Part shown: in pieces, positions 1 through 64,000 of the stretch
Numbering within the stretch: the first letter of the stretch is position 1
Layout: every line of letters begins with the position of its first letter
NCBI GenBank assembly: GCA_030748495.1
Contig: JASMLX010000012.1
Location: 1,411 to 65,410, forward strand
From: Candidatus Poribacteria bacterium
GTDB lineage: Bacteria; Poribacteria; WGA-4E; UBA9662
Direction of reading: 5' to 3'
Length of the DNA stretch: 64,000 bases
Made by a program: the position numbers and the translations under genes
Notes under the pieces: model-generated
The model's input: only the letters and a program-made list of their open reading frames with translations
The model's database searches: none
Told to the model about the DNA's origin: nothing

Positions 1-101
1 TTTAGTGGCTCTTTTACGACTTTACCCTACTATTTAGAAGTCTAATATCGACCCAAGTAAATGCTACTTTGTCTTTTAGATCAACAGTGACTCCACCCTG
101 A

Positions 102-410
102 ATGATTTCTTCATTTATTGAAAGAGAGAAAGAGCCCAAATCAGTAAACAGTATTTCCATGTCTGAATTATCCGAGAAGTTCCTAGATTCTAAAACTAAA
201 GCTGGTTACCCTCAAAAAACAATCAATGGCCATGATGATACATATAAGCTGTTGATCGGAGTACTTGGTGATGTCTGTGTCGATTCTTTAACCCATCAAG
301 ATGGTAAGCGATTTGTTCAAGTGTTGAAGAAATTACCTGTCAATGTAGTAGTGATTATTGATATTAGCAGAATTGACCTCAAGATAATTTGGCATATCAC
401 AGGAAATTGA
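102..410 (+). pseudogene. Truncated tyrosine-recombinase (phage-type integrase) N-terminal fragment
   Basis: The translation (LSEKFLDSKTKAGYPQKTINGHDDTYKLLIGVLGDVCVDSLTHQDGKRFVQVLKKLP) has the layout of integrase core-binding N-domains. The ORF stops after ~100 aa and no catalytic R..HxxR..Y region follows. Confidence 0.3.
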
Positions 411-428
411 TTTGGACAAGTTTGAAGA

Positions 429-457
429 GGAAGTAGTAAATTAAATTTGCTACTTCC
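429..457. terminator. Hairpin between convergent ORFs (possible bidirectional terminator)
   Basis: 8-bp perfect stem GGAAGTAG (429-436) / CTACTTCC (450-457) with a 13-nt AT loop, followed by TTATT. It lies between the ORF ends at 410 and 464. Confidence 0.4.
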
Positions 458-463
458 TTATTC

Positions 464-1249
464 TCAATTCTCAGCCGAGTCAGCAGATTTAGCTAAACGA
501 AAACCGACGAAGGAGGATTTCAAACAGGGGTAAAAATAGAAGCGAAAGGTTGTCGAGCAACGATGGGGCGCGTCCACCCAACTACCACCTCGAATTATCC
601 GCCAGGTGCCTTTCTTAGGTCCCTTTGGATTTTGTTTGGGGGTAGTGTAATAGTAGGTATCGCTGTACCAATCTGCCGTCCATTCCCAAACATTGCCAGC
701 CATATCCATGATACCGTAAAAACTTTTTCCTTCCGGGTAACTGCCAACGGCTGTTAGACCATTAGGGCCATTAGGCGACCAGACGTTGGCTCTTGGTGCC
801 GGATCACTGCCCCAAGGCCAGTAACGGTCAGTCAAACCCCGATTGGCTTTCTCCCATTCTGCCTCTGTGGGAAGTCTCATCTCTACTGATTTAGCGTATG
901 CTACAGCATCGTGCCACGAAATGCCAACCACTGGTTGCTCGGGAAATTTCAGGGCACGCTCAGGCCAACTGCCAATACCATGCTCTCTCGAGAATGATTC
1001 AGGCCTATGCTGAGGATGCTTGAGCACAAACTGGTAATATTCCCGATTGGTGACTTCGTACTTGCCAATCTGAAACTCATTTATGTAAACGGAATGAGCA
1101 GGTTTCTCATCTTCAGCTCGGTTATCATTACCCATAGTAAAAGATCCAGCTGGAATTAACACCATCTCTGGCGATTCCGCCCAGATGCCCGAACAACTAA
1201 GTAGATAGAGACTAACGATAAAACTGGCGAAATTAAGGAGGTTCTTCAT
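464..1249 (-). CDS. Exported (lipobox-like LLSCSG) protein with formylglycine-generating-enzyme / SUMF1-type domain
   Basis: N-terminal signal peptide. FGE-sulfatase family motifs are present: GSFTMGN, EKPAHSVYINEFQIGKYEVTNREY, GNVWEWTADWY and RGGSW...VGFRLA. Confidence 0.85.
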   Translation of the reverse strand: MKNLLNFASFIVSLYLLSCSGIWAESPEMVLIPAGSFTMGNDNRAEDEKPAHSVYINEFQIGKYEVTNREYYQFVLKHPQHRPESFSREHGIGSWPERALKFPEQPVVGISWHDAVAYAKSVEMRLPTEAEWEKANRGLTDRYWPWGSDPAPRANVWSPNGPNGLTAVGSYPEGKSFYGIMDMAGNVWEWTADWYSDTYYYTTPKQNPKGPKKGTWRIIRGGSWVDAPHRCSTTFRFYFYPCLKSSFVGFRLAKSADSAEN

Positions 1250-2441
1250 CTGGTTTTAATTGCTTGTATTGCTCGTAATGTTCATCGGCCTTTTTCTGGT
1301 TTCCAACTTGTTCATAAAGTCGAGCAAGGTTTAGATGAAAGTAAGGTACATCAGGGGCGAGTCCAACTGCTTGTTGGAACGCTTGAATCCCGTTTTGGGG
1401 CATTCCTTCCATAGCATAAATACTGCCTAGGGCGTTGTATAAAATTGGTGCGTCGGGTTTAATGTTCAAAGCCTGATTAATTGCCTGACGAGCTGGAATT
1501 AAATAATCTAAGTTAATGAGGGCCTGGGCAAGGCCGTGGTAGTGACTAGGATTATTGGGGTCTAATTCGATACATTTTTGAAATGATTGTACAGCTTCGG
1601 GATAGCGTCGTTGGTCCATCAATAAGCGGGTGAAATCTTGCCAACCTTGCAAGTTAGTTGGGTCATTATAGGTCAACCGAGCCAACCGCTCGTACTCAGC
1701 AAAGGCTGTCTGAAGTTTACGATAATAGGTCAGCTTGGCGAGCCCTTCTTCTTGTCGACCTAGACGCATATATGCCGTGCCCAAACCGTGATGAGGTTGG
1801 GCAAAAGTTGTATCCAACGCAATTGATTTCTGGAAGTAGGGAATAGCCCGTTCGAACAATTTTAGGCTGACATGGGCAGCCCCAAGCTGTTGCCAGGCCA
1901 CGGCATCCACTGGATGATATTCAACATACTGGGATAAATGTACGATTGCTTCGTCAAACTGACTCAGTTTGATCTTAGCTCGACCAAGTAGATTTAAGGC
2001 ACGGGCATGGTCAGGAATCAAAGCTAATGCACGGTTGGTCGCCTCAACTGTCGCTGGCCAATCACCAAGTTCAAAGTGAGCCGTCCCCAGTGAATACAAC
2101 ACCTCGGCATTATTGGGATTCAGCTTAAGTGATTTTTGATAAATGACAATCGATTTTTGCCAGTTTTTCAGTTCGGAATGAGCCCAACCTAGATAGTGGT
2201 AGAGTTGAAAATGGTCGGCCTCTTGTTCTAAGGCCAATTCAAACGACTCAACCGCTGAGTGCTCCTGACCACGAAACATGGACAGCAATCCTCTCCCAAA
2301 ATGCGAAATATATTGAATGTGTGTATCAGACGAGGCTTGAGCGGTAATCGTGATTAACCAACAAATATGAGCTAATGCCCACCATGATTGTGAAGTTACA
2401 ACTTTTGCAATTTTCATTTTTGTTTGTCTGAATAGTGTCAA
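1233..2441 (-). CDS. Tetratricopeptide (TPR) repeat protein with N-terminal signal/anchor
   Basis: Repeated 34-aa A..Y..LG..Y...G....A...F..AL.L.P units throughout. It overlaps the start of the downstream FGE gene by 17 nt, which suggests an operon. Confidence 0.8.
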   Translation of the reverse strand: MTLFRQTKMKIAKVVTSQSWWALAHICWLITITAQASSDTHIQYISHFGRGLLSMFRGQEHSAVESFELALEQEADHFQLYHYLGWAHSELKNWQKSIVIYQKSLKLNPNNAEVLYSLGTAHFELGDWPATVEATNRALALIPDHARALNLLGRAKIKLSQFDEAIVHLSQYVEYHPVDAVAWQQLGAAHVSLKLFERAIPYFQKSIALDTTFAQPHHGLGTAYMRLGRQEEGLAKLTYYRKLQTAFAEYERLARLTYNDPTNLQGWQDFTRLLMDQRRYPEAVQSFQKCIELDPNNPSHYHGLAQALINLDYLIPARQAINQALNIKPDAPILYNALGSIYAMEGMPQNGIQAFQQAVGLAPDVPYFHLNLARLYEQVGNQKKADEHYEQYKQLKPDEEPP

Positions 2442-3594
2442 TTTACTCCATACTTTGGTTCAAGCACAATTTTCCCTTTTCCCATCTGGGACAAACTGGA
2501 ATCAATGTCCTAGACCCTAGCTAGCATTGACCGAAAGACAGTTTTTCCCTCTACCAAGATACTGTTTACTTTATAAATTAATTGGCCGGCTAAATTGGTA
2601 TTTAGACTAAACGGACCTTATATTAATAGAGTGTTCTAGCACGTTCTGTGAACTGGTCTTCATGGTATCTAGCCATATTGCTGATATACGAAGACCCGGT
2701 TTCGGTGGTTCAATCAATCTAAATGACCACACTTATTGGAATGGACTTGATGGATTCTAGTGGCGGACTAGATTAGTTTTGGTATATTCTGATAGGAATT
2801 GGATTCGTGTTTCCCAGACAAAAAGGCCTTTATCGAGTAATAAAGGTTGTTCCAACGGTTGGATCGAATTGCTACAGGTGGGATATTCAAACCTTCCAAA
2901 CGTTTTAAAATCCTAAAATTATTGATGGTCGGATGTTCTTAACTACAAATTCTCAAGACATATGCTGGTCATTGAGTTGGGCCTGAAAGACAAAAGCACG
3001 GCCACCTCGTCTAATCTCCTTAAATTGGAAATCCTCTGATCTAAATTCCTGTCGTAAGATATTCTAGACTATTTGGGTCGGTTCAAGTTTTGGTAGAGTG
3101 TTGGTATTCACAATTTAGACCAGCGTATGAGGTAGAAATCTCATCCTCTCTGTTAATTTCTTCGAGGAATATTATCTTGTATTAATTCGTGTTTGTCAAA
3201 GTCATGCTTCTTTAAACACAAGCTGGTAGGATCATAATTCAGACACAAATTATATGGGTATTTATTCCAAGTTAATTTTCCCAAATTAAATTTTGATAAC
3301 GTTAAGGTCTCGCCTTCGATTTTTTAGAAGATAATATTTCATCCACAGTATGTGAAGTGATATAACTAAGGTTGATGAACGTTGACGATAAAATATACTT
3401 TCGTTGGGCTGTATAAACATTTAGTTCCAGAGGTTCGAAGGTCTGGTGGGTTTGACGGCCAAATTCATCTACCGTTTCTTGTCTTCGTTCAGGTAGTGGT
3501 TCAACGACGCCACCAATCGTTCATCTCCAGAGGGACGAATTTGGTTGGCATCTATGTTTAGCTAGATCGGACCGATCCAGCCTAGCCAGCCAGA

Positions 3595-4884
3595 CTATTT
3601 TTTAATCTCACTCCAGGTTGTTACCAGCTTATTCCTCGAATCGACAGCTAAATTTATCCGTCCGCGTCGAGTACTGAATTTTAAGCCCTTTTCCGTCTGA
3701 GTGTCAAATCCAACAAACATACTCCAACCACCTCCTCGTTCACTAACTTTTACCAGAAGGTGATTATCACCTTTGTTCAGTGAAATATTGAACTTATCCT
3801 GAAAATCGCCTGCACCTCGGTTGGTAGCGTTTCGGTGTACTACTTTACCGTTCAACCAAACTTTAATTGAATCATCACTACCCACAAAGCCAACACCTTG
3901 CCGGCTATTAGGGGAGACAATATTGATATAGGCATAAGAAGAGGTGTCGTTAATATCTCCTTTTCCCAGTTTAATCTTATTCAGGACATCATTGACGTTG
4001 TTTCCTCCTTGTGCAGCAATTTCGCTTTCTTTCCAAGCCAACTTGCCTACTTTTTGGCCTTTTACCGCTCCTAACCTGGCGATTTTTTCCTCTGTTATTC
4101 TTCCTTTACTCGCATCCTTAAGCGAATCGATATCGGTAGATGCTTTACCGCCCTGACCGTTTTGGCAAGGTGCCATCATCCATAGCCAAGGACCTGTAAT
4201 TTTCTTTCCTGCCGTCCCTGCACGAACCGGTTCATTAGCATCCACAGGATTGAGGTTTTCTGCACCATCTCTGGGGTATTTTTTGCCGGCGGCTGCAAAT
4301 TTTCCCGTCATACCCACGAACATACTCCAACCGCCGCCCTGCTCACCAACTTTGACTAGGAGTAAATTCTTACCTTTTTGGACTGCCACCTTGAAATTAT
4401 CCTGGAAATTGCCTGCCCCACGGTTAACGGCATTTCGATGTACCACTTTACCATTCAACCAGACTTTAATTGAATCATCACTGCCAACCTTCATGGTTCT
4501 ATCACCAGCAGCCGCTGCTTCAATTTCGATAAAAGCATAGGCCGCCATATCATTGCAATCACCGTCACAAAAATCAAGGATATTAGCAATTGGATTGATA
4601 TTATTACCTCCAGCGGCAGCGATTTTTGCTCGACTCCAAATTAGTTTTCCGACTTTATCACCAGCTTGAGCACCGTTGTTAGCGATCTTATCTTCCGTCA
4701 CTTGCCCATTGCTTCTAAGCTTAAGTGTGTCTTGATCAACTGCCGCTGCCCCTCCTGCACCATCAATTTTTAGACACATCCATAACCAGGGGCCAACTAT
4801 TTTATCCTGAGCTTGTATTGTGTTAGCACCTGCCAGTAGCAATAATAATAAACATCTCGGAAGAAATACTTTTAAATTCATCAC
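3595..4884 (-). CDS. Exported two-module paralogue (module = GPWLWM...GGNN[VI]N...GSDDSIKVWLNGKVVHRNA.NRGAG.FQD...GGGWSMFVG), C-terminal KLVTTWSEIKK tail
   Basis: Clear signal peptide (LLLLLLAGANTIQAQ). There is an internal tandem duplication of a ~190-aa module that also occurs once in each of the next two genes. The motif pattern looks like a PA14 or galactose-binding-like beta-jelly-roll, but that fold assignment is weak. Confidence 0.85.
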   Translation of the reverse strand: MMNLKVFLPRCLLLLLLAGANTIQAQDKIVGPWLWMCLKIDGAGGAAAVDQDTLKLRSNGQVTEDKIANNGAQAGDKVGKLIWSRAKIAAAGGNNINPIANILDFCDGDCNDMAAYAFIEIEAAAAGDRTMKVGSDDSIKVWLNGKVVHRNAVNRGAGNFQDNFKVAVQKGKNLLLVKVGEQGGGWSMFVGMTGKFAAAGKKYPRDGAENLNPVDANEPVRAGTAGKKITGPWLWMMAPCQNGQGGKASTDIDSLKDASKGRITEEKIARLGAVKGQKVGKLAWKESEIAAQGGNNVNDVLNKIKLGKGDINDTSSYAYINIVSPNSRQGVGFVGSDDSIKVWLNGKVVHRNATNRGAGDFQDKFNISLNKGDNHLLVKVSERGGGWSMFVGFDTQTEKGLKFSTRRGRINLAVDSRNKLVTTWSEIKK

Positions 4885-4923
4885 CTATCAGATCTGCCTC
4901 TGTCTCCAAATTAATTTTAGGTA

Positions 4924-4957
4924 AATAAAAAAGGGATGAAGTCTTATACTTCACCCC
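4924..4957 (-). terminator. Rho-independent terminator downstream of 4987..5691
   Basis: The minus-strand RNA reads GGGGUGAAGU-AUAAG-ACUUCAUCCC followed by UUUUUUAUUU. The stem is 10 bp with one G-U pair. Confidence 0.7.
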
Positions 4958-4986
4958 TCTGAGGCCGAAACGATATCGTTTACTTC

Positions 4987-5691
4987 TTATCTGTTCTGAT
5001 TCTTAATACTCCCCCAACTGGTAGCTAACTTGGACTCGGCTTCAACTGCCAGACCGGCAAACTTGAGGTTGTAAGTCAATTTGGCGTCAATACCGACAAA
5101 CATGCTCCAACCACCACCTTTTTCTGTTACTTTTACCATTAAGACATTATTGCCCTTCTTGAGATCAACGTCAAAGTTATCCTGAAAGTCGCCTGCTCCA
5201 CGGTCTACAGCATTAACATGAACCTCTTTCCCGTTGAACCAGATTTTAAGACCATCATCACTACCCGCTCTGGCAGCAACTCCTTTTTTAGCCGTTTTTG
5301 AAACACAGTTAATAACTGCATACGAACACCAGTTGTTGAGGTCGCCGACCCCAAGCTTCATCTTGAGGACAGCATCATTGACGTTATTACCACCCGCAGG
5401 AGCAATTTTGCCTTTGGTCCATTTGAGTTTGTTCTTGTTTTTGACACTCAGTACCTGTTTGGTGATTCCTCCCTTGGCAACTGTCTTTTCGGTTAATTTT
5501 CCTCCAGTAACTTCTTTAATCCAGTCGTCGTTGGTTACTGCTGCGCCGCCGCCTTTCTTGGCCGTCTCAACGATCATCCAATACCATGGACCTTCTATTT
5601 TATCCTGCGCCTGTGTTAGACTGACGCTTGATGCCAACAACAAAAATAGAATCACTAAAAAAAACTGACTCAAGCTGATAATTTTCTGCAT
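4987..5691 (-). CDS. Exported single-module paralogue of the GPWLWM/GGGWSMFVG family, tail KLATSWGSIKNQNR
   Basis: Signal peptide ending LTQAQ, followed by DKIEGPWYWM. It shares the motifs GGNNVND, GSDDGLKIWFNGKEVH, NAVDRGAGDFQDNF and GGGWSMFVG with its neighbours. Confidence 0.85.
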   Translation of the reverse strand: MQKIISLSQFFLVILFLLLASSVSLTQAQDKIEGPWYWMIVETAKKGGGAAVTNDDWIKEVTGGKLTEKTVAKGGITKQVLSVKNKNKLKWTKGKIAPAGGNNVNDAVLKMKLGVGDLNNWCSYAVINCVSKTAKKGVAARAGSDDGLKIWFNGKEVHVNAVDRGAGDFQDNFDVDLKKGNNVLMVKVTEKGGGWSMFVGIDAKLTYNLKFAGLAVEAESKLATSWGSIKNQNR

Positions 5692-5737
5692 TTCTGTTCC
5701 TTATTTAGTTGCGTTAGTTATTACTTAAAGATCCAAA

Positions 5738-5770
5738 AATAAAAAGGGATGAAGTTTTGTACTTCACCCC
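5738..5770 (-). terminator. Rho-independent terminator downstream of 5803..6462 (paralogous copy of the 4924..4957 hairpin)
   Basis: The stem arms are the same as at 4933-4957 (GGGATGAAGT / ACTTCACCCC on the plus strand), the loop is TTTGT, and a U-tract follows on the minus strand. Confidence 0.7.
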
Positions 5771-5802
5771 TTGGTTCAAAGTGACCGTTTGTATCGGGAG
5801 TA

Positions 5803-6462
5803 CTATCGATTTCTTACTTTAGCCCAGGTAGTAGCGAGCTTATGAGCAGGTTCGACAGCTACGACAGTATAAGTGGTATCAATACCAACAAACATGCTCC
5901 AACCACCACCTTTTTCACCAACTTTTACCAGAAGCCTATTCACACCATCAATCACGTTGACTTTGGCTTTGTCCTGAAAATCACCAGCCCCACGGTTAAC
6001 AGCGTTCTTATGGACGACTTCGCCATTGAGCCAGATTTTGATGGAATCGTCACTACCAGCTTGAAGTTCCACACCTTTTTGCGCTTTAGCTTCAAACTCG
6101 ACATAGGCCCAAGAGTCGTGATCGTTTACATCACCTTTCCCAAGGCCAATTTTTGTAACGAGGTCGTTCACGTTATTTCCACCTGTTGGTGCTAGTTTGC
6201 CCCAAGTCCAGTAAAGGTTGCCACACTTAGCGCCGGCTTTGACACCATTTTTAGCCACACCTTCTTGAGTCTGCGAGCCACCACTGGCCTTTTTAAGGGT
6301 GTCGATATCAGTAGAATCTGCACCACCTTTACCTGCTTCTGTAGGGGCGATCATCCATAGCCATGGACCTTCAATTTTTTTCGGTGCTGCATCAGCCAGC
6401 CCCGCAAACAGGCTTACTGCCAAAAAGCAAGTCAACGCCAAAATAAAAACACTTTTTTTCAT
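5803..6462 (-). CDS. Exported single-module paralogue of the GPWLWM/GGGWSMFVG family, tail KLATTWAKVRNR
   Basis: The ORF track starts at 6570. The internal ATG at 6462 gives a canonical signal peptide (MKKSVFILALTCFLAVSLFAGLADA) and is preceded by AAGGA. The promoter at 6530-6558 lies inside the longer ORF, which argues against the 6570 start. Confidence 0.8.
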   Translation of the reverse strand: MKKSVFILALTCFLAVSLFAGLADAAPKKIEGPWLWMIAPTEAGKGGADSTDIDTLKKASGGSQTQEGVAKNGVKAGAKCGNLYWTWGKLAPTGGNNVNDLVTKIGLGKGDVNDHDSWAYVEFEAKAQKGVELQAGSDDSIKIWLNGEVVHKNAVNRGAGDFQDKAKVNVIDGVNRLLVKVGEKGGGWSMFVGIDTTYTVVAVEPAHKLATTWAKVRNR

Positions 6463-6529
6463 TCTTATATCCTTAAATTTGCTAGAAGTTAGATAGTATT
6501 GATGGATATCACCATCTGCTGCTTGGCCG

Positions 6530-6558
6530 ATTTTAACATGGCTAATTTGTAAAGTCAA
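6530..6558 (-). promoter_or_regulatory. Sigma-70-like promoter for the 6462->3595 array
   Basis: The minus strand reads TTGACT-17 nt-TAAAAT, about 60 nt upstream of the ATG at 6462. Confidence 0.55.
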
Positions 6559-6625
6559 TGAGTTTCCCATTTGCTTTTCAGTCTTGAAATGCCCCCCGCA
6601 TTTTTGACAGGTAGTTAGTAGTATT

Positions 6626-7570
6626 TTAACTTCCCAAAGTCTTACTCTCCAGATTTAACCACTGCATCTCTTTCTCTGTTAATTCAACCCCAACGGCTCC
6701 CAAACTAGAGTTGAGCTCATCCAGGTTGACTGGTCCAAAAATAGGAAAAGTAGGAAAAGGCTGGTGCATGACATAAGCCAAGGCAACCTGAATTGCAGTA
6801 CAGCCTTTCTCCTGCCCTAGTTGTTGAGCTCTATTAAGCCGTTCAAAGTTGTCGTCGGTATAGTAGATGTCGACCACGTGTAAATTGTCAGGCTTATAGG
6901 GACTAAAGTTTCCGCTAAAGAATCCTCTGGCCTGAGAAGACCAGGGAATCAAGGGGAATTGATTCTCATTGTGCCAGTCCCATGCAGCCTGGTCAGTTAG
7001 AAAACAACCGGACCAATGAGGCTTCTTAGCAGCAGCCAAACTAATATTGTTACTGATAGCGATCAATGGATGTTTGTCCGATTGCACTGCGTACTCGTTG
7101 GCCGCTTGAACGCGAGTTGGCGACCAGTTGGAAACTCCAGCAGCAAGGATCCGTCCTCGCCGAATCTCTTGATCCATATAATCTACGACTGTTGAAACAG
7201 GAATTCGCTCATCGTCACGGTGCAAAAGATAGAGATCGAAGTAATCGGTTTGGGTGCGAATCAGAGAAACTTCCAGATCTGCTCGCACCTCCTCCGGCGC
7301 AATTCGAGGACGAGGAACACTGCCGTTGGGGTGACCTCCTTTAGCAATCACAAAGGTTTGACTGCGGTTTTTACGGTGCTTCATCCACTGGCCAAGCACC
7401 CGTTCGCAATCTCCACCGGAATAGATATATGCGGTGTCAAAGGCGTTACCACCGGCCTCACTAAAACGATTAAAGACGCTGTAAGCCCCATCAAGATCAC
7501 CCATGTGAAAGGCCATTGTTCCCAAGACCAGTTGGGAGACATTTCGATCTCCAAGTTGCAGGTATTTCAT
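6626..7570 (-). CDS. Aldo/keto reductase family oxidoreductase
   Basis: AKR-type N-terminus (LGTMAF...FDTAYIYSGG.CE..LG.W) and ~314 aa length. Confidence 0.85.
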   Translation of the reverse strand: MKYLQLGDRNVSQLVLGTMAFHMGDLDGAYSVFNRFSEAGGNAFDTAYIYSGGDCERVLGQWMKHRKNRSQTFVIAKGGHPNGSVPRPRIAPEEVRADLEVSLIRTQTDYFDLYLLHRDDERIPVSTVVDYMDQEIRRGRILAAGVSNWSPTRVQAANEYAVQSDKHPLIAISNNISLAAAKKPHWSGCFLTDQAAWDWHNENQFPLIPWSSQARGFFSGNFSPYKPDNLHVVDIYYTDDNFERLNRAQQLGQEKGCTAIQVALAYVMHQPFPTFPIFGPVNLDELNSSLGAVGVELTEKEMQWLNLESKTLGS

Positions 7571-7808
7571 AGTTTTCTCCTCTGAATTCCAAAAAAGCCG
7601 CCGGTTCGAACGATTACTATAGACGCCATCCGGCTGCTAATCGATTTTGGAAACTTAGCTATCTCGCAGGAATTGGCGACCATTATAGAAAAGGGCAGCA
7701 CAGCATTAAAGATAAAAGATCATCGAGGCCCTTGACTCACTTTAGAGTTCTTCCTGCGCCCCCTTTTTCTCGCAGAAATCAGATCGATGTAGTTAACCTG
7801 TCAATAAA

Positions 7809-8702
7809 TCAAGACTGTCGATTGGACAGGTAAGCGGATAACGCATAATCAAATGGGGTATCGGTGTTAATCTGAACGTAATCGATCATATTGGCACCAC
7901 ACCCTCGTTGATAGTCTCGAATAAACCTGTTAAGTTGTTCAAGGTAACTGGACTTGAGGCTATCTGCTTGCGTTACCAACCGTTGTCCTGTCTCGAGGTC
8001 TTGAAAAGAGATTGCGCCTTGAAAAGGGAAAGTTTTTTCTGCTGAATCGAGAAGGTGAAAGACAATTACTTCGTGCTTTCGATGCCGAAAATGTTTTAAA
8101 GCCGATAGCACTTTGGTCGGCTGATCTAATAAATCAGAGATAACAATCACTAATCCCCGCCGAACAATCCGCTTTGCCAGATCGTGTAATACTGTTGCCA
8201 CATCTGTTTCTGCACCAGCGGTGATCGACTCCAGTATTGAGATAATCGCCTGCAAATGGGTTGGGACGCCACGAGGTGGAATGTAGTCACGGATCTGTTG
8301 GTCGAATGTGGCTAACCCAACCGAGTCACGCTGTTTCAGCATCAAATAGGTCAGAGAAGCAGCCAGGTAGCAACCGTACTGTAATTTACTAATACCGCTA
8401 CCATCAAATTGGTAGGTCATCGACTGGCTGGCATCTAGAACCAAATAGACCCGTAAGTTGGTCTCTTCTTCAAATTTCTTGACGTAGTACCGGTCTGACT
8501 TACCAAAAACCTTCCAGTCGATGTGGCGAATCTCATCACCCGGCATGTACTGGCGGTGCTCCGAGAACTCGACACTGAACCCTTGATAGGGACTTTTATG
8601 TAGTCCCGTCACAAAACCTTCGACTACCAACCGGGCGACCAGTTCCAGATTCCCCAACCGGGAAAGTGCGACCGGATCTAAATAGTGATGTTTGGTTTGC
8701 AT
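7809..8702 (-). CDS. DUF58 family protein (vWA-like, usually MoxR-associated)
   Basis: HKSPYQGFSVEFSEHRQYMPGDEIRHIDWKVFGKSDRYYVKKFEEETN is the DUF58 signature region. Confidence 0.85.
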   Translation of the reverse strand: MQTKHHYLDPVALSRLGNLELVARLVVEGFVTGLHKSPYQGFSVEFSEHRQYMPGDEIRHIDWKVFGKSDRYYVKKFEEETNLRVYLVLDASQSMTYQFDGSGISKLQYGCYLAASLTYLMLKQRDSVGLATFDQQIRDYIPPRGVPTHLQAIISILESITAGAETDVATVLHDLAKRIVRRGLVIVISDLLDQPTKVLSALKHFRHRKHEVIVFHLLDSAEKTFPFQGAISFQDLETGQRLVTQADSLKSSYLEQLNRFIRDYQRGCGANMIDYVQINTDTPFDYALSAYLSNRQS

Positions 8703-8729
8703 CTAATTATCCGAGTTATCTGAGGCTGA

Positions 8730-9470
8730 TCATTGTTGATATTGTGTCATCGGGACAAACCGAACACCACCGTAAGATTTCTTCACCAGTTTTCTTTCCA
8801 ATTTGGTAATCTGTAATAAATCCTGTTTAGTCTTACCAATCGGCAAAACGATTTTCCCGCCTATCTCCAGCTGATCAATCAGCCGATCAGGTAACGTCGG
8901 TGGGGCTGCGGTAACAATAATTCGATCAAACGGCGCCTGATGTTCCCACCCTGAATAGCCATTTCCGACCTTCCTCTCAATGTTTTGATAATTTAGATCT
9001 GTTAATCGTTTCCACGCTTGTTGCGCCAAGTTGTCGATAATTTCGACGGTATAGACCTGCTCAACGATCTCGGCCAGGACTGCCGTCTGGTAGCCACAAC
9101 CGGTGCCGATCTCCAATACCCGAGATTCAGGTTGTAGATCTAGCAACTCCGTCATTAAAGCGACAATGTAAGGTTGGGAGATGGTCTGTTCAAATCCAAT
9201 AGGGTAAGCTTGATCGTTATAAGCCTCGGACCGGTATTCCGGTAACATGAACAGGTGACGTGGCACACGCTGCATGGCAGTCAAGACTGACTTCGACCGG
9301 ATCCCCCGGTTGTAGATCTGTCGTTGCACCATCTGCTGTCTCGGTTTTTGGAAGTGGTCTTGATGGGAGTGGTGAGATGACTTCAATAGTTCTAGCGTAG
9401 AGGGGGAGAAAAAGTTTTGTAAAGTTGCCTTGATTCGAAATTGAGGGGTAGGCTTTGAATCACGTTTCAC
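8730..9470 (-). CDS. pcm: Protein-L-isoaspartate O-methyltransferase
   Basis: VL.AM..VPRH.F, TISQPYIVALM and the SAM motif VLEIGTGCGYQTAVLA are present. The start could instead be the internal ATG at 9332. Confidence 0.85.
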   Translation of the reverse strand: MKRDSKPTPQFRIKATLQNFFSPSTLELLKSSHHSHQDHFQKPRQQMVQRQIYNRGIRSKSVLTAMQRVPRHLFMLPEYRSEAYNDQAYPIGFEQTISQPYIVALMTELLDLQPESRVLEIGTGCGYQTAVLAEIVEQVYTVEIIDNLAQQAWKRLTDLNYQNIERKVGNGYSGWEHQAPFDRIIVTAAPPTLPDRLIDQLEIGGKIVLPIGKTKQDLLQITKLERKLVKKSYGGVRFVPMTQYQQ

Positions 9471-11846
9471 TTACTTGCCTAATCTAAGCTCGTATGGCGT
9501 CAGTGACCATAGGTAATTATATCGCAAACGATGAAGTAGCGTAGACGTATTCTCCCTCCAATCTGATCGGTTAGCAATAGACCTTAACCACCCCCCCAAG
9601 AAAGACGATTTAGGCGAAATCCGTTCTATCTCAGTTTCATTCGGGTCTAGTTTGGCCAGTTGATGTGCAACCAGAATTGCATCCGCTTCACCGCCAAGTT
9701 GATCGACTAAACCGTTTTCCAGAGCCTGACGACCAGACCAGATTCTACCTTGTGCCACTTTATCTACTGCTTCTACCGACAAGTTTCGACCGTTTGCGAC
9801 TTTCCATACAAAATCATCATAGATTTCTTCAACATCGGTAGTCAACTGCTGACGCTGTGCCCCGGTTGATTTATGGTGTATACTCCAAAGATCAGCGTTT
9901 CGCCCTCGTTTCAGGATCTGGTGATTAATTCCCAATTTTTGGTAAAATCCATCTACCACCGGCTTCATACCAAAAACACCGATTGATCCGGTAATGGTAC
10001 CGGGGTTAGCCAAAATCCGATCAGCGGGGGCGGCGATGTAGTATCCGCCAGAAGCTGCGGTATCTGCCATGGAGACTACCAAAGTCTTTTCCTCTTTCAA
10101 CTGAATGAGTTTCTGCCAGATAATATCAGCCGCCAACACCGATCCGCCGCCACTATCAATACGAAGCACTACCGCCTTGACCGATGGGTCTTCCGTCACC
10201 GATTTTACCGCTGCCGAAATCGTATCTGCCCCCATAATGGATTGTCCAAAAAACGGATCAGCCCAACTTTCACCTGTCATCATGTTACCGTGAGCTTCAA
10301 TCACCGCCACCTTTGGTTTCGGCAATTGCCAATCGTAATCCAATTGATTGTAGTAAACGCCAGTCTCCAGTTTCTCCGCTTGAAATAGCTCTTCTAGCTG
10401 ATGGCGGGTAACAATTTTATCCACCACTTTATTTTCTACAGCACGCTGAGCGGTATAAGGACCGTTGTCGATCAGTGTCTTGATCTCTTCTACAGATTTG
10501 CCACGGCCTTCAGCCACGGCCTGAGTCAGTTGATCGTATAGATCATCCAGCACGGTCGTTAAAGACTCGCGGTGTGCATCGGACATTTGGACTCCTGTAA
10601 ACGACTCTGGCGCGTTTTTGTACTTCCCAACCTTCAGCACTTCGACTTCGATCCCCAGTTGATCTAGTAGCTGACGATAGAATGAGACCTCGAACCGAAG
10701 GCCAATTAGATCAACCGTACTGGAAGAGTGTATCAGTATCTGGTGACAGGCACTGGCTAATAGATAGTTGCCGGTCGAGCAATCTCCCTCCAGATAGGCG
10801 TACATTTTCTTATCCTGTTCCTGAAAATGGAGAATCTTTTGTCGCAACTCCTGTATCTCTCCAAATCCCAGGTTGGAGGACCCAAAACGAATGAGTGCCC
10901 CCTGGATTCGTGGATCTTCGCTGGCAGAATGGAGGAGGTCTCCAATTTCCTCTGCTTTTAGATCCAGGTAAAATCGACGACGAATAGGTTTGGTCTTAAA
11001 CGCTTGGGTGAAATTGAGAAATCCAACGCTTTCTGTTTCTGTTGCACGACCGGTTGACGTCGAGATAGGCCGATAAGCTCCAAACCCAAACTGTGCCAAG
11101 TTGATCTGAAACTGAAAGGCGTAGCCGTCCGGCGTCAAACCAGCTTTTAGGATCAACGGGTCTACAGGTCGTACCTCCAATCCCAAGAGAAGATGGTTTA
11201 AAAGCTGGTAGTTAATACTTTTGTTGAAAATATCTTTCCCTACTTGCCAATCGCAAGAGAGCGTCATCCTGGAAGTGCCTGGACGAATAGCGAAGCCAAG
11301 ATCCAATGATCTCCCAAAATTCGGATCGTTGCTTTCGCCAACGTGGTTGCTTCTAAGAAAGTGAGGGGTAGATGAGTTGCGGTTAAGGTCTCGTGCTACC
11401 ATACCAAAGGATAAAAACCTTCGCCGGTAGAGAGCCCCCAGCGACCAAGATCGATCAGAGGTATCCTTTTTGACCCTACTCCAACCATAACTTACGCCCA
11501 AAGAAAAGCTAGATCCAAGCGAGAATCCACTAGCGACAGTGTAACGCTCAAAACCGTTTACACCGCCCAGGCCTTCTACTGAAAAGCCAGAATTGGGGGT
11601 GGCAAGGAAAAATGCCTGGTTACTGCGTTTAATAGGTTGGTTCTGAGAAGAACGCAGATAGTGTAAATCCAGGGTTTGATTGTGGCTAAGACCGGCTGGA
11701 TTAAAAAAGGAAGCCAACGCATTGTCACTGCTGGCAACGGAAGTTTCCGGTAAGGCAATACCAACCTGTGGCTGAGAGATACCGATAGAGGTCACAATCG
11801 ACCCTGCCCAAATAGAAAAGTATAACCCCCAAATATAAGTTCTCAT
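9471..11846 (-). CDS. sppA: Signal peptide peptidase SppA (two S49 domains) with ~290-aa beta-rich N-terminal extension
   Basis: Two S49 halves are visible: IRFGSSNLGFGEIQELR...GNYLLASAC, and LRIDSGGGSVLAADIIW...ASGGYYIAAPAD...GSIGVFG. The N-terminal region has a signal peptide and alternating porin-like strands, including an NPAGL motif. Confidence 0.8.
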   Translation of the reverse strand: MRTYIWGLYFSIWAGSIVTSIGISQPQVGIALPETSVASSDNALASFFNPAGLSHNQTLDLHYLRSSQNQPIKRSNQAFFLATPNSGFSVEGLGGVNGFERYTVASGFSLGSSFSLGVSYGWSRVKKDTSDRSWSLGALYRRRFLSFGMVARDLNRNSSTPHFLRSNHVGESNDPNFGRSLDLGFAIRPGTSRMTLSCDWQVGKDIFNKSINYQLLNHLLLGLEVRPVDPLILKAGLTPDGYAFQFQINLAQFGFGAYRPISTSTGRATETESVGFLNFTQAFKTKPIRRRFYLDLKAEEIGDLLHSASEDPRIQGALIRFGSSNLGFGEIQELRQKILHFQEQDKKMYAYLEGDCSTGNYLLASACHQILIHSSSTVDLIGLRFEVSFYRQLLDQLGIEVEVLKVGKYKNAPESFTGVQMSDAHRESLTTVLDDLYDQLTQAVAEGRGKSVEEIKTLIDNGPYTAQRAVENKVVDKIVTRHQLEELFQAEKLETGVYYNQLDYDWQLPKPKVAVIEAHGNMMTGESWADPFFGQSIMGADTISAAVKSVTEDPSVKAVVLRIDSGGGSVLAADIIWQKLIQLKEEKTLVVSMADTAASGGYYIAAPADRILANPGTITGSIGVFGMKPVVDGFYQKLGINHQILKRGRNADLWSIHHKSTGAQRQQLTTDVEEIYDDFVWKVANGRNLSVEAVDKVAQGRIWSGRQALENGLVDQLGGEADAILVAHQLAKLDPNETEIERISPKSSFLGGWLRSIANRSDWRENTSTLLHRLRYNYLWSLTPYELRLGK

Positions 11847-12142
11847 TCCGACGACGCTTATCTTCGATGAATCCGATGGAGTGGTTAAGGCTCCAGCTAT
11901 TTTCCTCTCGGTTGGAGATATGTTATCATTTGAAAATAGCGATTACCAAACTTTCAGCCATCCAACTTTGACGCCAATGAATTTACTCGTATTGCCCTTT
12001 TTTAGGTTACGGTTTCCAATTGGTACGAGTGCCAAGGCGAGGCAGGCGCCGAGTGGCTGGAAGTTTCACTCCGCCCGAGACAAGCATCTCCCTAACAAGT
12101 TCCCGCCAAAACAAGTCGAGTTAAACTAACTAAGGAGGAACT

Positions 12143-12925
12143 ATGAAAGTTTTTATTTTAGGAGATCTGGAAGGAACCGCAGGTGTAGTCGACTTCAAGT
12201 CACAGACCTATAGCGACGCTAAATATTACGAACAAGCTAAACGGTTAGCGACGCTGGAAATCAATGCCTTGATTGATGGTGTCATCGCTGGCGGGGCAAC
12301 AGAGATCTGGTTTTTGGACGGACATGGCCCCGGCGGGATTAACTACGAGTTGATGCATGCTGAAGCTAAAATGGTGATTGGCCGACCAATTTCAGTCCCC
12401 TGGGGGTTAGATCCCACTTTCGACGCTATGCTACTCTACGGCCACCACTCGATGTCCAATACGAACTGTGGGGTTTTATGTCATAGTTGGAGTTCGCGTA
12501 CCATAGACAATTGCTGGCTGAACGGGAAACTAATCGGCGAAATCGGGCTTAACATATCACTCGCCGGTGAGGTAGGGGTACCAACGATTTTCATTAGTGG
12601 TGACGATACGGCCATTGCAGAAGCTAAAGAATATGTTCCCGACATCGCCTCCGTTGAAACTAAAGTTGGTCTTTCTCAAACCAGCGCACTCTCTATTTCA
12701 CCCCTCAAATCGCAACAACTCCATCGCGAGGTGGGTGAAATAGCCATGCGGTTAATCGGTCAAACCGAACCGTATCATACTCAACCACCTTACACCTTTA
12801 AAACACAGCTACTGGAAGCCACTGCGCTGAAATCGAAAGTTCAGCAGAGCCATGTTGAACTAGTTGACGATCGAACCTATCAGGTAAGAGGACAAACGTT
12901 AGTCGAAATTGCTAGCAAACGGTAA
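12143..12925 (+). CDS. Peptidase M55 (DppA-type D-aminopeptidase) family protein
   Basis: The N-terminus MKVFILGDLEGTAGV and the HGPGG / HH motifs are typical of M55. A strong RBS, AAGGAGG, lies upstream. Confidence 0.75.
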   Translation: MKVFILGDLEGTAGVVDFKSQTYSDAKYYEQAKRLATLEINALIDGVIAGGATEIWFLDGHGPGGINYELMHAEAKMVIGRPISVPWGLDPTFDAMLLYGHHSMSNTNCGVLCHSWSSRTIDNCWLNGKLIGEIGLNISLAGEVGVPTIFISGDDTAIAEAKEYVPDIASVETKVGLSQTSALSISPLKSQQLHREVGEIAMRLIGQTEPYHTQPPYTFKTQLLEATALKSKVQQSHVELVDDRTYQVRGQTLVEIASKR

Positions 12926-12982
12926 ATACAAAAGAGTCATAGAACATTAGGAACCTGACCGATCAGATCCGATTAGCGTCTT

Positions 12983-15406
12983 CTATAGCTGACAGAAGTC
13001 GGCTAAAGTGCCCGGATAGTGTGTGCCTGCTGGAACATACCCTAAAATTAAGCCGTCAATTAACTTGCTATGATCAGCAACTACACCAGTTGACTCTTCC
13101 GCTGTAATGCCTTTAGACATCAATAAATAGAAAGTATCCCGACGTAGACCTCTGGTGGTAAAGAAGTTACCCTGTCCCTTAGAAATGACCAGATCGGCAT
13201 TCAAGATCGCGGTGGCGAACTCAGTTGTAGCTTGATGCAGGTTAGTCCCAATGGTGATGGAACCAGAAGAAATAAATTGGATATCGCCAGCGTGGATCTG
13301 CTGAGGCAGTTGTTGAAAAAACGGATGTTCAGCCATTTGGTATAGATCCGCTACAGTAGCATCGTTACTGGCAGGTTCAGGTTTCCCAACTACCGTGATC
13401 CGATGACCGAGTTCGACCAGTTGTTCAACCAACCATAGGTCGAAGACAGCTTCCCCATCGTTATCAATCAGCCACACAATCGATTTTGGATTGGCCTCAA
13501 TTACATCTTGGGAGAAGCGGTCAAAACAGTTGATTGAAAAGTCCGTACTAACTGCGGCTGATAATGCCTGATCGAAGTAGGATGGATTGTCGGTCAGTTT
13601 TTTGATTACTCTGGCACTGCTATAGTCGATGATATTGCCAGCGATTACCAGCCTCAGTTTTTGTTGCCAATCGAGTTTGGGTACCAACTGCTGAAAAGCG
13701 GTCTGACGTGCTAGCCGCTTATCTCTATAATAGGGATCTAAATTACCGGTGACTATCTTGACAATTTCAAAGACTGCCCCCCAAACCTGTTCAGCGGTTA
13801 GGTTTGAAACGACATACTCACCGTCCGATCGTTTGAGGTCTAGTAGGTCAACGACCGCTTGTTCGGCAATACCAGCCAACAACTCATTTCTAGTAGATCT
13901 GGCAATTAGCTCGGTTTTGGAATGACTACGAATGTGTTGTCGAAGTTGCCCCCAATCTGGTAAGTGTCGCTTTTCTCCAAGAGTAAAGACCCCGGGCAAA
14001 TAAGGTTCAGTGACAAGTTGATCCCACCAAAGTGTCTGCGGTAGGGTTGGGATCCCGATCACTCGACGATCCAAAATAGTCTGGGTTGGAATTACCGTTG
14101 CGTTGGCAGTTATCGACCGTAGTTTAACCGCAGCATCCACCTGAGTTGCTGTAAAATTAGCCTCTTGAATTTCAGTTTTGGTGCGCAACCCAGAAATTGG
14201 TGTTGAGATCGGCAATTCAATTCGGTTGTCGGTAAAAACAGTATCATCAGCAGTAACATCTATCAAACTGGTACTGTTACCAACAATTGTCTTACCGGTC
14301 AGTGTGACATTTTCCAGTCGGCAATAGTCGCCAATTTGAACCTCTGATCCAAGGTGAATACGGCCTAAAAAGTGACAACCAACACCAATCTTCAGGTCTT
14401 CATCAAGCGAATGGGGGAAATTGGATTGAAAAGTAATCTGGGCTTGTGGGTCTACACGTACCCCTTTTTCAGCTAATAGTGCTCTAGCTTGGTTATAGCG
14501 GAGTTCCTCGCCGGCTAAAACATTCGACCAACGATTGACACCGGAAACTAAATCAGCCTGGTAGACATAGGCATTCGTTTTCAGTCCATCCTGGTAAAAG
14601 TGTCGAATCAGATCAACATGGTGGAACTCGGTTCCGTTCTTGTGAGACTGAAGTCGGTCGATCCTCTCAATCATGGCTTGACGGTGAACCAGCGTGATAC
14701 CAGTATTGGTACAGGCAGTGCCTTGCTCTAGCCGTTGCCACATTTCAGCTTGCTCTGCCTCTGTCATGTCGTACCACTCTTTGGTACCCATAAGGCGGCC
14801 CTCTGGATCAAAAAAGAGCCCACCTTTATCGACGACGGTTTCCGGCTTTTTGGCACAGAGCGTAATATCTGCCCGCTGAATAAAGTGAGAAATCAGCGTC
14901 TGCCAAAAGATATTCGGTGGCAAAAACGGTTCATCCCCAAAAGCGACACCGATAAACTCGGCGTCTGAGTTTTGGATCTCAGGCAGAGCCGCGCGCAAAG
15001 CACCACCTGTACCGTCTGGTGTTTCTTGTACACAGAGAATCACCTGATCCATGTTGAGACTTATCAGGCGTTGATAGGTTCCAGGATTAACCACGATAAT
15101 GTGAGGACGGGTTGTCGGTAAGTGCTGGCGAGATAGATCTAGCACATTTTCTTGGCCAAACCAAATGTCCAATGTTTTATTAAGTCGTCCGGTAGGGTCA
15201 ATCCGAGATCCCTTGCCTGCGGCTAAAACAACCCATTGTGGATCGATTTGTCGTTGGATCTGATCTGAATTACCCAGTCGATCTATCGCGAGGGTAAAGT
15301 CTTCGATCAAACGATCAGTTAGACCGCCTATGTCAGCCAATGAACAGCCAAAAAGGGATTTACAAAGGTTTGAAGTTTGAAGTTTAAAAACTCCTTCGCA
15401 CTCCAT
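12983..15406 (-). CDS. Fusion: GlmU-like sugar-phosphate nucleotidyltransferase + left-handed beta-helix + C-terminal DUF89 (ARMT1-type metal-dependent phosphatase)
   Basis: The N-domain has LAAGKGSRI and DGTGGAL. The middle has hexapeptide-repeat-like IG.GC.F.G...LG..V.IG. The C-domain has IDNDGEAVFD and ISKGQGNFFT, which correspond to the DUF89 D-N-x-G-E and K-G-x-x-N motifs. Confidence 0.7.
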   Translation of the reverse strand: MECEGVFKLQTSNLCKSLFGCSLADIGGLTDRLIEDFTLAIDRLGNSDQIQRQIDPQWVVLAAGKGSRIDPTGRLNKTLDIWFGQENVLDLSRQHLPTTRPHIIVVNPGTYQRLISLNMDQVILCVQETPDGTGGALRAALPEIQNSDAEFIGVAFGDEPFLPPNIFWQTLISHFIQRADITLCAKKPETVVDKGGLFFDPEGRLMGTKEWYDMTEAEQAEMWQRLEQGTACTNTGITLVHRQAMIERIDRLQSHKNGTEFHHVDLIRHFYQDGLKTNAYVYQADLVSGVNRWSNVLAGEELRYNQARALLAEKGVRVDPQAQITFQSNFPHSLDEDLKIGVGCHFLGRIHLGSEVQIGDYCRLENVTLTGKTIVGNSTSLIDVTADDTVFTDNRIELPISTPISGLRTKTEIQEANFTATQVDAAVKLRSITANATVIPTQTILDRRVIGIPTLPQTLWWDQLVTEPYLPGVFTLGEKRHLPDWGQLRQHIRSHSKTELIARSTRNELLAGIAEQAVVDLLDLKRSDGEYVVSNLTAEQVWGAVFEIVKIVTGNLDPYYRDKRLARQTAFQQLVPKLDWQQKLRLVIAGNIIDYSSARVIKKLTDNPSYFDQALSAAVSTDFSINCFDRFSQDVIEANPKSIVWLIDNDGEAVFDLWLVEQLVELGHRITVVGKPEPASNDATVADLYQMAEHPFFQQLPQQIHAGDIQFISSGSITIGTNLHQATTEFATAILNADLVISKGQGNFFTTRGLRRDTFYLLMSKGITAEESTGVVADHSKLIDGLILGYVPAGTHYPGTLADFCQL

Positions 15407-15442
15407 ACTTCTTACTTCACGCTTCCAATCTAAAATTCGGGT

Positions 15443-16234
15443 TTAGCCGGTTGCTGTTTTGAATTTTTGGTTTTCTTCGCTAAACTTACAAGTGACTAAA
15501 AAGGCGTCGTTGCCAATGGCGATCATTTTTACACCAGCGTCAAGCCATCGCTTTCCAGATTCAAAGTCATTGACATAACTGCCTAAAATGACCCCTCGTT
15601 TCTGGACTGTCTCAATAATAATTTCAGCAGCTTCGATAACCTTCGGGTGTGCTAATTCACCAGAAACCCCTAGCGAAGAGGAGAGATCATAGAGCCCGAT
15701 AAAGATGACGTCTAAAGCGCCAACATCCAGGATTTCTTCTAGATGATCCAAGCCGGCCACCGTCTCGATTTGACCGATCAGAACCAGATCTTGGTTTGAT
15801 TGCTGAAGCAAATTGACACCGTCAAACTGACGGAAGTCACCATAATCAGTATGTCCAATACCAAAAGCTACCCCCCGGTCACCGTCAGGCGGGAACTTGG
15901 CGTACTGCGAAACCGTTTTTACATCTTCAGCAGACTCAAGGCGAGGCACCATCAATCCTGCTGCTCCTGCATCAAGTGACCTGGAAACAAAATGACGATC
16001 AATCGACGGGATGCGAACGATAGCTGGAATATCAGAGCCTCGCGCGGCCCGGATCATTGAGCCTACCGTCTGCAAAGAGAACATGGTGTGTTCTAGATCT
16101 ACGATGAGATAGTCCGCTCCTGCACTCGCTAGGATAGTCGCCATCTGTGGCACAGCAAACTCCATCACAAATGTACCGACCATTACCTGCTGGTGTTGGA
16201 GATTCTGCTTCAAAGATTTGTAGTTCCGGTACAT
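15443..16234 (-). CDS. HpcH/HpaI family class II pyruvate aldolase
   Basis: ADYLIVDLEH, VRIPS and LMVP..ESAED motifs. Length is ~263 aa. Confidence 0.8.
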   Translation of the reverse strand: MYRNYKSLKQNLQHQQVMVGTFVMEFAVPQMATILASAGADYLIVDLEHTMFSLQTVGSMIRAARGSDIPAIVRIPSIDRHFVSRSLDAGAAGLMVPRLESAEDVKTVSQYAKFPPDGDRGVAFGIGHTDYGDFRQFDGVNLLQQSNQDLVLIGQIETVAGLDHLEEILDVGALDVIFIGLYDLSSSLGVSGELAHPKVIEAAEIIIETVQKRGVILGSYVNDFESGKRWLDAGVKMIAIGNDAFLVTCKFSEENQKFKTATG

Positions 16235-16267
16235 GATCTAAACGACTCTCGATGGGGAAAGCATGTC

Positions 16268-18253
16268 CTAGGCCTGGTCGGGGGAAGGGCGTTGATCTAC
16301 GTAATTAATAATATCTTGCATCAAGCGCTGGGCACCAGAAACAGCGTAGGAGGGAGTTAACATTCCTTGACCAATAGTCAAGATGAGCTGGCAATATTCG
16401 TACGCTGATTTCAGTTTGCCAGCGTTGTGTTCATTCTCTGCAAAGTTGAAATAACAAATCGTACCACGCAACCAACTTTCATTGGCCCTTTCCAAAACAT
16501 TGGCACGCGAATACTGGTCTCCAGATTCTTCATACATTTTGCCTGCTTGCCGCCATTCACGGTTGCGCTCAAGGTTAACTGCCAGCTTAATGTAGTGATC
16601 ACCAGCAGATCGTGCGCACCGCTTGGCACTACGGATTTTACTGGCACTCTGATAGGCTAAATGCGCACGTGAGAAGCAATTTGCAGCCGATCCCCAATTG
16701 CTTTTCTCGACAAAGGTCTTAGCTTGAAAGGCGTAGAAGTCACCGAGCTCTCTATAATTTTTCTGGGCTGACTTAGCTTTTCCCTGTTTCTCATAGTTTT
16801 CCGCTCGGGTTAAAATTTGTATGGCTTTGGTTTCATGAGCGTACTGCGCCGACTGATGTAAAGATCTTAAAGCAGATTCCGGCCGATTGTTATTGGTTGC
16901 GGGAGGGCACTCAGAACTGGAACCAGAACCCAGAAGAGGTAAGCTTTTGGTTGTATTTTGTGCTGGAGTAGGCTTAGGAGCAGATTGAGGAGATAGGGTT
17001 GCTGTAGTCGGTTGTTGACCCAACAATTTTTCGGTCAACTGTTTTTGTAAAGATTGAGGTTGTTGCTGAATAAAGGCCAACAGATCTTCTACTGTTGTTA
17101 CTGTTGGTGTCTGTTCTACCACTTCTAATAGCTTGTTAAAGATCCCATTGGCCGTCTTAATCGTTTCGGTACCGGTTAGACTTAACAATGCCGCCTGCTT
17201 AACCTGCTTGAGTGCGTTGAGTGGATCCAGTGTGCCAGCACGATCATAATGTTGCCCAACCTTGTCAGCATAGGTTTTGGTTTCTACTTGATCCCGCTCA
17301 TCGATCTTTCGACGCCAGACATCTGCCTCAATCTGCTCTGCGACTTCAGTTGGAATTCGCCAATCTTGACGTTCGATTTGTAGCATCTCAGTCCAACTAT
17401 TACGTGCTGATTGGGCTGTGATCATCCGCTGTGTAGCCTGAACATATTGTTGATTTCGAATCCGAACTAGTTCCTGTGTCATTTCGCTTGCCGTCTGGTA
17501 TCGGTCACGGGGATCCGGGGCTAACGCTTTATGTAGAAAAGTACTCAAATCTGCATCCAATTCGATAGGGAGTTGGAGCTTAGCGGCTAATTTCCGTTGC
17601 TTAATTTCATCATGGTTGCGACCAGAGAAGGGGTAGCGATGCACTAGCATCTCATAAATAATCAAGCCGGTGGCGTATAGATCTGTCCGAATATCGTAAT
17701 TGCCATCGTACTGCTCCGGTGACATATACTTGCGAGTGCCTGTAATCGTCGCTGCATAGTCACTGGTCTCTTCCAAAATGCGTGCCACACCAAAATCAGA
17801 GATCTTAGCAGTAAAGTCAGAAGTAAGTAAAATGTTTTGCGGCTTTATGTCTCGATGGATGATATTCGACCGGTGGGCAGCGGAGAGGCCTGTACAAATG
17901 TCGATGGCAATGCAGACAGCACGACTTGTTGATGGGGGATTATTCGCAATCATCTTCTGCAGATCAATCCCATCGACGAATTCCATCACAATGTAAGCCA
18001 CATATTCACCATCGCCCGGCTCAACGGTGTGGATGGAGACAATGTTCGGGTGTTCCCAGTTGATGCCAAGCGCATGCAGCTCAGTGAAGAAGTACCGGAT
18101 TCGATTTCCTGTATAGGCTGATTTAGGGATGACCTTGATAGCGACAGTCCGCTTAATCAGTTGTTCGGTCGCCCGGAAGACGGTCGAGAAACTGCCTTGG
18201 CTAATCAGTTTCTCGATCCGGTATTTGTTGAGTAGCAGTTCGTTGATCCGCAC
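16268..18253 (-). CDS. Ser/Thr protein kinase with Pro/Thr/Ser/Gln-rich linker and C-terminal helical-repeat (TPR/SNAP-like) domain
   Basis: Hanks kinase motifs are present: VAIKV, HRDIKPQNILL, DFGVA and YMSPEQ. The start codon is GTG. Confidence 0.85.
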   Translation of the reverse strand: MRINELLLNKYRIEKLISQGSFSTVFRATEQLIKRTVAIKVIPKSAYTGNRIRYFFTELHALGINWEHPNIVSIHTVEPGDGEYVAYIVMEFVDGIDLQKMIANNPPSTSRAVCIAIDICTGLSAAHRSNIIHRDIKPQNILLTSDFTAKISDFGVARILEETSDYAATITGTRKYMSPEQYDGNYDIRTDLYATGLIIYEMLVHRYPFSGRNHDEIKQRKLAAKLQLPIELDADLSTFLHKALAPDPRDRYQTASEMTQELVRIRNQQYVQATQRMITAQSARNSWTEMLQIERQDWRIPTEVAEQIEADVWRRKIDERDQVETKTYADKVGQHYDRAGTLDPLNALKQVKQAALLSLTGTETIKTANGIFNKLLEVVEQTPTVTTVEDLLAFIQQQPQSLQKQLTEKLLGQQPTTATLSPQSAPKPTPAQNTTKSLPLLGSGSSSECPPATNNNRPESALRSLHQSAQYAHETKAIQILTRAENYEKQGKAKSAQKNYRELGDFYAFQAKTFVEKSNWGSAANCFSRAHLAYQSASKIRSAKRCARSAGDHYIKLAVNLERNREWRQAGKMYEESGDQYSRANVLERANESWLRGTICYFNFAENEHNAGKLKSAYEYCQLILTIGQGMLTPSYAVSGAQRLMQDIINYVDQRPSPDQA

Positions 18254-18347
18254 ACTGAATAGTTCTTGACGGTTAAAATATCATTAATGTCTGAATTTTG
18301 ATACAGAGATTAACACACTAAGCAAGCGGTGTCAACACTTAAATCGT

Positions 18348-19013
18348 TTACCCATCTGGATTTTCTTGCTTTTTCCTTGTTTCTTTGACAACATCAACTA
18401 ACCGATTCGCTGTTTCCTTTAACTCATCAAACCGTTTTTCTGAAATAATTTTATTGTTGACAAGTGTACTTCCGATACCAAGTGCGGTCGCACCGGCAGC
18501 GATAAAGTCGGCTGCATTATCTAAACCAATCCCCCCGGTCGGAATGATTTGAACCTGTGGTAGTGGGGCTTTAACACCTTTAATGTACGAAGCTCCAGAA
18601 ACATCTGCTGGAAAGACTTTAACATAATCTGCCCCTAGCTCCCAGGCTGTCAAAATTTCTGTTGGCGTAAATGCACCAGGCATAACAACCTTCCCATACC
18701 GATTACAAAGGTCAATCACGCTAGATTTAGTGGCAGGGCTAACAATAAATTCGGCTCCCGACAAAATTGCCATCCGGGCTGTTTCTGCGTCAAGGACAGA
18801 ACCAGCACCGATTAGCACCTGATTGCCATAGGTTTTGGAAACTTCACTGATGACATTAAGTGCTCCAGGAGTTGTCATCGTTACCTCAACTATATCAACC
18901 CCACCGGCTCGGATAGCATCCACCACATTTGTCAACTCGCTGGCATCGTCTGCCCGAATAATGGCGACAATACCTCTGTTCTCAATTCGGTTCATCTGTT
19001 CATGTTTGGTCAT
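18348..19013 (-). CDS. eda: KDPG / 4-hydroxy-2-oxoglutarate aldolase
   Basis: GIVAIIR...GGVDIVEVTMTTPGA...GAGSVLD....A...GA.F.VSP...VKVFPA is the Eda pattern. Confidence 0.85.
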   Translation of the reverse strand: MTKHEQMNRIENRGIVAIIRADDASELTNVVDAIRAGGVDIVEVTMTTPGALNVISEVSKTYGNQVLIGAGSVLDAETARMAILSGAEFIVSPATKSSVIDLCNRYGKVVMPGAFTPTEILTAWELGADYVKVFPADVSGASYIKGVKAPLPQVQIIPTGGIGLDNAADFIAAGATALGIGSTLVNNKIISEKRFDELKETANRLVDVVKETRKKQENPDG

Positions 19014-19112
19014 AGATCCCTCGCAACTATTATTTTATTTATTATTGTTCTTTTCGCGTACCTATGCTACAATCAGCCAAAAGCCCATTTATTAACCACC
19101 CTGCCAAATAGC

Positions 19113-20429
19113 ATGGACGAAGTTGGACAACATTGGCCCCAGATCGCAGGATTGGGGCTACTTCTCTTGTTATCCGCTTTTTTTTCTGGATCGGAAACCG
19201 CACTTTGTGCTTTGAGCCGCACTCAACTGGAGCGGTTCCGGCTAGAAGACAAAAAGAGTAGTCTTGCGATTGTCCGTTTTTTAGACAACCCCCACCGGTT
19301 ATTCATTACTGTTCTGCTCGGTAATACCTTCATCAACACCGCCTTCGCCACTATCACGGCTTCATTAATCGGCACTTCTGGCTTTCAGTTTGTTATCGGC
19401 GCGATCCTAATCACCTTTCTGCTACTGATTTTTGGTGAGGTTACCCCTAAAACTTATGCTATCGAACATGCGGAGCAGTGGGCGCGCTTGATAGCTCGTC
19501 CACTTTGGTCGTTCTCTATCTTGATCTCCCCCTTTCGTTCTGTACTTCGGGTTATCATCAATCTACTTATACCGATCTTCGACAGAAACGGGAGTCCTGC
19601 TGAAAAAAGAATTACCACCGCAGACCTGAAGGAACTAGTTAGCAGCCACGACAGCGGACTACAGACCAGCGAACGAGACCTACTGAGCAAAATTCTGCAA
19701 CTGTCCGAGATCGAAGCCAAAGAGGTTATGATACCTCGAACTAGCATGATTTCAGCCGATTCAACTGTACGAATGCAGCAACTAACACAAACCGCTCAGC
19801 AGATGGGTGTATCTCGAATTCCAATTTACCGTGGATACATCGACAACATCTGCGGCGTTTTTCACGTAAAAGATTTGCCCCATTGGTCTGATACCGAAAT
19901 TCAAGATCTAACAGTTGATAATTTTCTGAAGATGCGTCAATTATCTGGAGGCTCCAATTCGCTGATCCGTTTGCCATTTCATGTGCCTGAAACTAAAAAC
20001 ATCTCAGATTTATTACGAGAACTGGCCGAACAGAAAACAAAGATGGCAATTTTGCTAGACGAATACGGTGGTGTATCTGGGCTCGTTACACTTGAAGATC
20101 TAATCGAAGAAATTGTCGGTGACATTGTTGATGAGCACGATACTATTTTAGAGTGGCCTGAGATTCTTCCCGCCGATGACCCGGGGTATGCATTTGAGGT
20201 TTCAGGGCGAACCAGCGTCCGGGCGATTAATCAAGAACTTAGCCTAAAATTTGACGAAGACATCGCTGACACGATTGGAGGCTACGCGCTTTCCCTCTAC
20301 GGACATATCCCCTCAGTCGGTGAAACCGTAGAAGACGACAATGATATTCGCTTCGAAGTCACCGCCTCGGATGGCAACCAAATTAGTGCACTGATACTCA
20401 GACTTCCGCCAATATCCACGGAAAGCTAA
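19113..20429 (+). CDS. CNNM/HlyC-CorC family protein (DUF21 - CBS pair - CorC_HlyC)
   Basis: FFSGSETAL, GEVTPK, the CBS region, DEYGG.SGLVTLEDL.EEIVG and a C-terminal CorC domain are present. The ORF track starts at 19002, but the ATG at 19113 sits just before the first DUF21 helix and avoids overlap with eda. Confidence 0.8.
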   Translation: MDEVGQHWPQIAGLGLLLLLSAFFSGSETALCALSRTQLERFRLEDKKSSLAIVRFLDNPHRLFITVLLGNTFINTAFATITASLIGTSGFQFVIGAILITFLLLIFGEVTPKTYAIEHAEQWARLIARPLWSFSILISPFRSVLRVIINLLIPIFDRNGSPAEKRITTADLKELVSSHDSGLQTSERDLLSKILQLSEIEAKEVMIPRTSMISADSTVRMQQLTQTAQQMGVSRIPIYRGYIDNICGVFHVKDLPHWSDTEIQDLTVDNFLKMRQLSGGSNSLIRLPFHVPETKNISDLLRELAEQKTKMAILLDEYGGVSGLVTLEDLIEEIVGDIVDEHDTILEWPEILPADDPGYAFEVSGRTSVRAINQELSLKFDEDIADTIGGYALSLYGHIPSVGETVEDDNDIRFEVTASDGNQISALILRLPPISTES

Positions 20430-21856
20430 TGATACCACACTTTTTGAAGGTTTGCATCATTCTAATTTGTTGTTTTTGCCTCATCGGTGCGGCTTCAGTA
20501 CCTTTGGCTAAAAAGGCCGGGATTGGCGAAATCTTGTTTTTGTTATTGGCAACCTTGATTACACTAACAATGACAGGTTTATACGCCGGATCTGAAACAG
20601 CTTTAGTTTCAGTCGATAAAAGTTTCATTAACAAAAGACTCGCAGATGGAGATGAACGAGCAAAAATTGTCAAAACATTGACGCGGTCTCACAACCGAAT
20701 GTTAGGTATGACACTGGTCGGCACCAACATTATGCACGTAGTAACATCGGAGTTAGGACTAATTCTGGTTGTGTCTATTCTCAGTTACTCAGAAGTTACA
20801 GCGGAATTACTTCAGCACTGGCATATCAAGCCTGTTCTAGTCGCCACTGTGATTACGACTAGTTTGATTTTGGTCTTTGCCGAAATCTTACCTAAGACGA
20901 TTTTTCGAGCTCAAGCCAATAACTTATCTCTTCGATATGCCTACTACCTGAGGATCTCCGACACTATTTTTCATCCCATCGTCAGTGTAGTTACCCATCT
21001 TCCCCGTCTGTTAACGCAATATGTTGGACAGAGTCAAAAGAATGTCAACGTCAGACGAGATGAACTGCGGCTGGTGGCTACGATTGGTGAGGAGTCTGGC
21101 ACGATAGGTCGTGGACAACGACGGATGATTCATAGTGCCCTTGATTTCCAACGACAACGAGTGGAAGAAATTATGGTTCCATTGGTCGAAATAATAGCTG
21201 TTGAAAAAGGAACGAGCATTGATGATCTTTTGAAGATCTCTTCCGGGTCGGGTTATTCCCGAATCCCCGTTTACGAAGATCGGTTCTTCAACATTATCGG
21301 AGTTGTCAATGTTCTGGACGCCATTTATGCCAAATCGCAGAGTTTGGCGAGTGACCACGCTGGCGACCATTCGGCTGATGATCAGCGAGTAGTCGATGAA
21401 CTGATGAATAGTGATCTCCAGTTTGTACCTGAGTCCAAGCCCACCCATGCATTGTTACAAGATCTAAAGTCGAGTCCTCACACGATGGCTTTCGTGGTCG
21501 ATGAATATGGTGGAATTATCGGTTTGGTAACGGTAGAAGATCTGGTCGAGGAGATTGTAGGAGAACTTACCGACGAACGAGACTCCAACCGTCAAATTCG
21601 TCAAATTAGCCCCAATACGATTGAGTGTGACGGACGAACCAAGGTTGACAGACTCAATGAAGTCTTCGGTTTAGAGATTCCAACAGGAGATTATGAAACT
21701 ATTGCCGGATATTTATTGGATCTGGAGAAAACCTTGCCGACCATTGGTACACAAGTTGAAACTGCATTTCTCTACTTGACAGTTGCCAACGCCGACGCTC
21801 GCACTATCCGCCAAATTAGAATTCGAAAGAAATCTGGCCAGATCCAGAAGCAGTAA
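20429..21856 (+). CDS. Second CNNM/HlyC-CorC family paralogue
   Basis: The architecture is the same (AGSETAL, AEILPK, DEYGGIIGLVTVEDLVEEIVGE). The start overlaps the upstream stop as TAATG. Confidence 0.85.
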   Translation: MIPHFLKVCIILICCFCLIGAASVPLAKKAGIGEILFLLLATLITLTMTGLYAGSETALVSVDKSFINKRLADGDERAKIVKTLTRSHNRMLGMTLVGTNIMHVVTSELGLILVVSILSYSEVTAELLQHWHIKPVLVATVITTSLILVFAEILPKTIFRAQANNLSLRYAYYLRISDTIFHPIVSVVTHLPRLLTQYVGQSQKNVNVRRDELRLVATIGEESGTIGRGQRRMIHSALDFQRQRVEEIMVPLVEIIAVEKGTSIDDLLKISSGSGYSRIPVYEDRFFNIIGVVNVLDAIYAKSQSLASDHAGDHSADDQRVVDELMNSDLQFVPESKPTHALLQDLKSSPHTMAFVVDEYGGIIGLVTVEDLVEEIVGELTDERDSNRQIRQISPNTIECDGRTKVDRLNEVFGLEIPTGDYETIAGYLLDLEKTLPTIGTQVETAFLYLTVANADARTIRQIRIRKKSGQIQKQ

Positions 21857-21874
21857 ACAGATACTAATCCAAAA

Positions 21875-22828
21875 ATGACTCAATATCTAGTTGGCATTGA
21901 TATCGGTGGAACAAAGTTGGCAACTGTTGTCGCAGATAACAATGGCACCATTTTGCACAAAGTTCGCCAACCGACAGAAGCAGGATACGGATCCGACTAC
22001 GTGGTCAGCAAGTTGATCAAGATGGTCGATCAGACGTTGGCCTTAGTTGAAATCAGCCGGAGCCAGATCTCAGCTATTGGGATTAGTTGTGGCGGACCAT
22101 TGGACACCAAAACAGGCATTGTTTACTCCCCCCCTAATTTACCTGATTGGGATGCCGTTCCGTTAAAGAAGATTCTCACCACTGAGTTTCAAGTTCCAAC
22201 CGTAATCGAGAACGATGCTAACGCCTCGGCCTATGCTGAATGGAAATTCGGCGGCGGACAAGGCTACGATGAAGTGGTCTTTATGACCATGTCTACCGGT
22301 ATCGGGGCTGGGATTGTCTCTAAGGGACAAATCTATCATGGAGCTAGCGATTGTGCAGGTGAGGTTGGACACCAGATCTTAATCCCGAATGGTCCACTAT
22401 GTGGTTGTGGAAACCGGGGATGCTTAGAGGCTATCTGTTCGGGCCCAGCTATTGCCCGCAGGGCACAAGAGGCGATCCAGAAGCAACCTGAAACAGAGAT
22501 GCTAAAGCTTGCCGGCGGCAAAATCACAGCTGTCAAATCAGAACACGTTGTAGCAGCAGCACAGAATGGTGATCTACTAGCTTTTGATCTCATCCACCAA
22601 ACCGCCTTTTACATGGGCTGGGGAATCGCCAACCTGGTCAATATCGTCAATCCGGAAGTGGTACTCATCGGTACTATTGCAGTAGCAGCGGGAGATCTGC
22701 TCTTGGATCCGATTCGTCGAACCGTCCAGCAAATGGCCATGACTCGTCCAGCCCAGACTGTTAGAATCCTACCCGCTAAATTGGGAGATCGCATCGGAGA
22801 TCTAGCGTCTATTTCTCTGGTTATCTAA
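21875..22828 (+). CDS. ROK family sugar kinase (glucokinase / N-acetylhexosamine kinase type)
   Basis: GIDIGGTK, ENDANA.A.AE and the zinc motif GHQILIPNGPLCGCGNRGCLE are present. Confidence 0.85.
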   Translation: MTQYLVGIDIGGTKLATVVADNNGTILHKVRQPTEAGYGSDYVVSKLIKMVDQTLALVEISRSQISAIGISCGGPLDTKTGIVYSPPNLPDWDAVPLKKILTTEFQVPTVIENDANASAYAEWKFGGGQGYDEVVFMTMSTGIGAGIVSKGQIYHGASDCAGEVGHQILIPNGPLCGCGNRGCLEAICSGPAIARRAQEAIQKQPETEMLKLAGGKITAVKSEHVVAAAQNGDLLAFDLIHQTAFYMGWGIANLVNIVNPEVVLIGTIAVAAGDLLLDPIRRTVQQMAMTRPAQTVRILPAKLGDRIGDLASISLVI

Positions 22829-22864
22829 TTTTCAAATGTAAGTCTTTTTTGGAGGAACAACTGT

Positions 22865-23860
22865 TTGGGACAACCTGTTTTTGATCGTTCTCAACTTCAA
22901 ATTCTATCTCTTTCAGATCGTCAGCACAAAATGACGGTTGACGATATCTATCAACTTGATAGCCAGACCCCACCCTACGACAACCCAAACCTACCTCGAA
23001 TCGCCAAATGTACGATCGAAGCCAGTCGGACCGGTCGTGCAGTGATCTGGATGATGGGGGCGCATGTCATGCGACGTGGTAACTCGCGCCTGATCATCGA
23101 CCTGATGGAGCGTGGCATCTTAACCCATTTGGCAACCAATGGAGCCACTGCCATCCACGACTTCGAGATGGCGTTGATTGGTGCTACCCTGGAGAATGTA
23201 GAACACTACATTCAAGACGGGAGGTTTGGACATTGGGAAGAGACCGGCTCCTACCTCAACCGAGCTATTATCAATGGGGCCAGGGAGAACCTCGGTTATG
23301 GGGCTTCGATTGGAAGGCTCATTGCGAATGGTCAGAAAGAGATCGATTTCCTGTATCCAGAACTGAGTATTTTTGCCAATGCCTACCGGCTCAATATACC
23401 GATTACCGTTCACAAAGGCATCGGTTACGACATCATCGACCAGCATCCGGCGGCCGACTACGGAGCAATGGGACAAACTACAGGTACCGATTTTCTGAAA
23501 TTTTCTCAGAGCGTTACTAAGCTTGAGCGAGGGGTCTTTCTTAACTTAGGTTCGGCCGTTATGGGGCCAGAGGTCTATCTCAAAAGCCTCTCCATGGCTC
23601 GAAACCTCGCGCGACAGTCAGGGAAAGAGATCCGGCATTTTTTGACGGCCAACTTCGACCTGATCGACTTTGACGATTTCCACGATGAAGGAGATCCGAC
23701 TCAAGCCCACTACTACCATCGCCCCAAAAAGACGATCCTGGTCCGCACCGTAAAAGACGGCGGTGAAAGTTACCATATTTCCGGTAATTTCGATCGTACT
23801 GTCCCCGCTCTTTATCGAGAGATTATCAAGATTTTGGAAGATCAATCTGATTTGGCTTAG
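22865..23860 (+). CDS. Conserved hypothetical protein, possibly a deoxyhypusine-synthase-like (DHS-like NAD-binding) fold
   Basis: TTG start 9 nt after GGAGG. The segment IIDLMERGILTHLATNGATAIHDFEMAL resembles the DHS V.TAGG.E.D region. The fold call is tentative. Confidence 0.35.
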   Translation: MGQPVFDRSQLQILSLSDRQHKMTVDDIYQLDSQTPPYDNPNLPRIAKCTIEASRTGRAVIWMMGAHVMRRGNSRLIIDLMERGILTHLATNGATAIHDFEMALIGATLENVEHYIQDGRFGHWEETGSYLNRAIINGARENLGYGASIGRLIANGQKEIDFLYPELSIFANAYRLNIPITVHKGIGYDIIDQHPAADYGAMGQTTGTDFLKFSQSVTKLERGVFLNLGSAVMGPEVYLKSLSMARNLARQSGKEIRHFLTANFDLIDFDDFHDEGDPTQAHYYHRPKKTILVRTVKDGGESYHISGNFDRTVPALYREIIKILEDQSDLA

Positions 23861-23935
23861 TCGGGTTCCCACTCAGCAAGCTGACAGATCTACACCTACT
23901 CATCTACACCTAATCACTGTACAAAGGAGAATGAC

Positions 23936-24874
23936 TTGAAACTGTTTTCTGGATTAATGGGCATGGTCATCTGTTCTAACTTAGTCTGGGCTGGTTTGGC
24001 TGAGAGGCTAGGCTACGACGAGCAGGCTAAAATACTGATCATCCACGCCGATGACGCTGGCATGTGTCACTCTGTCAATCAGGCTACCTTAACTGCCATG
24101 AAGGAAGGAGCAGTTACTTCGGCTGCTGCCATGGTTCCTCCGGCTTGGTTCCCGGAGATGGCTTCCTGGGCTAGGGCAAATCCGGAACTGGACTTGGGCT
24201 TACACCTGACCTTAACTAGCGAATGGAAGCATTACCGGTGGCAACCAGTAGCGGATCCAAGTCTGGTTCCCGGTCTGATTGACGAGGAAGGGTTCATGTG
24301 GCGGTCTGTGGCCGAGGTCGTCGCCAACGCGACCCCAGCCGAAATCGAAACAGAAATCAGAGCCCAAATCGACCGTGCTATTGCTTTTGGGATAAACCCG
24401 ACTCACGTCGACACCCACATGGGAACGCTTTTTGCCACGCCCGAATTCTTATCGATTTATCTCAAAACAGCAATGGACTACGGTATTCCGCCGATGATGC
24501 CAGATCCAAACGCACCACAGGTCAAACAGCTAATGGCTGCGAGAGGACTACAATATCCCGAAACATTACTCGATCGCCTGGTGGCTCTGGGTATACCGCT
24601 ACTCGATTCTCTGAATACCGGTGAAGAGGGAGATACCTATCAGGAACGAAAAACCGCCTACCACGAGGCTATTCGAGGCCTTCAGCCTGGCGTCACAGAA
24701 ATTATCGTCCACCTTTCTGGAGAGGATCAAGAGATCCGCCATATTTCTAACAGCTGGCAAGCACGAAACCATGAGTTTCTTATTTTTACCGACTCAGACA
24801 CGATTGCGCTAATTGAGTCACTTGGTATCCACCTGATCGGCTGGCAAGAGATTAAAGATCTAATTCAGAAATAA
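23936..24874 (+). CDS. YdjC/ChbG family carbohydrate deacetylase with signal peptide
   Basis: LIIHADDAGMCHSVNQA and THVDTHMG motifs. TTG start after AAGGAGA. Confidence 0.8.
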   Translation: MKLFSGLMGMVICSNLVWAGLAERLGYDEQAKILIIHADDAGMCHSVNQATLTAMKEGAVTSAAAMVPPAWFPEMASWARANPELDLGLHLTLTSEWKHYRWQPVADPSLVPGLIDEEGFMWRSVAEVVANATPAEIETEIRAQIDRAIAFGINPTHVDTHMGTLFATPEFLSIYLKTAMDYGIPPMMPDPNAPQVKQLMAARGLQYPETLLDRLVALGIPLLDSLNTGEEGDTYQERKTAYHEAIRGLQPGVTEIIVHLSGEDQEIRHISNSWQARNHEFLIFTDSDTIALIESLGIHLIGWQEIKDLIQK

Positions 24875-24899
24875 AACAAAATAAAATAAAATAAAATAA
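24872..24899. repeat. Pentanucleotide microsatellite (YAAAA)x5
   Basis: The sequence reads TAAAA CAAAA TAAAA TAAAA TAAAA TAA. Its first three nt are the stop codon of 23936..24874. Confidence 0.9.
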
Positions 24900-24924
24900 T
24901 AGTAAAAGGCCACTAGATAAAGTG

Positions 24925-24953
24925 TTGACTATTTGATTCAATTTTGTTAGGCT
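24925..24953 (+). promoter_or_regulatory. Sigma-70-like promoter upstream of the first LamG gene
   Basis: TTGACT-17 nt-TAGGCT, about 45 nt upstream of the ATG at 24997. Confidence 0.35.
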
Positions 24954-24996
24954 ATCTAATTGAGTCCATTTGAAAGATTAAGAAGGAGTATGAAAA

Positions 24997-25803
24997 ATGA
25001 GTAAACGTTTCCGGTTGGTCTTCGCTAGCCTGTCTTTACTGCTACTCTTAGCTGTTTTACCAGGTCAAACTAAGGTCAAAAACTTGAAAGATTCGGCTGT
25101 CGGCATCTGGTTATTTGAAGGTGATGCTCAAGATGCGAGCGGCAACAACAATCACGGCACACTTGAAAAAGGGGCCACCTTCAGCGATAGCGGAAAAGTT
25201 GGCAAAGCCTTGAGCCTGGATGGCAAAGATGATTACGTGAGCGTGAAATCCTCTTCCAGCCTGGATAGCGCGGCCAAACAGGCCACCATCATGGCTTGGA
25301 TCAAATTTGATAAACCGGGTAAGCAGCGTAATCAGTGTTGTTTCGACGATCAATTTGTTGTTGGTTACGTTGGATGGAAAAACCTCCTCAATGTTTTCGG
25401 TGCCGGTCGCAACACCAATCAGGGAAAAGTAGAGATTGGTAGCGGTCAACTAAAGCCGAGTTGGAGTTCTAGTCCCAAAAGTGTCAACGATAACAAATGG
25501 CACCATCTGGCCTTTGCTTACGACGGCAAGAAGAAACTTCTCTATATCGATGGAGAAGTTGATATTGATAAGGCGGCCACTGGTGAATTCGGTGTCAAAG
25601 GAGTTAATGTGATTATCGGTGGCGCGGTTACTGAGCGCTTTGCCATGGGTCTAATTGACGAAGTGGCTATATTTAATACCGCCTTAACTGCTAATGACGT
25701 CAAGGGAATTATCAAAGGCGGAATGGCTAGTGTGCTAGGAACCACCGCCGTTTCACCCAAGGGCCGACTGACCACCACCTGGTCTTCAATCAAATCCCAA
25801 TAA
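24997..25803 (+). CDS. Exported LamG/concanavalin-A-like jelly-roll protein (pair A, member 1), tail RLTTTWSSIKSQ
   Basis: Signal peptide present. LamG_3-type motifs are W.FEGD..D.SGNNN.G, GK.GKALSLDGKDDYV, WHHLAFAYDGKK..LYIDG and GLIDEVAIFN.AL. Confidence 0.85.
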   Translation: MSKRFRLVFASLSLLLLLAVLPGQTKVKNLKDSAVGIWLFEGDAQDASGNNNHGTLEKGATFSDSGKVGKALSLDGKDDYVSVKSSSSLDSAAKQATIMAWIKFDKPGKQRNQCCFDDQFVVGYVGWKNLLNVFGAGRNTNQGKVEIGSGQLKPSWSSSPKSVNDNKWHHLAFAYDGKKKLLYIDGEVDIDKAATGEFGVKGVNVIIGGAVTERFAMGLIDEVAIFNTALTANDVKGIIKGGMASVLGTTAVSPKGRLTTTWSSIKSQ

Positions 25804-25811
25804 GATCCCCA

Positions 25812-25847
25812 GATGAAGTGTTCCCATAACGATGGGAACACTTCATC
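25812..25847 (+). terminator. 16-bp perfect hairpin after the first LamG gene (terminator-like, no U-tract)
   Basis: GATGAAGTGTTCCCAT-AACG-ATGGGAACACTTCATC, beginning 9 nt after the stop codon. Confidence 0.5.
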
Positions 25848-25892
25848 CTACGTATGTAGCCTAACTGCAGAGAAATAGGAGAATAACATAAA

Positions 25893-26696
25893 ATGAAGTT
25901 ACGCCTATTAAAACTTCAGATCTACTTACTAATTTTGGTCTTGATTGGTTCTATTCAAAGCTATGGTGCCATTGATCCCAAAACAGCGGTCGCCGTTTGG
26001 CTGTTTGAAGGAGATCTCAAGGACGGTACAGAAAATAATAATAGCGGTAAATTCAAAAATGGAGCCAAAATTGCCGATGGGGGAAAATTTGGCAAAGCCT
26101 TGAGCCTAGATGGGAAAGACGATTACGTGGTGGTTGCCCCTTCAAAAAGCCTGGAGAGTTCAGACGAAAAGTATACCGGTACCGCCTGGGTTAAACTGGA
26201 TAAGCCTGGCAAGCAGCGCAACGATTGCTGTTTTGACGACCAGTTTATTGTCGGTTGGGTACCTGGCTGGCATAATATCGTCAATGTTTTTGGTGCTGGC
26301 CGCAATGCCAATCAAGGGAAAGTCGAGATTGGCAGTAATGAATTGAATCCACGATGGAGTTTTAGCCCTAAAAGTGTCAATGATGGCAAGTGGCATCATC
26401 TGGCCTTTGCTTATACTGGTAAGAAAAAGATCCTCTATATCGATGGAGTTGCCGATATCGATAGAGCCGCCACCGGTATTTTTGGTGTCAAAGGATTTGA
26501 GGTTACCATCGGTGGGGCAATTACAGAGAGATTTGCCATGGGTCTGATCGATGATGTTGGGATTTTTAACGTAGCGCTCTCCAAAGCTGATGTTAAAACA
26601 GTAATGGACAAAGGGTTAGGCCGGTCACTAGGGATACTACCTGTTATGCCTAAGAATCAATTGACAACCGTCTGGGCTAGAATCAAATCCAACTAA
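25893..26696 (+). CDS. Exported LamG-like protein (pair A, member 2), tail QLTTVWARIKSN
   Basis: Collinear with 24997..25803 and, by eye, identical at about two-thirds of positions. The unusual KPGKQRN.CCFDDQF segment is shared. Confidence 0.85.
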   Translation: MKLRLLKLQIYLLILVLIGSIQSYGAIDPKTAVAVWLFEGDLKDGTENNNSGKFKNGAKIADGGKFGKALSLDGKDDYVVVAPSKSLESSDEKYTGTAWVKLDKPGKQRNDCCFDDQFIVGWVPGWHNIVNVFGAGRNANQGKVEIGSNELNPRWSFSPKSVNDGKWHHLAFAYTGKKKILYIDGVADIDRAATGIFGVKGFEVTIGGAITERFAMGLIDDVGIFNVALSKADVKTVMDKGLGRSLGILPVMPKNQLTTVWARIKSN

Positions 26697-26938
26697 CCCA
26701 CCCGTACTAACAACTACCCATATTTTCTCAGCCCCCCATAAAAGACTGTCTGGCCGTTAGATAGCCCTATTAGGAACGGGTCAGAACGAGAATCCAGATA
26801 ACAGCATCCCGGTTAGCAACCAAGGCACTCTATTTTGACTTTCTTGGGGGTTTATATGTTATTATTTGCCGAGGTAGTCAGATTGCGTTCAACCATTTGC
26901 TGCTAAACGGTAGTGTTTGTAGGCCGTGAGTTTGTAAC

Positions 26939-27104
26939 TATTCGCTTTAGCTTTGATTTAGCAAGGAGCATTTTCCGCTCTTACACTAAAGTTATGAATT
27001 TCACCAGCGAGTAAAACGCCCGTACCTCTGTTTATACGATCTCTACGAGCAGATTGTGTAAGGATGATCCGATCTCAATTTGATTTATAAGGAGAGTTGT
27101 TTCA
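26939..27104 (+). promoter_or_regulatory. Conserved ~165-nt 5' leader, copy 1 (upstream of 27105)
   Basis: It shares blocks with 28779..28943: CTATTCG.TTTAG.TTTGATTTAGC, GCATTTTCCGCTCTTA and TGTG.AAGGATGATCCGATCTCAATTT.ATTT..AAGGAGA..TGTTTCAATG. Confidence 0.6.
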
Positions 27105-27926
27105 ATGCTACACCCTTTCACTATGAAAATTTCAAAGGCTGTTTTCTTCGTTTCACTAATCTGTTTTGTTGCTCACATTAGCTGTAATCAAGCTGAAGCC
27201 GGCATCAAGGCCGGTATTACCAAAGAGGATATTGTTGCCCTCTGGCTGTTTGACGACAGCTCTGGTGACACCTTAAAAGATTCGTCCGGAAATGGTAACG
27301 ACGGTAAATTAATCGAAGGTCCAACTTGGGACAAAGGTAAGTTCGGCGGTGCACTCAAGTTCGACGCCAACAAGAAACAGCGGGTCAAGGTCGAAAATAG
27401 TGATTCCTTAAACTTAACCGATCAAGTCAGTATTCTGGCCTGGGGATTGGTCAGTGATACAACCGGCAACCGCCGCTTTCTGCAAAAATCGACCGAAGGG
27501 TCGGATAACCAATATCGGTTGTTGCGTGAAGGTGGTTTCTTCCGCTTCGATGCAGGACCAGGTGTCAGCAATAGCCGCGTCCAATCGCCGATGTTCAAGG
27601 AAAAAGAGTGGCACCACGTAGCAGGTGTCTATGATGGCAAGACAACCGCCATCTATATCGATGCGAAACAAACAGCTTCGCAAGAATCGACGGGTAAGAT
27701 GAAGCCTTCCGATGGCCCACTGTTTATTGGTACCAAGCATCCGGGAGCCCCAAATGGTGACTACTGGATGGGTATGATTGACGAAGTAGCAATTATTAAT
27801 CGAGCCGTGACGACGACAGAATTGGCCCAAGCCATGAAAGGGTTTGGCCAGATTCTAAATACCACGGCCGTTGGTGCTGCAGGTAAAATGGCAACCACTT
27901 GGGGACAAATTAAATCTTCTTACTAG
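27105..27926 (+). CDS. Exported LamG-like protein (pair B, member 1), tail KMATTWGQIKSSY
   Basis: Signal peptide present. Motifs include LWLFDDSSGDTLKDSSGNGNDGKLIEGPTWDKGKFGGALKF, WHHVAGVYDGKT.AIYID and MIDEVAIINRA. Confidence 0.85.
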   Translation: MLHPFTMKISKAVFFVSLICFVAHISCNQAEAGIKAGITKEDIVALWLFDDSSGDTLKDSSGNGNDGKLIEGPTWDKGKFGGALKFDANKKQRVKVENSDSLNLTDQVSILAWGLVSDTTGNRRFLQKSTEGSDNQYRLLREGGFFRFDAGPGVSNSRVQSPMFKEKEWHHVAGVYDGKTTAIYIDAKQTASQESTGKMKPSDGPLFIGTKHPGAPNGDYWMGMIDEVAIINRAVTTTELAQAMKGFGQILNTTAVGAAGKMATTWGQIKSSY

Positions 27927-27944
27927 AAGTTTCTTGTCAGATAA

Positions 27945-28721
27945 ATGCGAAAACGTAATTTAGGATTGCTGGTTTTCTGTTTGTTGGTTCTTATCACTGT
28001 CAACGGTGGTGCAAAAATTAAGAAGGGGGAGATTGTAGCCCTCTGGCTGTTTAATGATGGATCCGGTAAAACACTGAAAGATTCATCGGGTAACGGCAAT
28101 CATGGCAAACTGATCGAAGGTCCAACCTGGGACAAGGGTAAGTTCGGTGGTGCGCTCAAGTTTAACTCGGGCAAACGACAGCGGGTCAAGGTTGAAAATG
28201 CTGATTCCTTGAATTTGACTGACCAAATTAGCATTTTAGCCTGGGGACTGGTCAGCGATACAACCGGCAACCGTCGGTTCGTCCAAAAATCGACCGAAGG
28301 ATCAGACAACCAATACCGTTTACTCCGAGAAGGAGGGTTCTTTCGTTTCGATGCGGGGCCAGGTGTCAGCAATAGTCGAGTCCAATGTCCGATGTTTAAG
28401 GAAAAAGAGTGGCATCACGTAGCCGGAATCTACAATGGTAAAACCACCGCCCTTTACATCGATGGCAAACAGGCAGCGGAGCAAAAATCGACGGGTAAAA
28501 TGGTGCCTTCGACGGGGCCACTGTTTATCGGCACCAAGCATCCTGGCGCGCCGGAAGGCGACTACTGGAATGGTCTGATCGATGAGGTCGCCATCATCAA
28601 TCGAGCTGTGACGACGGTAGAATTGGCCCAGGCTATGAAGGGGTTTGCATCGGTGATGCCAGTCGATGCCAGTGGCAAAATCGCTATTACCTGGGGACGG
28701 CTCAAAACCGATTATCACTAA
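27945..28721 (+). CDS. Exported LamG-like protein (pair B, member 2), tail KIAITWGRLKTDYH
   Basis: Most positions are identical to 27105..27926 at protein level, while many third-codon positions differ at DNA level. Confidence 0.85.
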   Translation: MRKRNLGLLVFCLLVLITVNGGAKIKKGEIVALWLFNDGSGKTLKDSSGNGNHGKLIEGPTWDKGKFGGALKFNSGKRQRVKVENADSLNLTDQISILAWGLVSDTTGNRRFVQKSTEGSDNQYRLLREGGFFRFDAGPGVSNSRVQCPMFKEKEWHHVAGIYNGKTTALYIDGKQAAEQKSTGKMVPSTGPLFIGTKHPGAPEGDYWNGLIDEVAIINRAVTTVELAQAMKGFASVMPVDASGKIAITWGRLKTDYH

Positions 28722-28778
28722 AGTATCCAGTTTCGTCAAGCTGTCCTTACCATCGTATTGGGATATTAGGAACTGTGC

Positions 28779-28943
28779 CTATTCGTTTTAGTTTTGATTT
28801 AGCGGAGCGCATTTTCCGCTCTTAACTAATATGATTTTTACTCAGTGGATATGATGCGCATATATCCGTTAACGGACATCTCCATGCGCGATCTGTGCAA
28901 GGATGATCCGATCTCAATTTAATTTGCAAGGAGAAATGTTTCA
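28779..28943 (+). promoter_or_regulatory. Conserved ~165-nt 5' leader, copy 2 (upstream of 28944)
   Basis: See 26939..27104. This copy also contains a 6-bp stem AGCGGA/TCCGCT and a GGATAT/ATATCC stem. Confidence 0.6.
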
Positions 28944-29723
28944 ATGTCACACTTTAAAAAACCAATTCTAACTGTACTGGCCTTGGTGGTTATTGTTGTT
29001 TCTCAGTCCTGGGCTGGACTCAGCGTTTACTACGATTTTGAGGGAATTGATAATGGTTACATTCTAGATAAATCTGGAAATGGTATTGACGGAGAGATTG
29101 TCGGTGACGTAACGTTGGACGATGGTCAACTTGGTAAAGCTGGACGATTCGCCAACGGCGGTTACCTGGATTTAGATGGAGCTAACGTTCCGCCTGCTTT
29201 AATTCCGACTCAAGGCTTTAGTGTTCTGGCTTGGGTAAACGTCGAGGTTGATGGTGATCAAGCCATTTTCTGTGCCAGATCTGCTGATACACAGTGGTTG
29301 GTCCATCCAGAGGTCCGGCCCGGTGGAGGTTACTATCGTTGGACAGTCCGAACGGACAAACCGGGCGGCACCATTGGCGAAGTCAAAAAAGGGGTGCCGG
29401 TCAAAAACGAATGGCACCATTTCGCCGGCACCTATAATGCGGGTGATGGGGTCGCCGTTCTCTACGTTGACGGAGAAGAGGTTGGTCGAGATCAGCGTGA
29501 CGGTGGCACCGTTAATAAAAGCTGGGGACTTGGAGCCCGAGTAGGATTGAATATCGACGACGCTCGACCGTTCAACGGCCGAATGGATGAAGTCGCCATC
29601 TGGTCCGAAGCACTTACGCAAGCCAAAATCAAAGAGTATATGGCTGACGGTGTTTTGGCCAAGACGGCCGTCGAAGCGCAGCACAAATTAGCCACTACCT
29701 GGGCTAATATCAAAAACAGGTAA
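28944..29723 (+). CDS. Exported LamG-like protein (pair C, member 1), tail KLATTWANIKNR
   Basis: Signal peptide present. Motifs include DKSGNGIDGEI, LGKAGRFANGGYLDLDG, WHHFAGTY, LYVDGEEVG and GRMDEVAIWSEALT. Confidence 0.85.
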   Translation: MSHFKKPILTVLALVVIVVSQSWAGLSVYYDFEGIDNGYILDKSGNGIDGEIVGDVTLDDGQLGKAGRFANGGYLDLDGANVPPALIPTQGFSVLAWVNVEVDGDQAIFCARSADTQWLVHPEVRPGGGYYRWTVRTDKPGGTIGEVKKGVPVKNEWHHFAGTYNAGDGVAVLYVDGEEVGRDQRDGGTVNKSWGLGARVGLNIDDARPFNGRMDEVAIWSEALTQAKIKEYMADGVLAKTAVEAQHKLATTWANIKNR

Positions 29724-29844
29724 CTCCCTTTCAGATGCAGGTATTAATATGGTCGGAGTATTCGCTTATACTTTCGCCGTTGGTATCTGCATCTATTTCA
29801 ATACTATAAACGTGATCCGGCGTTATTTCGCTAGGAGAAATAAA

Positions 29845-30642
29845 GTGAAAGAAATACAGTTAAAATTTGTATCTTATTGTTTAATCCTGTTGGCCCTGAC
29901 AGTAACAATTTCTGTCCCAAGCTGGGCCGAGGAAAAAGACCTGATTCTCTACTTCGACTACGAAGATTTCAAAGGCGGCGAGGTGGTAGAGAAATCTATC
30001 AGCAAGCGAAATGGCAAAATCGAAGGGAAAGTTGTCCAGGTTGATAACGGCAAGTTTGGTAAGGCCGGTAAATTTGCGGCTGGTAGTTTTCTAGACCTGG
30101 ATGGCGCCACCTTTCCCAAAGATAATATTCCCACCAAGGCCTGGAGCCTCCTGGCCTGGATTAATGTGGAGGCTATTAGCGACATGGCCATTTTCAATGC
30201 TCGATCTAGTGAGCCGGTTTGGCTGATTCACCCTGAAGCTAGAGGTGGTGGAAACTATCGCTGGTTACTAAGGGGTAATGGAAACACAAAGTTGTTCGAT
30301 ATCAGAGCCGGTAAGAATAAGGCCAATGCATGGCAACATTACGCTGGTATTTTTAATGGGAAAAAGGGGATTCTCTACATCAATGGCAATGAAGTCGGTG
30401 CACAAGATGCCGGAGCAAAGAGTTCCTCCACTGACTGGGGGTTAGGAGCCAGAGTTGGATTTAATATCGATGACAACCGTCCCTTTACCGGCTTGATGGA
30501 TGATCTCAACATCTGGAAAAAAGCGCTGACTCAGGACGAAATAAAGGCCATTATGAATGATGGCGTGGAGACCTTCCTATCGGTCGAGGCTCACGGTAAA
30601 CTGACCACTCAATGGTCGAAGATTAAAGCCCACCACCAGTAA
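29845..30642 (+). CDS. Exported LamG-like protein (pair C, member 2), tail KLTTQWSKIKAHHQ
   Basis: The ORF track starts at 29749. The in-frame GTG at 29845 follows AGGAGA by 6 nt and gives a normal signal peptide (KEIQLKFVSYCLILLALTVTISVPSWA). The protein is collinear with 28944..29723. Confidence 0.8.
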   Translation: MKEIQLKFVSYCLILLALTVTISVPSWAEEKDLILYFDYEDFKGGEVVEKSISKRNGKIEGKVVQVDNGKFGKAGKFAAGSFLDLDGATFPKDNIPTKAWSLLAWINVEAISDMAIFNARSSEPVWLIHPEARGGGNYRWLLRGNGNTKLFDIRAGKNKANAWQHYAGIFNGKKGILYINGNEVGAQDAGAKSSSTDWGLGARVGFNIDDNRPFTGLMDDLNIWKKALTQDEIKAIMNDGVETFLSVEAHGKLTTQWSKIKAHHQ

Positions 30643-31674
30643 AAGTCGATTTTTAACTTAACGAGTAGGGGTTGAATCTTCAATTTAACCCCTTACCCTC
30701 CTAATGATTCAATACAACCCTTTAGCTATAATCTCACAAGTTTGTCTAATGATAGACGGCGATGGCTTACCAAAGATGGATGATACCGTGTGCCCTCTTA
30801 TATTTTCCGTAAAGATATTGGGTTGCCCACACTAGCTATCCCACCCAAATAGGGCCACCTAACGGTCACCAATACCCCTTTCGTGTAGTGTGCCAGCCAA
30901 GTACAGACACGATAAAACCCCTTACCATATCCATCCGGTTGATGCTCAAAGGCAGTCAATCTAGCCTCCCCTACATTTTCAGCTGTACCGTTTAAAATTT
31001 GGAAGCCAAGTGAAGATAAAACAAAAGAGGAGTCTAGCCCAAATTCAGGGATGAGCAGAATCTATTGTGTCAAGCGAAATTATCGCCTTTAATTGAAATT
31101 GACCTGTTCCCAGCGTGCTAAGTCTGTTTTAGCGAATGACGTACAGTTTAAAGTGAAAACACTCCTACCTGCGCGGCATTGACAAGATCAAAGGGCATAT
31201 TCTGAGATTTGTGAACCTGAGGCATATACAGGCTAATCTGACCGTAACTTATGGCTTCTAGGGTTCAAGCGAGAAAGCTAGTTGGTCAAAAAGGCGAAAA
31301 TACAGGTTGAGAGGGAGCATACCTGTGGAGCACCAAAGTAAAAGAAGAGTTGATCTTTCTGCTGTTATAAAGCCGGGAAAATGATAGAATTACTGATAGT
31401 TAGTTTCCAAAATCATTAGTAAACGGAACTTTACACTGAAAGTTCAAAAGGCATTAATTGACAGGTTCTACTTCGACCGGACCGATCCAGCAATTTCTAC
31501 CACTCTCCACGTGAACACACATCCTCGACTTAATCGAGACCTATAAGTTTTTAGTCCGGAAATACAAAAGAACAAAGCGGAATTGACAAAGGCCACTTCA
31601 GAAAATAGAAGTAGGAAGATAGAGTAGGTTGGCATACTATCAACTCGAACATTGATCAGCTCGATTCACTACCT

Positions 31675-32412
31675 TTGGCTATTGAAGCGATCAATCTCAG
31701 CAAACGGTATGGTGGATTGATAGCGGTAGATGGACTTTCTCTCCAAATTCAAACCGGCGAACTCTTCGGTTTTTTAGGTCCGAATGGGGCTGGGAAAACA
31801 ACCACGCTCAATATGCTGACGACATTGATCCAACCCACATCTGGAACAGCAACCATTTGCGAGCTTGATTTAGCAACCCAATCAACAGAGATTAAAAACC
31901 GGATCGGGCTAATGCCAGACACGCCAAAGATCTACCCTACACTAACCGGTCGACAATTCATCCACTTTGTTGCCAGTCTGTACCATCTGGACAGTAGAAC
32001 TGTTGAAGAGCGAATGTTCCATTACCTTGATCTATTAGACTTACATCAAGTGGTGGACAAACAAATCAAATCTTACTCCTATGGGATGCAGAAGAAGACT
32101 CTACTGGTTTCCGTTTTGATTCGGGATCCGGAAGTGCTTTTTCTGGATGAGCCAACTGCAGGTTTAGACCCCAGAAGTGCCAATATCGTTAAGCAAATCC
32201 TGACCGATTTATGCCTAAATGGCCGAACGGTCTTTATGGCAACGCATATCTTGGAAATTGCGGAAAAGATTTGTGACCGGATAGGCATTATCTATCAAGG
32301 TAAACTAATTGCGGTCGGCACGTTGGCAGAACTACGAAACCAAATCGCTAATGCCAGCTTGGAAGAGATCTTCCTCCAGTTGACCTCAGGTACTCTGTCC
32401 TACAATGCTTAG
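31675..32412 (+). CDS. ABC transporter ATP-binding protein
   Basis: Walker A (GPNGAGKTT), ABC signature (YSYGMQKK) and Walker B (LFLDEPTAGLD) are present. TTG start. Confidence 0.9.
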   Translation: MAIEAINLSKRYGGLIAVDGLSLQIQTGELFGFLGPNGAGKTTTLNMLTTLIQPTSGTATICELDLATQSTEIKNRIGLMPDTPKIYPTLTGRQFIHFVASLYHLDSRTVEERMFHYLDLLDLHQVVDKQIKSYSYGMQKKTLLVSVLIRDPEVLFLDEPTAGLDPRSANIVKQILTDLCLNGRTVFMATHILEIAEKICDRIGIIYQGKLIAVGTLAELRNQIANASLEEIFLQLTSGTLSYNA

Positions 32413-34132
32413 CTGCCTCAGATCAATTCTAGGAGTTAGTTTCACCGCCTGGAAAAACAAACACCTGGGAAAAAATACCGACTTAGGGCATCACAGTGTA
32501 ACGGTCGCCGGTTTATTGACGGTGATGTTCGCCCTGTATTGGCTCTGCCAATTTTTCCTGACGCGAACTCCACAACTCGATACTTTGGTAATTCACCGGA
32601 GTGCGACCATACTGACAACTATTGGAACACTTATCTTAGTTAAGTTCGCTGTCGAGGGCGCAATTCAGCTTTTTTATGAAGTCGAAGAGACTGCCTTCTT
32701 GTTCAGCACTCCAACCTCTGCCGCCGCAATTTTTGCAGCTAACTTCATTATCCTGATTGGACGAAATTCGCTGAATATGCTTGCTTGGCTGGTTCCACCT
32801 TGGATTGCATTTGGTGTCTTCTTTCACCTCTTCTGGCCGTTCTATCTGATGATTACCCCAATCTGTTTCTTTTATCTGGTGATTGTCATTTCACAAACTG
32901 TTCTGGGGATACTGCTTTTGATGCGCATCCCACCGATCAGTCAAAATAAAAAGATAGGTAAGTATCTCTCCTTCTGGCAAAGAAGAAGTTTAAAGATTTT
33001 AACCAGCCTGATTGGAGTCTTGATGGCGGTGATAATCGCTTTTAGTTTAATCGCAATCTCCGAAAATGAGGTGTTATCTGATAGTACAATTATTGACCAG
33101 TCTCAACAGCGGTTGTTGGGTTGGTCAAGTAGTCATAGTTGGCGTTGGAGTCCACATCAATGGATGACTCAATTGATGATTTCTTCGGTACCGGATCTAT
33201 TGCAACCGGAACCACAACTGTCCTTTCTACCTTTACTGATCCAGCTAATAGGGACAGCTTGCCTCTTGCCGATCCTACTGACTGCATTAGCAGGACTAAT
33301 CTACCGCTCAAGCTGGGAGCTACAACAGGTCGCCCCAACGTATCAATCTCCAACCGGTCAAACAGCACCTAAATCCAAATCAAGTTGGCATCGGTTTATC
33401 TGGAAATCGCATTTTTCACCTCTGATTTACAAAGACTTGCTGGTTTTTACAGGTCGAAAAGGGCGATGGTTAACAGTCCTTTTTTTCTCGCTGATTCAAC
33501 TGGTAATGGTCTACTCGGTGGTCTCATCTACTCGGCAAGCAGATGAGACAAATTACATCATTTTCGGTATTTTATCTCAAATTAACCTGTACGGCGTCAT
33601 TTTGACGTTTGGTCTAACGTTTTTTGGGTTCAAAGCGGAAAATGAAACGTGGTGGTTATTACAATCGAGCCCGTTAACAGCAGGTAAGGCTTATGCTAGT
33701 AAGTTTATTGCTGCGGTTCTGTTTGCTATGGCCTATATTACACCCTGGACATTTTTGTTGTTGGTTACGACTGGCTGGGCTTTGACGGATTGGATACCAA
33801 TTGTTTTAATATCCCTACTCTCTGTGACGGCTGCAATCGCTCTCAATACATCAGTTGGCTGTTTCCCTTGGGTACATGATATCCAATTGAATAGATCTAC
33901 CAACTCTATTCTAGGTCTTTTTACCATTATAGTCGCAACTATGATCAGTGGAGTCCTGCTGATTACTCCCTTTTTAATTTGGCAGATGGTAGTAATGGAG
34001 GAAATTTCGGTTTTGATTTTCAACAGATGGTGGTTAAAAGTTACTATTATTGGCACACTGGGAACCGGTACCGTTTTGATCACAGTTTTATCGGCGTTGG
34101 TCGGTCGACGCTATCTAGGTAGATTCCTTTGA
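32405..34132 (+). CDS. Large multi-pass membrane protein, putative permease partner of the ABC ATPase
   Basis: It overlaps the ATPase gene by 8 nt. The 575-aa product has many hydrophobic helices and no other recognisable motif. Confidence 0.6.
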   Translation: MLSCLRSILGVSFTAWKNKHLGKNTDLGHHSVTVAGLLTVMFALYWLCQFFLTRTPQLDTLVIHRSATILTTIGTLILVKFAVEGAIQLFYEVEETAFLFSTPTSAAAIFAANFIILIGRNSLNMLAWLVPPWIAFGVFFHLFWPFYLMITPICFFYLVIVISQTVLGILLLMRIPPISQNKKIGKYLSFWQRRSLKILTSLIGVLMAVIIAFSLIAISENEVLSDSTIIDQSQQRLLGWSSSHSWRWSPHQWMTQLMISSVPDLLQPEPQLSFLPLLIQLIGTACLLPILLTALAGLIYRSSWELQQVAPTYQSPTGQTAPKSKSSWHRFIWKSHFSPLIYKDLLVFTGRKGRWLTVLFFSLIQLVMVYSVVSSTRQADETNYIIFGILSQINLYGVILTFGLTFFGFKAENETWWLLQSSPLTAGKAYASKFIAAVLFAMAYITPWTFLLLVTTGWALTDWIPIVLISLLSVTAAIALNTSVGCFPWVHDIQLNRSTNSILGLFTIIVATMISGVLLITPFLIWQMVVMEEISVLIFNRWWLKVTIIGTLGTGTVLITVLSALVGRRYLGRFL

Positions 34133-34225
34133 GAAAAGGTATTCGATCCGTTATAATAAACAGGAGCTTAAGGCATTTTAGATGCTTGGTATCATCCTTC
34201 TAGAAATTATTTTAAGGAGTTGGAC

Positions 34226-34390
34226 ATGGCAAAAGCAGCCCGTCAGAAAATTAAACTGGAAAGTACGGCTGGTACTGGCTATTTCTACGTAACGACTAAA
34301 CAAACTCAGTCACAAGAGAAGATCGAAGTTAAAAAGTACGATCCCAAAGTGCGCAAACACGTCCTATTTGTTGAGAAACGGCTTCGTTAA
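34226..34390 (+). CDS. rpmG: 50S ribosomal protein L33
   Basis: This gene is not in the ORF track because it is under 60 aa. The ATG follows AAGGAG. The translation [54 protein letters not shown] matches the L33 pattern (K..I.L.S....G..Y.T.K......K.E.KKYDP..RKHV.F.E.K). Confidence 0.85.
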
Positions 34391-34413
34391 GATCTGGCTT
34401 TTAAGTACGGGCA

Positions 34414-34755
34414 ATGCAGAACACTCCACAGTTCAGGCGACAAAAGGCTGAGAAGCTGACTCTCTCTGTCAAGAGCGCAGTTACAGTTGTTCAAACGCAA
34501 CAGGGGATGTTTGTTGTCTCTATAGTCTTGCTGGTTTCGATTATCGGCACGGTGGGAAACGAGATTCTGAGGAAGATTTTGTCTGACGACGATCAGGCTA
34601 TTCTCGTCACGTGCGTTGTCTGTATCGCTGGTATTCTAATTAGTCTGTCTCGCCGCCAACAGATCTTCGCCTACCTGACGGCAAGACGGATGGCCAAGTT
34701 TGAGCAGCGGATGCAAGCTCGCCGCTTGAGAGACAAAGCACAAAACCAGCTATGA
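34414..34755 (+). CDS. Small membrane protein, hypothetical
   Basis: Two predicted hydrophobic helices and a basic C-terminus. Its stop overlaps the purM start as ATGA. Confidence 0.45.
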   Translation: MQNTPQFRRQKAEKLTLSVKSAVTVVQTQQGMFVVSIVLLVSIIGTVGNEILRKILSDDDQAILVTCVVCIAGILISLSRRQQIFAYLTARRMAKFEQRMQARRLRDKAQNQL

Positions 34756-35771
34756 CGTCACAATCGTTGACTTACGCTGATGCTGGTGTTTCGTTGGATG
34801 CAAGCGAACGCGCCATGGCTGGAATCAAAGACCTCGTTCGGAGTACCTCTCGTCCGGAGGTGTTGAGCGATATCGGCAGTTTCGGTGGTCTTTTTGCGCT
34901 GGGACGGTACGAGCAGCCGGTACTGGTTTCCAGTACTGACAGCGTCGGGACCAAGTTGAAAGTGGCCTTCATGGCCAGTCGGCACGACACCGTCGGTTAT
35001 GATATCGTTGCACATTGTGGTAACGACATTGTAGTTCAGGGAGCAGAGCCCCTTTTCTTCCTCGATTATGTAGGGACGAGTCGACTAAGGCCTGATATCT
35101 TGCAACAAATCGTGCAGGGGCTAGCAGACGGTTGCCGCCACATCGGGGCGGCTTTAATCGGAGGAGAAACGGCTGAACTCCCCGGTTTCTACCAGGACGG
35201 TGAATACGATCTGGTAGGTACGATCGTCGGCGTGGTCGAGAGAGACGAGATTATCACCGGCCAACAGATCAGTGTTGGAGATCGTTTGGTCGGCCTTCCT
35301 TCCTTGGGGTTACACACTAACGGCTACTCCCTAGCCCGGCGAATCTTATTCGAACATTGTGGTCACGATATCGATCACTTTGTATCTAAACTTGATACAA
35401 CTGTCGGTCAAGAGCTTCTCAAAAACCACCAAAGCTACGTCAAAACCGTACTCGACCTAAAATCCAGGTGTCAGATTCAGGGGATTGCTCATATCACCGG
35501 TGGCGGCCTACCTGACAACGTAGTCCGAATCTTACCCGACAGCCACTGTGCTGTAATTCGGACCGATAGCTGGCAAATTCCACCCATCTTCACCTACCTA
35601 CAACAACAAGGTAATGTAGATCTGGACGAGATGTATCGTGTGTTTAACATGGGCATCGGTTTGGTATTGGTCGTCCGGCCAACAGATGTAGACCTGGTGC
35701 TTTCATCGGTTGATGAGGCCATTCTGATAGGTGAAGTTGAAAGTGGTCAACAGGAGGTCAAACTTGTCTGA
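34752..35771 (+). CDS. purM: Phosphoribosylformylglycinamidine cyclo-ligase (AIR synthetase)
   Basis: YADAGVS, VSSTDSVGTKL, GYDIVAHCGNDI and GGETAE.PG motifs. Confidence 0.9.
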   Translation: MTSQSLTYADAGVSLDASERAMAGIKDLVRSTSRPEVLSDIGSFGGLFALGRYEQPVLVSSTDSVGTKLKVAFMASRHDTVGYDIVAHCGNDIVVQGAEPLFFLDYVGTSRLRPDILQQIVQGLADGCRHIGAALIGGETAELPGFYQDGEYDLVGTIVGVVERDEIITGQQISVGDRLVGLPSLGLHTNGYSLARRILFEHCGHDIDHFVSKLDTTVGQELLKNHQSYVKTVLDLKSRCQIQGIAHITGGGLPDNVVRILPDSHCAVIRTDSWQIPPIFTYLQQQGNVDLDEMYRVFNMGIGLVLVVRPTDVDLVLSSVDEAILIGEVESGQQEVKLV

Positions 35772-36567
35772 TGTAGCTGATAGACGTCAGATCCTCGACG
35801 CGCTCTCCCTGCGTCGGCTAATTTCTCTCTTTCAAGATCACGATTTTCCAATTGTTGTTCGAGCTTTAAGCGAACAGAAAATTGCAGACCTGGCTATTTT
35901 TTTGCTGGTGCTAACCCGAATCGAGACCAGCATCCCGACACTGTCGGAAACTGAGGAAACAGGCAGCGATCTGCTATTGGTCGATCGCGCAGCTCAGATT
36001 TTAGCTAATCTCCCCGTGGATCAGCAAACCGATATAGCCCAAGAAATCGCCGCCATTGACATGTTGCCAACTGAGCAGATCAAAGAAACAGTGGATCAGA
36101 TTGTTAACCATGTTACGGCTTTTGCCGAAAGCACTGTCGTTTTTGGTGCTGGTACAGAAAACCTGGCCAAACTGCTATCCAAAATGGATGCTTCGCAACA
36201 GGGACAATTGGTGGAGTCGCTCCGTGTAACCAACCCGGAGTTAGCGACGGGGCTAAATCGGGAAATCATGCCCTTTAGTAGTCTGAGTATGTTGGACGAT
36301 GAAACCATTCGTACGCTGGTGAACTATCTCGATGTTAATACTATTGCGGTCGCTATTCACAACTTACCTCAGGAGATCCAAGATCGTTTTTTGAATGTTA
36401 TGGAGGGAGGTATGGCGACCGAGATCGAAGCAAAAATGGATTCGCTCGGCTTTGCTGAAACCCAGATCGCCTCTACAGCCCAACAGTCAATCTTGGATCT
36501 GGTATGCCGCTTAGCTGCCAAAGGCATTTTGCAGATTCATCAGAGTAGTGGCATCCCTGACGTTTAG
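35764..36567 (+). CDS. FliG-like (flagellar rotor protein middle/C-terminal domain-like) protein, orphan
   Basis: LDDETIRTLVNYLDVNTIAVAIHNLPQEIQDRFLNVM....A.EIEAKMDSLG.....I..AQQSILDLV..LAAKGIL parallels the FliG C-domain. The track start is GTG at 35731, but TTG at 35764 follows AGGAGG by 6 nt. Confidence 0.55.
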   Translation: MSDVADRRQILDALSLRRLISLFQDHDFPIVVRALSEQKIADLAIFLLVLTRIETSIPTLSETEETGSDLLLVDRAAQILANLPVDQQTDIAQEIAAIDMLPTEQIKETVDQIVNHVTAFAESTVVFGAGTENLAKLLSKMDASQQGQLVESLRVTNPELATGLNREIMPFSSLSMLDDETIRTLVNYLDVNTIAVAIHNLPQEIQDRFLNVMEGGMATEIEAKMDSLGFAETQIASTAQQSILDLVCRLAAKGILQIHQSSGIPDV

Positions 36568-36659
36568 TTAGTTTAGCTACTAGCACCTTGCGGTGGGAGC
36601 CCCCTCCCCAACCCCGAAGTTTGTTTCCTTGATTGGGTTTCTAGCCCACTCTAAAAGTC

Positions 36660-39011
36660 ATGTCTTACGACCGAAAAATTGTGGCTGCTTGTCTCTTGTT
36701 GGCACTGCTCATCGGTTGTTTTACCCTTCTGAATATTCTTTTCCCTCTACCAAAAGAGAGGCTCTCCCGTGATTCTGCACCACAGTATTTAGACCGTCAC
36801 GGTCAAGTGGTGCGTATTTTTTTAGCCCCAGACGATAGTTGGCATCTACCACTCTCTAGCTTGGACCGGTTTTCACCCAGCTTGCAACAGGCGGTTTTGG
36901 CTTACGAAGACCGATGGTTCTACTGGCATCCGGGCGTTAACCCAATCTCGATCGCTCAAGCCCTGCTGGCTAATTTTCGGGCCAAACGGATCGTCCGGGG
37001 AGGTTCGACTATTACCATGCAATTGGCTCGCCTGATCGAACCCAAATCTCGTACCATACCCAATAAATTGGTTGAGGTTTTTCGTGCCATACAGATTGAA
37101 CTAACTCTATCTAAACGCCAAATTCTGACCGCTTACTTCAATCTGGCTCCGTACGGTGGCAATATAGTCGGTGCTTCAGCGGCTTCTCAGGCCTACTTCG
37201 GTAAATCGGTTGACCGACTCAGCCCGGGTGAATCCGCTTTGCTGGCTTGTCTGCCCAATTCGCCGACGCGTTTGAGACCTGACCTGTACCCGCAACGAAC
37301 TCAAACTGCACGGAATAAGGTCCTCCGGCGTATGTTAGGTCAGGGTAAAATCGATCTCACCGCCTTTCGAGAAGCATACAGCGAGCCGATTCCCGATCAG
37401 CGTCAGCCAATGCCTTTCCGTGCACCTCATCTGACCCGTTTTTTGCATAATAACCCCTTTCTGGCAACCCCAACTACCAAACCCGATTTGTCCACCGGCT
37501 CAACCGTTGTGCGGACAACCATCGATCTCCAAATCCAGACACTAGCCGAGGGAGTGCTGAATCAACATTTAGGACAACTTCGGCAACAGGATATTTCAAC
37601 TGGAGCAGTTGTAGTGATGGATACCCAAACCCGACAGGTTCTAGCATGGGTTGGGTCCAACAACTTTTTCGCCCGACGAGATCGGGGTCAAGTGGATGGT
37701 GTTTTAGCCCCACGGTCGCCGGGATCCGCTCTAAAACCTTTTGTCTACGCTCTGGCATTAGACAGCGGGGAAATTACACCAGCCAGTTTACTCAACGACG
37801 TCCCTGTTGATTATGCCGGCTATCATCCTGACAATTACGATGGTCAGCATCGGGGTTATGTAACGGTGCAGCAAGCCTTAGCCGAATCGCTGAATGTGCC
37901 CGCAGTTCAACTCTACGCCAGTTTAAAAGACGATGGTCTTTACGCTTTCCTACAGCAAGCGGGTGTAACCACACTGACCGAACCTAAAAGTCATTACGGC
38001 CTGCCGCTGATTTTGGGTAGTGCGGAAGTCAATCTGCTGGAACTCACTTCTCTTTACTGTGGGCTCGCTAATCTGGGATCTTTTGCTCCTTGCCACCTGA
38101 TATTAGACCAGTCTTTGGTTTCAAAGGAGCAACAGCTCTTAGGTCGAGAAGCCTGTTATATTCTGTCTGAAATGCTGTCTGAAGTACGACGACCTGATCT
38201 ACCTTCCAGCTACGAATCGACGCTTCATCTTCCCAAGGTCGCCTGGAAGACGGGGACCTCTTACGGGCACCGGGATGCCTGGAGTGTAGGCTACACACCG
38301 GATCTAACCGTTGGAGTCTGGGTGGGTAATTTTGATGGCCATGGCGCACCTGCCTTGGTTGGGTCGGAAGTGGCGGCTCCAATTCTATTTGACCTTTTCA
38401 GAAATCTTCAGGGGCAACAGCGGTGGTTTCGTCGCCCTTATCAGGTCAACCAGCGCAAGATTTGTACCTTGAGTGGCATGATAACAACCGACGCCTGTCC
38501 CAAAACTAGGACCGATTTTTATATCGTTGGCATTTCGCATTCAGATCCGTGCCAAATGCACCGGCGAGTGGTCATCGATGACCAGACCGGTTTTCGTCTC
38601 TGCTCGCACTGTCGTGTCGGGAGAAGCTATCAGCGGCAAACCTTTGAAATTTGGCCACCTGAAATTTCGACCTGGTTAAACCGGCGCGGTATAGCTGGTG
38701 CCACGATCCCTAAGCACAATCCGAATTGTAACGGGGTTGTCAGCGGTGCTGGACCAATTATCCGTTCACCGACCAAAGATACCCCATACAAAATTAGGGC
38801 TGGAATTTCGTTGGAATTCCAAAAAATCCTGTTGGAAGCGTCGGTATCCAATCAAACCCAGCAGGTTTACTGGTTCCTGGATGGTCAACTGGTATCTAGC
38901 GGCACGCCAACCAAGAAGGTTTTTATTGTACCTACGGTCGGAAAGCATAACTTAACCTGCATTGACGACGAAGGTAGATCAACCACACAGCTACTACGAA
39001 TTTTAAACTGA
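36660..39011 (+). CDS. pbpC: Penicillin-binding protein 1C (transglycosylase + transpeptidase + PbpC C-terminal domain)
   Basis: GT51 motifs (EDRWF..H.G.NP, GGSTITMQLAR), transpeptidase motifs (SPGSALKP, KTGTS) and ~780 aa with an extra C-terminal beta domain. Confidence 0.85.
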   Translation: MSYDRKIVAACLLLALLIGCFTLLNILFPLPKERLSRDSAPQYLDRHGQVVRIFLAPDDSWHLPLSSLDRFSPSLQQAVLAYEDRWFYWHPGVNPISIAQALLANFRAKRIVRGGSTITMQLARLIEPKSRTIPNKLVEVFRAIQIELTLSKRQILTAYFNLAPYGGNIVGASAASQAYFGKSVDRLSPGESALLACLPNSPTRLRPDLYPQRTQTARNKVLRRMLGQGKIDLTAFREAYSEPIPDQRQPMPFRAPHLTRFLHNNPFLATPTTKPDLSTGSTVVRTTIDLQIQTLAEGVLNQHLGQLRQQDISTGAVVVMDTQTRQVLAWVGSNNFFARRDRGQVDGVLAPRSPGSALKPFVYALALDSGEITPASLLNDVPVDYAGYHPDNYDGQHRGYVTVQQALAESLNVPAVQLYASLKDDGLYAFLQQAGVTTLTEPKSHYGLPLILGSAEVNLLELTSLYCGLANLGSFAPCHLILDQSLVSKEQQLLGREACYILSEMLSEVRRPDLPSSYESTLHLPKVAWKTGTSYGHRDAWSVGYTPDLTVGVWVGNFDGHGAPALVGSEVAAPILFDLFRNLQGQQRWFRRPYQVNQRKICTLSGMITTDACPKTRTDFYIVGISHSDPCQMHRRVVIDDQTGFRLCSHCRVGRSYQRQTFEIWPPEISTWLNRRGIAGATIPKHNPNCNGVVSGAGPIIRSPTKDTPYKIRAGISLEFQKILLEASVSNQTQQVYWFLDGQLVSSGTPTKKVFIVPTVGKHNLTCIDDEGRSTTQLLRILN

Positions 39012-39050
39012 CAATATCCATCCCGAACCGGGAGGAAGGGAGATCAGCCG

Positions 39051-39614
39051 ATGAAACAAAATTGGAAGCCGACCCTGCTTTGTGCAGGTTTGCTGGTACT
39101 AAGCGCCTGCCAGCAGTTGTTACAACCTCAGTCTTGGAGTCAAAATTACGCACGCTTGGAAGGTACAGCGGCTACATCCGCTGCCATGATCGATGGAGAC
39201 CATGAAACATCGGGGCTAGCTAAAGTCGTTAACCGTGGAGCCTCAGAAATTACGATTATCCTGCCAGCTAAGAAGCGGATCAGCAAAGTCGCCATCATTA
39301 GCAAACAGTTGAGTGATCCAAAGTTCAAGGGTAAAAGATGCAACCTATATACCATGAAGCAGGGAGATTGGAATTTGGTGGCACCGTTTTCGATTCAAGG
39401 GTTTCGGACGGAAGTCCGGTTTCCTGCGGTGGAAATCGACCAAATTCGCATTCAAGTTCCTTCCCGGCTCAGTTTTCGGGAGATGGGACGCATCGTTAAT
39501 CGGTACGGCGATATCCACAACCAGAAATACTACGACCCAACAGCACCGACCATAGAAGAGGTCGAACTCTATGGGCCGATTGAAACCGTGTTCGTTGAAC
39601 CCATGGTAGAATAG
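39051..39614 (+). CDS. Lipoprotein with galactose-binding/discoidin-like domain
   Basis: Lipobox LLVLSAC. The pattern is F5/8-type-C-like (A.MIDGD.ET....ITIILP....I.KV.I......W......IRI.V...IEEVELYG). Confidence 0.5.
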   Translation: MKQNWKPTLLCAGLLVLSACQQLLQPQSWSQNYARLEGTAATSAAMIDGDHETSGLAKVVNRGASEITIILPAKKRISKVAIISKQLSDPKFKGKRCNLYTMKQGDWNLVAPFSIQGFRTEVRFPAVEIDQIRIQVPSRLSFREMGRIVNRYGDIHNQKYYDPTAPTIEEVELYGPIETVFVEPMVE

Positions 39615-39670
39615 CGAATAAGTTAGCGGCAGCAAGTTTTTTCCCACGAACGGGTTGAGATAATAAAAAA

Positions 39671-39690
39671 GGGCAGTCAGCTGACTGCCC
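39671..39690. terminator. Bidirectional Rho-independent terminator between convergent genes
   Basis: Perfect palindrome GGGCAGTCAG/CTGACTGCCC, flanked by AAAAAA upstream and by TT downstream. Confidence 0.75.
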
Positions 39691-39719
39691 TTGGAAACAC
39701 ACGTTTGTTTGTTGGTAAT

Positions 39720-40730
39720 TTAGAAGGTCATTAGTGTTTCGACTGCGATTTCGGTCCCACCATCTTCTGCCAGGTGCTGTTTGACTTCGATTAGGGCCCC
39801 CCAGTTATCATTGAAAGAATAGGACGGGCTTACAGTGACCGAAGTTTCCATGTCTGCTTCATCCATCTTAATACCACTAAAACGGACGGTAACGGCAGCA
39901 GAATCTGTGACACCGTAGTTACACATACCGAGGAAGTGCATACCACCGACCCCCTCCGCACCCCAGTTACCAAGTAGATCAACTTCACCGGCAACGGTGA
40001 TTGGTCCTGCAGAATACATAACCCAAGCATTCAGTTCACTTTTCAGATAGGATTCGGCGGCTTCCGCTGTGGGTGCAGCAGGTACAGGAACCACAGCAGG
40101 TACAGCGGCTTTTGGTGCGGCTGCCGGTTTAGTGATGTCACCGGCAAAACCAACTTTAGCAGTTAAACCTTCAATTGGCGTTAATGCTAACTGAGCTTCA
40201 AAACCGGGGTTGTTGAGATCGGTGTCACCGCTATCCCAAACACCGGATACCACGGAGGCATAGACACCTATTATGTCTGAGGGGCTGATGTTAAGTGCAA
40301 CGCCGTTTTGATAACCGGGGTATGGAATACCAGTTGACCAAGAGTATTGATACATATCGACGGGTTCAGCGGCTTCAAAACCGATGCAGCTTAAAAAGCG
40401 ACCGGTGGTGATGCTGATTTGATCAGACAGGGCGTAAGAAACAAATGCTTGTTCTAAGGTGATAGCATCATTACCGTTGATGTCAGCTTGAGCAGACAAT
40501 TTGTCAAAGCTAAATTTAAGATCGACTTCCAACTGGTCATAACCGGCAAAAGCTGCTATGTCATCACCACCCAGCGTTGCACCGGCTGACATATCCAAGA
40601 AACCGTCAATTGAGAAGTTATCGCTAATTTCTATTGCATCAGCAGATGTAGGGGCAAAAAATACAGAAATACATAAGGCTAAACCGAGCGTTAAGCCTCT
40701 TTGTAGATGTTTCGGAATTGTAAAACTCAA
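39720..40730 (-). CDS. Putative outer-membrane porin encoded downstream of amt
   Basis: Signal peptide (ALCISVFFAPTSADA), alternating beta-strand pattern, an Ala/Pro-rich loop, and a C-terminal ...ETLMTF aromatic terminus typical of OM beta-barrels. Confidence 0.6.
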   Translation of the reverse strand: MSFTIPKHLQRGLTLGLALCISVFFAPTSADAIEISDNFSIDGFLDMSAGATLGGDDIAAFAGYDQLEVDLKFSFDKLSAQADINGNDAITLEQAFVSYALSDQISITTGRFLSCIGFEAAEPVDMYQYSWSTGIPYPGYQNGVALNISPSDIIGVYASVVSGVWDSGDTDLNNPGFEAQLALTPIEGLTAKVGFAGDITKPAAAPKAAVPAVVPVPAAPTAEAAESYLKSELNAWVMYSAGPITVAGEVDLLGNWGAEGVGGMHFLGMCNYGVTDSAAVTVRFSGIKMDEADMETSVTVSPSYSFNDNWGALIEVKQHLAEDGGTEIAVETLMTF

Positions 40731-41056
40731 GTTAGACCTCCTAAAGTCTAGGTTTTATATTCAAAAATTAGAAATTGTTGCCATCAACATTAAGTCGCCT
40801 GGCAATCCATAAGATAGCTCTCTATCTCCGTTTGAAATTGATGTGATTTGAAGCCTCGTTAACGCAACTAAACAAAAACGTCTATAACGCATTAACCGAC
40901 ACCGTATAGTCAACGTATCTATGCGAATTGGGTTTCAGTTAGAGAAATCAGGCTTGGTTCAATGGGTTAAACCGAAAGAAATGGTAATTTAGCAACGAGG
41001 CCGCCCTATTTACCCAGGTCGTACAATCCCCTTAGAGTCACCAATACGGTCACCTT

Positions 41057-42421
41057 CTATTCGAAGGCTGTACTTCCGACGTAACCAACAATACCGTGTT
41101 CACTCCGGTCAAGACCTTCGATTTCTTCCTCTTCTTCAACTCTCATACCGATGGTGGCTTTAATAAGTGAGAACATCACATAGCTGACACCAAAAGCCCA
41201 GACAAAACCAGCAAATACACCAATCAGTTGGCTGACCAATTGGGCGAGACCAGCTTCTTTACTTAAGAGCCCAATTGCTAAGGTCCCCCAAGCGCCGCAA
41301 ACACCATGCACTGAGATAGCACCGACAGGGTCGTCTATCTTCAGATTATCAAAGAAGATTACCGATCCAACCACTAGATAGCCACCAACCAAGCCTGTCA
41401 AAGCCGCCATGGCAGGGGTCATCACATCGCAACCAGCGGTGATCGACACTAGGCCAGCTAAAGCCCCATTCAAAGCTAAAGACGGGTCTGGTTTTTTGAA
41501 TAGAATCCAGCTCAATATTCCAGCCCCAATTGCACCTGCGGCGGCTGCCAAGTTAGTGGTAACAGCGATGTAGGCCATGTCTCCCCCTACAGCAGTCGTG
41601 CTACCGGGGTTAAATCCGAACCAGCCTAACCACAGGATAAAGACGCCCAGTGCCCCCATAGGAATATTGTGACTTGGAATCGGATTCACCTTTCCATCTT
41701 CTCCGTATTTACCCTTACGGGCGCCAACAACAATAGCTCCGGCTAGGGCCGCCCAACCACCAACAGAGTGGACTACGGTAGAACCGGCGAAATCGAGGAA
41801 TGGCGTGGATAGATTTTCTAACCAACCGCCTCCAGCGAAGAGTCCGCCCCAGGCCCATGAACCGAAAATAGGATAGATAAATCCACAGATAATAATGGAA
41901 TACACTAGGTAGGCAGAGAACTTGGTTCGTTCGGCCACAGCCCCACTAACAATGGTAGCCGCAGTCGCACAGAAAACGGTTTGAAAAATCAGAAAGGCCC
42001 AGTTGAAACCTTCCGAATTACCGGTGGCTTTAGCGGCATCGGAACTAGCATCAAAGAAGAAAAAACCGGAGCCAATCCAACCACTGGAAATACCAAACAT
42101 CAAACCGAAACCAAACATCCAAAAAATGATAGAACCAAGGGAGATGTCCATCAGGTTTTTCATGATAATGTTACAAACATTTTTAGCCCGGGTAAAACCG
42201 GCCTCAACCATGGCAAAACCTGCTTGCATAAAGAAAACCAAAAAAGCTGCCAGGCAGGTCCAGAGAATGTTGGCCTCATCCCGAAGTGTTGCCAGAGAAT
42301 CTGTTTCCTCGGCTGCTGCCGTATTAACCATAAAACCGAGAGTTAAATATAAAACAGCAACTGCTGTTAAACTAAACCATCCAAACCGTCTGACTGGTTT
42401 CATTGCCTTAATACCCTCCAT
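41057..42421 (-). CDS. amt: Ammonium transporter (Amt family)
   Basis: AFLVFFMQAGFAMVEAG, DFAGSTVVH.VGG.AAL and HGVCGAWG are Amt signatures. The protein has 11-12 TM helices. The start may instead be the ATG at 42403. Confidence 0.9.
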   Translation of the reverse strand: MEGIKAMKPVRRFGWFSLTAVAVLYLTLGFMVNTAAAEETDSLATLRDEANILWTCLAAFLVFFMQAGFAMVEAGFTRAKNVCNIIMKNLMDISLGSIIFWMFGFGLMFGISSGWIGSGFFFFDASSDAAKATGNSEGFNWAFLIFQTVFCATAATIVSGAVAERTKFSAYLVYSIIICGFIYPIFGSWAWGGLFAGGGWLENLSTPFLDFAGSTVVHSVGGWAALAGAIVVGARKGKYGEDGKVNPIPSHNIPMGALGVFILWLGWFGFNPGSTTAVGGDMAYIAVTTNLAAAAGAIGAGILSWILFKKPDPSLALNGALAGLVSITAGCDVMTPAMAALTGLVGGYLVVGSVIFFDNLKIDDPVGAISVHGVCGAWGTLAIGLLSKEAGLAQLVSQLIGVFAGFVWAFGVSYVMFSLIKATIGMRVEEEEEIEGLDRSEHGIVGYVGSTAFE

Positions 42422-42577
42422 TAACGTGATGTACGTAGGTTTTTAGTAATTTCGATCTAGAATTAGGCTAGTTGTTAGAGCCATTCTAAGAATGAGCGGC
42501 AATCTTGTTACGCACAAATCTTGCAGTCCATGTCTTTAGTTGATAGAATAGCGTTGACCACGCCCTGAGCAGCAAGG

Positions 42578-42593
42578 AGCAACAAGTATGCCA
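42578..42593 (-). promoter_or_regulatory. Sigma-54 (-24/-12) promoter upstream of amt
   Basis: The minus strand reads TGGCAT-ACTTG-TTGCT (consensus TGGCAC-N5-TTGCW), about 155 nt upstream of the amt ATG. Confidence 0.6.
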
Positions 42594-42688
42594 TCGTCCA
42601 TATATCTTCAGGGCAAGCAATCATGGGGATAGTTGCTTTTGGCTGCCCTTTTTTTCATCAACTTTATGCTTAAGAAACAATCGGATCT

Positions 42689-44038
42689 ATGTGGACCTCT
42701 GCTCCATTGAGACTACTGTTAATTACATTGATTGGTGGGGCCCTCCGATTATGGCAATTGGGCAGTTGGAGTTTCTGGCAGGACGAAGTACTGACCTTTT
42801 TTGATGCCCGGCAATTCTCGCTGGCACATTTCCAAATCAATCCAATTCCTTATTTGGCAGTCAAGGTTTCCATGGCCATCAGTGGTCCGAACGAGTTTGG
42901 TGCGCGCCTGATTCCTGCGCTGGTTGGGATTTTGACCATTCCTTTGACCTACTTATTGGGTAAGGTGATCTACAATCAGAGAGTAGGTATGTGGAGTGCT
43001 GGTTTTTTATCGGTCTGCCACTGGCATCTGTTCTGGTCACAGAATGCGAGATCCTATATTTTCACCTGTTTCTTTGCCGCTTTGACAGCTATCTGCTTTT
43101 TTCAGGCCATCGAAAAAAAACAGGTTCGGTGGGCGATCTTATCACTGGTTTCAGTCAGTTTGCTGATCATGTCACACATTCTGGCGGGCGTGATGATGGG
43201 CAGTTTAGTCGCCTATGTTGTTTACCTGTTTTTTACCGAGCGGAAGCAACTTACGTTGGATCGATGGAAGGTTTACACTATCTTCTTTTCACCCTTTGCC
43301 TTATCGACCACACTACTAATTTGGCCCTACTTTCGACAATATCTGTTCTCAGGCTGGGGACATAACGAGTGGAACCGTAGTTTGATCTACATTATGATGA
43401 CACTGGTTTACGGACTTAGCCTGCCGGTAGCGGTAACAGCCTTGTTAGCGGTCTTGGCTCGACCGATTTCCCGTGATAAGGTCTTCTTGCTCTGTTACTG
43501 TGGGGTACCGTTGGTTTTCTTTAGCATCTCCTCTTTTTTCCTCAATGTGGCAGGCTATTATCTATTTTTTACACTACCTGGATATGTGGTGCTGGCGGCT
43601 TGGATTTGCGATCAAATTTGGATTACACAATCGAAACTGCTTTTTCGCCTTGCATTACCATCAGTAATTGTGCTGACCCTAGTTTCGCAGGTTTACCTCT
43701 ATTTTCAACTTGAACACGGAGGAAGACCTCGATGGAAAGCAGCATTTGAGACAATTCAGACTCAATTTCAAGCTGAGGATCGTTTAGTTAGTTCACTAAC
43801 CGAGATGAGCGATTTTTATCTACCTTCAGCTAAATCGTTGAAAATTGAGCCGATCAAAATGCCGGATTCGCTTCCGGCAGGTCGAACTTGGTTTGTGGTC
43901 GACAATGATCGCTTCAACGTCTTTGACCCGACATATGACTTTCGGCAAAGACTGCAACAGCGAGCCAGGTTGGTGGCGTCATTTCCAGCTGTCATCAGAT
44001 TTAAAGATCGAAAAATTGACCTATACCTGCTAGAATAA
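42689..44038 (+). CDS. Integral-membrane glycosyltransferase, ArnT/PMT-like (GT39/GT83-type)
   Basis: About 12 hydrophobic helices. The N-terminal LRLWQLGSWSFWQDEV loop has the acidic DE motif typical of lipid-linked-sugar glycosyltransferases. Confidence 0.6.
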   Translation: MWTSAPLRLLLITLIGGALRLWQLGSWSFWQDEVLTFFDARQFSLAHFQINPIPYLAVKVSMAISGPNEFGARLIPALVGILTIPLTYLLGKVIYNQRVGMWSAGFLSVCHWHLFWSQNARSYIFTCFFAALTAICFFQAIEKKQVRWAILSLVSVSLLIMSHILAGVMMGSLVAYVVYLFFTERKQLTLDRWKVYTIFFSPFALSTTLLIWPYFRQYLFSGWGHNEWNRSLIYIMMTLVYGLSLPVAVTALLAVLARPISRDKVFLLCYCGVPLVFFSISSFFLNVAGYYLFFTLPGYVVLAAWICDQIWITQSKLLFRLALPSVIVLTLVSQVYLYFQLEHGGRPRWKAAFETIQTQFQAEDRLVSSLTEMSDFYLPSAKSLKIEPIKMPDSLPAGRTWFVVDNDRFNVFDPTYDFRQRLQQRARLVASFPAVIRFKDRKIDLYLLE

Positions 44039-44661
44039 AAGCGAAAAACCGCCAGCACAGTGCGCTCTCACTGTCGGACTTTTTGCGCATATAGAATCGG
44101 CCAGTTGAAGGTGTCCCGTATTCTTTCGGCGCGTTACCGTGACCGTCGTAAGCGTTTAGCCTTACATTTTGGTTTGATGGCTGCAATCTACAACCGCAAA
44201 CTCTGCTTTGCGCTAACTTCTTAACTTTATGCAAGAGGTGTGGTTTATTTCATCCTTAAACAGCTAAAAAATTAAAACGATGACGAAAGGAGAAATAGAT
44301 TGAGAATTTTACCCGTTTTACCAATTGTTGGCTTGACGGGCCTTTTTAGCCTTATGACCATCTCCTGGCTAGGCCCAAGAAGAATCCCTGGTTCTGTATT
44401 TCTCATTTGATAAGGAGGTGAAGGAAAAAATCAAAGACCTCTCGCTTCACCAGAGTAATGGTCAAATCTCCGGCAACCCATTTGTATGCAAGAGGCTCCA
44501 CAGTTTGAGAATTTTGCAAAAAAATAACGCTTGTTGAAATAATTTGTTGAAATAAACGGCATTTTGCAGCATTTTTCCGATCCAATTCACAATTTTTCTT
44601 GTAGATTGACCTGTTTTCACGCATAATATACACATCAATATTTCAGAAAGGAGAGTACACA

Positions 44662-45240
44662 GTGCGAAAACACGTGATTGGGCGGCTACTATTGATCTGT
44701 AGCTTCATCATTGCCTGTGGTGGCGATGAAGTGAATACGGTCACCAAATCCAAAGCCACAACTGGTGAGAAAACGGAGGATGTGGTCGCTGCCGTCGAAA
44801 TCGACTTTGTGGCTGAAGATAAGGCAATCAACCAAACCTTGAAGGATCAGAACGCTGCTATCAGTGGCAAAGAATTGGACGATATTATGGTGTACTGGGT
44901 CAAAAGCGAGAGTAAAGATATTTTTACCGCTTGGACTTTCTGGGCCGGTACCTTCGAAAAGAACGAGGGCTGGAAAGCTGTCAAAAATGGTTGGGTTGGA
45001 ATCTTTAAACTTCGTGCAGGCGAGATGACCGTCGAAGTCTTAAGCCTGGAAATTGACTCTCGTGCTAAAAATTCTGTCCTGCATGGGAAATACAAATGGG
45101 GAGGACAACAAGGCGAATTGCTGGCCGCTTTCCAGAAGAAGAAAGACAAATGGCAAATTCGTGCCATCGATTTTACCAACGGCCGTTTTGGGAAGCAGAT
45201 CAAAAAATTGCAAGATCCCGCCTATAAAAATCCACAGTAG
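44662..45240 (+). CDS. Lipoprotein, hypothetical (possibly NTF2/SnoaL-like fold)
   Basis: GTG start after AGGAG. Lipobox FIIACGG. No catalytic motif recognised. Confidence 0.5.
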   Translation: MRKHVIGRLLLICSFIIACGGDEVNTVTKSKATTGEKTEDVVAAVEIDFVAEDKAINQTLKDQNAAISGKELDDIMVYWVKSESKDIFTAWTFWAGTFEKNEGWKAVKNGWVGIFKLRAGEMTVEVLSLEIDSRAKNSVLHGKYKWGGQQGELLAAFQKKKDKWQIRAIDFTNGRFGKQIKKLQDPAYKNPQ

Positions 45241-47055
45241 GTGGTAGTTAGAGGACAGAGTCTTTTCTTAAGGAGAAGGAACGTATTGTACGCTAGTCAC
45301 CTTCAAGAGAGGATTCAATGGATTTACTGGTCGTTAACGGTATTTTTAGCGGTCAGCATGGTCTCTGAAGTCGGAGCACAAGCCGTTTTCTTTCGGGATG
45401 TCGCTGCTCAGGCTGGTATCGACTTCACCTATTCCCAGGGAGGCCGCTCCTCTCTTCTAGTCGAGGATATGGGCCCTGGAGCCGCTTTCGTCGACTACGA
45501 CAATGACGGTGACCTAGACCTTTATCTGGTGAATTCGCCAGGGCCTTTAAAAGCCAAAGTTACAGTTGATTCGCCAACCAATATGCTGTACCGCAACAAC
45601 GGTAACGGTACCTTCACCGATGTTACGGCTCAAGCGGGTGTTGGTCATCAAGGATTTGGAATTGGCTGCGTTTTCGGCGATTACGATAACGATGGCGATT
45701 CCGATCTGTACGTGACTAACTATGGGCCTAATGCTTTGTACCGCAACAACAGCGATAGTACCTTCACCGATGTTACCGTCCGAGCCGGGGTTGCGGATGA
45801 ACGTCAATCTTCGACTGGCTGGAGTTGTGGTGCCGCCTTCGGCGATTACGATCAAGACGGTTTTTTGGATCTGTATGTTCCCAACTACGTAGTTTACGAT
45901 CTCGACTCGCTAGAAAAGATGCAGAAAGATTCAAAGCGAGCGGGGCAAGCGATCCCCAGTGCTTTGAACCCACACGTCTTTGAGCCGCAAGACAACATAC
46001 TCTACCACAATAATGGCGACGGCACTTTCACCGATGTCACTGCCCAACTCGGTGTTGCGGCCGAGGGTGGACGGAGTTTGCAGGCTCTCTTTACAGATTT
46101 CGATCTGGATAACGATTTAGACCTCTATATAGCCAACGATACGTCAGCTAATTTTTTATACCAAAACAACGGCGACGGTACTTTCACCGACGTCAGTCAG
46201 GCCTCTTGGGCGGCTGACTTTCGCGGCTCGATGGGATTGGCCAGCGGCGATTACGACAACGACGGGGATCTGGATCTGTTTATTAGCCACTGGATCGATG
46301 AAGAAAACGCCCTGTACAACAACCTTTGGAAAGACGAAGGGATGCTGATTCAACCCGATCGAACCGATTCTAATCAGCAGGCCGACCCAATGCTAATCCG
46401 GCTAGTGGACGAATCCTACGGTGCGGCCTTGGCTGAGGAGAGTGTCAAGTACATCGGTTGGGGAACAGATCTGTTTGACTTTGACAACGACGGTGACCTT
46501 GATATTTTTGTGGCTAATGGTAGTACCTTTCAAGAACTTAACCATCCTCAGTTTCTGATTGCTCAACAGGATCAACTGTTCCAGAACGAAGGTGATCGCA
46601 TGTTTGCAGAGATTACTGAATCCTCTGGCCTGACGACGCTTCCCTTACGGGTCGGAAGAGGGGTGGCCTTCGGCGACTACGATAACGACGGCGATGTTGA
46701 CCTGGTCGTCTGTAATAACAACGGTCGCCCTTTTTTACTCCGTAACGAAGTTGGCAATCGCAACAATTGGTTGCAGGTCAAGCTAGTCGGTACTGAAAGC
46801 AACCGTGACGCAATCGGGGCAAAGGTTCGCCTTAAGTCGAAGGCTAGCGGCCAAACCCAACTGCGCGAGATTAACGCCGGTAGCAGCTACCTCTCTTTCA
46901 ACAGCTTAACGGCTGAGTTCGGCCTTGGCGACGACACCGGCATCAATTGGGTAGAGGTAGTCTGGCCTGGTGGTCGTGTAAGTCGGCATCAAAACATTCC
47001 AGTTAATCAAAAAGTGGTCATCACCGAAGGCATATCCTCCACGGAAAGCGAATGA
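45241..47055 (+). CDS. FG-GAP/VCBS repeat protein with ASPIC/UnbV C-terminal domain (CRTAC1 family)
   Basis: Repeated FGDYDNDGDLDLY..N and LY.NNGDGTFTDVT units, and a C-terminal GA.V.L.......Q..E...GSSYLS motif. The start is uncertain. TTG at 45286 after AAGGAG gives a better signal peptide. Confidence 0.85.
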   Translation: MVVRGQSLFLRRRNVLYASHLQERIQWIYWSLTVFLAVSMVSEVGAQAVFFRDVAAQAGIDFTYSQGGRSSLLVEDMGPGAAFVDYDNDGDLDLYLVNSPGPLKAKVTVDSPTNMLYRNNGNGTFTDVTAQAGVGHQGFGIGCVFGDYDNDGDSDLYVTNYGPNALYRNNSDSTFTDVTVRAGVADERQSSTGWSCGAAFGDYDQDGFLDLYVPNYVVYDLDSLEKMQKDSKRAGQAIPSALNPHVFEPQDNILYHNNGDGTFTDVTAQLGVAAEGGRSLQALFTDFDLDNDLDLYIANDTSANFLYQNNGDGTFTDVSQASWAADFRGSMGLASGDYDNDGDLDLFISHWIDEENALYNNLWKDEGMLIQPDRTDSNQQADPMLIRLVDESYGAALAEESVKYIGWGTDLFDFDNDGDLDIFVANGSTFQELNHPQFLIAQQDQLFQNEGDRMFAEITESSGLTTLPLRVGRGVAFGDYDNDGDVDLVVCNNNGRPFLLRNEVGNRNNWLQVKLVGTESNRDAIGAKVRLKSKASGQTQLREINAGSSYLSFNSLTAEFGLGDDTGINWVEVVWPGGRVSRHQNIPVNQKVVITEGISSTESE

Positions 47056-48524
47056 ATCAGACAGAGTGGCCAGTGATTTGGGCTGGACTTCTGTTGTTTC
47101 TCTTCCTGTTTAGTGGTTGTCGGAGCCAACCTGATCCGGCTGGCCTTTCCGCTCTGCAAACTGGCATTCGACTAGCAGAGATAGGCCAACATAACGAGGC
47201 TATCCCCCATTTCTCGGAGGTTTTGCGAAACCGATCTGAAAAAAGAGGTATAAATCCAACACTCCTTTTTGATGTTCACTACTGGCTAGGGCAATCTTAT
47301 GGTGCGCTGGGTCGTTATCCAAACGCAATTCGATATCTAGAAATGGCTCTAGATCTAGTCGACAAGGATCCGGTTGACCTCAAAGTTAGGCTAACTCTAG
47401 GCCAACTCTACTGGTATCAGGGCGACCAACGGGCAGCAGTCCGATACCTCCTTCCTATCCTAAGTGACTGTACAAAACAACAACTCGGAGCCATAGCCGG
47501 TTTCACTGGAGACGCATTCCAAGTAGTACGTTTATCAACAGAGCATGCGCCTACGGCCAATATGGCCGAACTCAACCAGGTCTTTACAGCCGACGGATCC
47601 TTGTTAGCCAATGCGCCCAGGGTGGGGTCTGAAAATGCAGATGATTACAGCCCCGCTTTTTCGCCGAACGGCAGACAGGTTGTTTTTGCCTCTTATCGAC
47701 TTCAGAATGCTGAGCTATTTCTGCTGGAGATCGATTCTGGACAACTCACCCAACTAACCCAAACTCCGGAAATCAACGAGTACATGCCGGTTTTCTCACC
47801 CGATGGCGAGCAGATTGCTTTCGTTACCGAACGAAAGGTTTCCAGCGAAGCCCGGATCACGGTTCAGTTGAGCGGTTCGACGCCGAGCAGTGCTACTATT
47901 TCGATCATGGAACTAGACGGACAAAACCGTCGACGGCTGACGCAGGTCAAGGCTGTGGAACGATCGCCCGCTTTCTCACTTGATGGACAGACCATCGTCT
48001 TTGAATCGGTAGAACAGAGCAGTCGAACTAACAACGAAGAACCCGATTTGGAGATCTATACCATCTCTGTCGATGGTCAAAACAGACAGCAACTGACCGA
48101 CAATCAGTTTGACGATGGTGCTCCCTCCTTTTCGCCGGATGGAGAACAGATCACCTTTTTGTCGCACCTGGATGGAAACTACGAGATCTGTGTTATGGAT
48201 CGTGATGGAGGCAACCTGCGCCGATTAACCTATACTCCGGATGGCGACTACCAACCCCGTTTCTCGCCCGACGGTAAACAGATTGCCTTCGTCTCCAACC
48301 AGAACAACGATTACGAGTTGTTCATGATGGATAGCGACGGCCAAAACCGAAGACAATTAACTAACAGCATTGGTGTTAACCTGGAGCCTCGTTTCTCACC
48401 CAATGGAAATCAGCTGGTCTTTACCTCTGACCGGCAGGGATATATGCGGGTTTACACCATGAATCTGGACCAACAGGTTTCAAAGGCTGCATTGGCCCAG
48501 CGGCTGCAACTGGTACTGAGATAG
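47052..48524 (+). CDS. TPR + TolB-like beta-propeller (PD40/WD40-like repeat) protein
   Basis: N-terminal TPR-like helices, then about six repeats of P.FSPDG..I.F.S.R.G...L..M...G.....LT. The start overlaps the upstream stop as ATGA. Confidence 0.8.
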   Translation: MNQTEWPVIWAGLLLFLFLFSGCRSQPDPAGLSALQTGIRLAEIGQHNEAIPHFSEVLRNRSEKRGINPTLLFDVHYWLGQSYGALGRYPNAIRYLEMALDLVDKDPVDLKVRLTLGQLYWYQGDQRAAVRYLLPILSDCTKQQLGAIAGFTGDAFQVVRLSTEHAPTANMAELNQVFTADGSLLANAPRVGSENADDYSPAFSPNGRQVVFASYRLQNAELFLLEIDSGQLTQLTQTPEINEYMPVFSPDGEQIAFVTERKVSSEARITVQLSGSTPSSATISIMELDGQNRRRLTQVKAVERSPAFSLDGQTIVFESVEQSSRTNNEEPDLEIYTISVDGQNRQQLTDNQFDDGAPSFSPDGEQITFLSHLDGNYEICVMDRDGGNLRRLTYTPDGDYQPRFSPDGKQIAFVSNQNNDYELFMMDSDGQNRRQLTNSIGVNLEPRFSPNGNQLVFTSDRQGYMRVYTMNLDQQVSKAALAQRLQLVLR

Positions 48525-48646
48525 TCGGAGGGTTAAACGAGATGCAGACGGAACAAAGTTCAACCTTTGGTTGACAACCTCTGATTGGCAATTTCAACAC
48601 GATCGAGGATTAGCGCAGATACATGTGCTGAGATGGAGAATAGAAA

Positions 48647-49624
48647 ATGGCAGACTTAAAAGTTGGTGTGATCGGTTGTGGTGGGCATGCCCAGAGCCAC
48701 TTCACCATGATTAAAAATGAACCACGGATGACACTGGTAGCGATAGCTGAGACAGACGATGATCGGTTACAAAAAGCTCAAACTAATCATCGTCCTCAAT
48801 TTGCCTTTACAGACTTCCGGCAGATGCTGGACCAGATTGACCTGGACTTGGTTTATGTGGTTACCATGCCTGGACACCTGTTGCCGATTGTACTGGAATG
48901 TTTGGGGCGGAATCTACACACCTCGATTGAGAAGTCACCGGGAATGGTCCCCGAAGAGACACGGCAGATGATGACGGCGGCCCGACAGAGCAAAGGTAAG
49001 GCCATTGTCTCTGTTAACCGACGCTACAAGCCGGAGGTTTTAGCTGTTCGCAGGTTGCTTCAAAAACGCGGTGGTGCGGTGCAAGTAGCGGCAAACTACC
49101 ACAAACCACCGTCGGGATTGAGACATCCGGGGCGTTGGGCAGTGGCCCCTCCGGAGATTATCTGTGACGCTATTCATCATGTTGATCTTCTTCGCTGGAT
49201 GGCAGGCCAAGCGCCAACTGAAGCAGCTCGGGCAATCGAACTCTACGCCCATTCCTGGCAAGGAGACAGAGAAGGAACACCGCGCTATAATGCTATTATC
49301 ACTTTCGATAACGGTTGCCGCGGCACCATTATGAGCCATTACGGTGTAGGATACCGTGTGCAAACAGCAGAGGTCCACACTGAAGATATGTCGGCTTATC
49401 TGGATTTAACCGGTCAACCGGAGATCACGCTTTATCTGGAAGGTAAGAGATGTGAAACCCCTCTGGATCTGGATGCTGTCGGTGGTGCTGACTTCAATGA
49501 GACACGGCATTTTACCGACTGTATCCTCAACGACACAATGCCGTGGAGTTCTCTGGAAGATCTCGTCTATACCATGGACCTCTGCCAGGCCATTGAGAAC
49601 GGTCATCAGGGACCGTTACACTAG
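48647..49624 (+). CDS. Gfo/Idh/MocA family oxidoreductase
   Basis: N-terminal Rossmann motif KVGVIGCGGHA and an EKSP segment in place of the family EKP motif. Length ~325 aa. Confidence 0.8.
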   Translation: MADLKVGVIGCGGHAQSHFTMIKNEPRMTLVAIAETDDDRLQKAQTNHRPQFAFTDFRQMLDQIDLDLVYVVTMPGHLLPIVLECLGRNLHTSIEKSPGMVPEETRQMMTAARQSKGKAIVSVNRRYKPEVLAVRRLLQKRGGAVQVAANYHKPPSGLRHPGRWAVAPPEIICDAIHHVDLLRWMAGQAPTEAARAIELYAHSWQGDREGTPRYNAIITFDNGCRGTIMSHYGVGYRVQTAEVHTEDMSAYLDLTGQPEITLYLEGKRCETPLDLDAVGGADFNETRHFTDCILNDTMPWSSLEDLVYTMDLCQAIENGHQGPLH

Positions 49625-49749
49625 GTCCCTGGTTGCACTTTCTATCCGTCCTGGTAATATAGGGCTATTTATGGACTGATGGTATTACCGAACCTCGGAG
49701 TGCCGGAGGTCTTATATACGAAGAATCAGGTTGATCTCACCAAGTTGTT

Positions 49750-50591
49750 TCTGGCCTTTTCCAATGAACTACAGATGATGAGGTGGTTGAGACTATCATC
49801 CAAGATGTAATAATAATAATCGACTACATGGTAGATGAGAAGGGGCAAGATGACAATATCATTCTGGTGCCGGTTAAGGCGGTTTAGATCTAAAACAAAA
49901 TGACAAATTAGCTGAGTGAGTTAGACGTCTTTCATCTCCTACTCTCGTCGCGATCTCGATTTCATTCCCGACATCTCTTCGACTAGCTGAAAGCCTGTGA
50001 TCCTGAACCCGGAGCTGATTAGCAGGATATTCCACCCACTGTTGCTTGGCTAGCCGAGATCTATAGTGACATCGAAGCAGGCAACATCTTCCTTTTTGTC
50101 ATTAGATTCTGAAATCGAAGCGGCGGATAATTCCAACGCCAGGTTCTAAGCTATTTTTAGTAGCTGAAGTTTTCCCTATGCCACTTTTATTAATTCATAA
50201 TCGATATCTTGGCCCCAAAGCCTGACGGTTTCCTTTAGTTGCAGGCCGCTTTCGTATAATAACTTGACGATGAGTTGAGAGGCATCTCCTATGAAATTGA
50301 TCATTTGTTTGACTTCTTCACGGGGGACATAACCTCAGGTGCGTTTTCTTTCTTTTTGCACCGTAGGGCGCTCATCACCTGGCTCTGGATGGACGGTGCC
50401 ACCTGTCTGTCAGTAGCGAGATGGGGCAGAAAATATTCGTTTTTTCCTCCCTTCCCCTTTTAAATCGTCCTGGCTCTATGGTATTGAACATATCGCTTAA
50501 TCCAATCGCGATATGCCCGTTTCGTGTAAATAGAATAGTGCTTGTACCTCACCACATCCCGGACATCATTGAGTAACCTTTTTTTCTTCAC
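49750..50591 (-). pseudogene. Decayed tyrosine recombinase, integron-integrase/XerD-like
   Basis: My own minus-strand translation from GTG 50591 reads KKKRLLNDVRDVVRYKHYSIYTKRAYRDWIKRYVQYHRARTI, then an in-frame TAA (50462-50460), then KNEYFLPHLATDRQVAPSIQSQVMSAL. After a frameshift it reads VPREEVKQMINFIGDASQLIVKLLYESGLQLKETVRLWGQDIDYELIKV. Several further stops follow, ending in a remnant ...LLIYHVV of the catalytic-Tyr motif near 49810. Confidence 0.6.
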
Positions 50592-51305
50592 TTGACATAA
50601 CTCTCTCCTGAAATTTAGAATAAGATCAAGTTATCAGGTCAAAATCCCTATCAACTAATAGTTGGATCAAGGGAAACAAATGCTGACGATACCCGCAAAG
50701 ACCGTGTATATCGACCCTGAGGTCAGGTCTCGCCCAAACTGCAAACGGCGTCTCGATCGTGTCTTGCCGTACGTCCGTTGCTGGGACATCCGAGACCTTA
50801 CCCCAGAGGCCATACGGAGCGTCTTCGGGATAGGCATACGGCGTCACGGTAAAAATGACTTCGGCAACGATGCGGTGCTGGTTTCCACAACGTTCGATGA
50901 AGAACGGTACTCCTGGTTCTACCACTGGCGTAACGAACCCGGCTGAGCCCAATCGTACCAGTTGCCAACTGGCGAGAAGAATACACCGAGCTCTTCGAAC
51001 AGTTCCCCAGCAGTTCCAGCCCGACTTGGTCACGCTGGAACTGCTGGGGAGGCCATCCAAGCTCTTTCCTTGGAATTGTGCAGGTAGACGATCAGCGTAC
51101 ACTTGTGGAAGGGCAAATACTCGACCCACGAGACATTCGTTCTGGACCTTCAGGATAGTGTGCTGCCGAAGGCGGGTTGGTCACCTTCGAAGCTTGTCCC
51201 GGCGCCCCCCCTGCACTCACCGGTGATGTCCCCATCCGTGGCTAACGACCCACAACGACACAAAAAGGGACATTTTCTAATAGGTGCCCGTTATTTTTCG
51301 TTAGC

Positions 51306-52949
51306 TTACTCTGTCCTGAGTAATCTTTCTATTTCATCAAAAATATCAGACCAATTCCCTGGGTTCCGCTGTCTATATAGCTTCATTGTTGGATACCAGG
51401 GAGAATCACCACGATCCAACAACCATCTATAATCAGGAGCGAACGGCAATAAAACCCACACTGGCTTTCCCATAGCACTTGCTAAGTGTGCAACAGAAGT
51501 ATCTACTGAAATTACAAGGTCCAGTTGCTCTATAATCGCGACTGTATCCGCATAATCATTTATTTCGCTGGTTGCGTCTATGATGGTAGTTTCATTAATG
51601 ATACGTTTTAGATCAGCCCTTCGGCTACCCGCTTGAAGGTTGAATAGCTGCACCCCAGGTAGCGATGCTAGCGGTAAAAAATTAGACAGCTGTGTCGATC
51701 GATTCCTATCATTTTTGTGTTTAGGGGATCCAGCCCAGACAATGCCAACATTTTTATTTTTCTCCTGCAGGTTCTTTAGATGGACGCTATTGTCATTTGC
51801 GAATAAATATGGAGTATTTGCGGGTATCGATGCCGAGGTTGTTCCTAGAATATATGGAATACTTAGAAGTGGCGCACAAACATTAAAATTAGGAACATGA
51901 TCCCCCTTAATAATTAAACGGTCAATTTTAGGGACATTCAATAGTAATCGAAAGAGTGGCTTTTGACACTCAACAATAATATTCCCGCTATATTTTGCAA
52001 CTTCCTCAACATAGCGAATAAATTGTATTGTGTCTCCAAATCCTTGCTCAGCAAACAATAATATAGTTTTTCCATCTAAGGGGGTACCATCCCATAACAT
52101 CTCATGGAAATCGTGACTTGGCTTCTCAAAGTTTCCTGTTTCCCACCTCCACTCATACTCCCTCCAACCATCTTCGAAGTTACCCAGCAATAATAATGCG
52201 AGGGATAATTCCAATACGCCTCGGCAAAGTCAGGCTGGAGCTCTATGGCCTGGTTATAGCTATCCACCGTCGCCTCCAGTTGCCCTAACTCTTTTAGTGC
52301 ATTGCCGCGGTTACTGTATATGCTTTGGCACAATCCGGCTGGAGCTCTATGGCCTGGTTATAGCTATCCGCCGCCGCCTCCAGTTGTCCTAACTCTTTCA
52401 GTACATTGCCGCGGTTACTGTATGCTTCGGCACAATCCGGCTGGAGCTCTATAGCCTGGTTATAGCTATCCACCGCCGCCTCTACTCTAGTTGTCCGAGG
52501 TTTGTTAATGCATTGCCACGGTTATAGTAAGCCTTGGTATAATCCGGCTTTAGCTGGATGGCTTTGTCAAATACTTGCACGGCTTCCTGTAACCGGCTTT
52601 GTCCGGCAAGTACTGCTCCTAAAACATTAAGAACAGTTAATGATTGTGGGTAGGTGTGCAGTAATTCTCTACAGACCTGCTCGACCTTTGTCATCTGCCC
52701 TGAGTGATATAGATCGATCAGAGCATTAATCTGATCCTGTGATGGGTTTGCCGTCTGTGCTTGTACCGACTGATGACGTAGTAACTCTTTTTCCAGCGGG
52801 CGCAGAGCGTTTGTTGCAATCAGGTGATTGGGCTGGTGCTGCAAAACAGCCCTGTAAAGTTGCCTTGCGACAGCAACATTACCCTGTTTGGCCATCTTTT
52901 CTGCCTGTGAGATGGCTTGTTCAATCGTTAATTGTTGGGATTGAGACAT
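51306..52949 (-). pseudogene. TPR-repeat / glycosyltransferase family 9-like protein, disrupted by at least three indels
   Basis: ORFs 52482..52949 (TPR), 52076..52333 (TPR) and 51306..52214 (GT9-like, ILLFAEQGFGDTIQFIRYV) are pieces of one gene. The breaks are a 5-nt insertion plus TAG near 52485, a 2-nt AT insertion near 52318, and a 1-nt deletion near 52208 (AEAYWN | LSLALLLLGNF junction). Confidence 0.65.
52215..52545. repeat. Tandem near-identical 102-bp (34-codon TPR) repeats
   Basis: The anchor GGCTGGAGCTCTAT recurs at 52233, 52337 and 52439, with spacings of 104 and 102 nt. A more diverged unit starts at 52546, a spacing of 107 nt. Confidence 0.85.
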
Positions 52950-53503
52950 ACTTTTTCCTCTCAGGTGAGTAACTTCAATCCATAAGCCGCTTCAGAGAGT
53001 CGGCCTCGATGTTCGTCGAAGAGATTAACGACCTTTGCCTGTTTCGTTGAAGTAGACACTCAGTTGCTGACGTTGAAAGATATTGAGGCGAGGATATTCC
53101 GTCGAAAAGTTAATCACATCGCTGGCCTTCATCGGGATAGTAAGGAGGTGAGTGGATCGTGTTTGACCGGTAATTTTTTGTCCAAATGAACGGTTGATTT
53201 ATGCCTCCTTGGTACTAGGCAAAATCCGGTGCCTGCCGGAATCTTGGCCAGTGCTATTCAGGTAGACAAATGACTACAATAGATCTAATTATTTTCGTTT
53301 GATAGTCGTTGTGTGGGCAGCGAAAACCAGATAGAAACTTGGAGTCTCTATCATCGCAATAAAAAGTCTAGATATCTCCATCGTACCGGATCATATGGGT
53401 AAAGTGGCAGTGAAACAGACGAAGTGCATTTGTGGTCATTTTCTTCTGCCGTTAGATCAAAGGGTTGTACATTCGTCTCTTTTTTCGGTTAGTGGGGCGC
53501 CCT

Positions 53504-54376
53504 TTAGGGAATAACTTTGTTCAGCGTATATTCGATGATGCCTTCGGCACCGATACGCCTCAACTCTGGAATTAGATCGCGACAGATGTGCTGATCAATC
53601 ATCGTCTCGATGGCGTACCAACCTTCCTGACTTAGTGAGGAGATAGTCGGATTTCGCATTGAAGGTAAAATCTGAATTAGATCTTCCAGATTATCTGCTG
53701 CAATATTCATCTTGAGTCCAACTTTTCCTTCCGCTTTCAATGCTCCTGCCAATAGCATCTTCAAATTCTCGATTTTGTTTCGCTTCCATTCATCCTGCCA
53801 GCTTTGGCGATGGGCAATCATAGTGGTGACCGATTCCATTACGGTCTCTACAATCCGTAGTCGATTAGCACGAAGTGAATTGCCTGTCTCTGTAATATCG
53901 ACGATGGCTTCACAGAGATGCGGTATCTTGACTTCGGTCGCTCCATGGGAGAACTTAACCGTTGCTTTGACCCCATTTTCAGCTAAATATGCTTTAGTCG
54001 ATTCCACTAACTCGGTAAAGATCACCTTACCTTCCAGATCGTGTACCGACTGAATCTCTGAATCCTCGGCCACCGCTAATACCCATCGGGCGGGACGATT
54101 GGTTTGTCGGCTATAGATAAACTCGGCTACTTCGACCACATCGACTTTACACTCTCGCACCCAGTCGCGGCCTGCCAACCCAATATCGATAACACCTCGT
54201 TCGGCATAGAGTGCCATCTCCTGTGGACGCAGCAATATGGCTTCAATCTCTTCATCATCCACTTGCGGATAATAGGAACGACTGCTGCTCGTAATTGTAT
54301 AGCCGGCTTTTTTGAACAGACTGATCGTTGATTCCTCCATAGATCCTTTTGGAATCCCAATTTTCAACACACCCAT
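53504..54376 (-). CDS. hisG: ATP phosphoribosyltransferase, long form
   Basis: LKIGIPKGSMEE.T..LF..AG, DIGL.G.D and a C-terminal regulatory domain. Length 290 aa. Confidence 0.85.
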   Translation of the reverse strand: MGVLKIGIPKGSMEESTISLFKKAGYTITSSSRSYYPQVDDEEIEAILLRPQEMALYAERGVIDIGLAGRDWVRECKVDVVEVAEFIYSRQTNRPARWVLAVAEDSEIQSVHDLEGKVIFTELVESTKAYLAENGVKATVKFSHGATEVKIPHLCEAIVDITETGNSLRANRLRIVETVMESVTTMIAHRQSWQDEWKRNKIENLKMLLAGALKAEGKVGLKMNIAADNLEDLIQILPSMRNPTISSLSQEGWYAIETMIDQHICRDLIPELRRIGAEGIIEYTLNKVIP

Positions 54377-54793
54377 TTTTATTTTCTACCTTCTATAATT
54401 ATGCTGTATCTTCTTTAACCGGAGGAATCTTATCAAACGACTGAAAAAATGTTCAAGGCTAATACAGGACTAATCTTCAATTCGTCTAAACTGATTGGGT
54501 ATGGGGATGAAAAATATTCTTGGCAATCAGCAACAAAGTTTTACGTTCACATGAATTTCAACCTATCTCATAGTGAGTAATTGTGACAGCACATGATACT
54601 AAATTTAGATACGGCGACTTGGCTAACAGACAGGTTAATATAATAATAGTTAAAGGGTAAGTGGTGGGGTGTAACTACGGAGATAATACAACAAAACAAC
54701 TTTCAGATGTTTTGGGACGGCAATACAGGGAAGGGAGCGATGATTTATAGTCTTTAGGATTAGTAACTGGGGGGAAAGGCCTGTTTAAGATAT

Positions 54794-55603
54794 CTAAGTG
54801 GGGAAAAAACTCTTCCACATTAGGTGAGCTGAAAAGACTAGAACCGCACAGACCAAAACGATACGGATTCGTTGATCTCCCTTCTCAACCGCCCAGTGAC
54901 TTCCAATCCATGCGCCAGCGGCATTGCTTAGCCCAAGTGCAACTCCAAGCCCCCAAATAACGTACCCCTGACGGATAAAGATAGCCAAAGCAACCAATGT
55001 GCAAAACAGTACTACAAGCATCTTCAAAGCGTTGGTTCTTACCAGATCGAAACCATTGACGGTAGTTAGCGTAGCGATAATCATAAAGCCAACACCCGCC
55101 TGAATGAAACCCATATAGATGCCTAAGATGAAAAAAATCAGTCTAGCCATGACTTTCCGATGCCGACTCAAATTCTCAATCTCACTCTGAAACCGCTTCA
55201 ATGGATTAAACAGGGTAATAGCCAAAACAGCGATCATAATTCCTGCTAGCGCTCGGTTGAAGATGACGCCGCTTTTATCGATTTTACCCAATTTGATAAC
55301 CAGTAAGGCGCCAACCGCTGCACCCAACATAGCCGGAATGGTAATTGAGATCCCATACCCAAAATCGGAAACGCCTTTTCGTCGGAATCCGGCGACACCG
55401 ACAATGTTCTGGATCATAATCGCCAAACGGTTAGTCCCGTTAGCATCGGTCGCCCCGGGCAAGCCGAGAAAAATCAAAACGGGTAGAGTCAGGAGGGAAC
55501 CTCCTCCCGCCACCGAATTGAGGAAGCCGGCGAAAATACCGGTAAAGGCCAGAATCGCATATTGAGCAACTGGATGTGATGATAGAGTTAAAACAAAATC
55601 CAT
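54794..55603 (-). CDS. TauE/SafE family sulfite/anion exporter membrane protein
   Basis: Eight hydrophobic helices, with the duplicated G.GGG....P.L motif (VAGGGSLLTLPVL). Confidence 0.75.
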   Translation of the reverse strand: MDFVLTLSSHPVAQYAILAFTGIFAGFLNSVAGGGSLLTLPVLIFLGLPGATDANGTNRLAIMIQNIVGVAGFRRKGVSDFGYGISITIPAMLGAAVGALLVIKLGKIDKSGVIFNRALAGIMIAVLAITLFNPLKRFQSEIENLSRHRKVMARLIFFILGIYMGFIQAGVGFMIIATLTTVNGFDLVRTNALKMLVVLFCTLVALAIFIRQGYVIWGLGVALGLSNAAGAWIGSHWAVEKGDQRIRIVLVCAVLVFSAHLMWKSFFPT

Positions 55604-55606
55604 GAA

Positions 55607-56674
55607 CTAGTTAATGATCTGGTAGAAAAAGTTGCGTTGCTTAGGAACAAAACCGAGTTCTCCGACCACTCGATCGATCTCTTCTATTGGCATACAGTAG
55701 ATAGTTCCGGCTTGGCTGACTACGTTTTCCTCGATCATTGTACCCCCCATGTCGTTAGCACCAAACTTGAGCGATAGTTGCCCGATCTTTGGTCCTTGTG
55801 TAACCCAGGAGGATTGAAAGTTGTCAAAATTATCTAGTATCAAGCGGGAAATGGCGAGTGTCTTCAGATAATCAAAACTACCGGTTGGCGGTAGATGTGC
55901 AAGCTTGGTGTGGTCAGGTTGTAATGACCAGCAGATAAAAGCCGTAAATCCACCTGTTTCGTCTTGTAGTTGTCGCAATCGAATCAAGTGTTCCACCCGT
56001 TCTCCATAGCTTTCGATATGACCATACATCATGGTAGCACTGGAGCGCAATCCAACCACGTGCCCTTGCCGCATCACCTCCAACCACTCGTCAGCCGTAC
56101 ATTTTTTGGGGCTAATTTCATCTCGTGCGTGGTTAGTCAGTATTTCTGCCCCACCACCGGGGATTGACCCGAGGCCAGCGTCACGCAAGCGAATCAGTGT
56201 CTCTTGCAAGGAGATCTTGTTGATTTTGGCGAACCAATCCAACTCCGGCGGTGAGAAGCCGTGAATATGGATATCGTAATTCGATTTTATCCAACGCAAT
56301 AGATCTTCGTACCAATCTAGCTTCAGCGTTGGGTGAAGTCCACCTTGCAATAGAATCTGGACGCCTCCCAAATCTAGTGTTTCCTCGATCTTTTGCCTTA
56401 GTTCTGGTCGAGATATAACGTAGGCATCGGGATCGGTTTTGTGCCGATAAAAAGCACAAAAATCACAATCAATATAACACCAGTTGGTGTAGTTGATGTT
56501 TCGGTCCACGATATAGGTAACATAACCTTCAGGGTGCAGACGTTGCCGTATCAGGTCTGCGGCATTTCCTATCGAAAGCAGGTCGTGGCTTTTATACAAA
56601 GTTAGGCCATCATCAAAGTCAAGACGTTGACCAGCAAGTGCTTTTTCCAATATCGGCTGAATTGTTACGTCCAT
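55607..56674 (-). CDS. Radical-SAM enzyme of the CofH/MqnC/MqnE family (futalosine menaquinone pathway, MqnC-like)
   Basis: The VDRNINYTNWCYIDCDFCAFYR cluster, GGLHP and ~355 aa. MqnC and MqnE cannot be told apart by eye. Confidence 0.7.
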   Translation of the reverse strand: MDVTIQPILEKALAGQRLDFDDGLTLYKSHDLLSIGNAADLIRQRLHPEGYVTYIVDRNINYTNWCYIDCDFCAFYRHKTDPDAYVISRPELRQKIEETLDLGGVQILLQGGLHPTLKLDWYEDLLRWIKSNYDIHIHGFSPPELDWFAKINKISLQETLIRLRDAGLGSIPGGGAEILTNHARDEISPKKCTADEWLEVMRQGHVVGLRSSATMMYGHIESYGERVEHLIRLRQLQDETGGFTAFICWSLQPDHTKLAHLPPTGSFDYLKTLAISRLILDNFDNFQSSWVTQGPKIGQLSLKFGANDMGGTMIEENVVSQAGTIYCMPIEEIDRVVGELGFVPKQRNFFYQIIN

Positions 56675-56876
56675 CTTCTACCTCTCGTACCAGTTAAGTT
56701 AGTTGGAATTTGTGTTTTTCCACTGATCTGCTGAAGGATTGTATCACTCGCACCAGATGAGAGTCAAAACCGTTTATCGCCCACTGGCTGACACTCTGAG
56801 GGCGGAAAACTTGTCATTTTTGACTCAATCTACCTCTCTGATCACTGATGCACCAGATCCTACTTGAATAATCTTT

Positions 56877-57737
56877 TCATCTCCTCTTGGCGGCGGGGCT
56901 GTGAGCAATAGGATTATCACCAATCCACCTCTCATCTGCCGGTTCGGATGCTGGCTGGTAACGTGTATCCAGCGTCAAGCGGATGCGACTGTCTGACGAT
57001 CTATTATCCAAGGAGCAATGCATGGTATGCATACTGAATATGAGCAAGTCTCCAACCTCAAAGTCAGTGGTTTGCCATTGGCCGCCAAATTGATTTTGGA
57101 CTTCGAGTGGATCTTGTGTATACCAACCACCAAACTTTTTATTGCTTCGCTCATCGTCAACGTCAATCGATCCATAGGTTGAGATTAATTCGCTGAACTG
57201 GTGAGATCCTTTTAAAACAGCTAAAGCTCCTCCAGATTTGGGTACATCTATCAGTGGAGTCCAGCTGGTATGCAATTTCTTAGATCCACGTCCCATGTAG
57301 ACCCAATCGAAATGACAACCTGTAGCAGCACCAATGCTGACCACTCTAACCCAAATGAAATCGAGGACTCGTGCAGGCTCTGCAAAAAATTGATCGTAGA
57401 AAGCCATCATTTCACCACCTTGTGTTAAGGCGCGAACCGCATCCCCTTCTCGAAAACTTTTTGTATTTACCTCTGATTTCAGGCTTAGATCCACACCTTC
57501 ACGCTCCAGGTAGTCGTCATCAACTGAACCATTACGTTCCATCTTAACCAACAGTTCATTCCGTGCAGCACGAACCTTGTTTTTGTCGAGGAACCCACGT
57601 AGAAGTAAGTATCCGTCCTCGGCTACACGTTGCCTCAAAGCGTCTGGGTTGGTTAACAGATCATTTGATGATCTCAGTTCCCCAAACTTATCAGGTGACA
57701 AATCGAACTTATTCTTACATGATGTCCAGTGTTCCAT
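56877..57737 (-). CDS. Phytanoyl-CoA dioxygenase (PhyH) family Fe(II)/2-oxoglutarate oxygenase
   Basis: H.D ... H facial-triad spacing (HFDWVYMG ... HTMHCSLDN) and a PhyH-like N-terminus (GYLLLRGFL). Confidence 0.7.
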   Translation of the reverse strand: MEHWTSCKNKFDLSPDKFGELRSSNDLLTNPDALRQRVAEDGYLLLRGFLDKNKVRAARNELLVKMERNGSVDDDYLEREGVDLSLKSEVNTKSFREGDAVRALTQGGEMMAFYDQFFAEPARVLDFIWVRVVSIGAATGCHFDWVYMGRGSKKLHTSWTPLIDVPKSGGALAVLKGSHQFSELISTYGSIDVDDERSNKKFGGWYTQDPLEVQNQFGGQWQTTDFEVGDLLIFSMHTMHCSLDNRSSDSRIRLTLDTRYQPASEPADERWIGDNPIAHSPAAKRR

Positions 57738-57914
57738 AGTAACACCTTTCGATTTTATTCCGGAGATTTAGTAATTGAAACGATAAATATAAACATCATA
57801 ATATATCTAACTTAAATTGTAAAGGCCTTATCTAAATTGCGATTTTAGTTTTTTGTGATTTCAACTTGACTTGTGCTAAAGTTCGATCATCTTAGGTGAC
57901 AAGGCGAGAACGAA

Positions 57915-58283
57915 ATGTCGAGTACGAAGTTGGTTAATATCGGAGTCCGTTGTACGGATTTACAACAAAGTACTAAGTTTTAGCGGGATGCGCTAGGACG
58001 AGAAATCAGCCAGCAAGCAAACAACTGCTTTGATATCACTGATGAGTATTACAATTTCCTTGCCTTTCAACATAACGGACCGGCCTGACCTAAACACGTC
58101 AGTGGCATGTTGGACTACCTCCACATTGACGTTTGTGTTCCTGATCTCAAGACGGTAGTAGCCAAACGATATTTCACTATGGGGGATTTCAGGTCCTCTC
58201 AGACGGTCTAGGTGGAGCGGAGGTTTTTGATCTATATGACATTACCAGTTCAGACCAGCAATGATCAGGCCTTACACCCCTAA
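57915..58283 (+). pseudogene. Glyoxalase/VOC family pseudogene with three in-frame stops
   Basis: My own translation reads MSSTKLVNIGVRCTDLQQSTKF*RDALGREIS...FQHNGPA*PKHVSGMLDYLHIDVCVPDLKTVV...SSQTV*VERRFLIYMTLP. The VOC pattern (hIg..V.Dl..S..FYrD.LG ... H.af.V.D) is kept in a single frame, interrupted by TAG, TGA and TAG. Confidence 0.55.
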
Positions 58284-58354
58284 CCAACTAATTTTGGTTT
58301 TTTGAACCGGGGAATTAAATTAGAAGCGACCTAAAGTCTGATCGGTGATAGGAC

Positions 58355-58390
58355 ATAAAAAAGGGCTTGCCGTAGTTAGCAAGCCCTTTT
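58355..58390 (-). terminator. Rho-independent terminator of the glnII-glnB operon
   Basis: The minus-strand RNA reads GGGCUUGC-UAACUACG-GCAAGCCC followed by UUUUUUAU. It lies about 20 nt after the glnB stop. Confidence 0.75.
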
Positions 58391-58410
58391 ATTCTTACAG
58401 TTAATTGCGG

Positions 58411-58764
<354 letters not shown>

Positions 58765-58798
58765 TTAGTTTGAAAATCAAATCAGAACTATTATTATT

Positions 58799-59809
58799 CT
58801 AATATGCGAACTTTGTCGTCGTAATAATTACAGCTGCTATTTTGTAGGGATCCCCATTTGAAGCGGGCCTCCTATCCTCAAGACGGCCTTTCCAACCATC
58901 TTCGATGGTTCCAACTGGTATTCGTATGGAAGCACCTCTGTCGAACTCGCCATAAGAGAAAGTATCAATTGACTCGGTCTCATGCAAACCGGTTAATCTC
59001 TGGTCGTTATCTGCACCATACACAGCAATATGCTTCTGGATGTTTTCACTAAACACCTCACAAATGTTAGTAAAAACCGCTTTATCCCCACAACTCCTCA
59101 TCGTCCCATCAGAGAAGTTGGCGTGCATCCCAGAACCATTCCAGTCACCTTTGACCGGTTTTGGATGCCAATTAATAGCGACGCCGTGTTTCTCAGCATT
59201 TCTTTCTGCTAAATAACGAGCAATCCAAATTTGATCACCTGCTTGTTTTGCACCTTTAGCAAAGATTTGAAACTCCCATTGTCCTGTAGCTACCTCGGCA
59301 TTAATACCTTCAACATTGAGCCCCGCATCTAAGCATTGATCAAGATGTGACTCAACAATATCTCGTCCAAAATTATTTTTTGCACCGACACTACAATAGT
59401 ATGGACCTTGTGGGCCAGGGAACGCTCCTGCAGGGAAACCCAAGGGTAGATCAGTAGCAGGATTCCATAAAAAGTATTCTTGCTCGAAGCCAAACCAAAA
59501 GTCGTCATCATCGTCTTCAATCGTTGCTCGGCCATTAGATTCGTGTGGTGTTCCATCCGCATTCAACACCTCAGACATTACGAGGTAGCCGTTAACTCGA
59601 TCAGGATCAGGAAATATAGCAACAGGTTTCAGTAAACAATCAGATTCGTCCCCAGAGGCTTGCTCAGTTGAACTACCGTCGAATGCCCAACCCGGACAAT
59701 CCTCTAATTTACCAGAGAAATCTGTCTTAATAAGTGTCTTGCTCCGAAGACTTTGGGTTGGTTCATATCCATCTAACCAAATGTATTCTAATTTTGATTT
59801 TGTGCTCAT
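58799..59809 (-). CDS. glnII: Glutamine synthetase type II (eukaryote-like GSII)
   Basis: LEYIWLDG N-terminus, FGFEQEYF, GINAEVATGQWEFQ, NGSGMHANFS and DRRPASN.DPY motifs. The ~336 aa length fits GSII and not GSI. Confidence 0.85.
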   Translation of the reverse strand: MSTKSKLEYIWLDGYEPTQSLRSKTLIKTDFSGKLEDCPGWAFDGSSTEQASGDESDCLLKPVAIFPDPDRVNGYLVMSEVLNADGTPHESNGRATIEDDDDDFWFGFEQEYFLWNPATDLPLGFPAGAFPGPQGPYYCSVGAKNNFGRDIVESHLDQCLDAGLNVEGINAEVATGQWEFQIFAKGAKQAGDQIWIARYLAERNAEKHGVAINWHPKPVKGDWNGSGMHANFSDGTMRSCGDKAVFTNICEVFSENIQKHIAVYGADNDQRLTGLHETESIDTFSYGEFDRGASIRIPVGTIEDGWKGRLEDRRPASNGDPYKIAAVIITTTKFAY

Positions 59810-59887
59810 GTGCTGGTTTAGCTCTCCTCACGAAATTATAAAGTAACTCCAACGGATTAGACATACGGAATAATTCTCATCTTTACA

Positions 59888-59903
59888 AGCAATCGGCATG
59901 CCA
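59888..59903 (-). promoter_or_regulatory. Sigma-54 (-24/-12) promoter upstream of glnII
   Basis: The minus strand reads TGGCAT-GCCGA-TTGCT, about 80 nt upstream of the glnII ATG. Confidence 0.6.
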
Positions 59904-59995
59904 ATCTAAAGGTACAACTAAGTGCTAATTATAGCACGAATTAACAAAAAATGATAGTGAACAGCTACATTATTAAGCAAAAAAGGGCCCAAGAA

Positions 59996-60580
59996 TTAGG
60001 CAAGGGTAGGAAGGTCCCGTGTGAACCGGCTAGCTTCAGGCTCGATCTGGCCAGCGTATTTGTTCCCGACTTTGTTCCGATAAGGTGTCTGGGCTGAAGA
60101 AGACAGCTTTTGGAATGTAAAAGCACAAATACGATCACCTGGATAGAGTTTGACCGGCATTCGACCCAGATTCCCAAGTTCTAGCGTGGCGGTTCCAATC
60201 CAACCTGGATCGAATAACCCAGCCGTACTGTGAACGATAATTCCAATTCGAGCTAGGCTACTACGCCCCTCTAATCTCCCCATGATATCATCGTCTAGTT
60301 CCAACGTTTCACGAGTGGCGGCTAGGACAAAATCACCTGGTTGAATAGTGAAGGCCTCACTGTCTGGAATTTCGACCTTTCTCATCAATTCATTGATGTC
60401 AAAGCTAGATCTGAGGTCGATATGTGAGTATTTACTGTGTTCAAAAATCCGAAAAATGTTGCCTAACCGAAAATCGATGGAACAAGATCCTAGTTGCGTC
60501 TCTAAATCAGGTGCAGGTGAGATTTTGATTTTTCCATCTTCTAGGTAAGCCAGAATATCCTGATCTGATAACAGCATCAA
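59996..60580 (-). CDS. dcd: dCTP deaminase
   Basis: LSDQDIL..L..G.I.I.P, SIDFRLG, the HSTAG.FDPGW.G..TLEL.N pattern and ~194 aa length. Confidence 0.85.
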   Translation of the reverse strand: MMLLSDQDILAYLEDGKIKISPAPDLETQLGSCSIDFRLGNIFRIFEHSKYSHIDLRSSFDINELMRKVEIPDSEAFTIQPGDFVLAATRETLELDDDIMGRLEGRSSLARIGIIVHSTAGLFDPGWIGTATLELGNLGRMPVKLYPGDRICAFTFQKLSSSAQTPYRNKVGNKYAGQIEPEASRFTRDLPTLA

Positions 60581-60585
60581 CCTAC

Positions 60586-63500
60586 CTACTTTAGAATAAT
60601 CATCTTTTGTGTTAAGGTTTGAGTTTCAATTGGACTCTTCAGATCAAGAGTATAAAAGTAGACCCCACTAACGACTGACTCTCCGTACTCATTGTTCCCA
60701 TTCCAGTAGATGGCGCGTTCACGGCTCCTGTAGTGGCCTGCATACTGATGACCCAGGTCTATAGTTCTGATACATGCTCCTCGGCTATTGTAGATCTTAA
60801 GCATAACCTGGCTATCGGTTGCCAATTGGTAAGGAATCCAAGTTTCCGGGTTGAATGGATTGGGATAATTTTGCCACAAGGCGCTCTGTTGTGGAACACG
60901 ATAAGCAACCAAATTTGGCAATTTAATCAATCCATCTTGGATGTCCTCACCGGTTACTTGATATTCAATTGGTGGTACACGTAGTTCGGTCTGACCAACC
61001 TGGGCTTCAAGGTGCAATACGTCGTTAACCGCTATCGTCTGCTCCGGTTGGAAAAAAAGTTTGGTTGCCGTAAAAGCACCAGTCTGGTCAGTTTCACCTT
61101 GAATCTTATAAACAGGACTTACCGACTGTGTACGGTCGACCTCACCATCACTTGAAGAAATTCCGTTGCGAATAGTCACCTCAAAAGGCAGGATAATCGG
61201 TTGTTGATACTCATCAATCATTCGACCTTGAATTGCCAACAATGGTGTGCTGGTTTGAGGCAAAATCGCAGGGGCTGTGCCCAATTCTGCTCTCAGCGCA
61301 TCCGACCAACTCATACCACCGATTCGAACTTGGCTTTCACCTTTGGCCGTGATGATAAATGATTGCCCCCCCGTAATCAGAATATCACCGTCATCACCAG
61401 CAGCCGCAACCACCTTAAAGCGTCCTTGATCAGGTACAATGATCGCCGTTGCATTGTTCTTAATTCCATCTAACGCGAATAGATCGCTGACGCGGTTGAC
61501 CCGCTCAGTCTTTAATGGAATCCCGACATGGTTCAATCCTTTGCTGAGTTGGATTGAGGCAATCCCGTGATTGCCCAAGGATCTACCGCGTAACTCGAGT
61601 ACAACCGGTTCTTGCATGACAGTAATGATTCCGGTATCATCTTGGATCACCCGGTCAGCCTTACTATCGCGGCTAGATTCATTCAGGTAACTGTGCCAGA
61701 CGCCTTGCTGGTTATCATAAGTAATCAGCAGGTTAACTGCGTCTTGGCCCCCTAAAATCTGGTACAGATCGCCAACGGTTTTAAGTGTGGCTTCTTTACC
61801 GTTGACGGATGTCACAGAGAGCGGAATGTGGATCATCCCAATGCCCGGTGGAACCTTCAGTTTGAAAGGTGATAAGCCATAAAAATCAACTGGGATTTCC
61901 GCTGTCTGGACTTTACCTGATTGGTCAGAAACTACTAAGCGAACCAGACGCATTTGGCTGCTCAACATTACTTCTGGTGGAATACGAGCAAAAACAATAT
62001 AATCTGTGGTTATAATTTCTGGTTCTTCGTCATTGATCTGATCAGATGGATTACTCTCTTCATCATCGGTGTTAACAGCGGTCAAACCACCTACTGAAGC
62101 TATATTCTCATCCGACTCTAATTGGCGATATTCAAGAACCTCTATCGGTATCCAATTATGTTCGATGACCTCTGGATCTTCGGCATTCTCAATTCTTTCG
62201 CCAGAGATTGACAGGGCTGGTTCAACAGCAGAACTGGAAGAAAATTCTACGCTGAATCGATCACCGCTGTGCAAGCGAGTAGGCAAACTCACTCGGTTCA
62301 GTTGTAGTACCTCCTCGACGCTTATCGTTTTGTCAGACACTTGAGTGCTGACGTTACCGTAAGCATCGGTCAGTTCGACTGTCAGTTTAGTATTCAGTGC
62401 TCGATCACCACTTAGGAAAGTGTAACTAGCGCGATACTGGTTGGCGAACATACCTTGTGCCAGCGGCTCCTTGCCTGTGACACCAGCAATTTGGAATGTA
62501 CCAGAGGCGTTTTCTTCTCCTACCAAAGTAATCGACATTTTGTCGCCTACTTTGTATTTGCCAGTGCCACTTACGCTCAGTTTCTTAATCTCGGCAATGG
62601 TGTCGATATAGATTGGCAGTTCTGTCTCCTGGCTTGTTGCATTGCCCAAAGCATCGAACAAGGTGACCTTGATAGGCACGGCACTTGGAAGTCCATCCAC
62701 TTTGGTAGATATCCCCGAAGGAATTTGGTAAGGAATTGCCCAAACCTTATCGTTAGCATCTTCGTCACTATGTAGACCGTCGTTATATAGGTCACCAGTA
62801 TTAATTGGACTATCTATCGGGTCACCGATTCGGTAGGTCCCCCGCTTTGCAATATCAAAATCATCCCGTTGGATCACCTTAATGGTAACGATTTGACCGA
62901 TCTTGCTGATAACGCTTTCACCGCCATCATGAGTGGTTTTGATAATTGCCGGACCTTCTGCATCGAGTTTATAGGTAAATTCTTTGTATCTGACTTCGTC
63001 TCCAACGTTGATGGTTAGCCTTTTTTCTCCTGGTGGTTGGGGGCGAGAAATGATGTACTCCATCTGAATTTCGCCATTAGTAGATACATTGCCGAAGGCG
63101 ACATCTTCTACCAGTCCAATGCTAACCGAAATTGGAATACCGGCGGTATATCCACTACCGCTGATGTCAATTCTCGTCCCAACACTACCTTCCGTTGGTG
63201 AGATTGTAACCAGTGTGGGTGTAATCGAAATTGTGCCTTCAGCTACATTTGTGCCAGCGGATACTCTTACTTTCTGGGAACCCGCAGCTAGTGGGGGAAC
63301 GGCAACTGTGAAATCGTAGCTCCCATTAGCTGCGGTGGTAAATTCTTCTGCTTCAGTCACCACCACACCACCGATGGTGATAGTGGCTGTTTCGTTAGCG
63401 CTAAGCCCTTTGCCGGTGATGTTTAATTCATCTCCAGGTTTAAATTTCGCCCCATCGACAGGTGTGTCCAGGATGCCCAGGATAGTCAGGTTACCGGCGA

Positions 63501-64000
63501 TCGTTGGAACCGTGGTTGCGTCTTTGCTGACACTATCTGTTGCGGTAATAGTAACTGTTCCTCCTGGCAATTCCACCGGTACCATGAACGATGCACTAAA
63601 TCCACCTTGCTTATCTGTTTGGATTACCTCCGGTGTTGTTGTCAGTGTTGCCCCATCCAACGCAATTTGGATCGTATTCTCCGATCGATAGCTAAATCCA
63701 CTGAAGCTAACACTATCTCCTGGTTTAGCTCCATCTACTGATAGTTTCAATTCGGGCAAAATCTCAAATGTGGCAATCAGATTCTCAACAGCGGTGAACT
63801 TAACCTTGGCCTCTCCACCATCTACCGATGGCACTATAAAACTTACTTTTACCTTACCGTACGAGTCCGATAAAAGGCTATTGTCAGGTTGCAACGTTCC
63901 AACTTGGTCTGAAATAATCAAACCGTTCGCCAGACTTGTAATCGTAGTCTCTGTACCATTGGGTTGGGTCAAGGTTAAAAACCCGAGATTGGTACTGGCT
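60586..64000 (-). CDS. Giant Ig-like-repeat surface protein with T9SS-type (FlgD-Ig/Por_Secre_tail-like) C-terminal domain; 5' end outside window
   Basis: The frame stays open to position 64000. The N-terminal third has many ~90-100-aa beta-rich repeats (...G..V.ISG.G...). The C-terminal ~85 aa read LWQNYPNPFNPETWIPYQLA....V.LKIYN..G..IRT..LG...AG.Y.....A.YWNG.N..GE.V.SGVYFY.L........ KMIILK. Confidence 0.85.
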   Translation of the reverse strand, partial: ASTNLGFLTLTQPNGTETTITSLANGLIISDQVGTLQPDNSLLSDSYGKVKVSFIVPSVDGGEAKVKFTAVENLIATFEILPELKLSVDGAKPGDSVSFSGFSYRSENTIQIALDGATLTTTPEVIQTDKQGGFSASFMVPVELPGGTVTITATDSVSKDATTVPTIAGNLTILGILDTPVDGAKFKPGDELNITGKGLSANETATITIGGVVVTEAEEFTTAANGSYDFTVAVPPLAAGSQKVRVSAGTNVAEGTISITPTLVTISPTEGSVGTRIDISGSGYTAGIPISVSIGLVEDVAFGNVSTNGEIQMEYIISRPQPPGEKRLTINVGDEVRYKEFTYKLDAEGPAIIKTTHDGGESVISKIGQIVTIKVIQRDDFDIAKRGTYRIGDPIDSPINTGDLYNDGLHSDEDANDKVWAIPYQIPSGISTKVDGLPSAVPIKVTLFDALGNATSQETELPIYIDTIAEIKKLSVSGTGKYKVGDKMSITLVGEENASGTFQIAGVTGKEPLAQGMFANQYRASYTFLSGDRALNTKLTVELTDAYGNVSTQVSDKTISVEEVLQLNRVSLPTRLHSGDRFSVEFSSSSAVEPALSISGERIENAEDPEVIEHNWIPIEVLEYRQLESDENIASVGGLTAVNTDDEESNPSDQINDEEPEIITTDYIVFARIPPEVMLSSQMRLVRLVVSDQSGKVQTAEIPVDFYGLSPFKLKVPPGIGMIHIPLSVTSVNGKEATLKTVGDLYQILGGQDAVNLLITYDNQQGVWHSYLNESSRDSKADRVIQDDTGIITVMQEPVVLELRGRSLGNHGIASIQLSKGLNHVGIPLKTERVNRVSDLFALDGIKNNATAIIVPDQGRFKVVAAAGDDGDILITGGQSFIITAKGESQVRIGGMSWSDALRAELGTAPAILPQTSTPLLAIQGRMIDEYQQPIILPFEVTIRNGISSSDGEVDRTQSVSPVYKIQGETDQTGAFTATKLFFQPEQTIAVNDVLHLEAQVGQTELRVPPIEYQVTGEDIQDGLIKLPNLVAYRVPQQSALWQNYPNPFNPETWIPYQLATDSQVMLKIYNSRGACIRTIDLGHQYAGHYRSRERAIYWNGNNEYGESVVSGVYFYTLDLKSPIETQTLTQKMIILK

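Follow-up and report, generated by a model that had tools for sequence, protein, structure and literature searches.

Two gene arrays with a common C-terminal tail

The window, i.e. the whole 64-kb stretch of DNA that was analysed, contains two groups of genes whose products are predicted to be exported and which all end in a common tail.

3595..4884, minus strand: exported protein of 429 aa in which a PA14/GH2-N-like module (GPWLWM...GGGWSMFVG) occurs twice in tandem, tail-ended
3598..3645, minus strand: tail VDSRNKLVTTWSEIKK of gene 3595..4884
4987..5691, minus strand: exported 234-aa PA14/GH2-N-like protein
4990..5046, minus strand: tail VEAESKLATSWGSIKNQNR of gene 4987..5691
5803..6570, minus strand: exported PA14/GH2-N-like protein
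5806..5856, minus strand: tail VEPAHKLATTWAKVRNR of gene 5803..6570
24997..25803, plus strand: exported LamG (Laminin_G_3) protein, 268 aa
25750..25800, plus strand: tail VSPKGRLTTTWSSIKSQ of gene 24997..25803
25893..26696, plus strand: exported LamG protein, 267 aa
26643..26693, plus strand: tail VMPKNQLTTVWARIKSN of gene 25893..26696
27105..27926, plus strand: exported LamG protein, 273 aa
27870..27923, plus strand: tail VGAAGKMATTWGQIKSSY of gene 27105..27926
27945..28721, plus strand: exported LamG protein, 258 aa
28662..28718, plus strand: tail VDASGKIAITWGRLKTDYH of gene 27945..28721
28944..29723, plus strand: exported LamG protein, 259 aa
29670..29720, plus strand: tail VEAQHKLATTWANIKNR of gene 28944..29723
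29749..30642, plus strand: exported LamG protein, ORF of 297 aa
30583..30639, plus strand: tail VEAHGKLTTQWSKIKAHHQ of gene 29749..30642

The product of 4987..5691 matches 'hypothetical protein CMK12_06830 [Candidatus Poribacteria bacterium]' at 100% identity. Sec signal peptides had been predicted for all nine proteins and, by inspection, each starts with basic residues and continues into a hydrophobic segment, as is typical of such signals. Two of them require an internal start codon: that of 5803..6570 (MKKSVFIL...) is likely the true start, giving the 219 aa called on other contigs, and in 29749..30642 the signal peptide starts after an internal start near VKEIQLKFVSY... The six LamG bodies match Laminin_G_3 in Pfam (E 1e-20 to 1e-27), and the three bodies encoded at 3.6–6.5 kb have no significant Pfam match. 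No BLAST link was found between the two groups. Sugar-binding domains of the PA14 and GH2 N-terminal types are matched by an AF2 model of the second, non-LamG family, so the two families belong to different superfamilies. The 'two unrelated folds' of the original prediction therefore hold at the level of superfamily and BLAST, but the wording slightly overstated the case as both are lectin-type β-sandwiches.

All nine ORFs and their tails were found as they had been described. Each ends in [LMI][ATV][TI][TSQV]W[GAS]x[ILV][KR], with the stop codon 1–4 residues on. Scanning all six reading frames of the window with [LMIV][ATVS][TISV][TSQV]W[GASC].[ILVM][KR] returned exactly nine matches, each 1–4 residues from a stop and none internal, against a chance expectation of 0.06 (mean of 300 shuffles). 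The fuller conserved unit of about 16–20 aa reads [LTA][APS]-V-[EDS]-P-x-[GD]-K-L-[TA]-T-T-W-[GA]-x-I-K (consensus a-V-E-P-x-G-K-L-T-T-T-W-G-x-I-K), followed by 1–6 polar or basic residues. The AVEA- or AVEP-like stretch noted before the motif is real and stronger than claimed: V occupies position −10 from the W in 177 of 183 tails and P position −8 in 135, and neither was selected by the search pattern. Conservation is gone upstream of −13. The W is invariant, and the T-T-T run and the K residues are conserved. What follows the motif varies in length (1–6 residues) and sequence, with R/K enriched at the very end and R, Q or K mostly as the final residue. Only 8 residues separate the two lysines and a hydrophobic run is absent, which bears out the earlier statement that a hydrophobic helix is missing.

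A rare W-S variant occurs in three of the nine window tails, in both families, as opposed to 3 of 174 elsewhere (p=0.0015), an excess that may reflect lineage drift. Other tail forms are family-specific (...NLKRF on DUF1080 proteins; KLAAKWAEVKSSY on a 230-aa family) and vertically inherited, and within-genome co-variation is consequently weak. The conserved positions use all synonymous codons, including all six for Leu, and third positions vary freely; thus, selection acts on the tail peptide. The DNA 3' of the stop codons of tail genes is not conserved.

Distribution of the tail and its carrier proteins

A degenerate DNA scan for the tail across 185,579 species genomes yielded at least 120 loci. 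Among the matches listed, these are spread over 82 assemblies, of which about a dozen bear a label other than Candidatus Poribacteria; a few matches, possibly misbinned, belong to bins whose label is Pseudomonadota, Deltaproteobacteria or 'uncultured bacterium'. The tail thus appears to be specific to Candidatus Poribacteria, a sponge-associated phylum, which is beyond what the first, sequence-only reading could know. The proposed enrichment at C-termini holds genome-wide, with a stop codon 1–6 codons downstream in 129 of 130 matches among those listed. A strictly C-terminal position is further documented by a tail HMM, for which all 186 matches in six frames of 1.02 Mb have a stop no more than 12 aa away, and by a search of 1.84 billion proteins: matches at E≤0.001 comprise 200 representatives at 50% identity, and in 138 of the best 150 the tail is at the C-terminus.

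The same tail is carried by at least 10 bodies that are distinct in both BLAST and Pfam, which is what a portable module, as it had been called, amounts to. By BLAST alone the carriers form 19 unlinked groups. They include Laminin_G_3, 3keto-disac_hyd/DUF1080, F5/8 type C (discoidin), NedA-like, HmuY, PA14/GH2-N-like and several unnamed bodies, at lengths of 215–288 aa (5th–95th percentile). Judged by their sequences, the carriers appear to be small, Sec-exported and mostly non-catalytic β-sandwich binding proteins. A conservative, ATG-only test recognized a signal-peptide-like N-terminus in at least 145 of 171 carriers, and no carrier was seen to be clearly devoid of such a signal, a link between the tag and the envelope. 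A possible lipobox is present in only five of these 171. HmuY of Porphyromonas gingivalis is an outer-membrane lipoprotein; the one tailed HmuY-like sequence inspected (L012) has no lipobox.

Tail structure and comparison with known signals

In the AF2 model of the LamG protein 28944..29723, pLDDT exceeds 90 up to residue 239 and is below 50 for residues 242–259. Likewise, the domain of the PA14/GH2-N-like protein 4987..5691 is modelled confidently and pLDDT drops below 50 from residue 219. LamG homologs labelled Planctomycetes terminate directly after the last LamG helix, without a tail, and another LamG homolog (P0056) has a C-terminal hydrophobic helix plus RR in its place. As judged from these models and homologs, the tail is unpacked and dispensable for the fold rather than an integral last strand. 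AF2 predicted no hairpin for the tail and returned a low-confidence coil and short helix instead. The tail profile, however, cross-matches WD40 blades and VAVDPxGRATVVW repeats, and on these grounds we infer a hairpin.

Searches of Pfam, NCBIfam release 20 and the full-text literature returned no match to the tail, and isolated tails matched no PEP-CTERM, TIGR04183 or other NCBIfam/Pfam model even at E≤10. By its sequence it is a sorting-signal-like tag absent from these catalogues, in agreement with the original prediction. The sortase-type tags (LPXTG, PEP-CTERM/exosortase, GlyGly-CTERM/rhombosortase, MYXO-CTERM/myxosortase, PGF-CTERM/archaeosortase) share with it that they are short, extreme C-terminal modules of Sec-exported proteins, lineage-restricted, borne by unrelated bodies, numerous per genome (nine in the 64-kb window), and composed of a signature motif (here V-E-P...), a second element and basic residues. 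Their many-to-one logic, in which the partner's gene lies elsewhere, would also suit the tail. By contrast, the transmembrane helix that defines them is missing, none of their HMMs matches, and no recurring sortase-, protease- or secretin-like gene was found in the 8-kb neighbourhoods of the 120 loci listed or in the whole window.

The T9SS type A CTD (TIGR04183) is likewise a signal at the C-terminus of Sec-exported proteins that lacks a membrane helix, and it is recognised in the periplasm or at the outer membrane. Tail-bearing genomes contain such domains: Poribacteria have many TIGR04183-like CTDs, including that of the giant window protein 60586–63972 (minus strand), whose C-terminal NYPNPFNPETWIPYQL... 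domain had been called T9SS-type and scores 22.0 bits, slightly short of the cutoff of 23. Yet a CTD folds into an Ig-like domain of 70–100 aa and occurs on large multidomain proteins, whereas the tail has 16–20 aa, no sequence match to it and small single-domain carriers. Moreover, the machinery is reported to be absent, Por/T9SS structural genes not having been found in Poribacteria (Kamke et al. 2014, PMC3909097).

With the β-signal read by BamA/BamD, the tail in its proposed reading would share a short C-terminal β-strand bound by β-augmentation after Sec export. The β-signal, however, forms the terminal strand of a membrane β-barrel and has an aromatic residue at the very end, while the carriers are soluble β-sandwiches and the W is followed by G-x-I-K and 1–6 residues, mostly with R, Q or K last. 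The T4 fibritin foldon, a 27-aa C-terminal hairpin trimeriser containing Trp, and the cohesin–dockerin pair are, like the tail, portable, linker-borne C-terminal modules, and they assemble or dock carbohydrate-active modules. Dockerin, at about 70 aa, contains Ca-binding repeats. Neither module is related to the tail in sequence or tied to the Sec-exported proteins of one phylum.

Possible functions of the tail

Of the sorting or anchoring tag originally proposed, the motif, its portability, its C-terminal position and the lack of a known match have stood; for the sorting role, which we infer, assembly or docking is the main alternative. We tentatively favour, at slightly below even confidence, a portable Poribacteria recognition tag of about 16 residues that a shared partner in the envelope would read once the protein has left through Sec, for sorting or tethering. 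Against it speak the lack of a recurring partner gene around the loci and in the window, the membrane helix that all known sortase-type C-terminal signals have and the tail has not, the weak within-genome co-variation of the vertically inherited variants, and the AF2 result. A self-assembling hairpin would account for most of the same facts without a receptor. Such a tail might act as a foldon-like oligomeriser or a minimal dockerin onto a scaffold or enzyme (e.g. a β-propeller), with no translocation involved, which we consider possible but rather unlikely. This is compatible with a tail that lies past a flexible linker and stays unbound in the monomer models, with carriers that are single binding modules and would gain avidity, with tandem arrays of same-tailed paralogs (six LamG and three PA14-like in the window), and with neighbourhoods devoid of a dedicated processing gene. 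The foldon provides a precedent, and WD40 blades and the Trp-ring-like VAVDPxGRATVVW repeats, which the tail resembles, are hairpins that pack around symmetry axes. In addition, genes for secreted TPR and FG-GAP/UnbV_ASPIC propeller proteins lie directly 3' of tail genes at 12 loci of three body families, but this concerns only about 12 of ~176 tail genes in 3–4 independent contexts. Moreover, a generic oligomerisation tag would not be expected only on exported proteins, as essentially all carriers are; one motif across 19 BLAST-unlinked groups and 82 assemblies (among the matches listed) suits one common partner better; and 16 residues are fewer than in any known autonomous oligomerisation fold.

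That the tail is a minimised known signal with its pathway retained, either a degenerate PEP-CTERM (V-E-P resembling V-P-E-P; exosortase) or a T9SS CTD stub, seems improbable to us. The V-E-P 10 residues before the W, the terminal R/K enrichment, the helix plus RR of P0056 at the equivalent position and the numerous CTDs in the same genomes point in this direction, as does a loose parallel in spacing between CTD N-termini (P-x-[EQ]-T-x-L-L-x-N-Y-P; n=8) and P-x-G-K-L-T-T-T-W-G. With 8 residues between its lysines, however, the tail is unable to span a membrane; the models for these signals do not match it; its conservation ends at −13 where a CTD has about 70–90 aa; CTD proteins in tail loci have 500–1100 aa and tail proteins 215–290 aa; and the Por/T9SS genes are reported to be missing. 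The invariant W, the T-T-T run and the conserved K, accessible and unstructured in the models, could also mark a periplasmic protease site (degron or PDZ-protease ligand), Thr glycosylation or Trp/Lys modification. We regard this as quite improbable: ligands of PDZ or tail-specific proteases are the last 3–4 residues, which are variable here, no glycosyltransferase or modifying enzyme recurs beside tail genes in the locus neighbourhoods, and it is hard to see why hundreds of abundant, exported binding proteins should carry a degron. Finally, the carriers are all β-rich and many tail genes belong to tandem paralog arrays, which are open to gene conversion, so that the tail might be the last β-strand of a hidden common fold or the by-product of a 3' DNA element or gene-conversion tract. 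The former is contradicted by the unpacked tail in two folds (AF2), by LamG homologs complete without it and by bodies from different Pfam families and superfamilies, and the latter by freely varying third positions and Leu codons and unconserved DNA past the stop, making this the least credible explanation and a very remote one.

In the recognition by a shared partner that we prefer, the tag would form the extreme C-terminus, joined to the body by a flexible linker, and be left free by Sec export and signal-peptide cleavage. It would then probably fold into a strand-turn-strand hairpin whose turn region is V-x-P-x-G-K and be bound through β-sheet augmentation by one envelope partner encoded elsewhere in the genome, which may sort lectin-like modules to, or tether them at, the outer membrane or cell surface. 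If the tail is oligomerising, it would build multivalent homo- or hetero-oligomers from monovalent lectin-like modules, among paralogs too.

Tailed genes of the window

The original prediction credited nine exported proteins with one extreme C-terminal tail, KL[AT]TTW[GAS]xIK. All nine ORFs are present in the window, and their C-termini read as first described:

3595–4884 (-), PA14/GH2-N-like protein ending in the tail
4987–5691 (-), protein of the PA14-like family ending in the tail
5803–6570 (-), protein of the PA14-like family ending in the tail
24997–25803 (+), Laminin_G_3 protein ending in the tail
25893–26696 (+), Laminin_G_3 protein ending in the tail
27105–27926 (+), Laminin_G_3 protein ending in the tail
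27945–28721 (+), Laminin_G_3 protein ending in the tail
28944–29723 (+), Laminin_G_3 protein ending in the tail
29749–30642 (+), Laminin_G_3 protein ending in the tail

When the entire 64-kb window was translated in six frames and searched with a regular expression for the core motif, exactly nine matches were returned, all at the ends of these ORFs; each lies 1–4 residues ahead of the stop codon and none is internal, the chance expectation being 0.06 matches on average (300 shuffles of the window). No additional genuine copy of the tail was found in the window with the tail HMM. The N-termini of all nine proteins are Sec-like by inspection, as had been predicted, with two of them needing an internal start codon.

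Pfam assigned Laminin_G_3 to six of the nine bodies (the proteins minus their tails) and gave no significant match for the remaining three, whose AlphaFold2 model (mean pLDDT 81) resembles the GH2 N-terminal sugar-binding domain and PA14 domains. Because of these different likenesses, and because no BLAST link exists between the LamG bodies and the other window family, we assign the two families to different superfamilies. The claim of two unrelated folds stands to this extent and needs qualification in that both are lectin-type β-sandwiches. In the protein encoded at 3595–4884 (-) the PA14/GH2-N-like module is duplicated internally in tandem: the GPWLWM...GGGWSMFVG segment occurs twice and the tail once, at the terminus.

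Poribacteria are dominant, uncultured sponge symbionts with free-living marine relatives, and the window represents a pelagic Poribacteria genome. Its region is found again on TARA and other marine contigs, and the 4987–5691 protein is identical to 'hypothetical protein CMK12_06830 [Candidatus Poribacteria bacterium]'.

Distribution, anatomy and portability of the tail

A degenerate DNA pattern for KL[AT]TTW[GAS..]xIK was scanned over one genome per species (185,579 bacterial and archaeal species), with about 13 matches estimated to arise by chance. At least 120 loci were obtained, those listed deriving from 82 assemblies. The loci listed carry the label Candidatus Poribacteria with about a dozen exceptions, which come from unlabelled 'uncultured bacterium' bins, from a sponge-derived bin assigned to 'Pseudomonadota' and from one assigned to 'Deltaproteobacteria'. 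In 129 of the 130 pattern matches the motif sits 1–6 codons ahead of a stop codon. When 1.84 billion cluster representatives were searched exhaustively with HMMER, at least 200 had E≤0.001, and the motif is C-terminal in 138 of the best 150 of these 200. The 63-position profile used was skewed to DUF1080-type upstream sequence, and the DUF1080 family is over-represented in the top list, so that 200 clusters is a minimum. A further homology search with the tail alignment yielded only 18 short candidates, all of them gene fragments and uninformative. Neither the motif nor its confinement to a single phylum and its occurrence in many protein families seems to have been described before.

Restriction to extreme C-termini, which the original prediction had set as a test, was borne out in six frames of 1.02 Mb of sequence, where all 186 good matches of the tail HMM lie within 12 residues of the stop codon and none is internal. 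When aligned on the invariant tryptophan, the conserved unit reads [LTA][APS]-V-[EDS]-P-x-[GD]-K-L-[TA]-T-T-W-[GA]-x-I-K. Conservation spans positions -13 to +4 around this residue and is gone upstream of -13. It includes V(-10) in 177 and P(-8) in 135 of 183 tails, two positions that are outside the search pattern. Between the unit and the stop codon lie 1–6 residues enriched in R, S, Q, K and N, among which R and K are the commonest, this stretch often being polar instead of basic. Conserved positions use all synonymous codons, including all six leucine codons, and no conservation was detected in the DNA 3' of the stop codon. Selection thus acts on the peptide and not on a DNA or RNA element, and an origin of the tail as a DNA element or by gene conversion is rejected.

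A rare variant with serine after the tryptophan (WSxIK) occurs in the window tails at 3598–3645, 25750–25800 and 30583–30639, that is, in both body families. It accounts for three of the nine window tails vs three of 174 elsewhere (Fisher p = 0.0015). This enrichment may reflect lineage-specific drift of the tag, which would be expected if every tail in a genome faces one partner.

The proteins bearing the tail (carriers) fall, once the tail is removed, into 19 groups that are not linked by BLAST. Pfam domains among them are Laminin_G_3, 3-keto-disaccharide hydrolase/DUF1080, F5/8 type C, NedA-like galactose-binding domain and HmuY; other groups are the PA14-like family and several without Pfam match. 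Their median length is 263 aa (5th–95th percentile, 215–288 aa). By simple heuristics and a conservative, ATG-only test, a signal-peptide-like N-terminus was recognised in at least 145 of 171 carriers, and most of those failing the test show such a feature behind alternative start codons.

In the AlphaFold2 model of a LamG carrier (pTM 0.82), pLDDT exceeds 90 up to residue 239 and drops below 50 at residues 242–259, and in the PA14-like model residues 219–234 are likewise below 50; both domains are complete and confidently modelled without the tail. Five tail-less LamG homologs of the 28944–29723 protein (P0047, P0051–P0053 and P0055; 39–47% identity, one of them labelled Planctomycetes) stop at ...ILEIMQGM, directly past the last LamG helix. 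The low-confidence tail and the tail-less homologs together identify the tail as an add-on, and on these grounds we reject that it is the integral last strand of the fold. Another LamG homolog, P0056, instead runs into TSP3 repeats followed by a C-terminal hydrophobic helix plus RR, and the tail thus occupies the site where this relative has a classical membrane-anchor-type terminus. The spread of the tail over unlinked body groups bears out its description as a portable module.

Known C-terminal signals and the search for a partner

The tail had been said to match no known sorting signal, and this is what we found. NCBIfam release 20 contained no C-terminal model matching the nine full proteins (E≤1) or isolated 30-aa tails (E≤10), no Pfam C-terminal model matched either at E≤10, and full-text literature searches (motif; Poribacteria sorting, exosortase, T9SS) returned nothing on the tail. 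The source names of these proteins are only 'LamG domain-containing' or 'hypothetical'.

The giant protein encoded at 60586–63972 (-) runs off the window end and carries a T9SS type-A/FlgD-Ig-type CTD (NYPNPFNPETWIPYQL...) scoring 22.0 bits against TIGR04183 (cutoff, 23). T9SS CTDs are folded β-sandwiches of about 70–100 residues, whereas the tail is conserved from -13 to +4 only and is modelled as unpacked and with low confidence. The type A profile (TIGR04183/Por_Secre_tail) matches neither the nine proteins nor isolated tails. CTDs similar to that of the giant protein terminate proteins of 500–1100 aa in related loci, the tail proteins measuring 215–290 aa. Apart from a loose spacing similarity to the CTD N-terminus, the tail has no detectable sequence in common with Poribacteria CTDs, and this likeness, derived from 8 sequences, is too weak to serve as a sign of kinship. 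No T9SS machinery (PorU/PorV/Sov/PorKLMN), nor any other sorting machinery, is encoded within the 64-kb window; a BBP2 barrel is encoded at 39720–40730. Many such CTDs but no Por secretion genes were reported for Poribacteria (Kamke et al. 2014; PMC3909097).

PEP-CTERM, LPXTG, GlyGly-CTERM, MYXO-CTERM and PGF-CTERM signals have a transmembrane helix after the signature, whereas the tail, as originally predicted, has no hydrophobic run: only eight residues separate the lysines of K-L-T-T-T-W-G-x-I-K. With respect to tripartite sortase-type tags, V-E-P resembles (V)PEP only loosely and the tail has no NCBIfam or Pfam match. The β-signal of BAM substrates is the last strand of a transmembrane β-barrel and ends in an aromatic residue; tail carriers, by contrast, are β-sandwiches, and of 183 tails 114 end in R, Q or K and 18 in an aromatic residue (Y, F or W). 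Bacterial lipoproteins need a lipobox cysteine at the cleavage site, and a possible lipobox is present in only five of 171 carriers. Donor-strand systems (chaperone–usher pili, type V pili) build on an incomplete Ig-like fold, whereas the modelled tail domains are complete and the bodies differ in fold; no usher or chaperone genes occur in the neighbourhoods of tail genes. For a foldon-like hairpin, which would form a stable homo-oligomer on its own, the only indication is a likeness of the tail to hairpin repeats at the motif level. The tail lacks what defines each of the known C-terminal signals tested; we therefore file it under none of them and classify it broadly among the C-terminal recognition tags of exported proteins.

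Every ORF of the 120 loci from the species-genome scan (8 kb each) was clustered. No sortase-, protease- or secretin-like family recurs generally with tail genes in these neighbourhoods, and neither they nor the window contain a sortase, exosortase or rhombosortase gene. PhyH, Gfo/Idh/MocA and sulfatase genes are frequent neighbours and were rejected as partners because these families are expanded in Poribacteria overall. At five loci (L045, L055, L060, L067, L073) the gene of a PhyH (phytanoyl-CoA dioxygenase-like) protein begins 3 bp past the stop codon of the tail gene, a spacing which suggests that translation of the exported lectin-like protein is coupled to that of a cytoplasmic dioxygenase.

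A gene for a secreted TPR protein lies 18–230 bp downstream of tail genes, on the same strand, in 12 of 14 loci (L035, L041, L053, L069, L071, L080, L087, L097, L104, L112, L116 and L118). The adjacent tail genes belong to three body families (LamG, DUF1080 and PA14-like), and an FG-GAP/UnbV_ASPIC propeller gene often comes next. This cassette involves only a minority of tail genes, in 3–4 independent contexts, and may represent a functional partner or a cargo context. An FG-GAP/UnbV_ASPIC gene is also present in the window (45241–47055, within 44662–48524 (+)); a 192-aa ORF without Pfam match lies before it and a Tricorn/PD40 propeller gene (47052–48524) after it, and no tail gene adjoins.

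A candidate post-export recognition tag

Non-C-terminal matches of the tail profile are confined to repeat proteins. One group consists of WD40 blades (VAVTPDGRLAISAS...TLKVW) and the other of VAVDPxGRATVVW repeats, which Pfam weakly scores as Trp-ring-like (Hia_Tpr_ring_dom); we take this type of pattern to be the strand, tight turn, strand unit of β-propeller blades. Four proteins (P0216, P0227, P0244, P0323) of high-G+C-type composition (Ala/Arg/Gly-rich) contain 5–9 PQVAVDPxGRATVVW... repeats, the likeness being at the motif level only. Among PDB sequences the profile found only VSPKGKLATT, residues 7–16 of 8dj2_A 'Adhesin' (E 0.12), which we dismissed as a mere 10-residue coincidence; no paper on entry 8dj2 was found in the literature. 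Based on the β-branched T-T-T run, the P-x-G-K turn and the glycine after the tryptophan, we infer that the tail may form a β-hairpin that would bind a partner by sheet augmentation. AlphaFold2 did not predict a hairpin for the tail.

Tentatively, and with somewhat less than even confidence, we propose that the tail acts as a free tag, recognised once Sec export is complete by a single envelope partner common to the carriers. Most plausibly, this partner would direct small modules that bind glycans or ligands to the outer membrane or the surface, or tether them there. The many-to-one logic of C-terminal sorting signals fits best to a tail that is strictly C-terminal on a linker, portable across folds, found on exported carriers only, conserved throughout the phylum, present in multiple copies per genome (nine in the window) and not packed on its carrier. 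The main alternative is a hairpin for assembly or docking, akin to a foldon or a dockerin, which would account for this anatomy with no need for translocation; it agrees less well with carriers that are exclusively exported and with one motif being kept across families, and we consider it unlikely, if far from negligible. A minor alternative is a degenerate PEP-CTERM signal, or the stub of a CTD, still handled by a known pathway; the defining features of these signals are absent from the tail. Also minor are a modification or turnover signal and a hidden core strand or DNA artefact, the latter two being contradicted by the models, the tail-less homologs and the codon usage.

Going beyond recognition by a shared partner, it is tempting to speculate that Poribacteria possess an undescribed post-Sec sorting pathway in which a receptor or translocon of the envelope, specific to the phylum, would recognise a non-hydrophobic, 16-residue β-hairpin tag in place of a membrane helix or a folded CTD. 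It would export a whole set of small lectin-like proteins, or tether them, to the surface and so bring them into contact with glycans of sponges or algae. We give this extended model a substantial chance, though one well below even. If true, the tag would stand for a class of C-terminal sorting signals new to bacteria, with a machine attached; if the tail is a sorting signal at all, the grammar of bacterial C-terminal signals would be extended to a short tag without membrane helix. If it is an assembly tag, it would be a natural 16-residue module that makes lectin domains multivalent. Either way, the motif merits a curated model, by which proteins now called 'hypothetical' or 'LamG domain-containing' could be annotated consistently. 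One tag marking at least 200 protein clusters provides a computational handle on a whole class of exported binding proteins of Poribacteria, and a bait for finding their partner.
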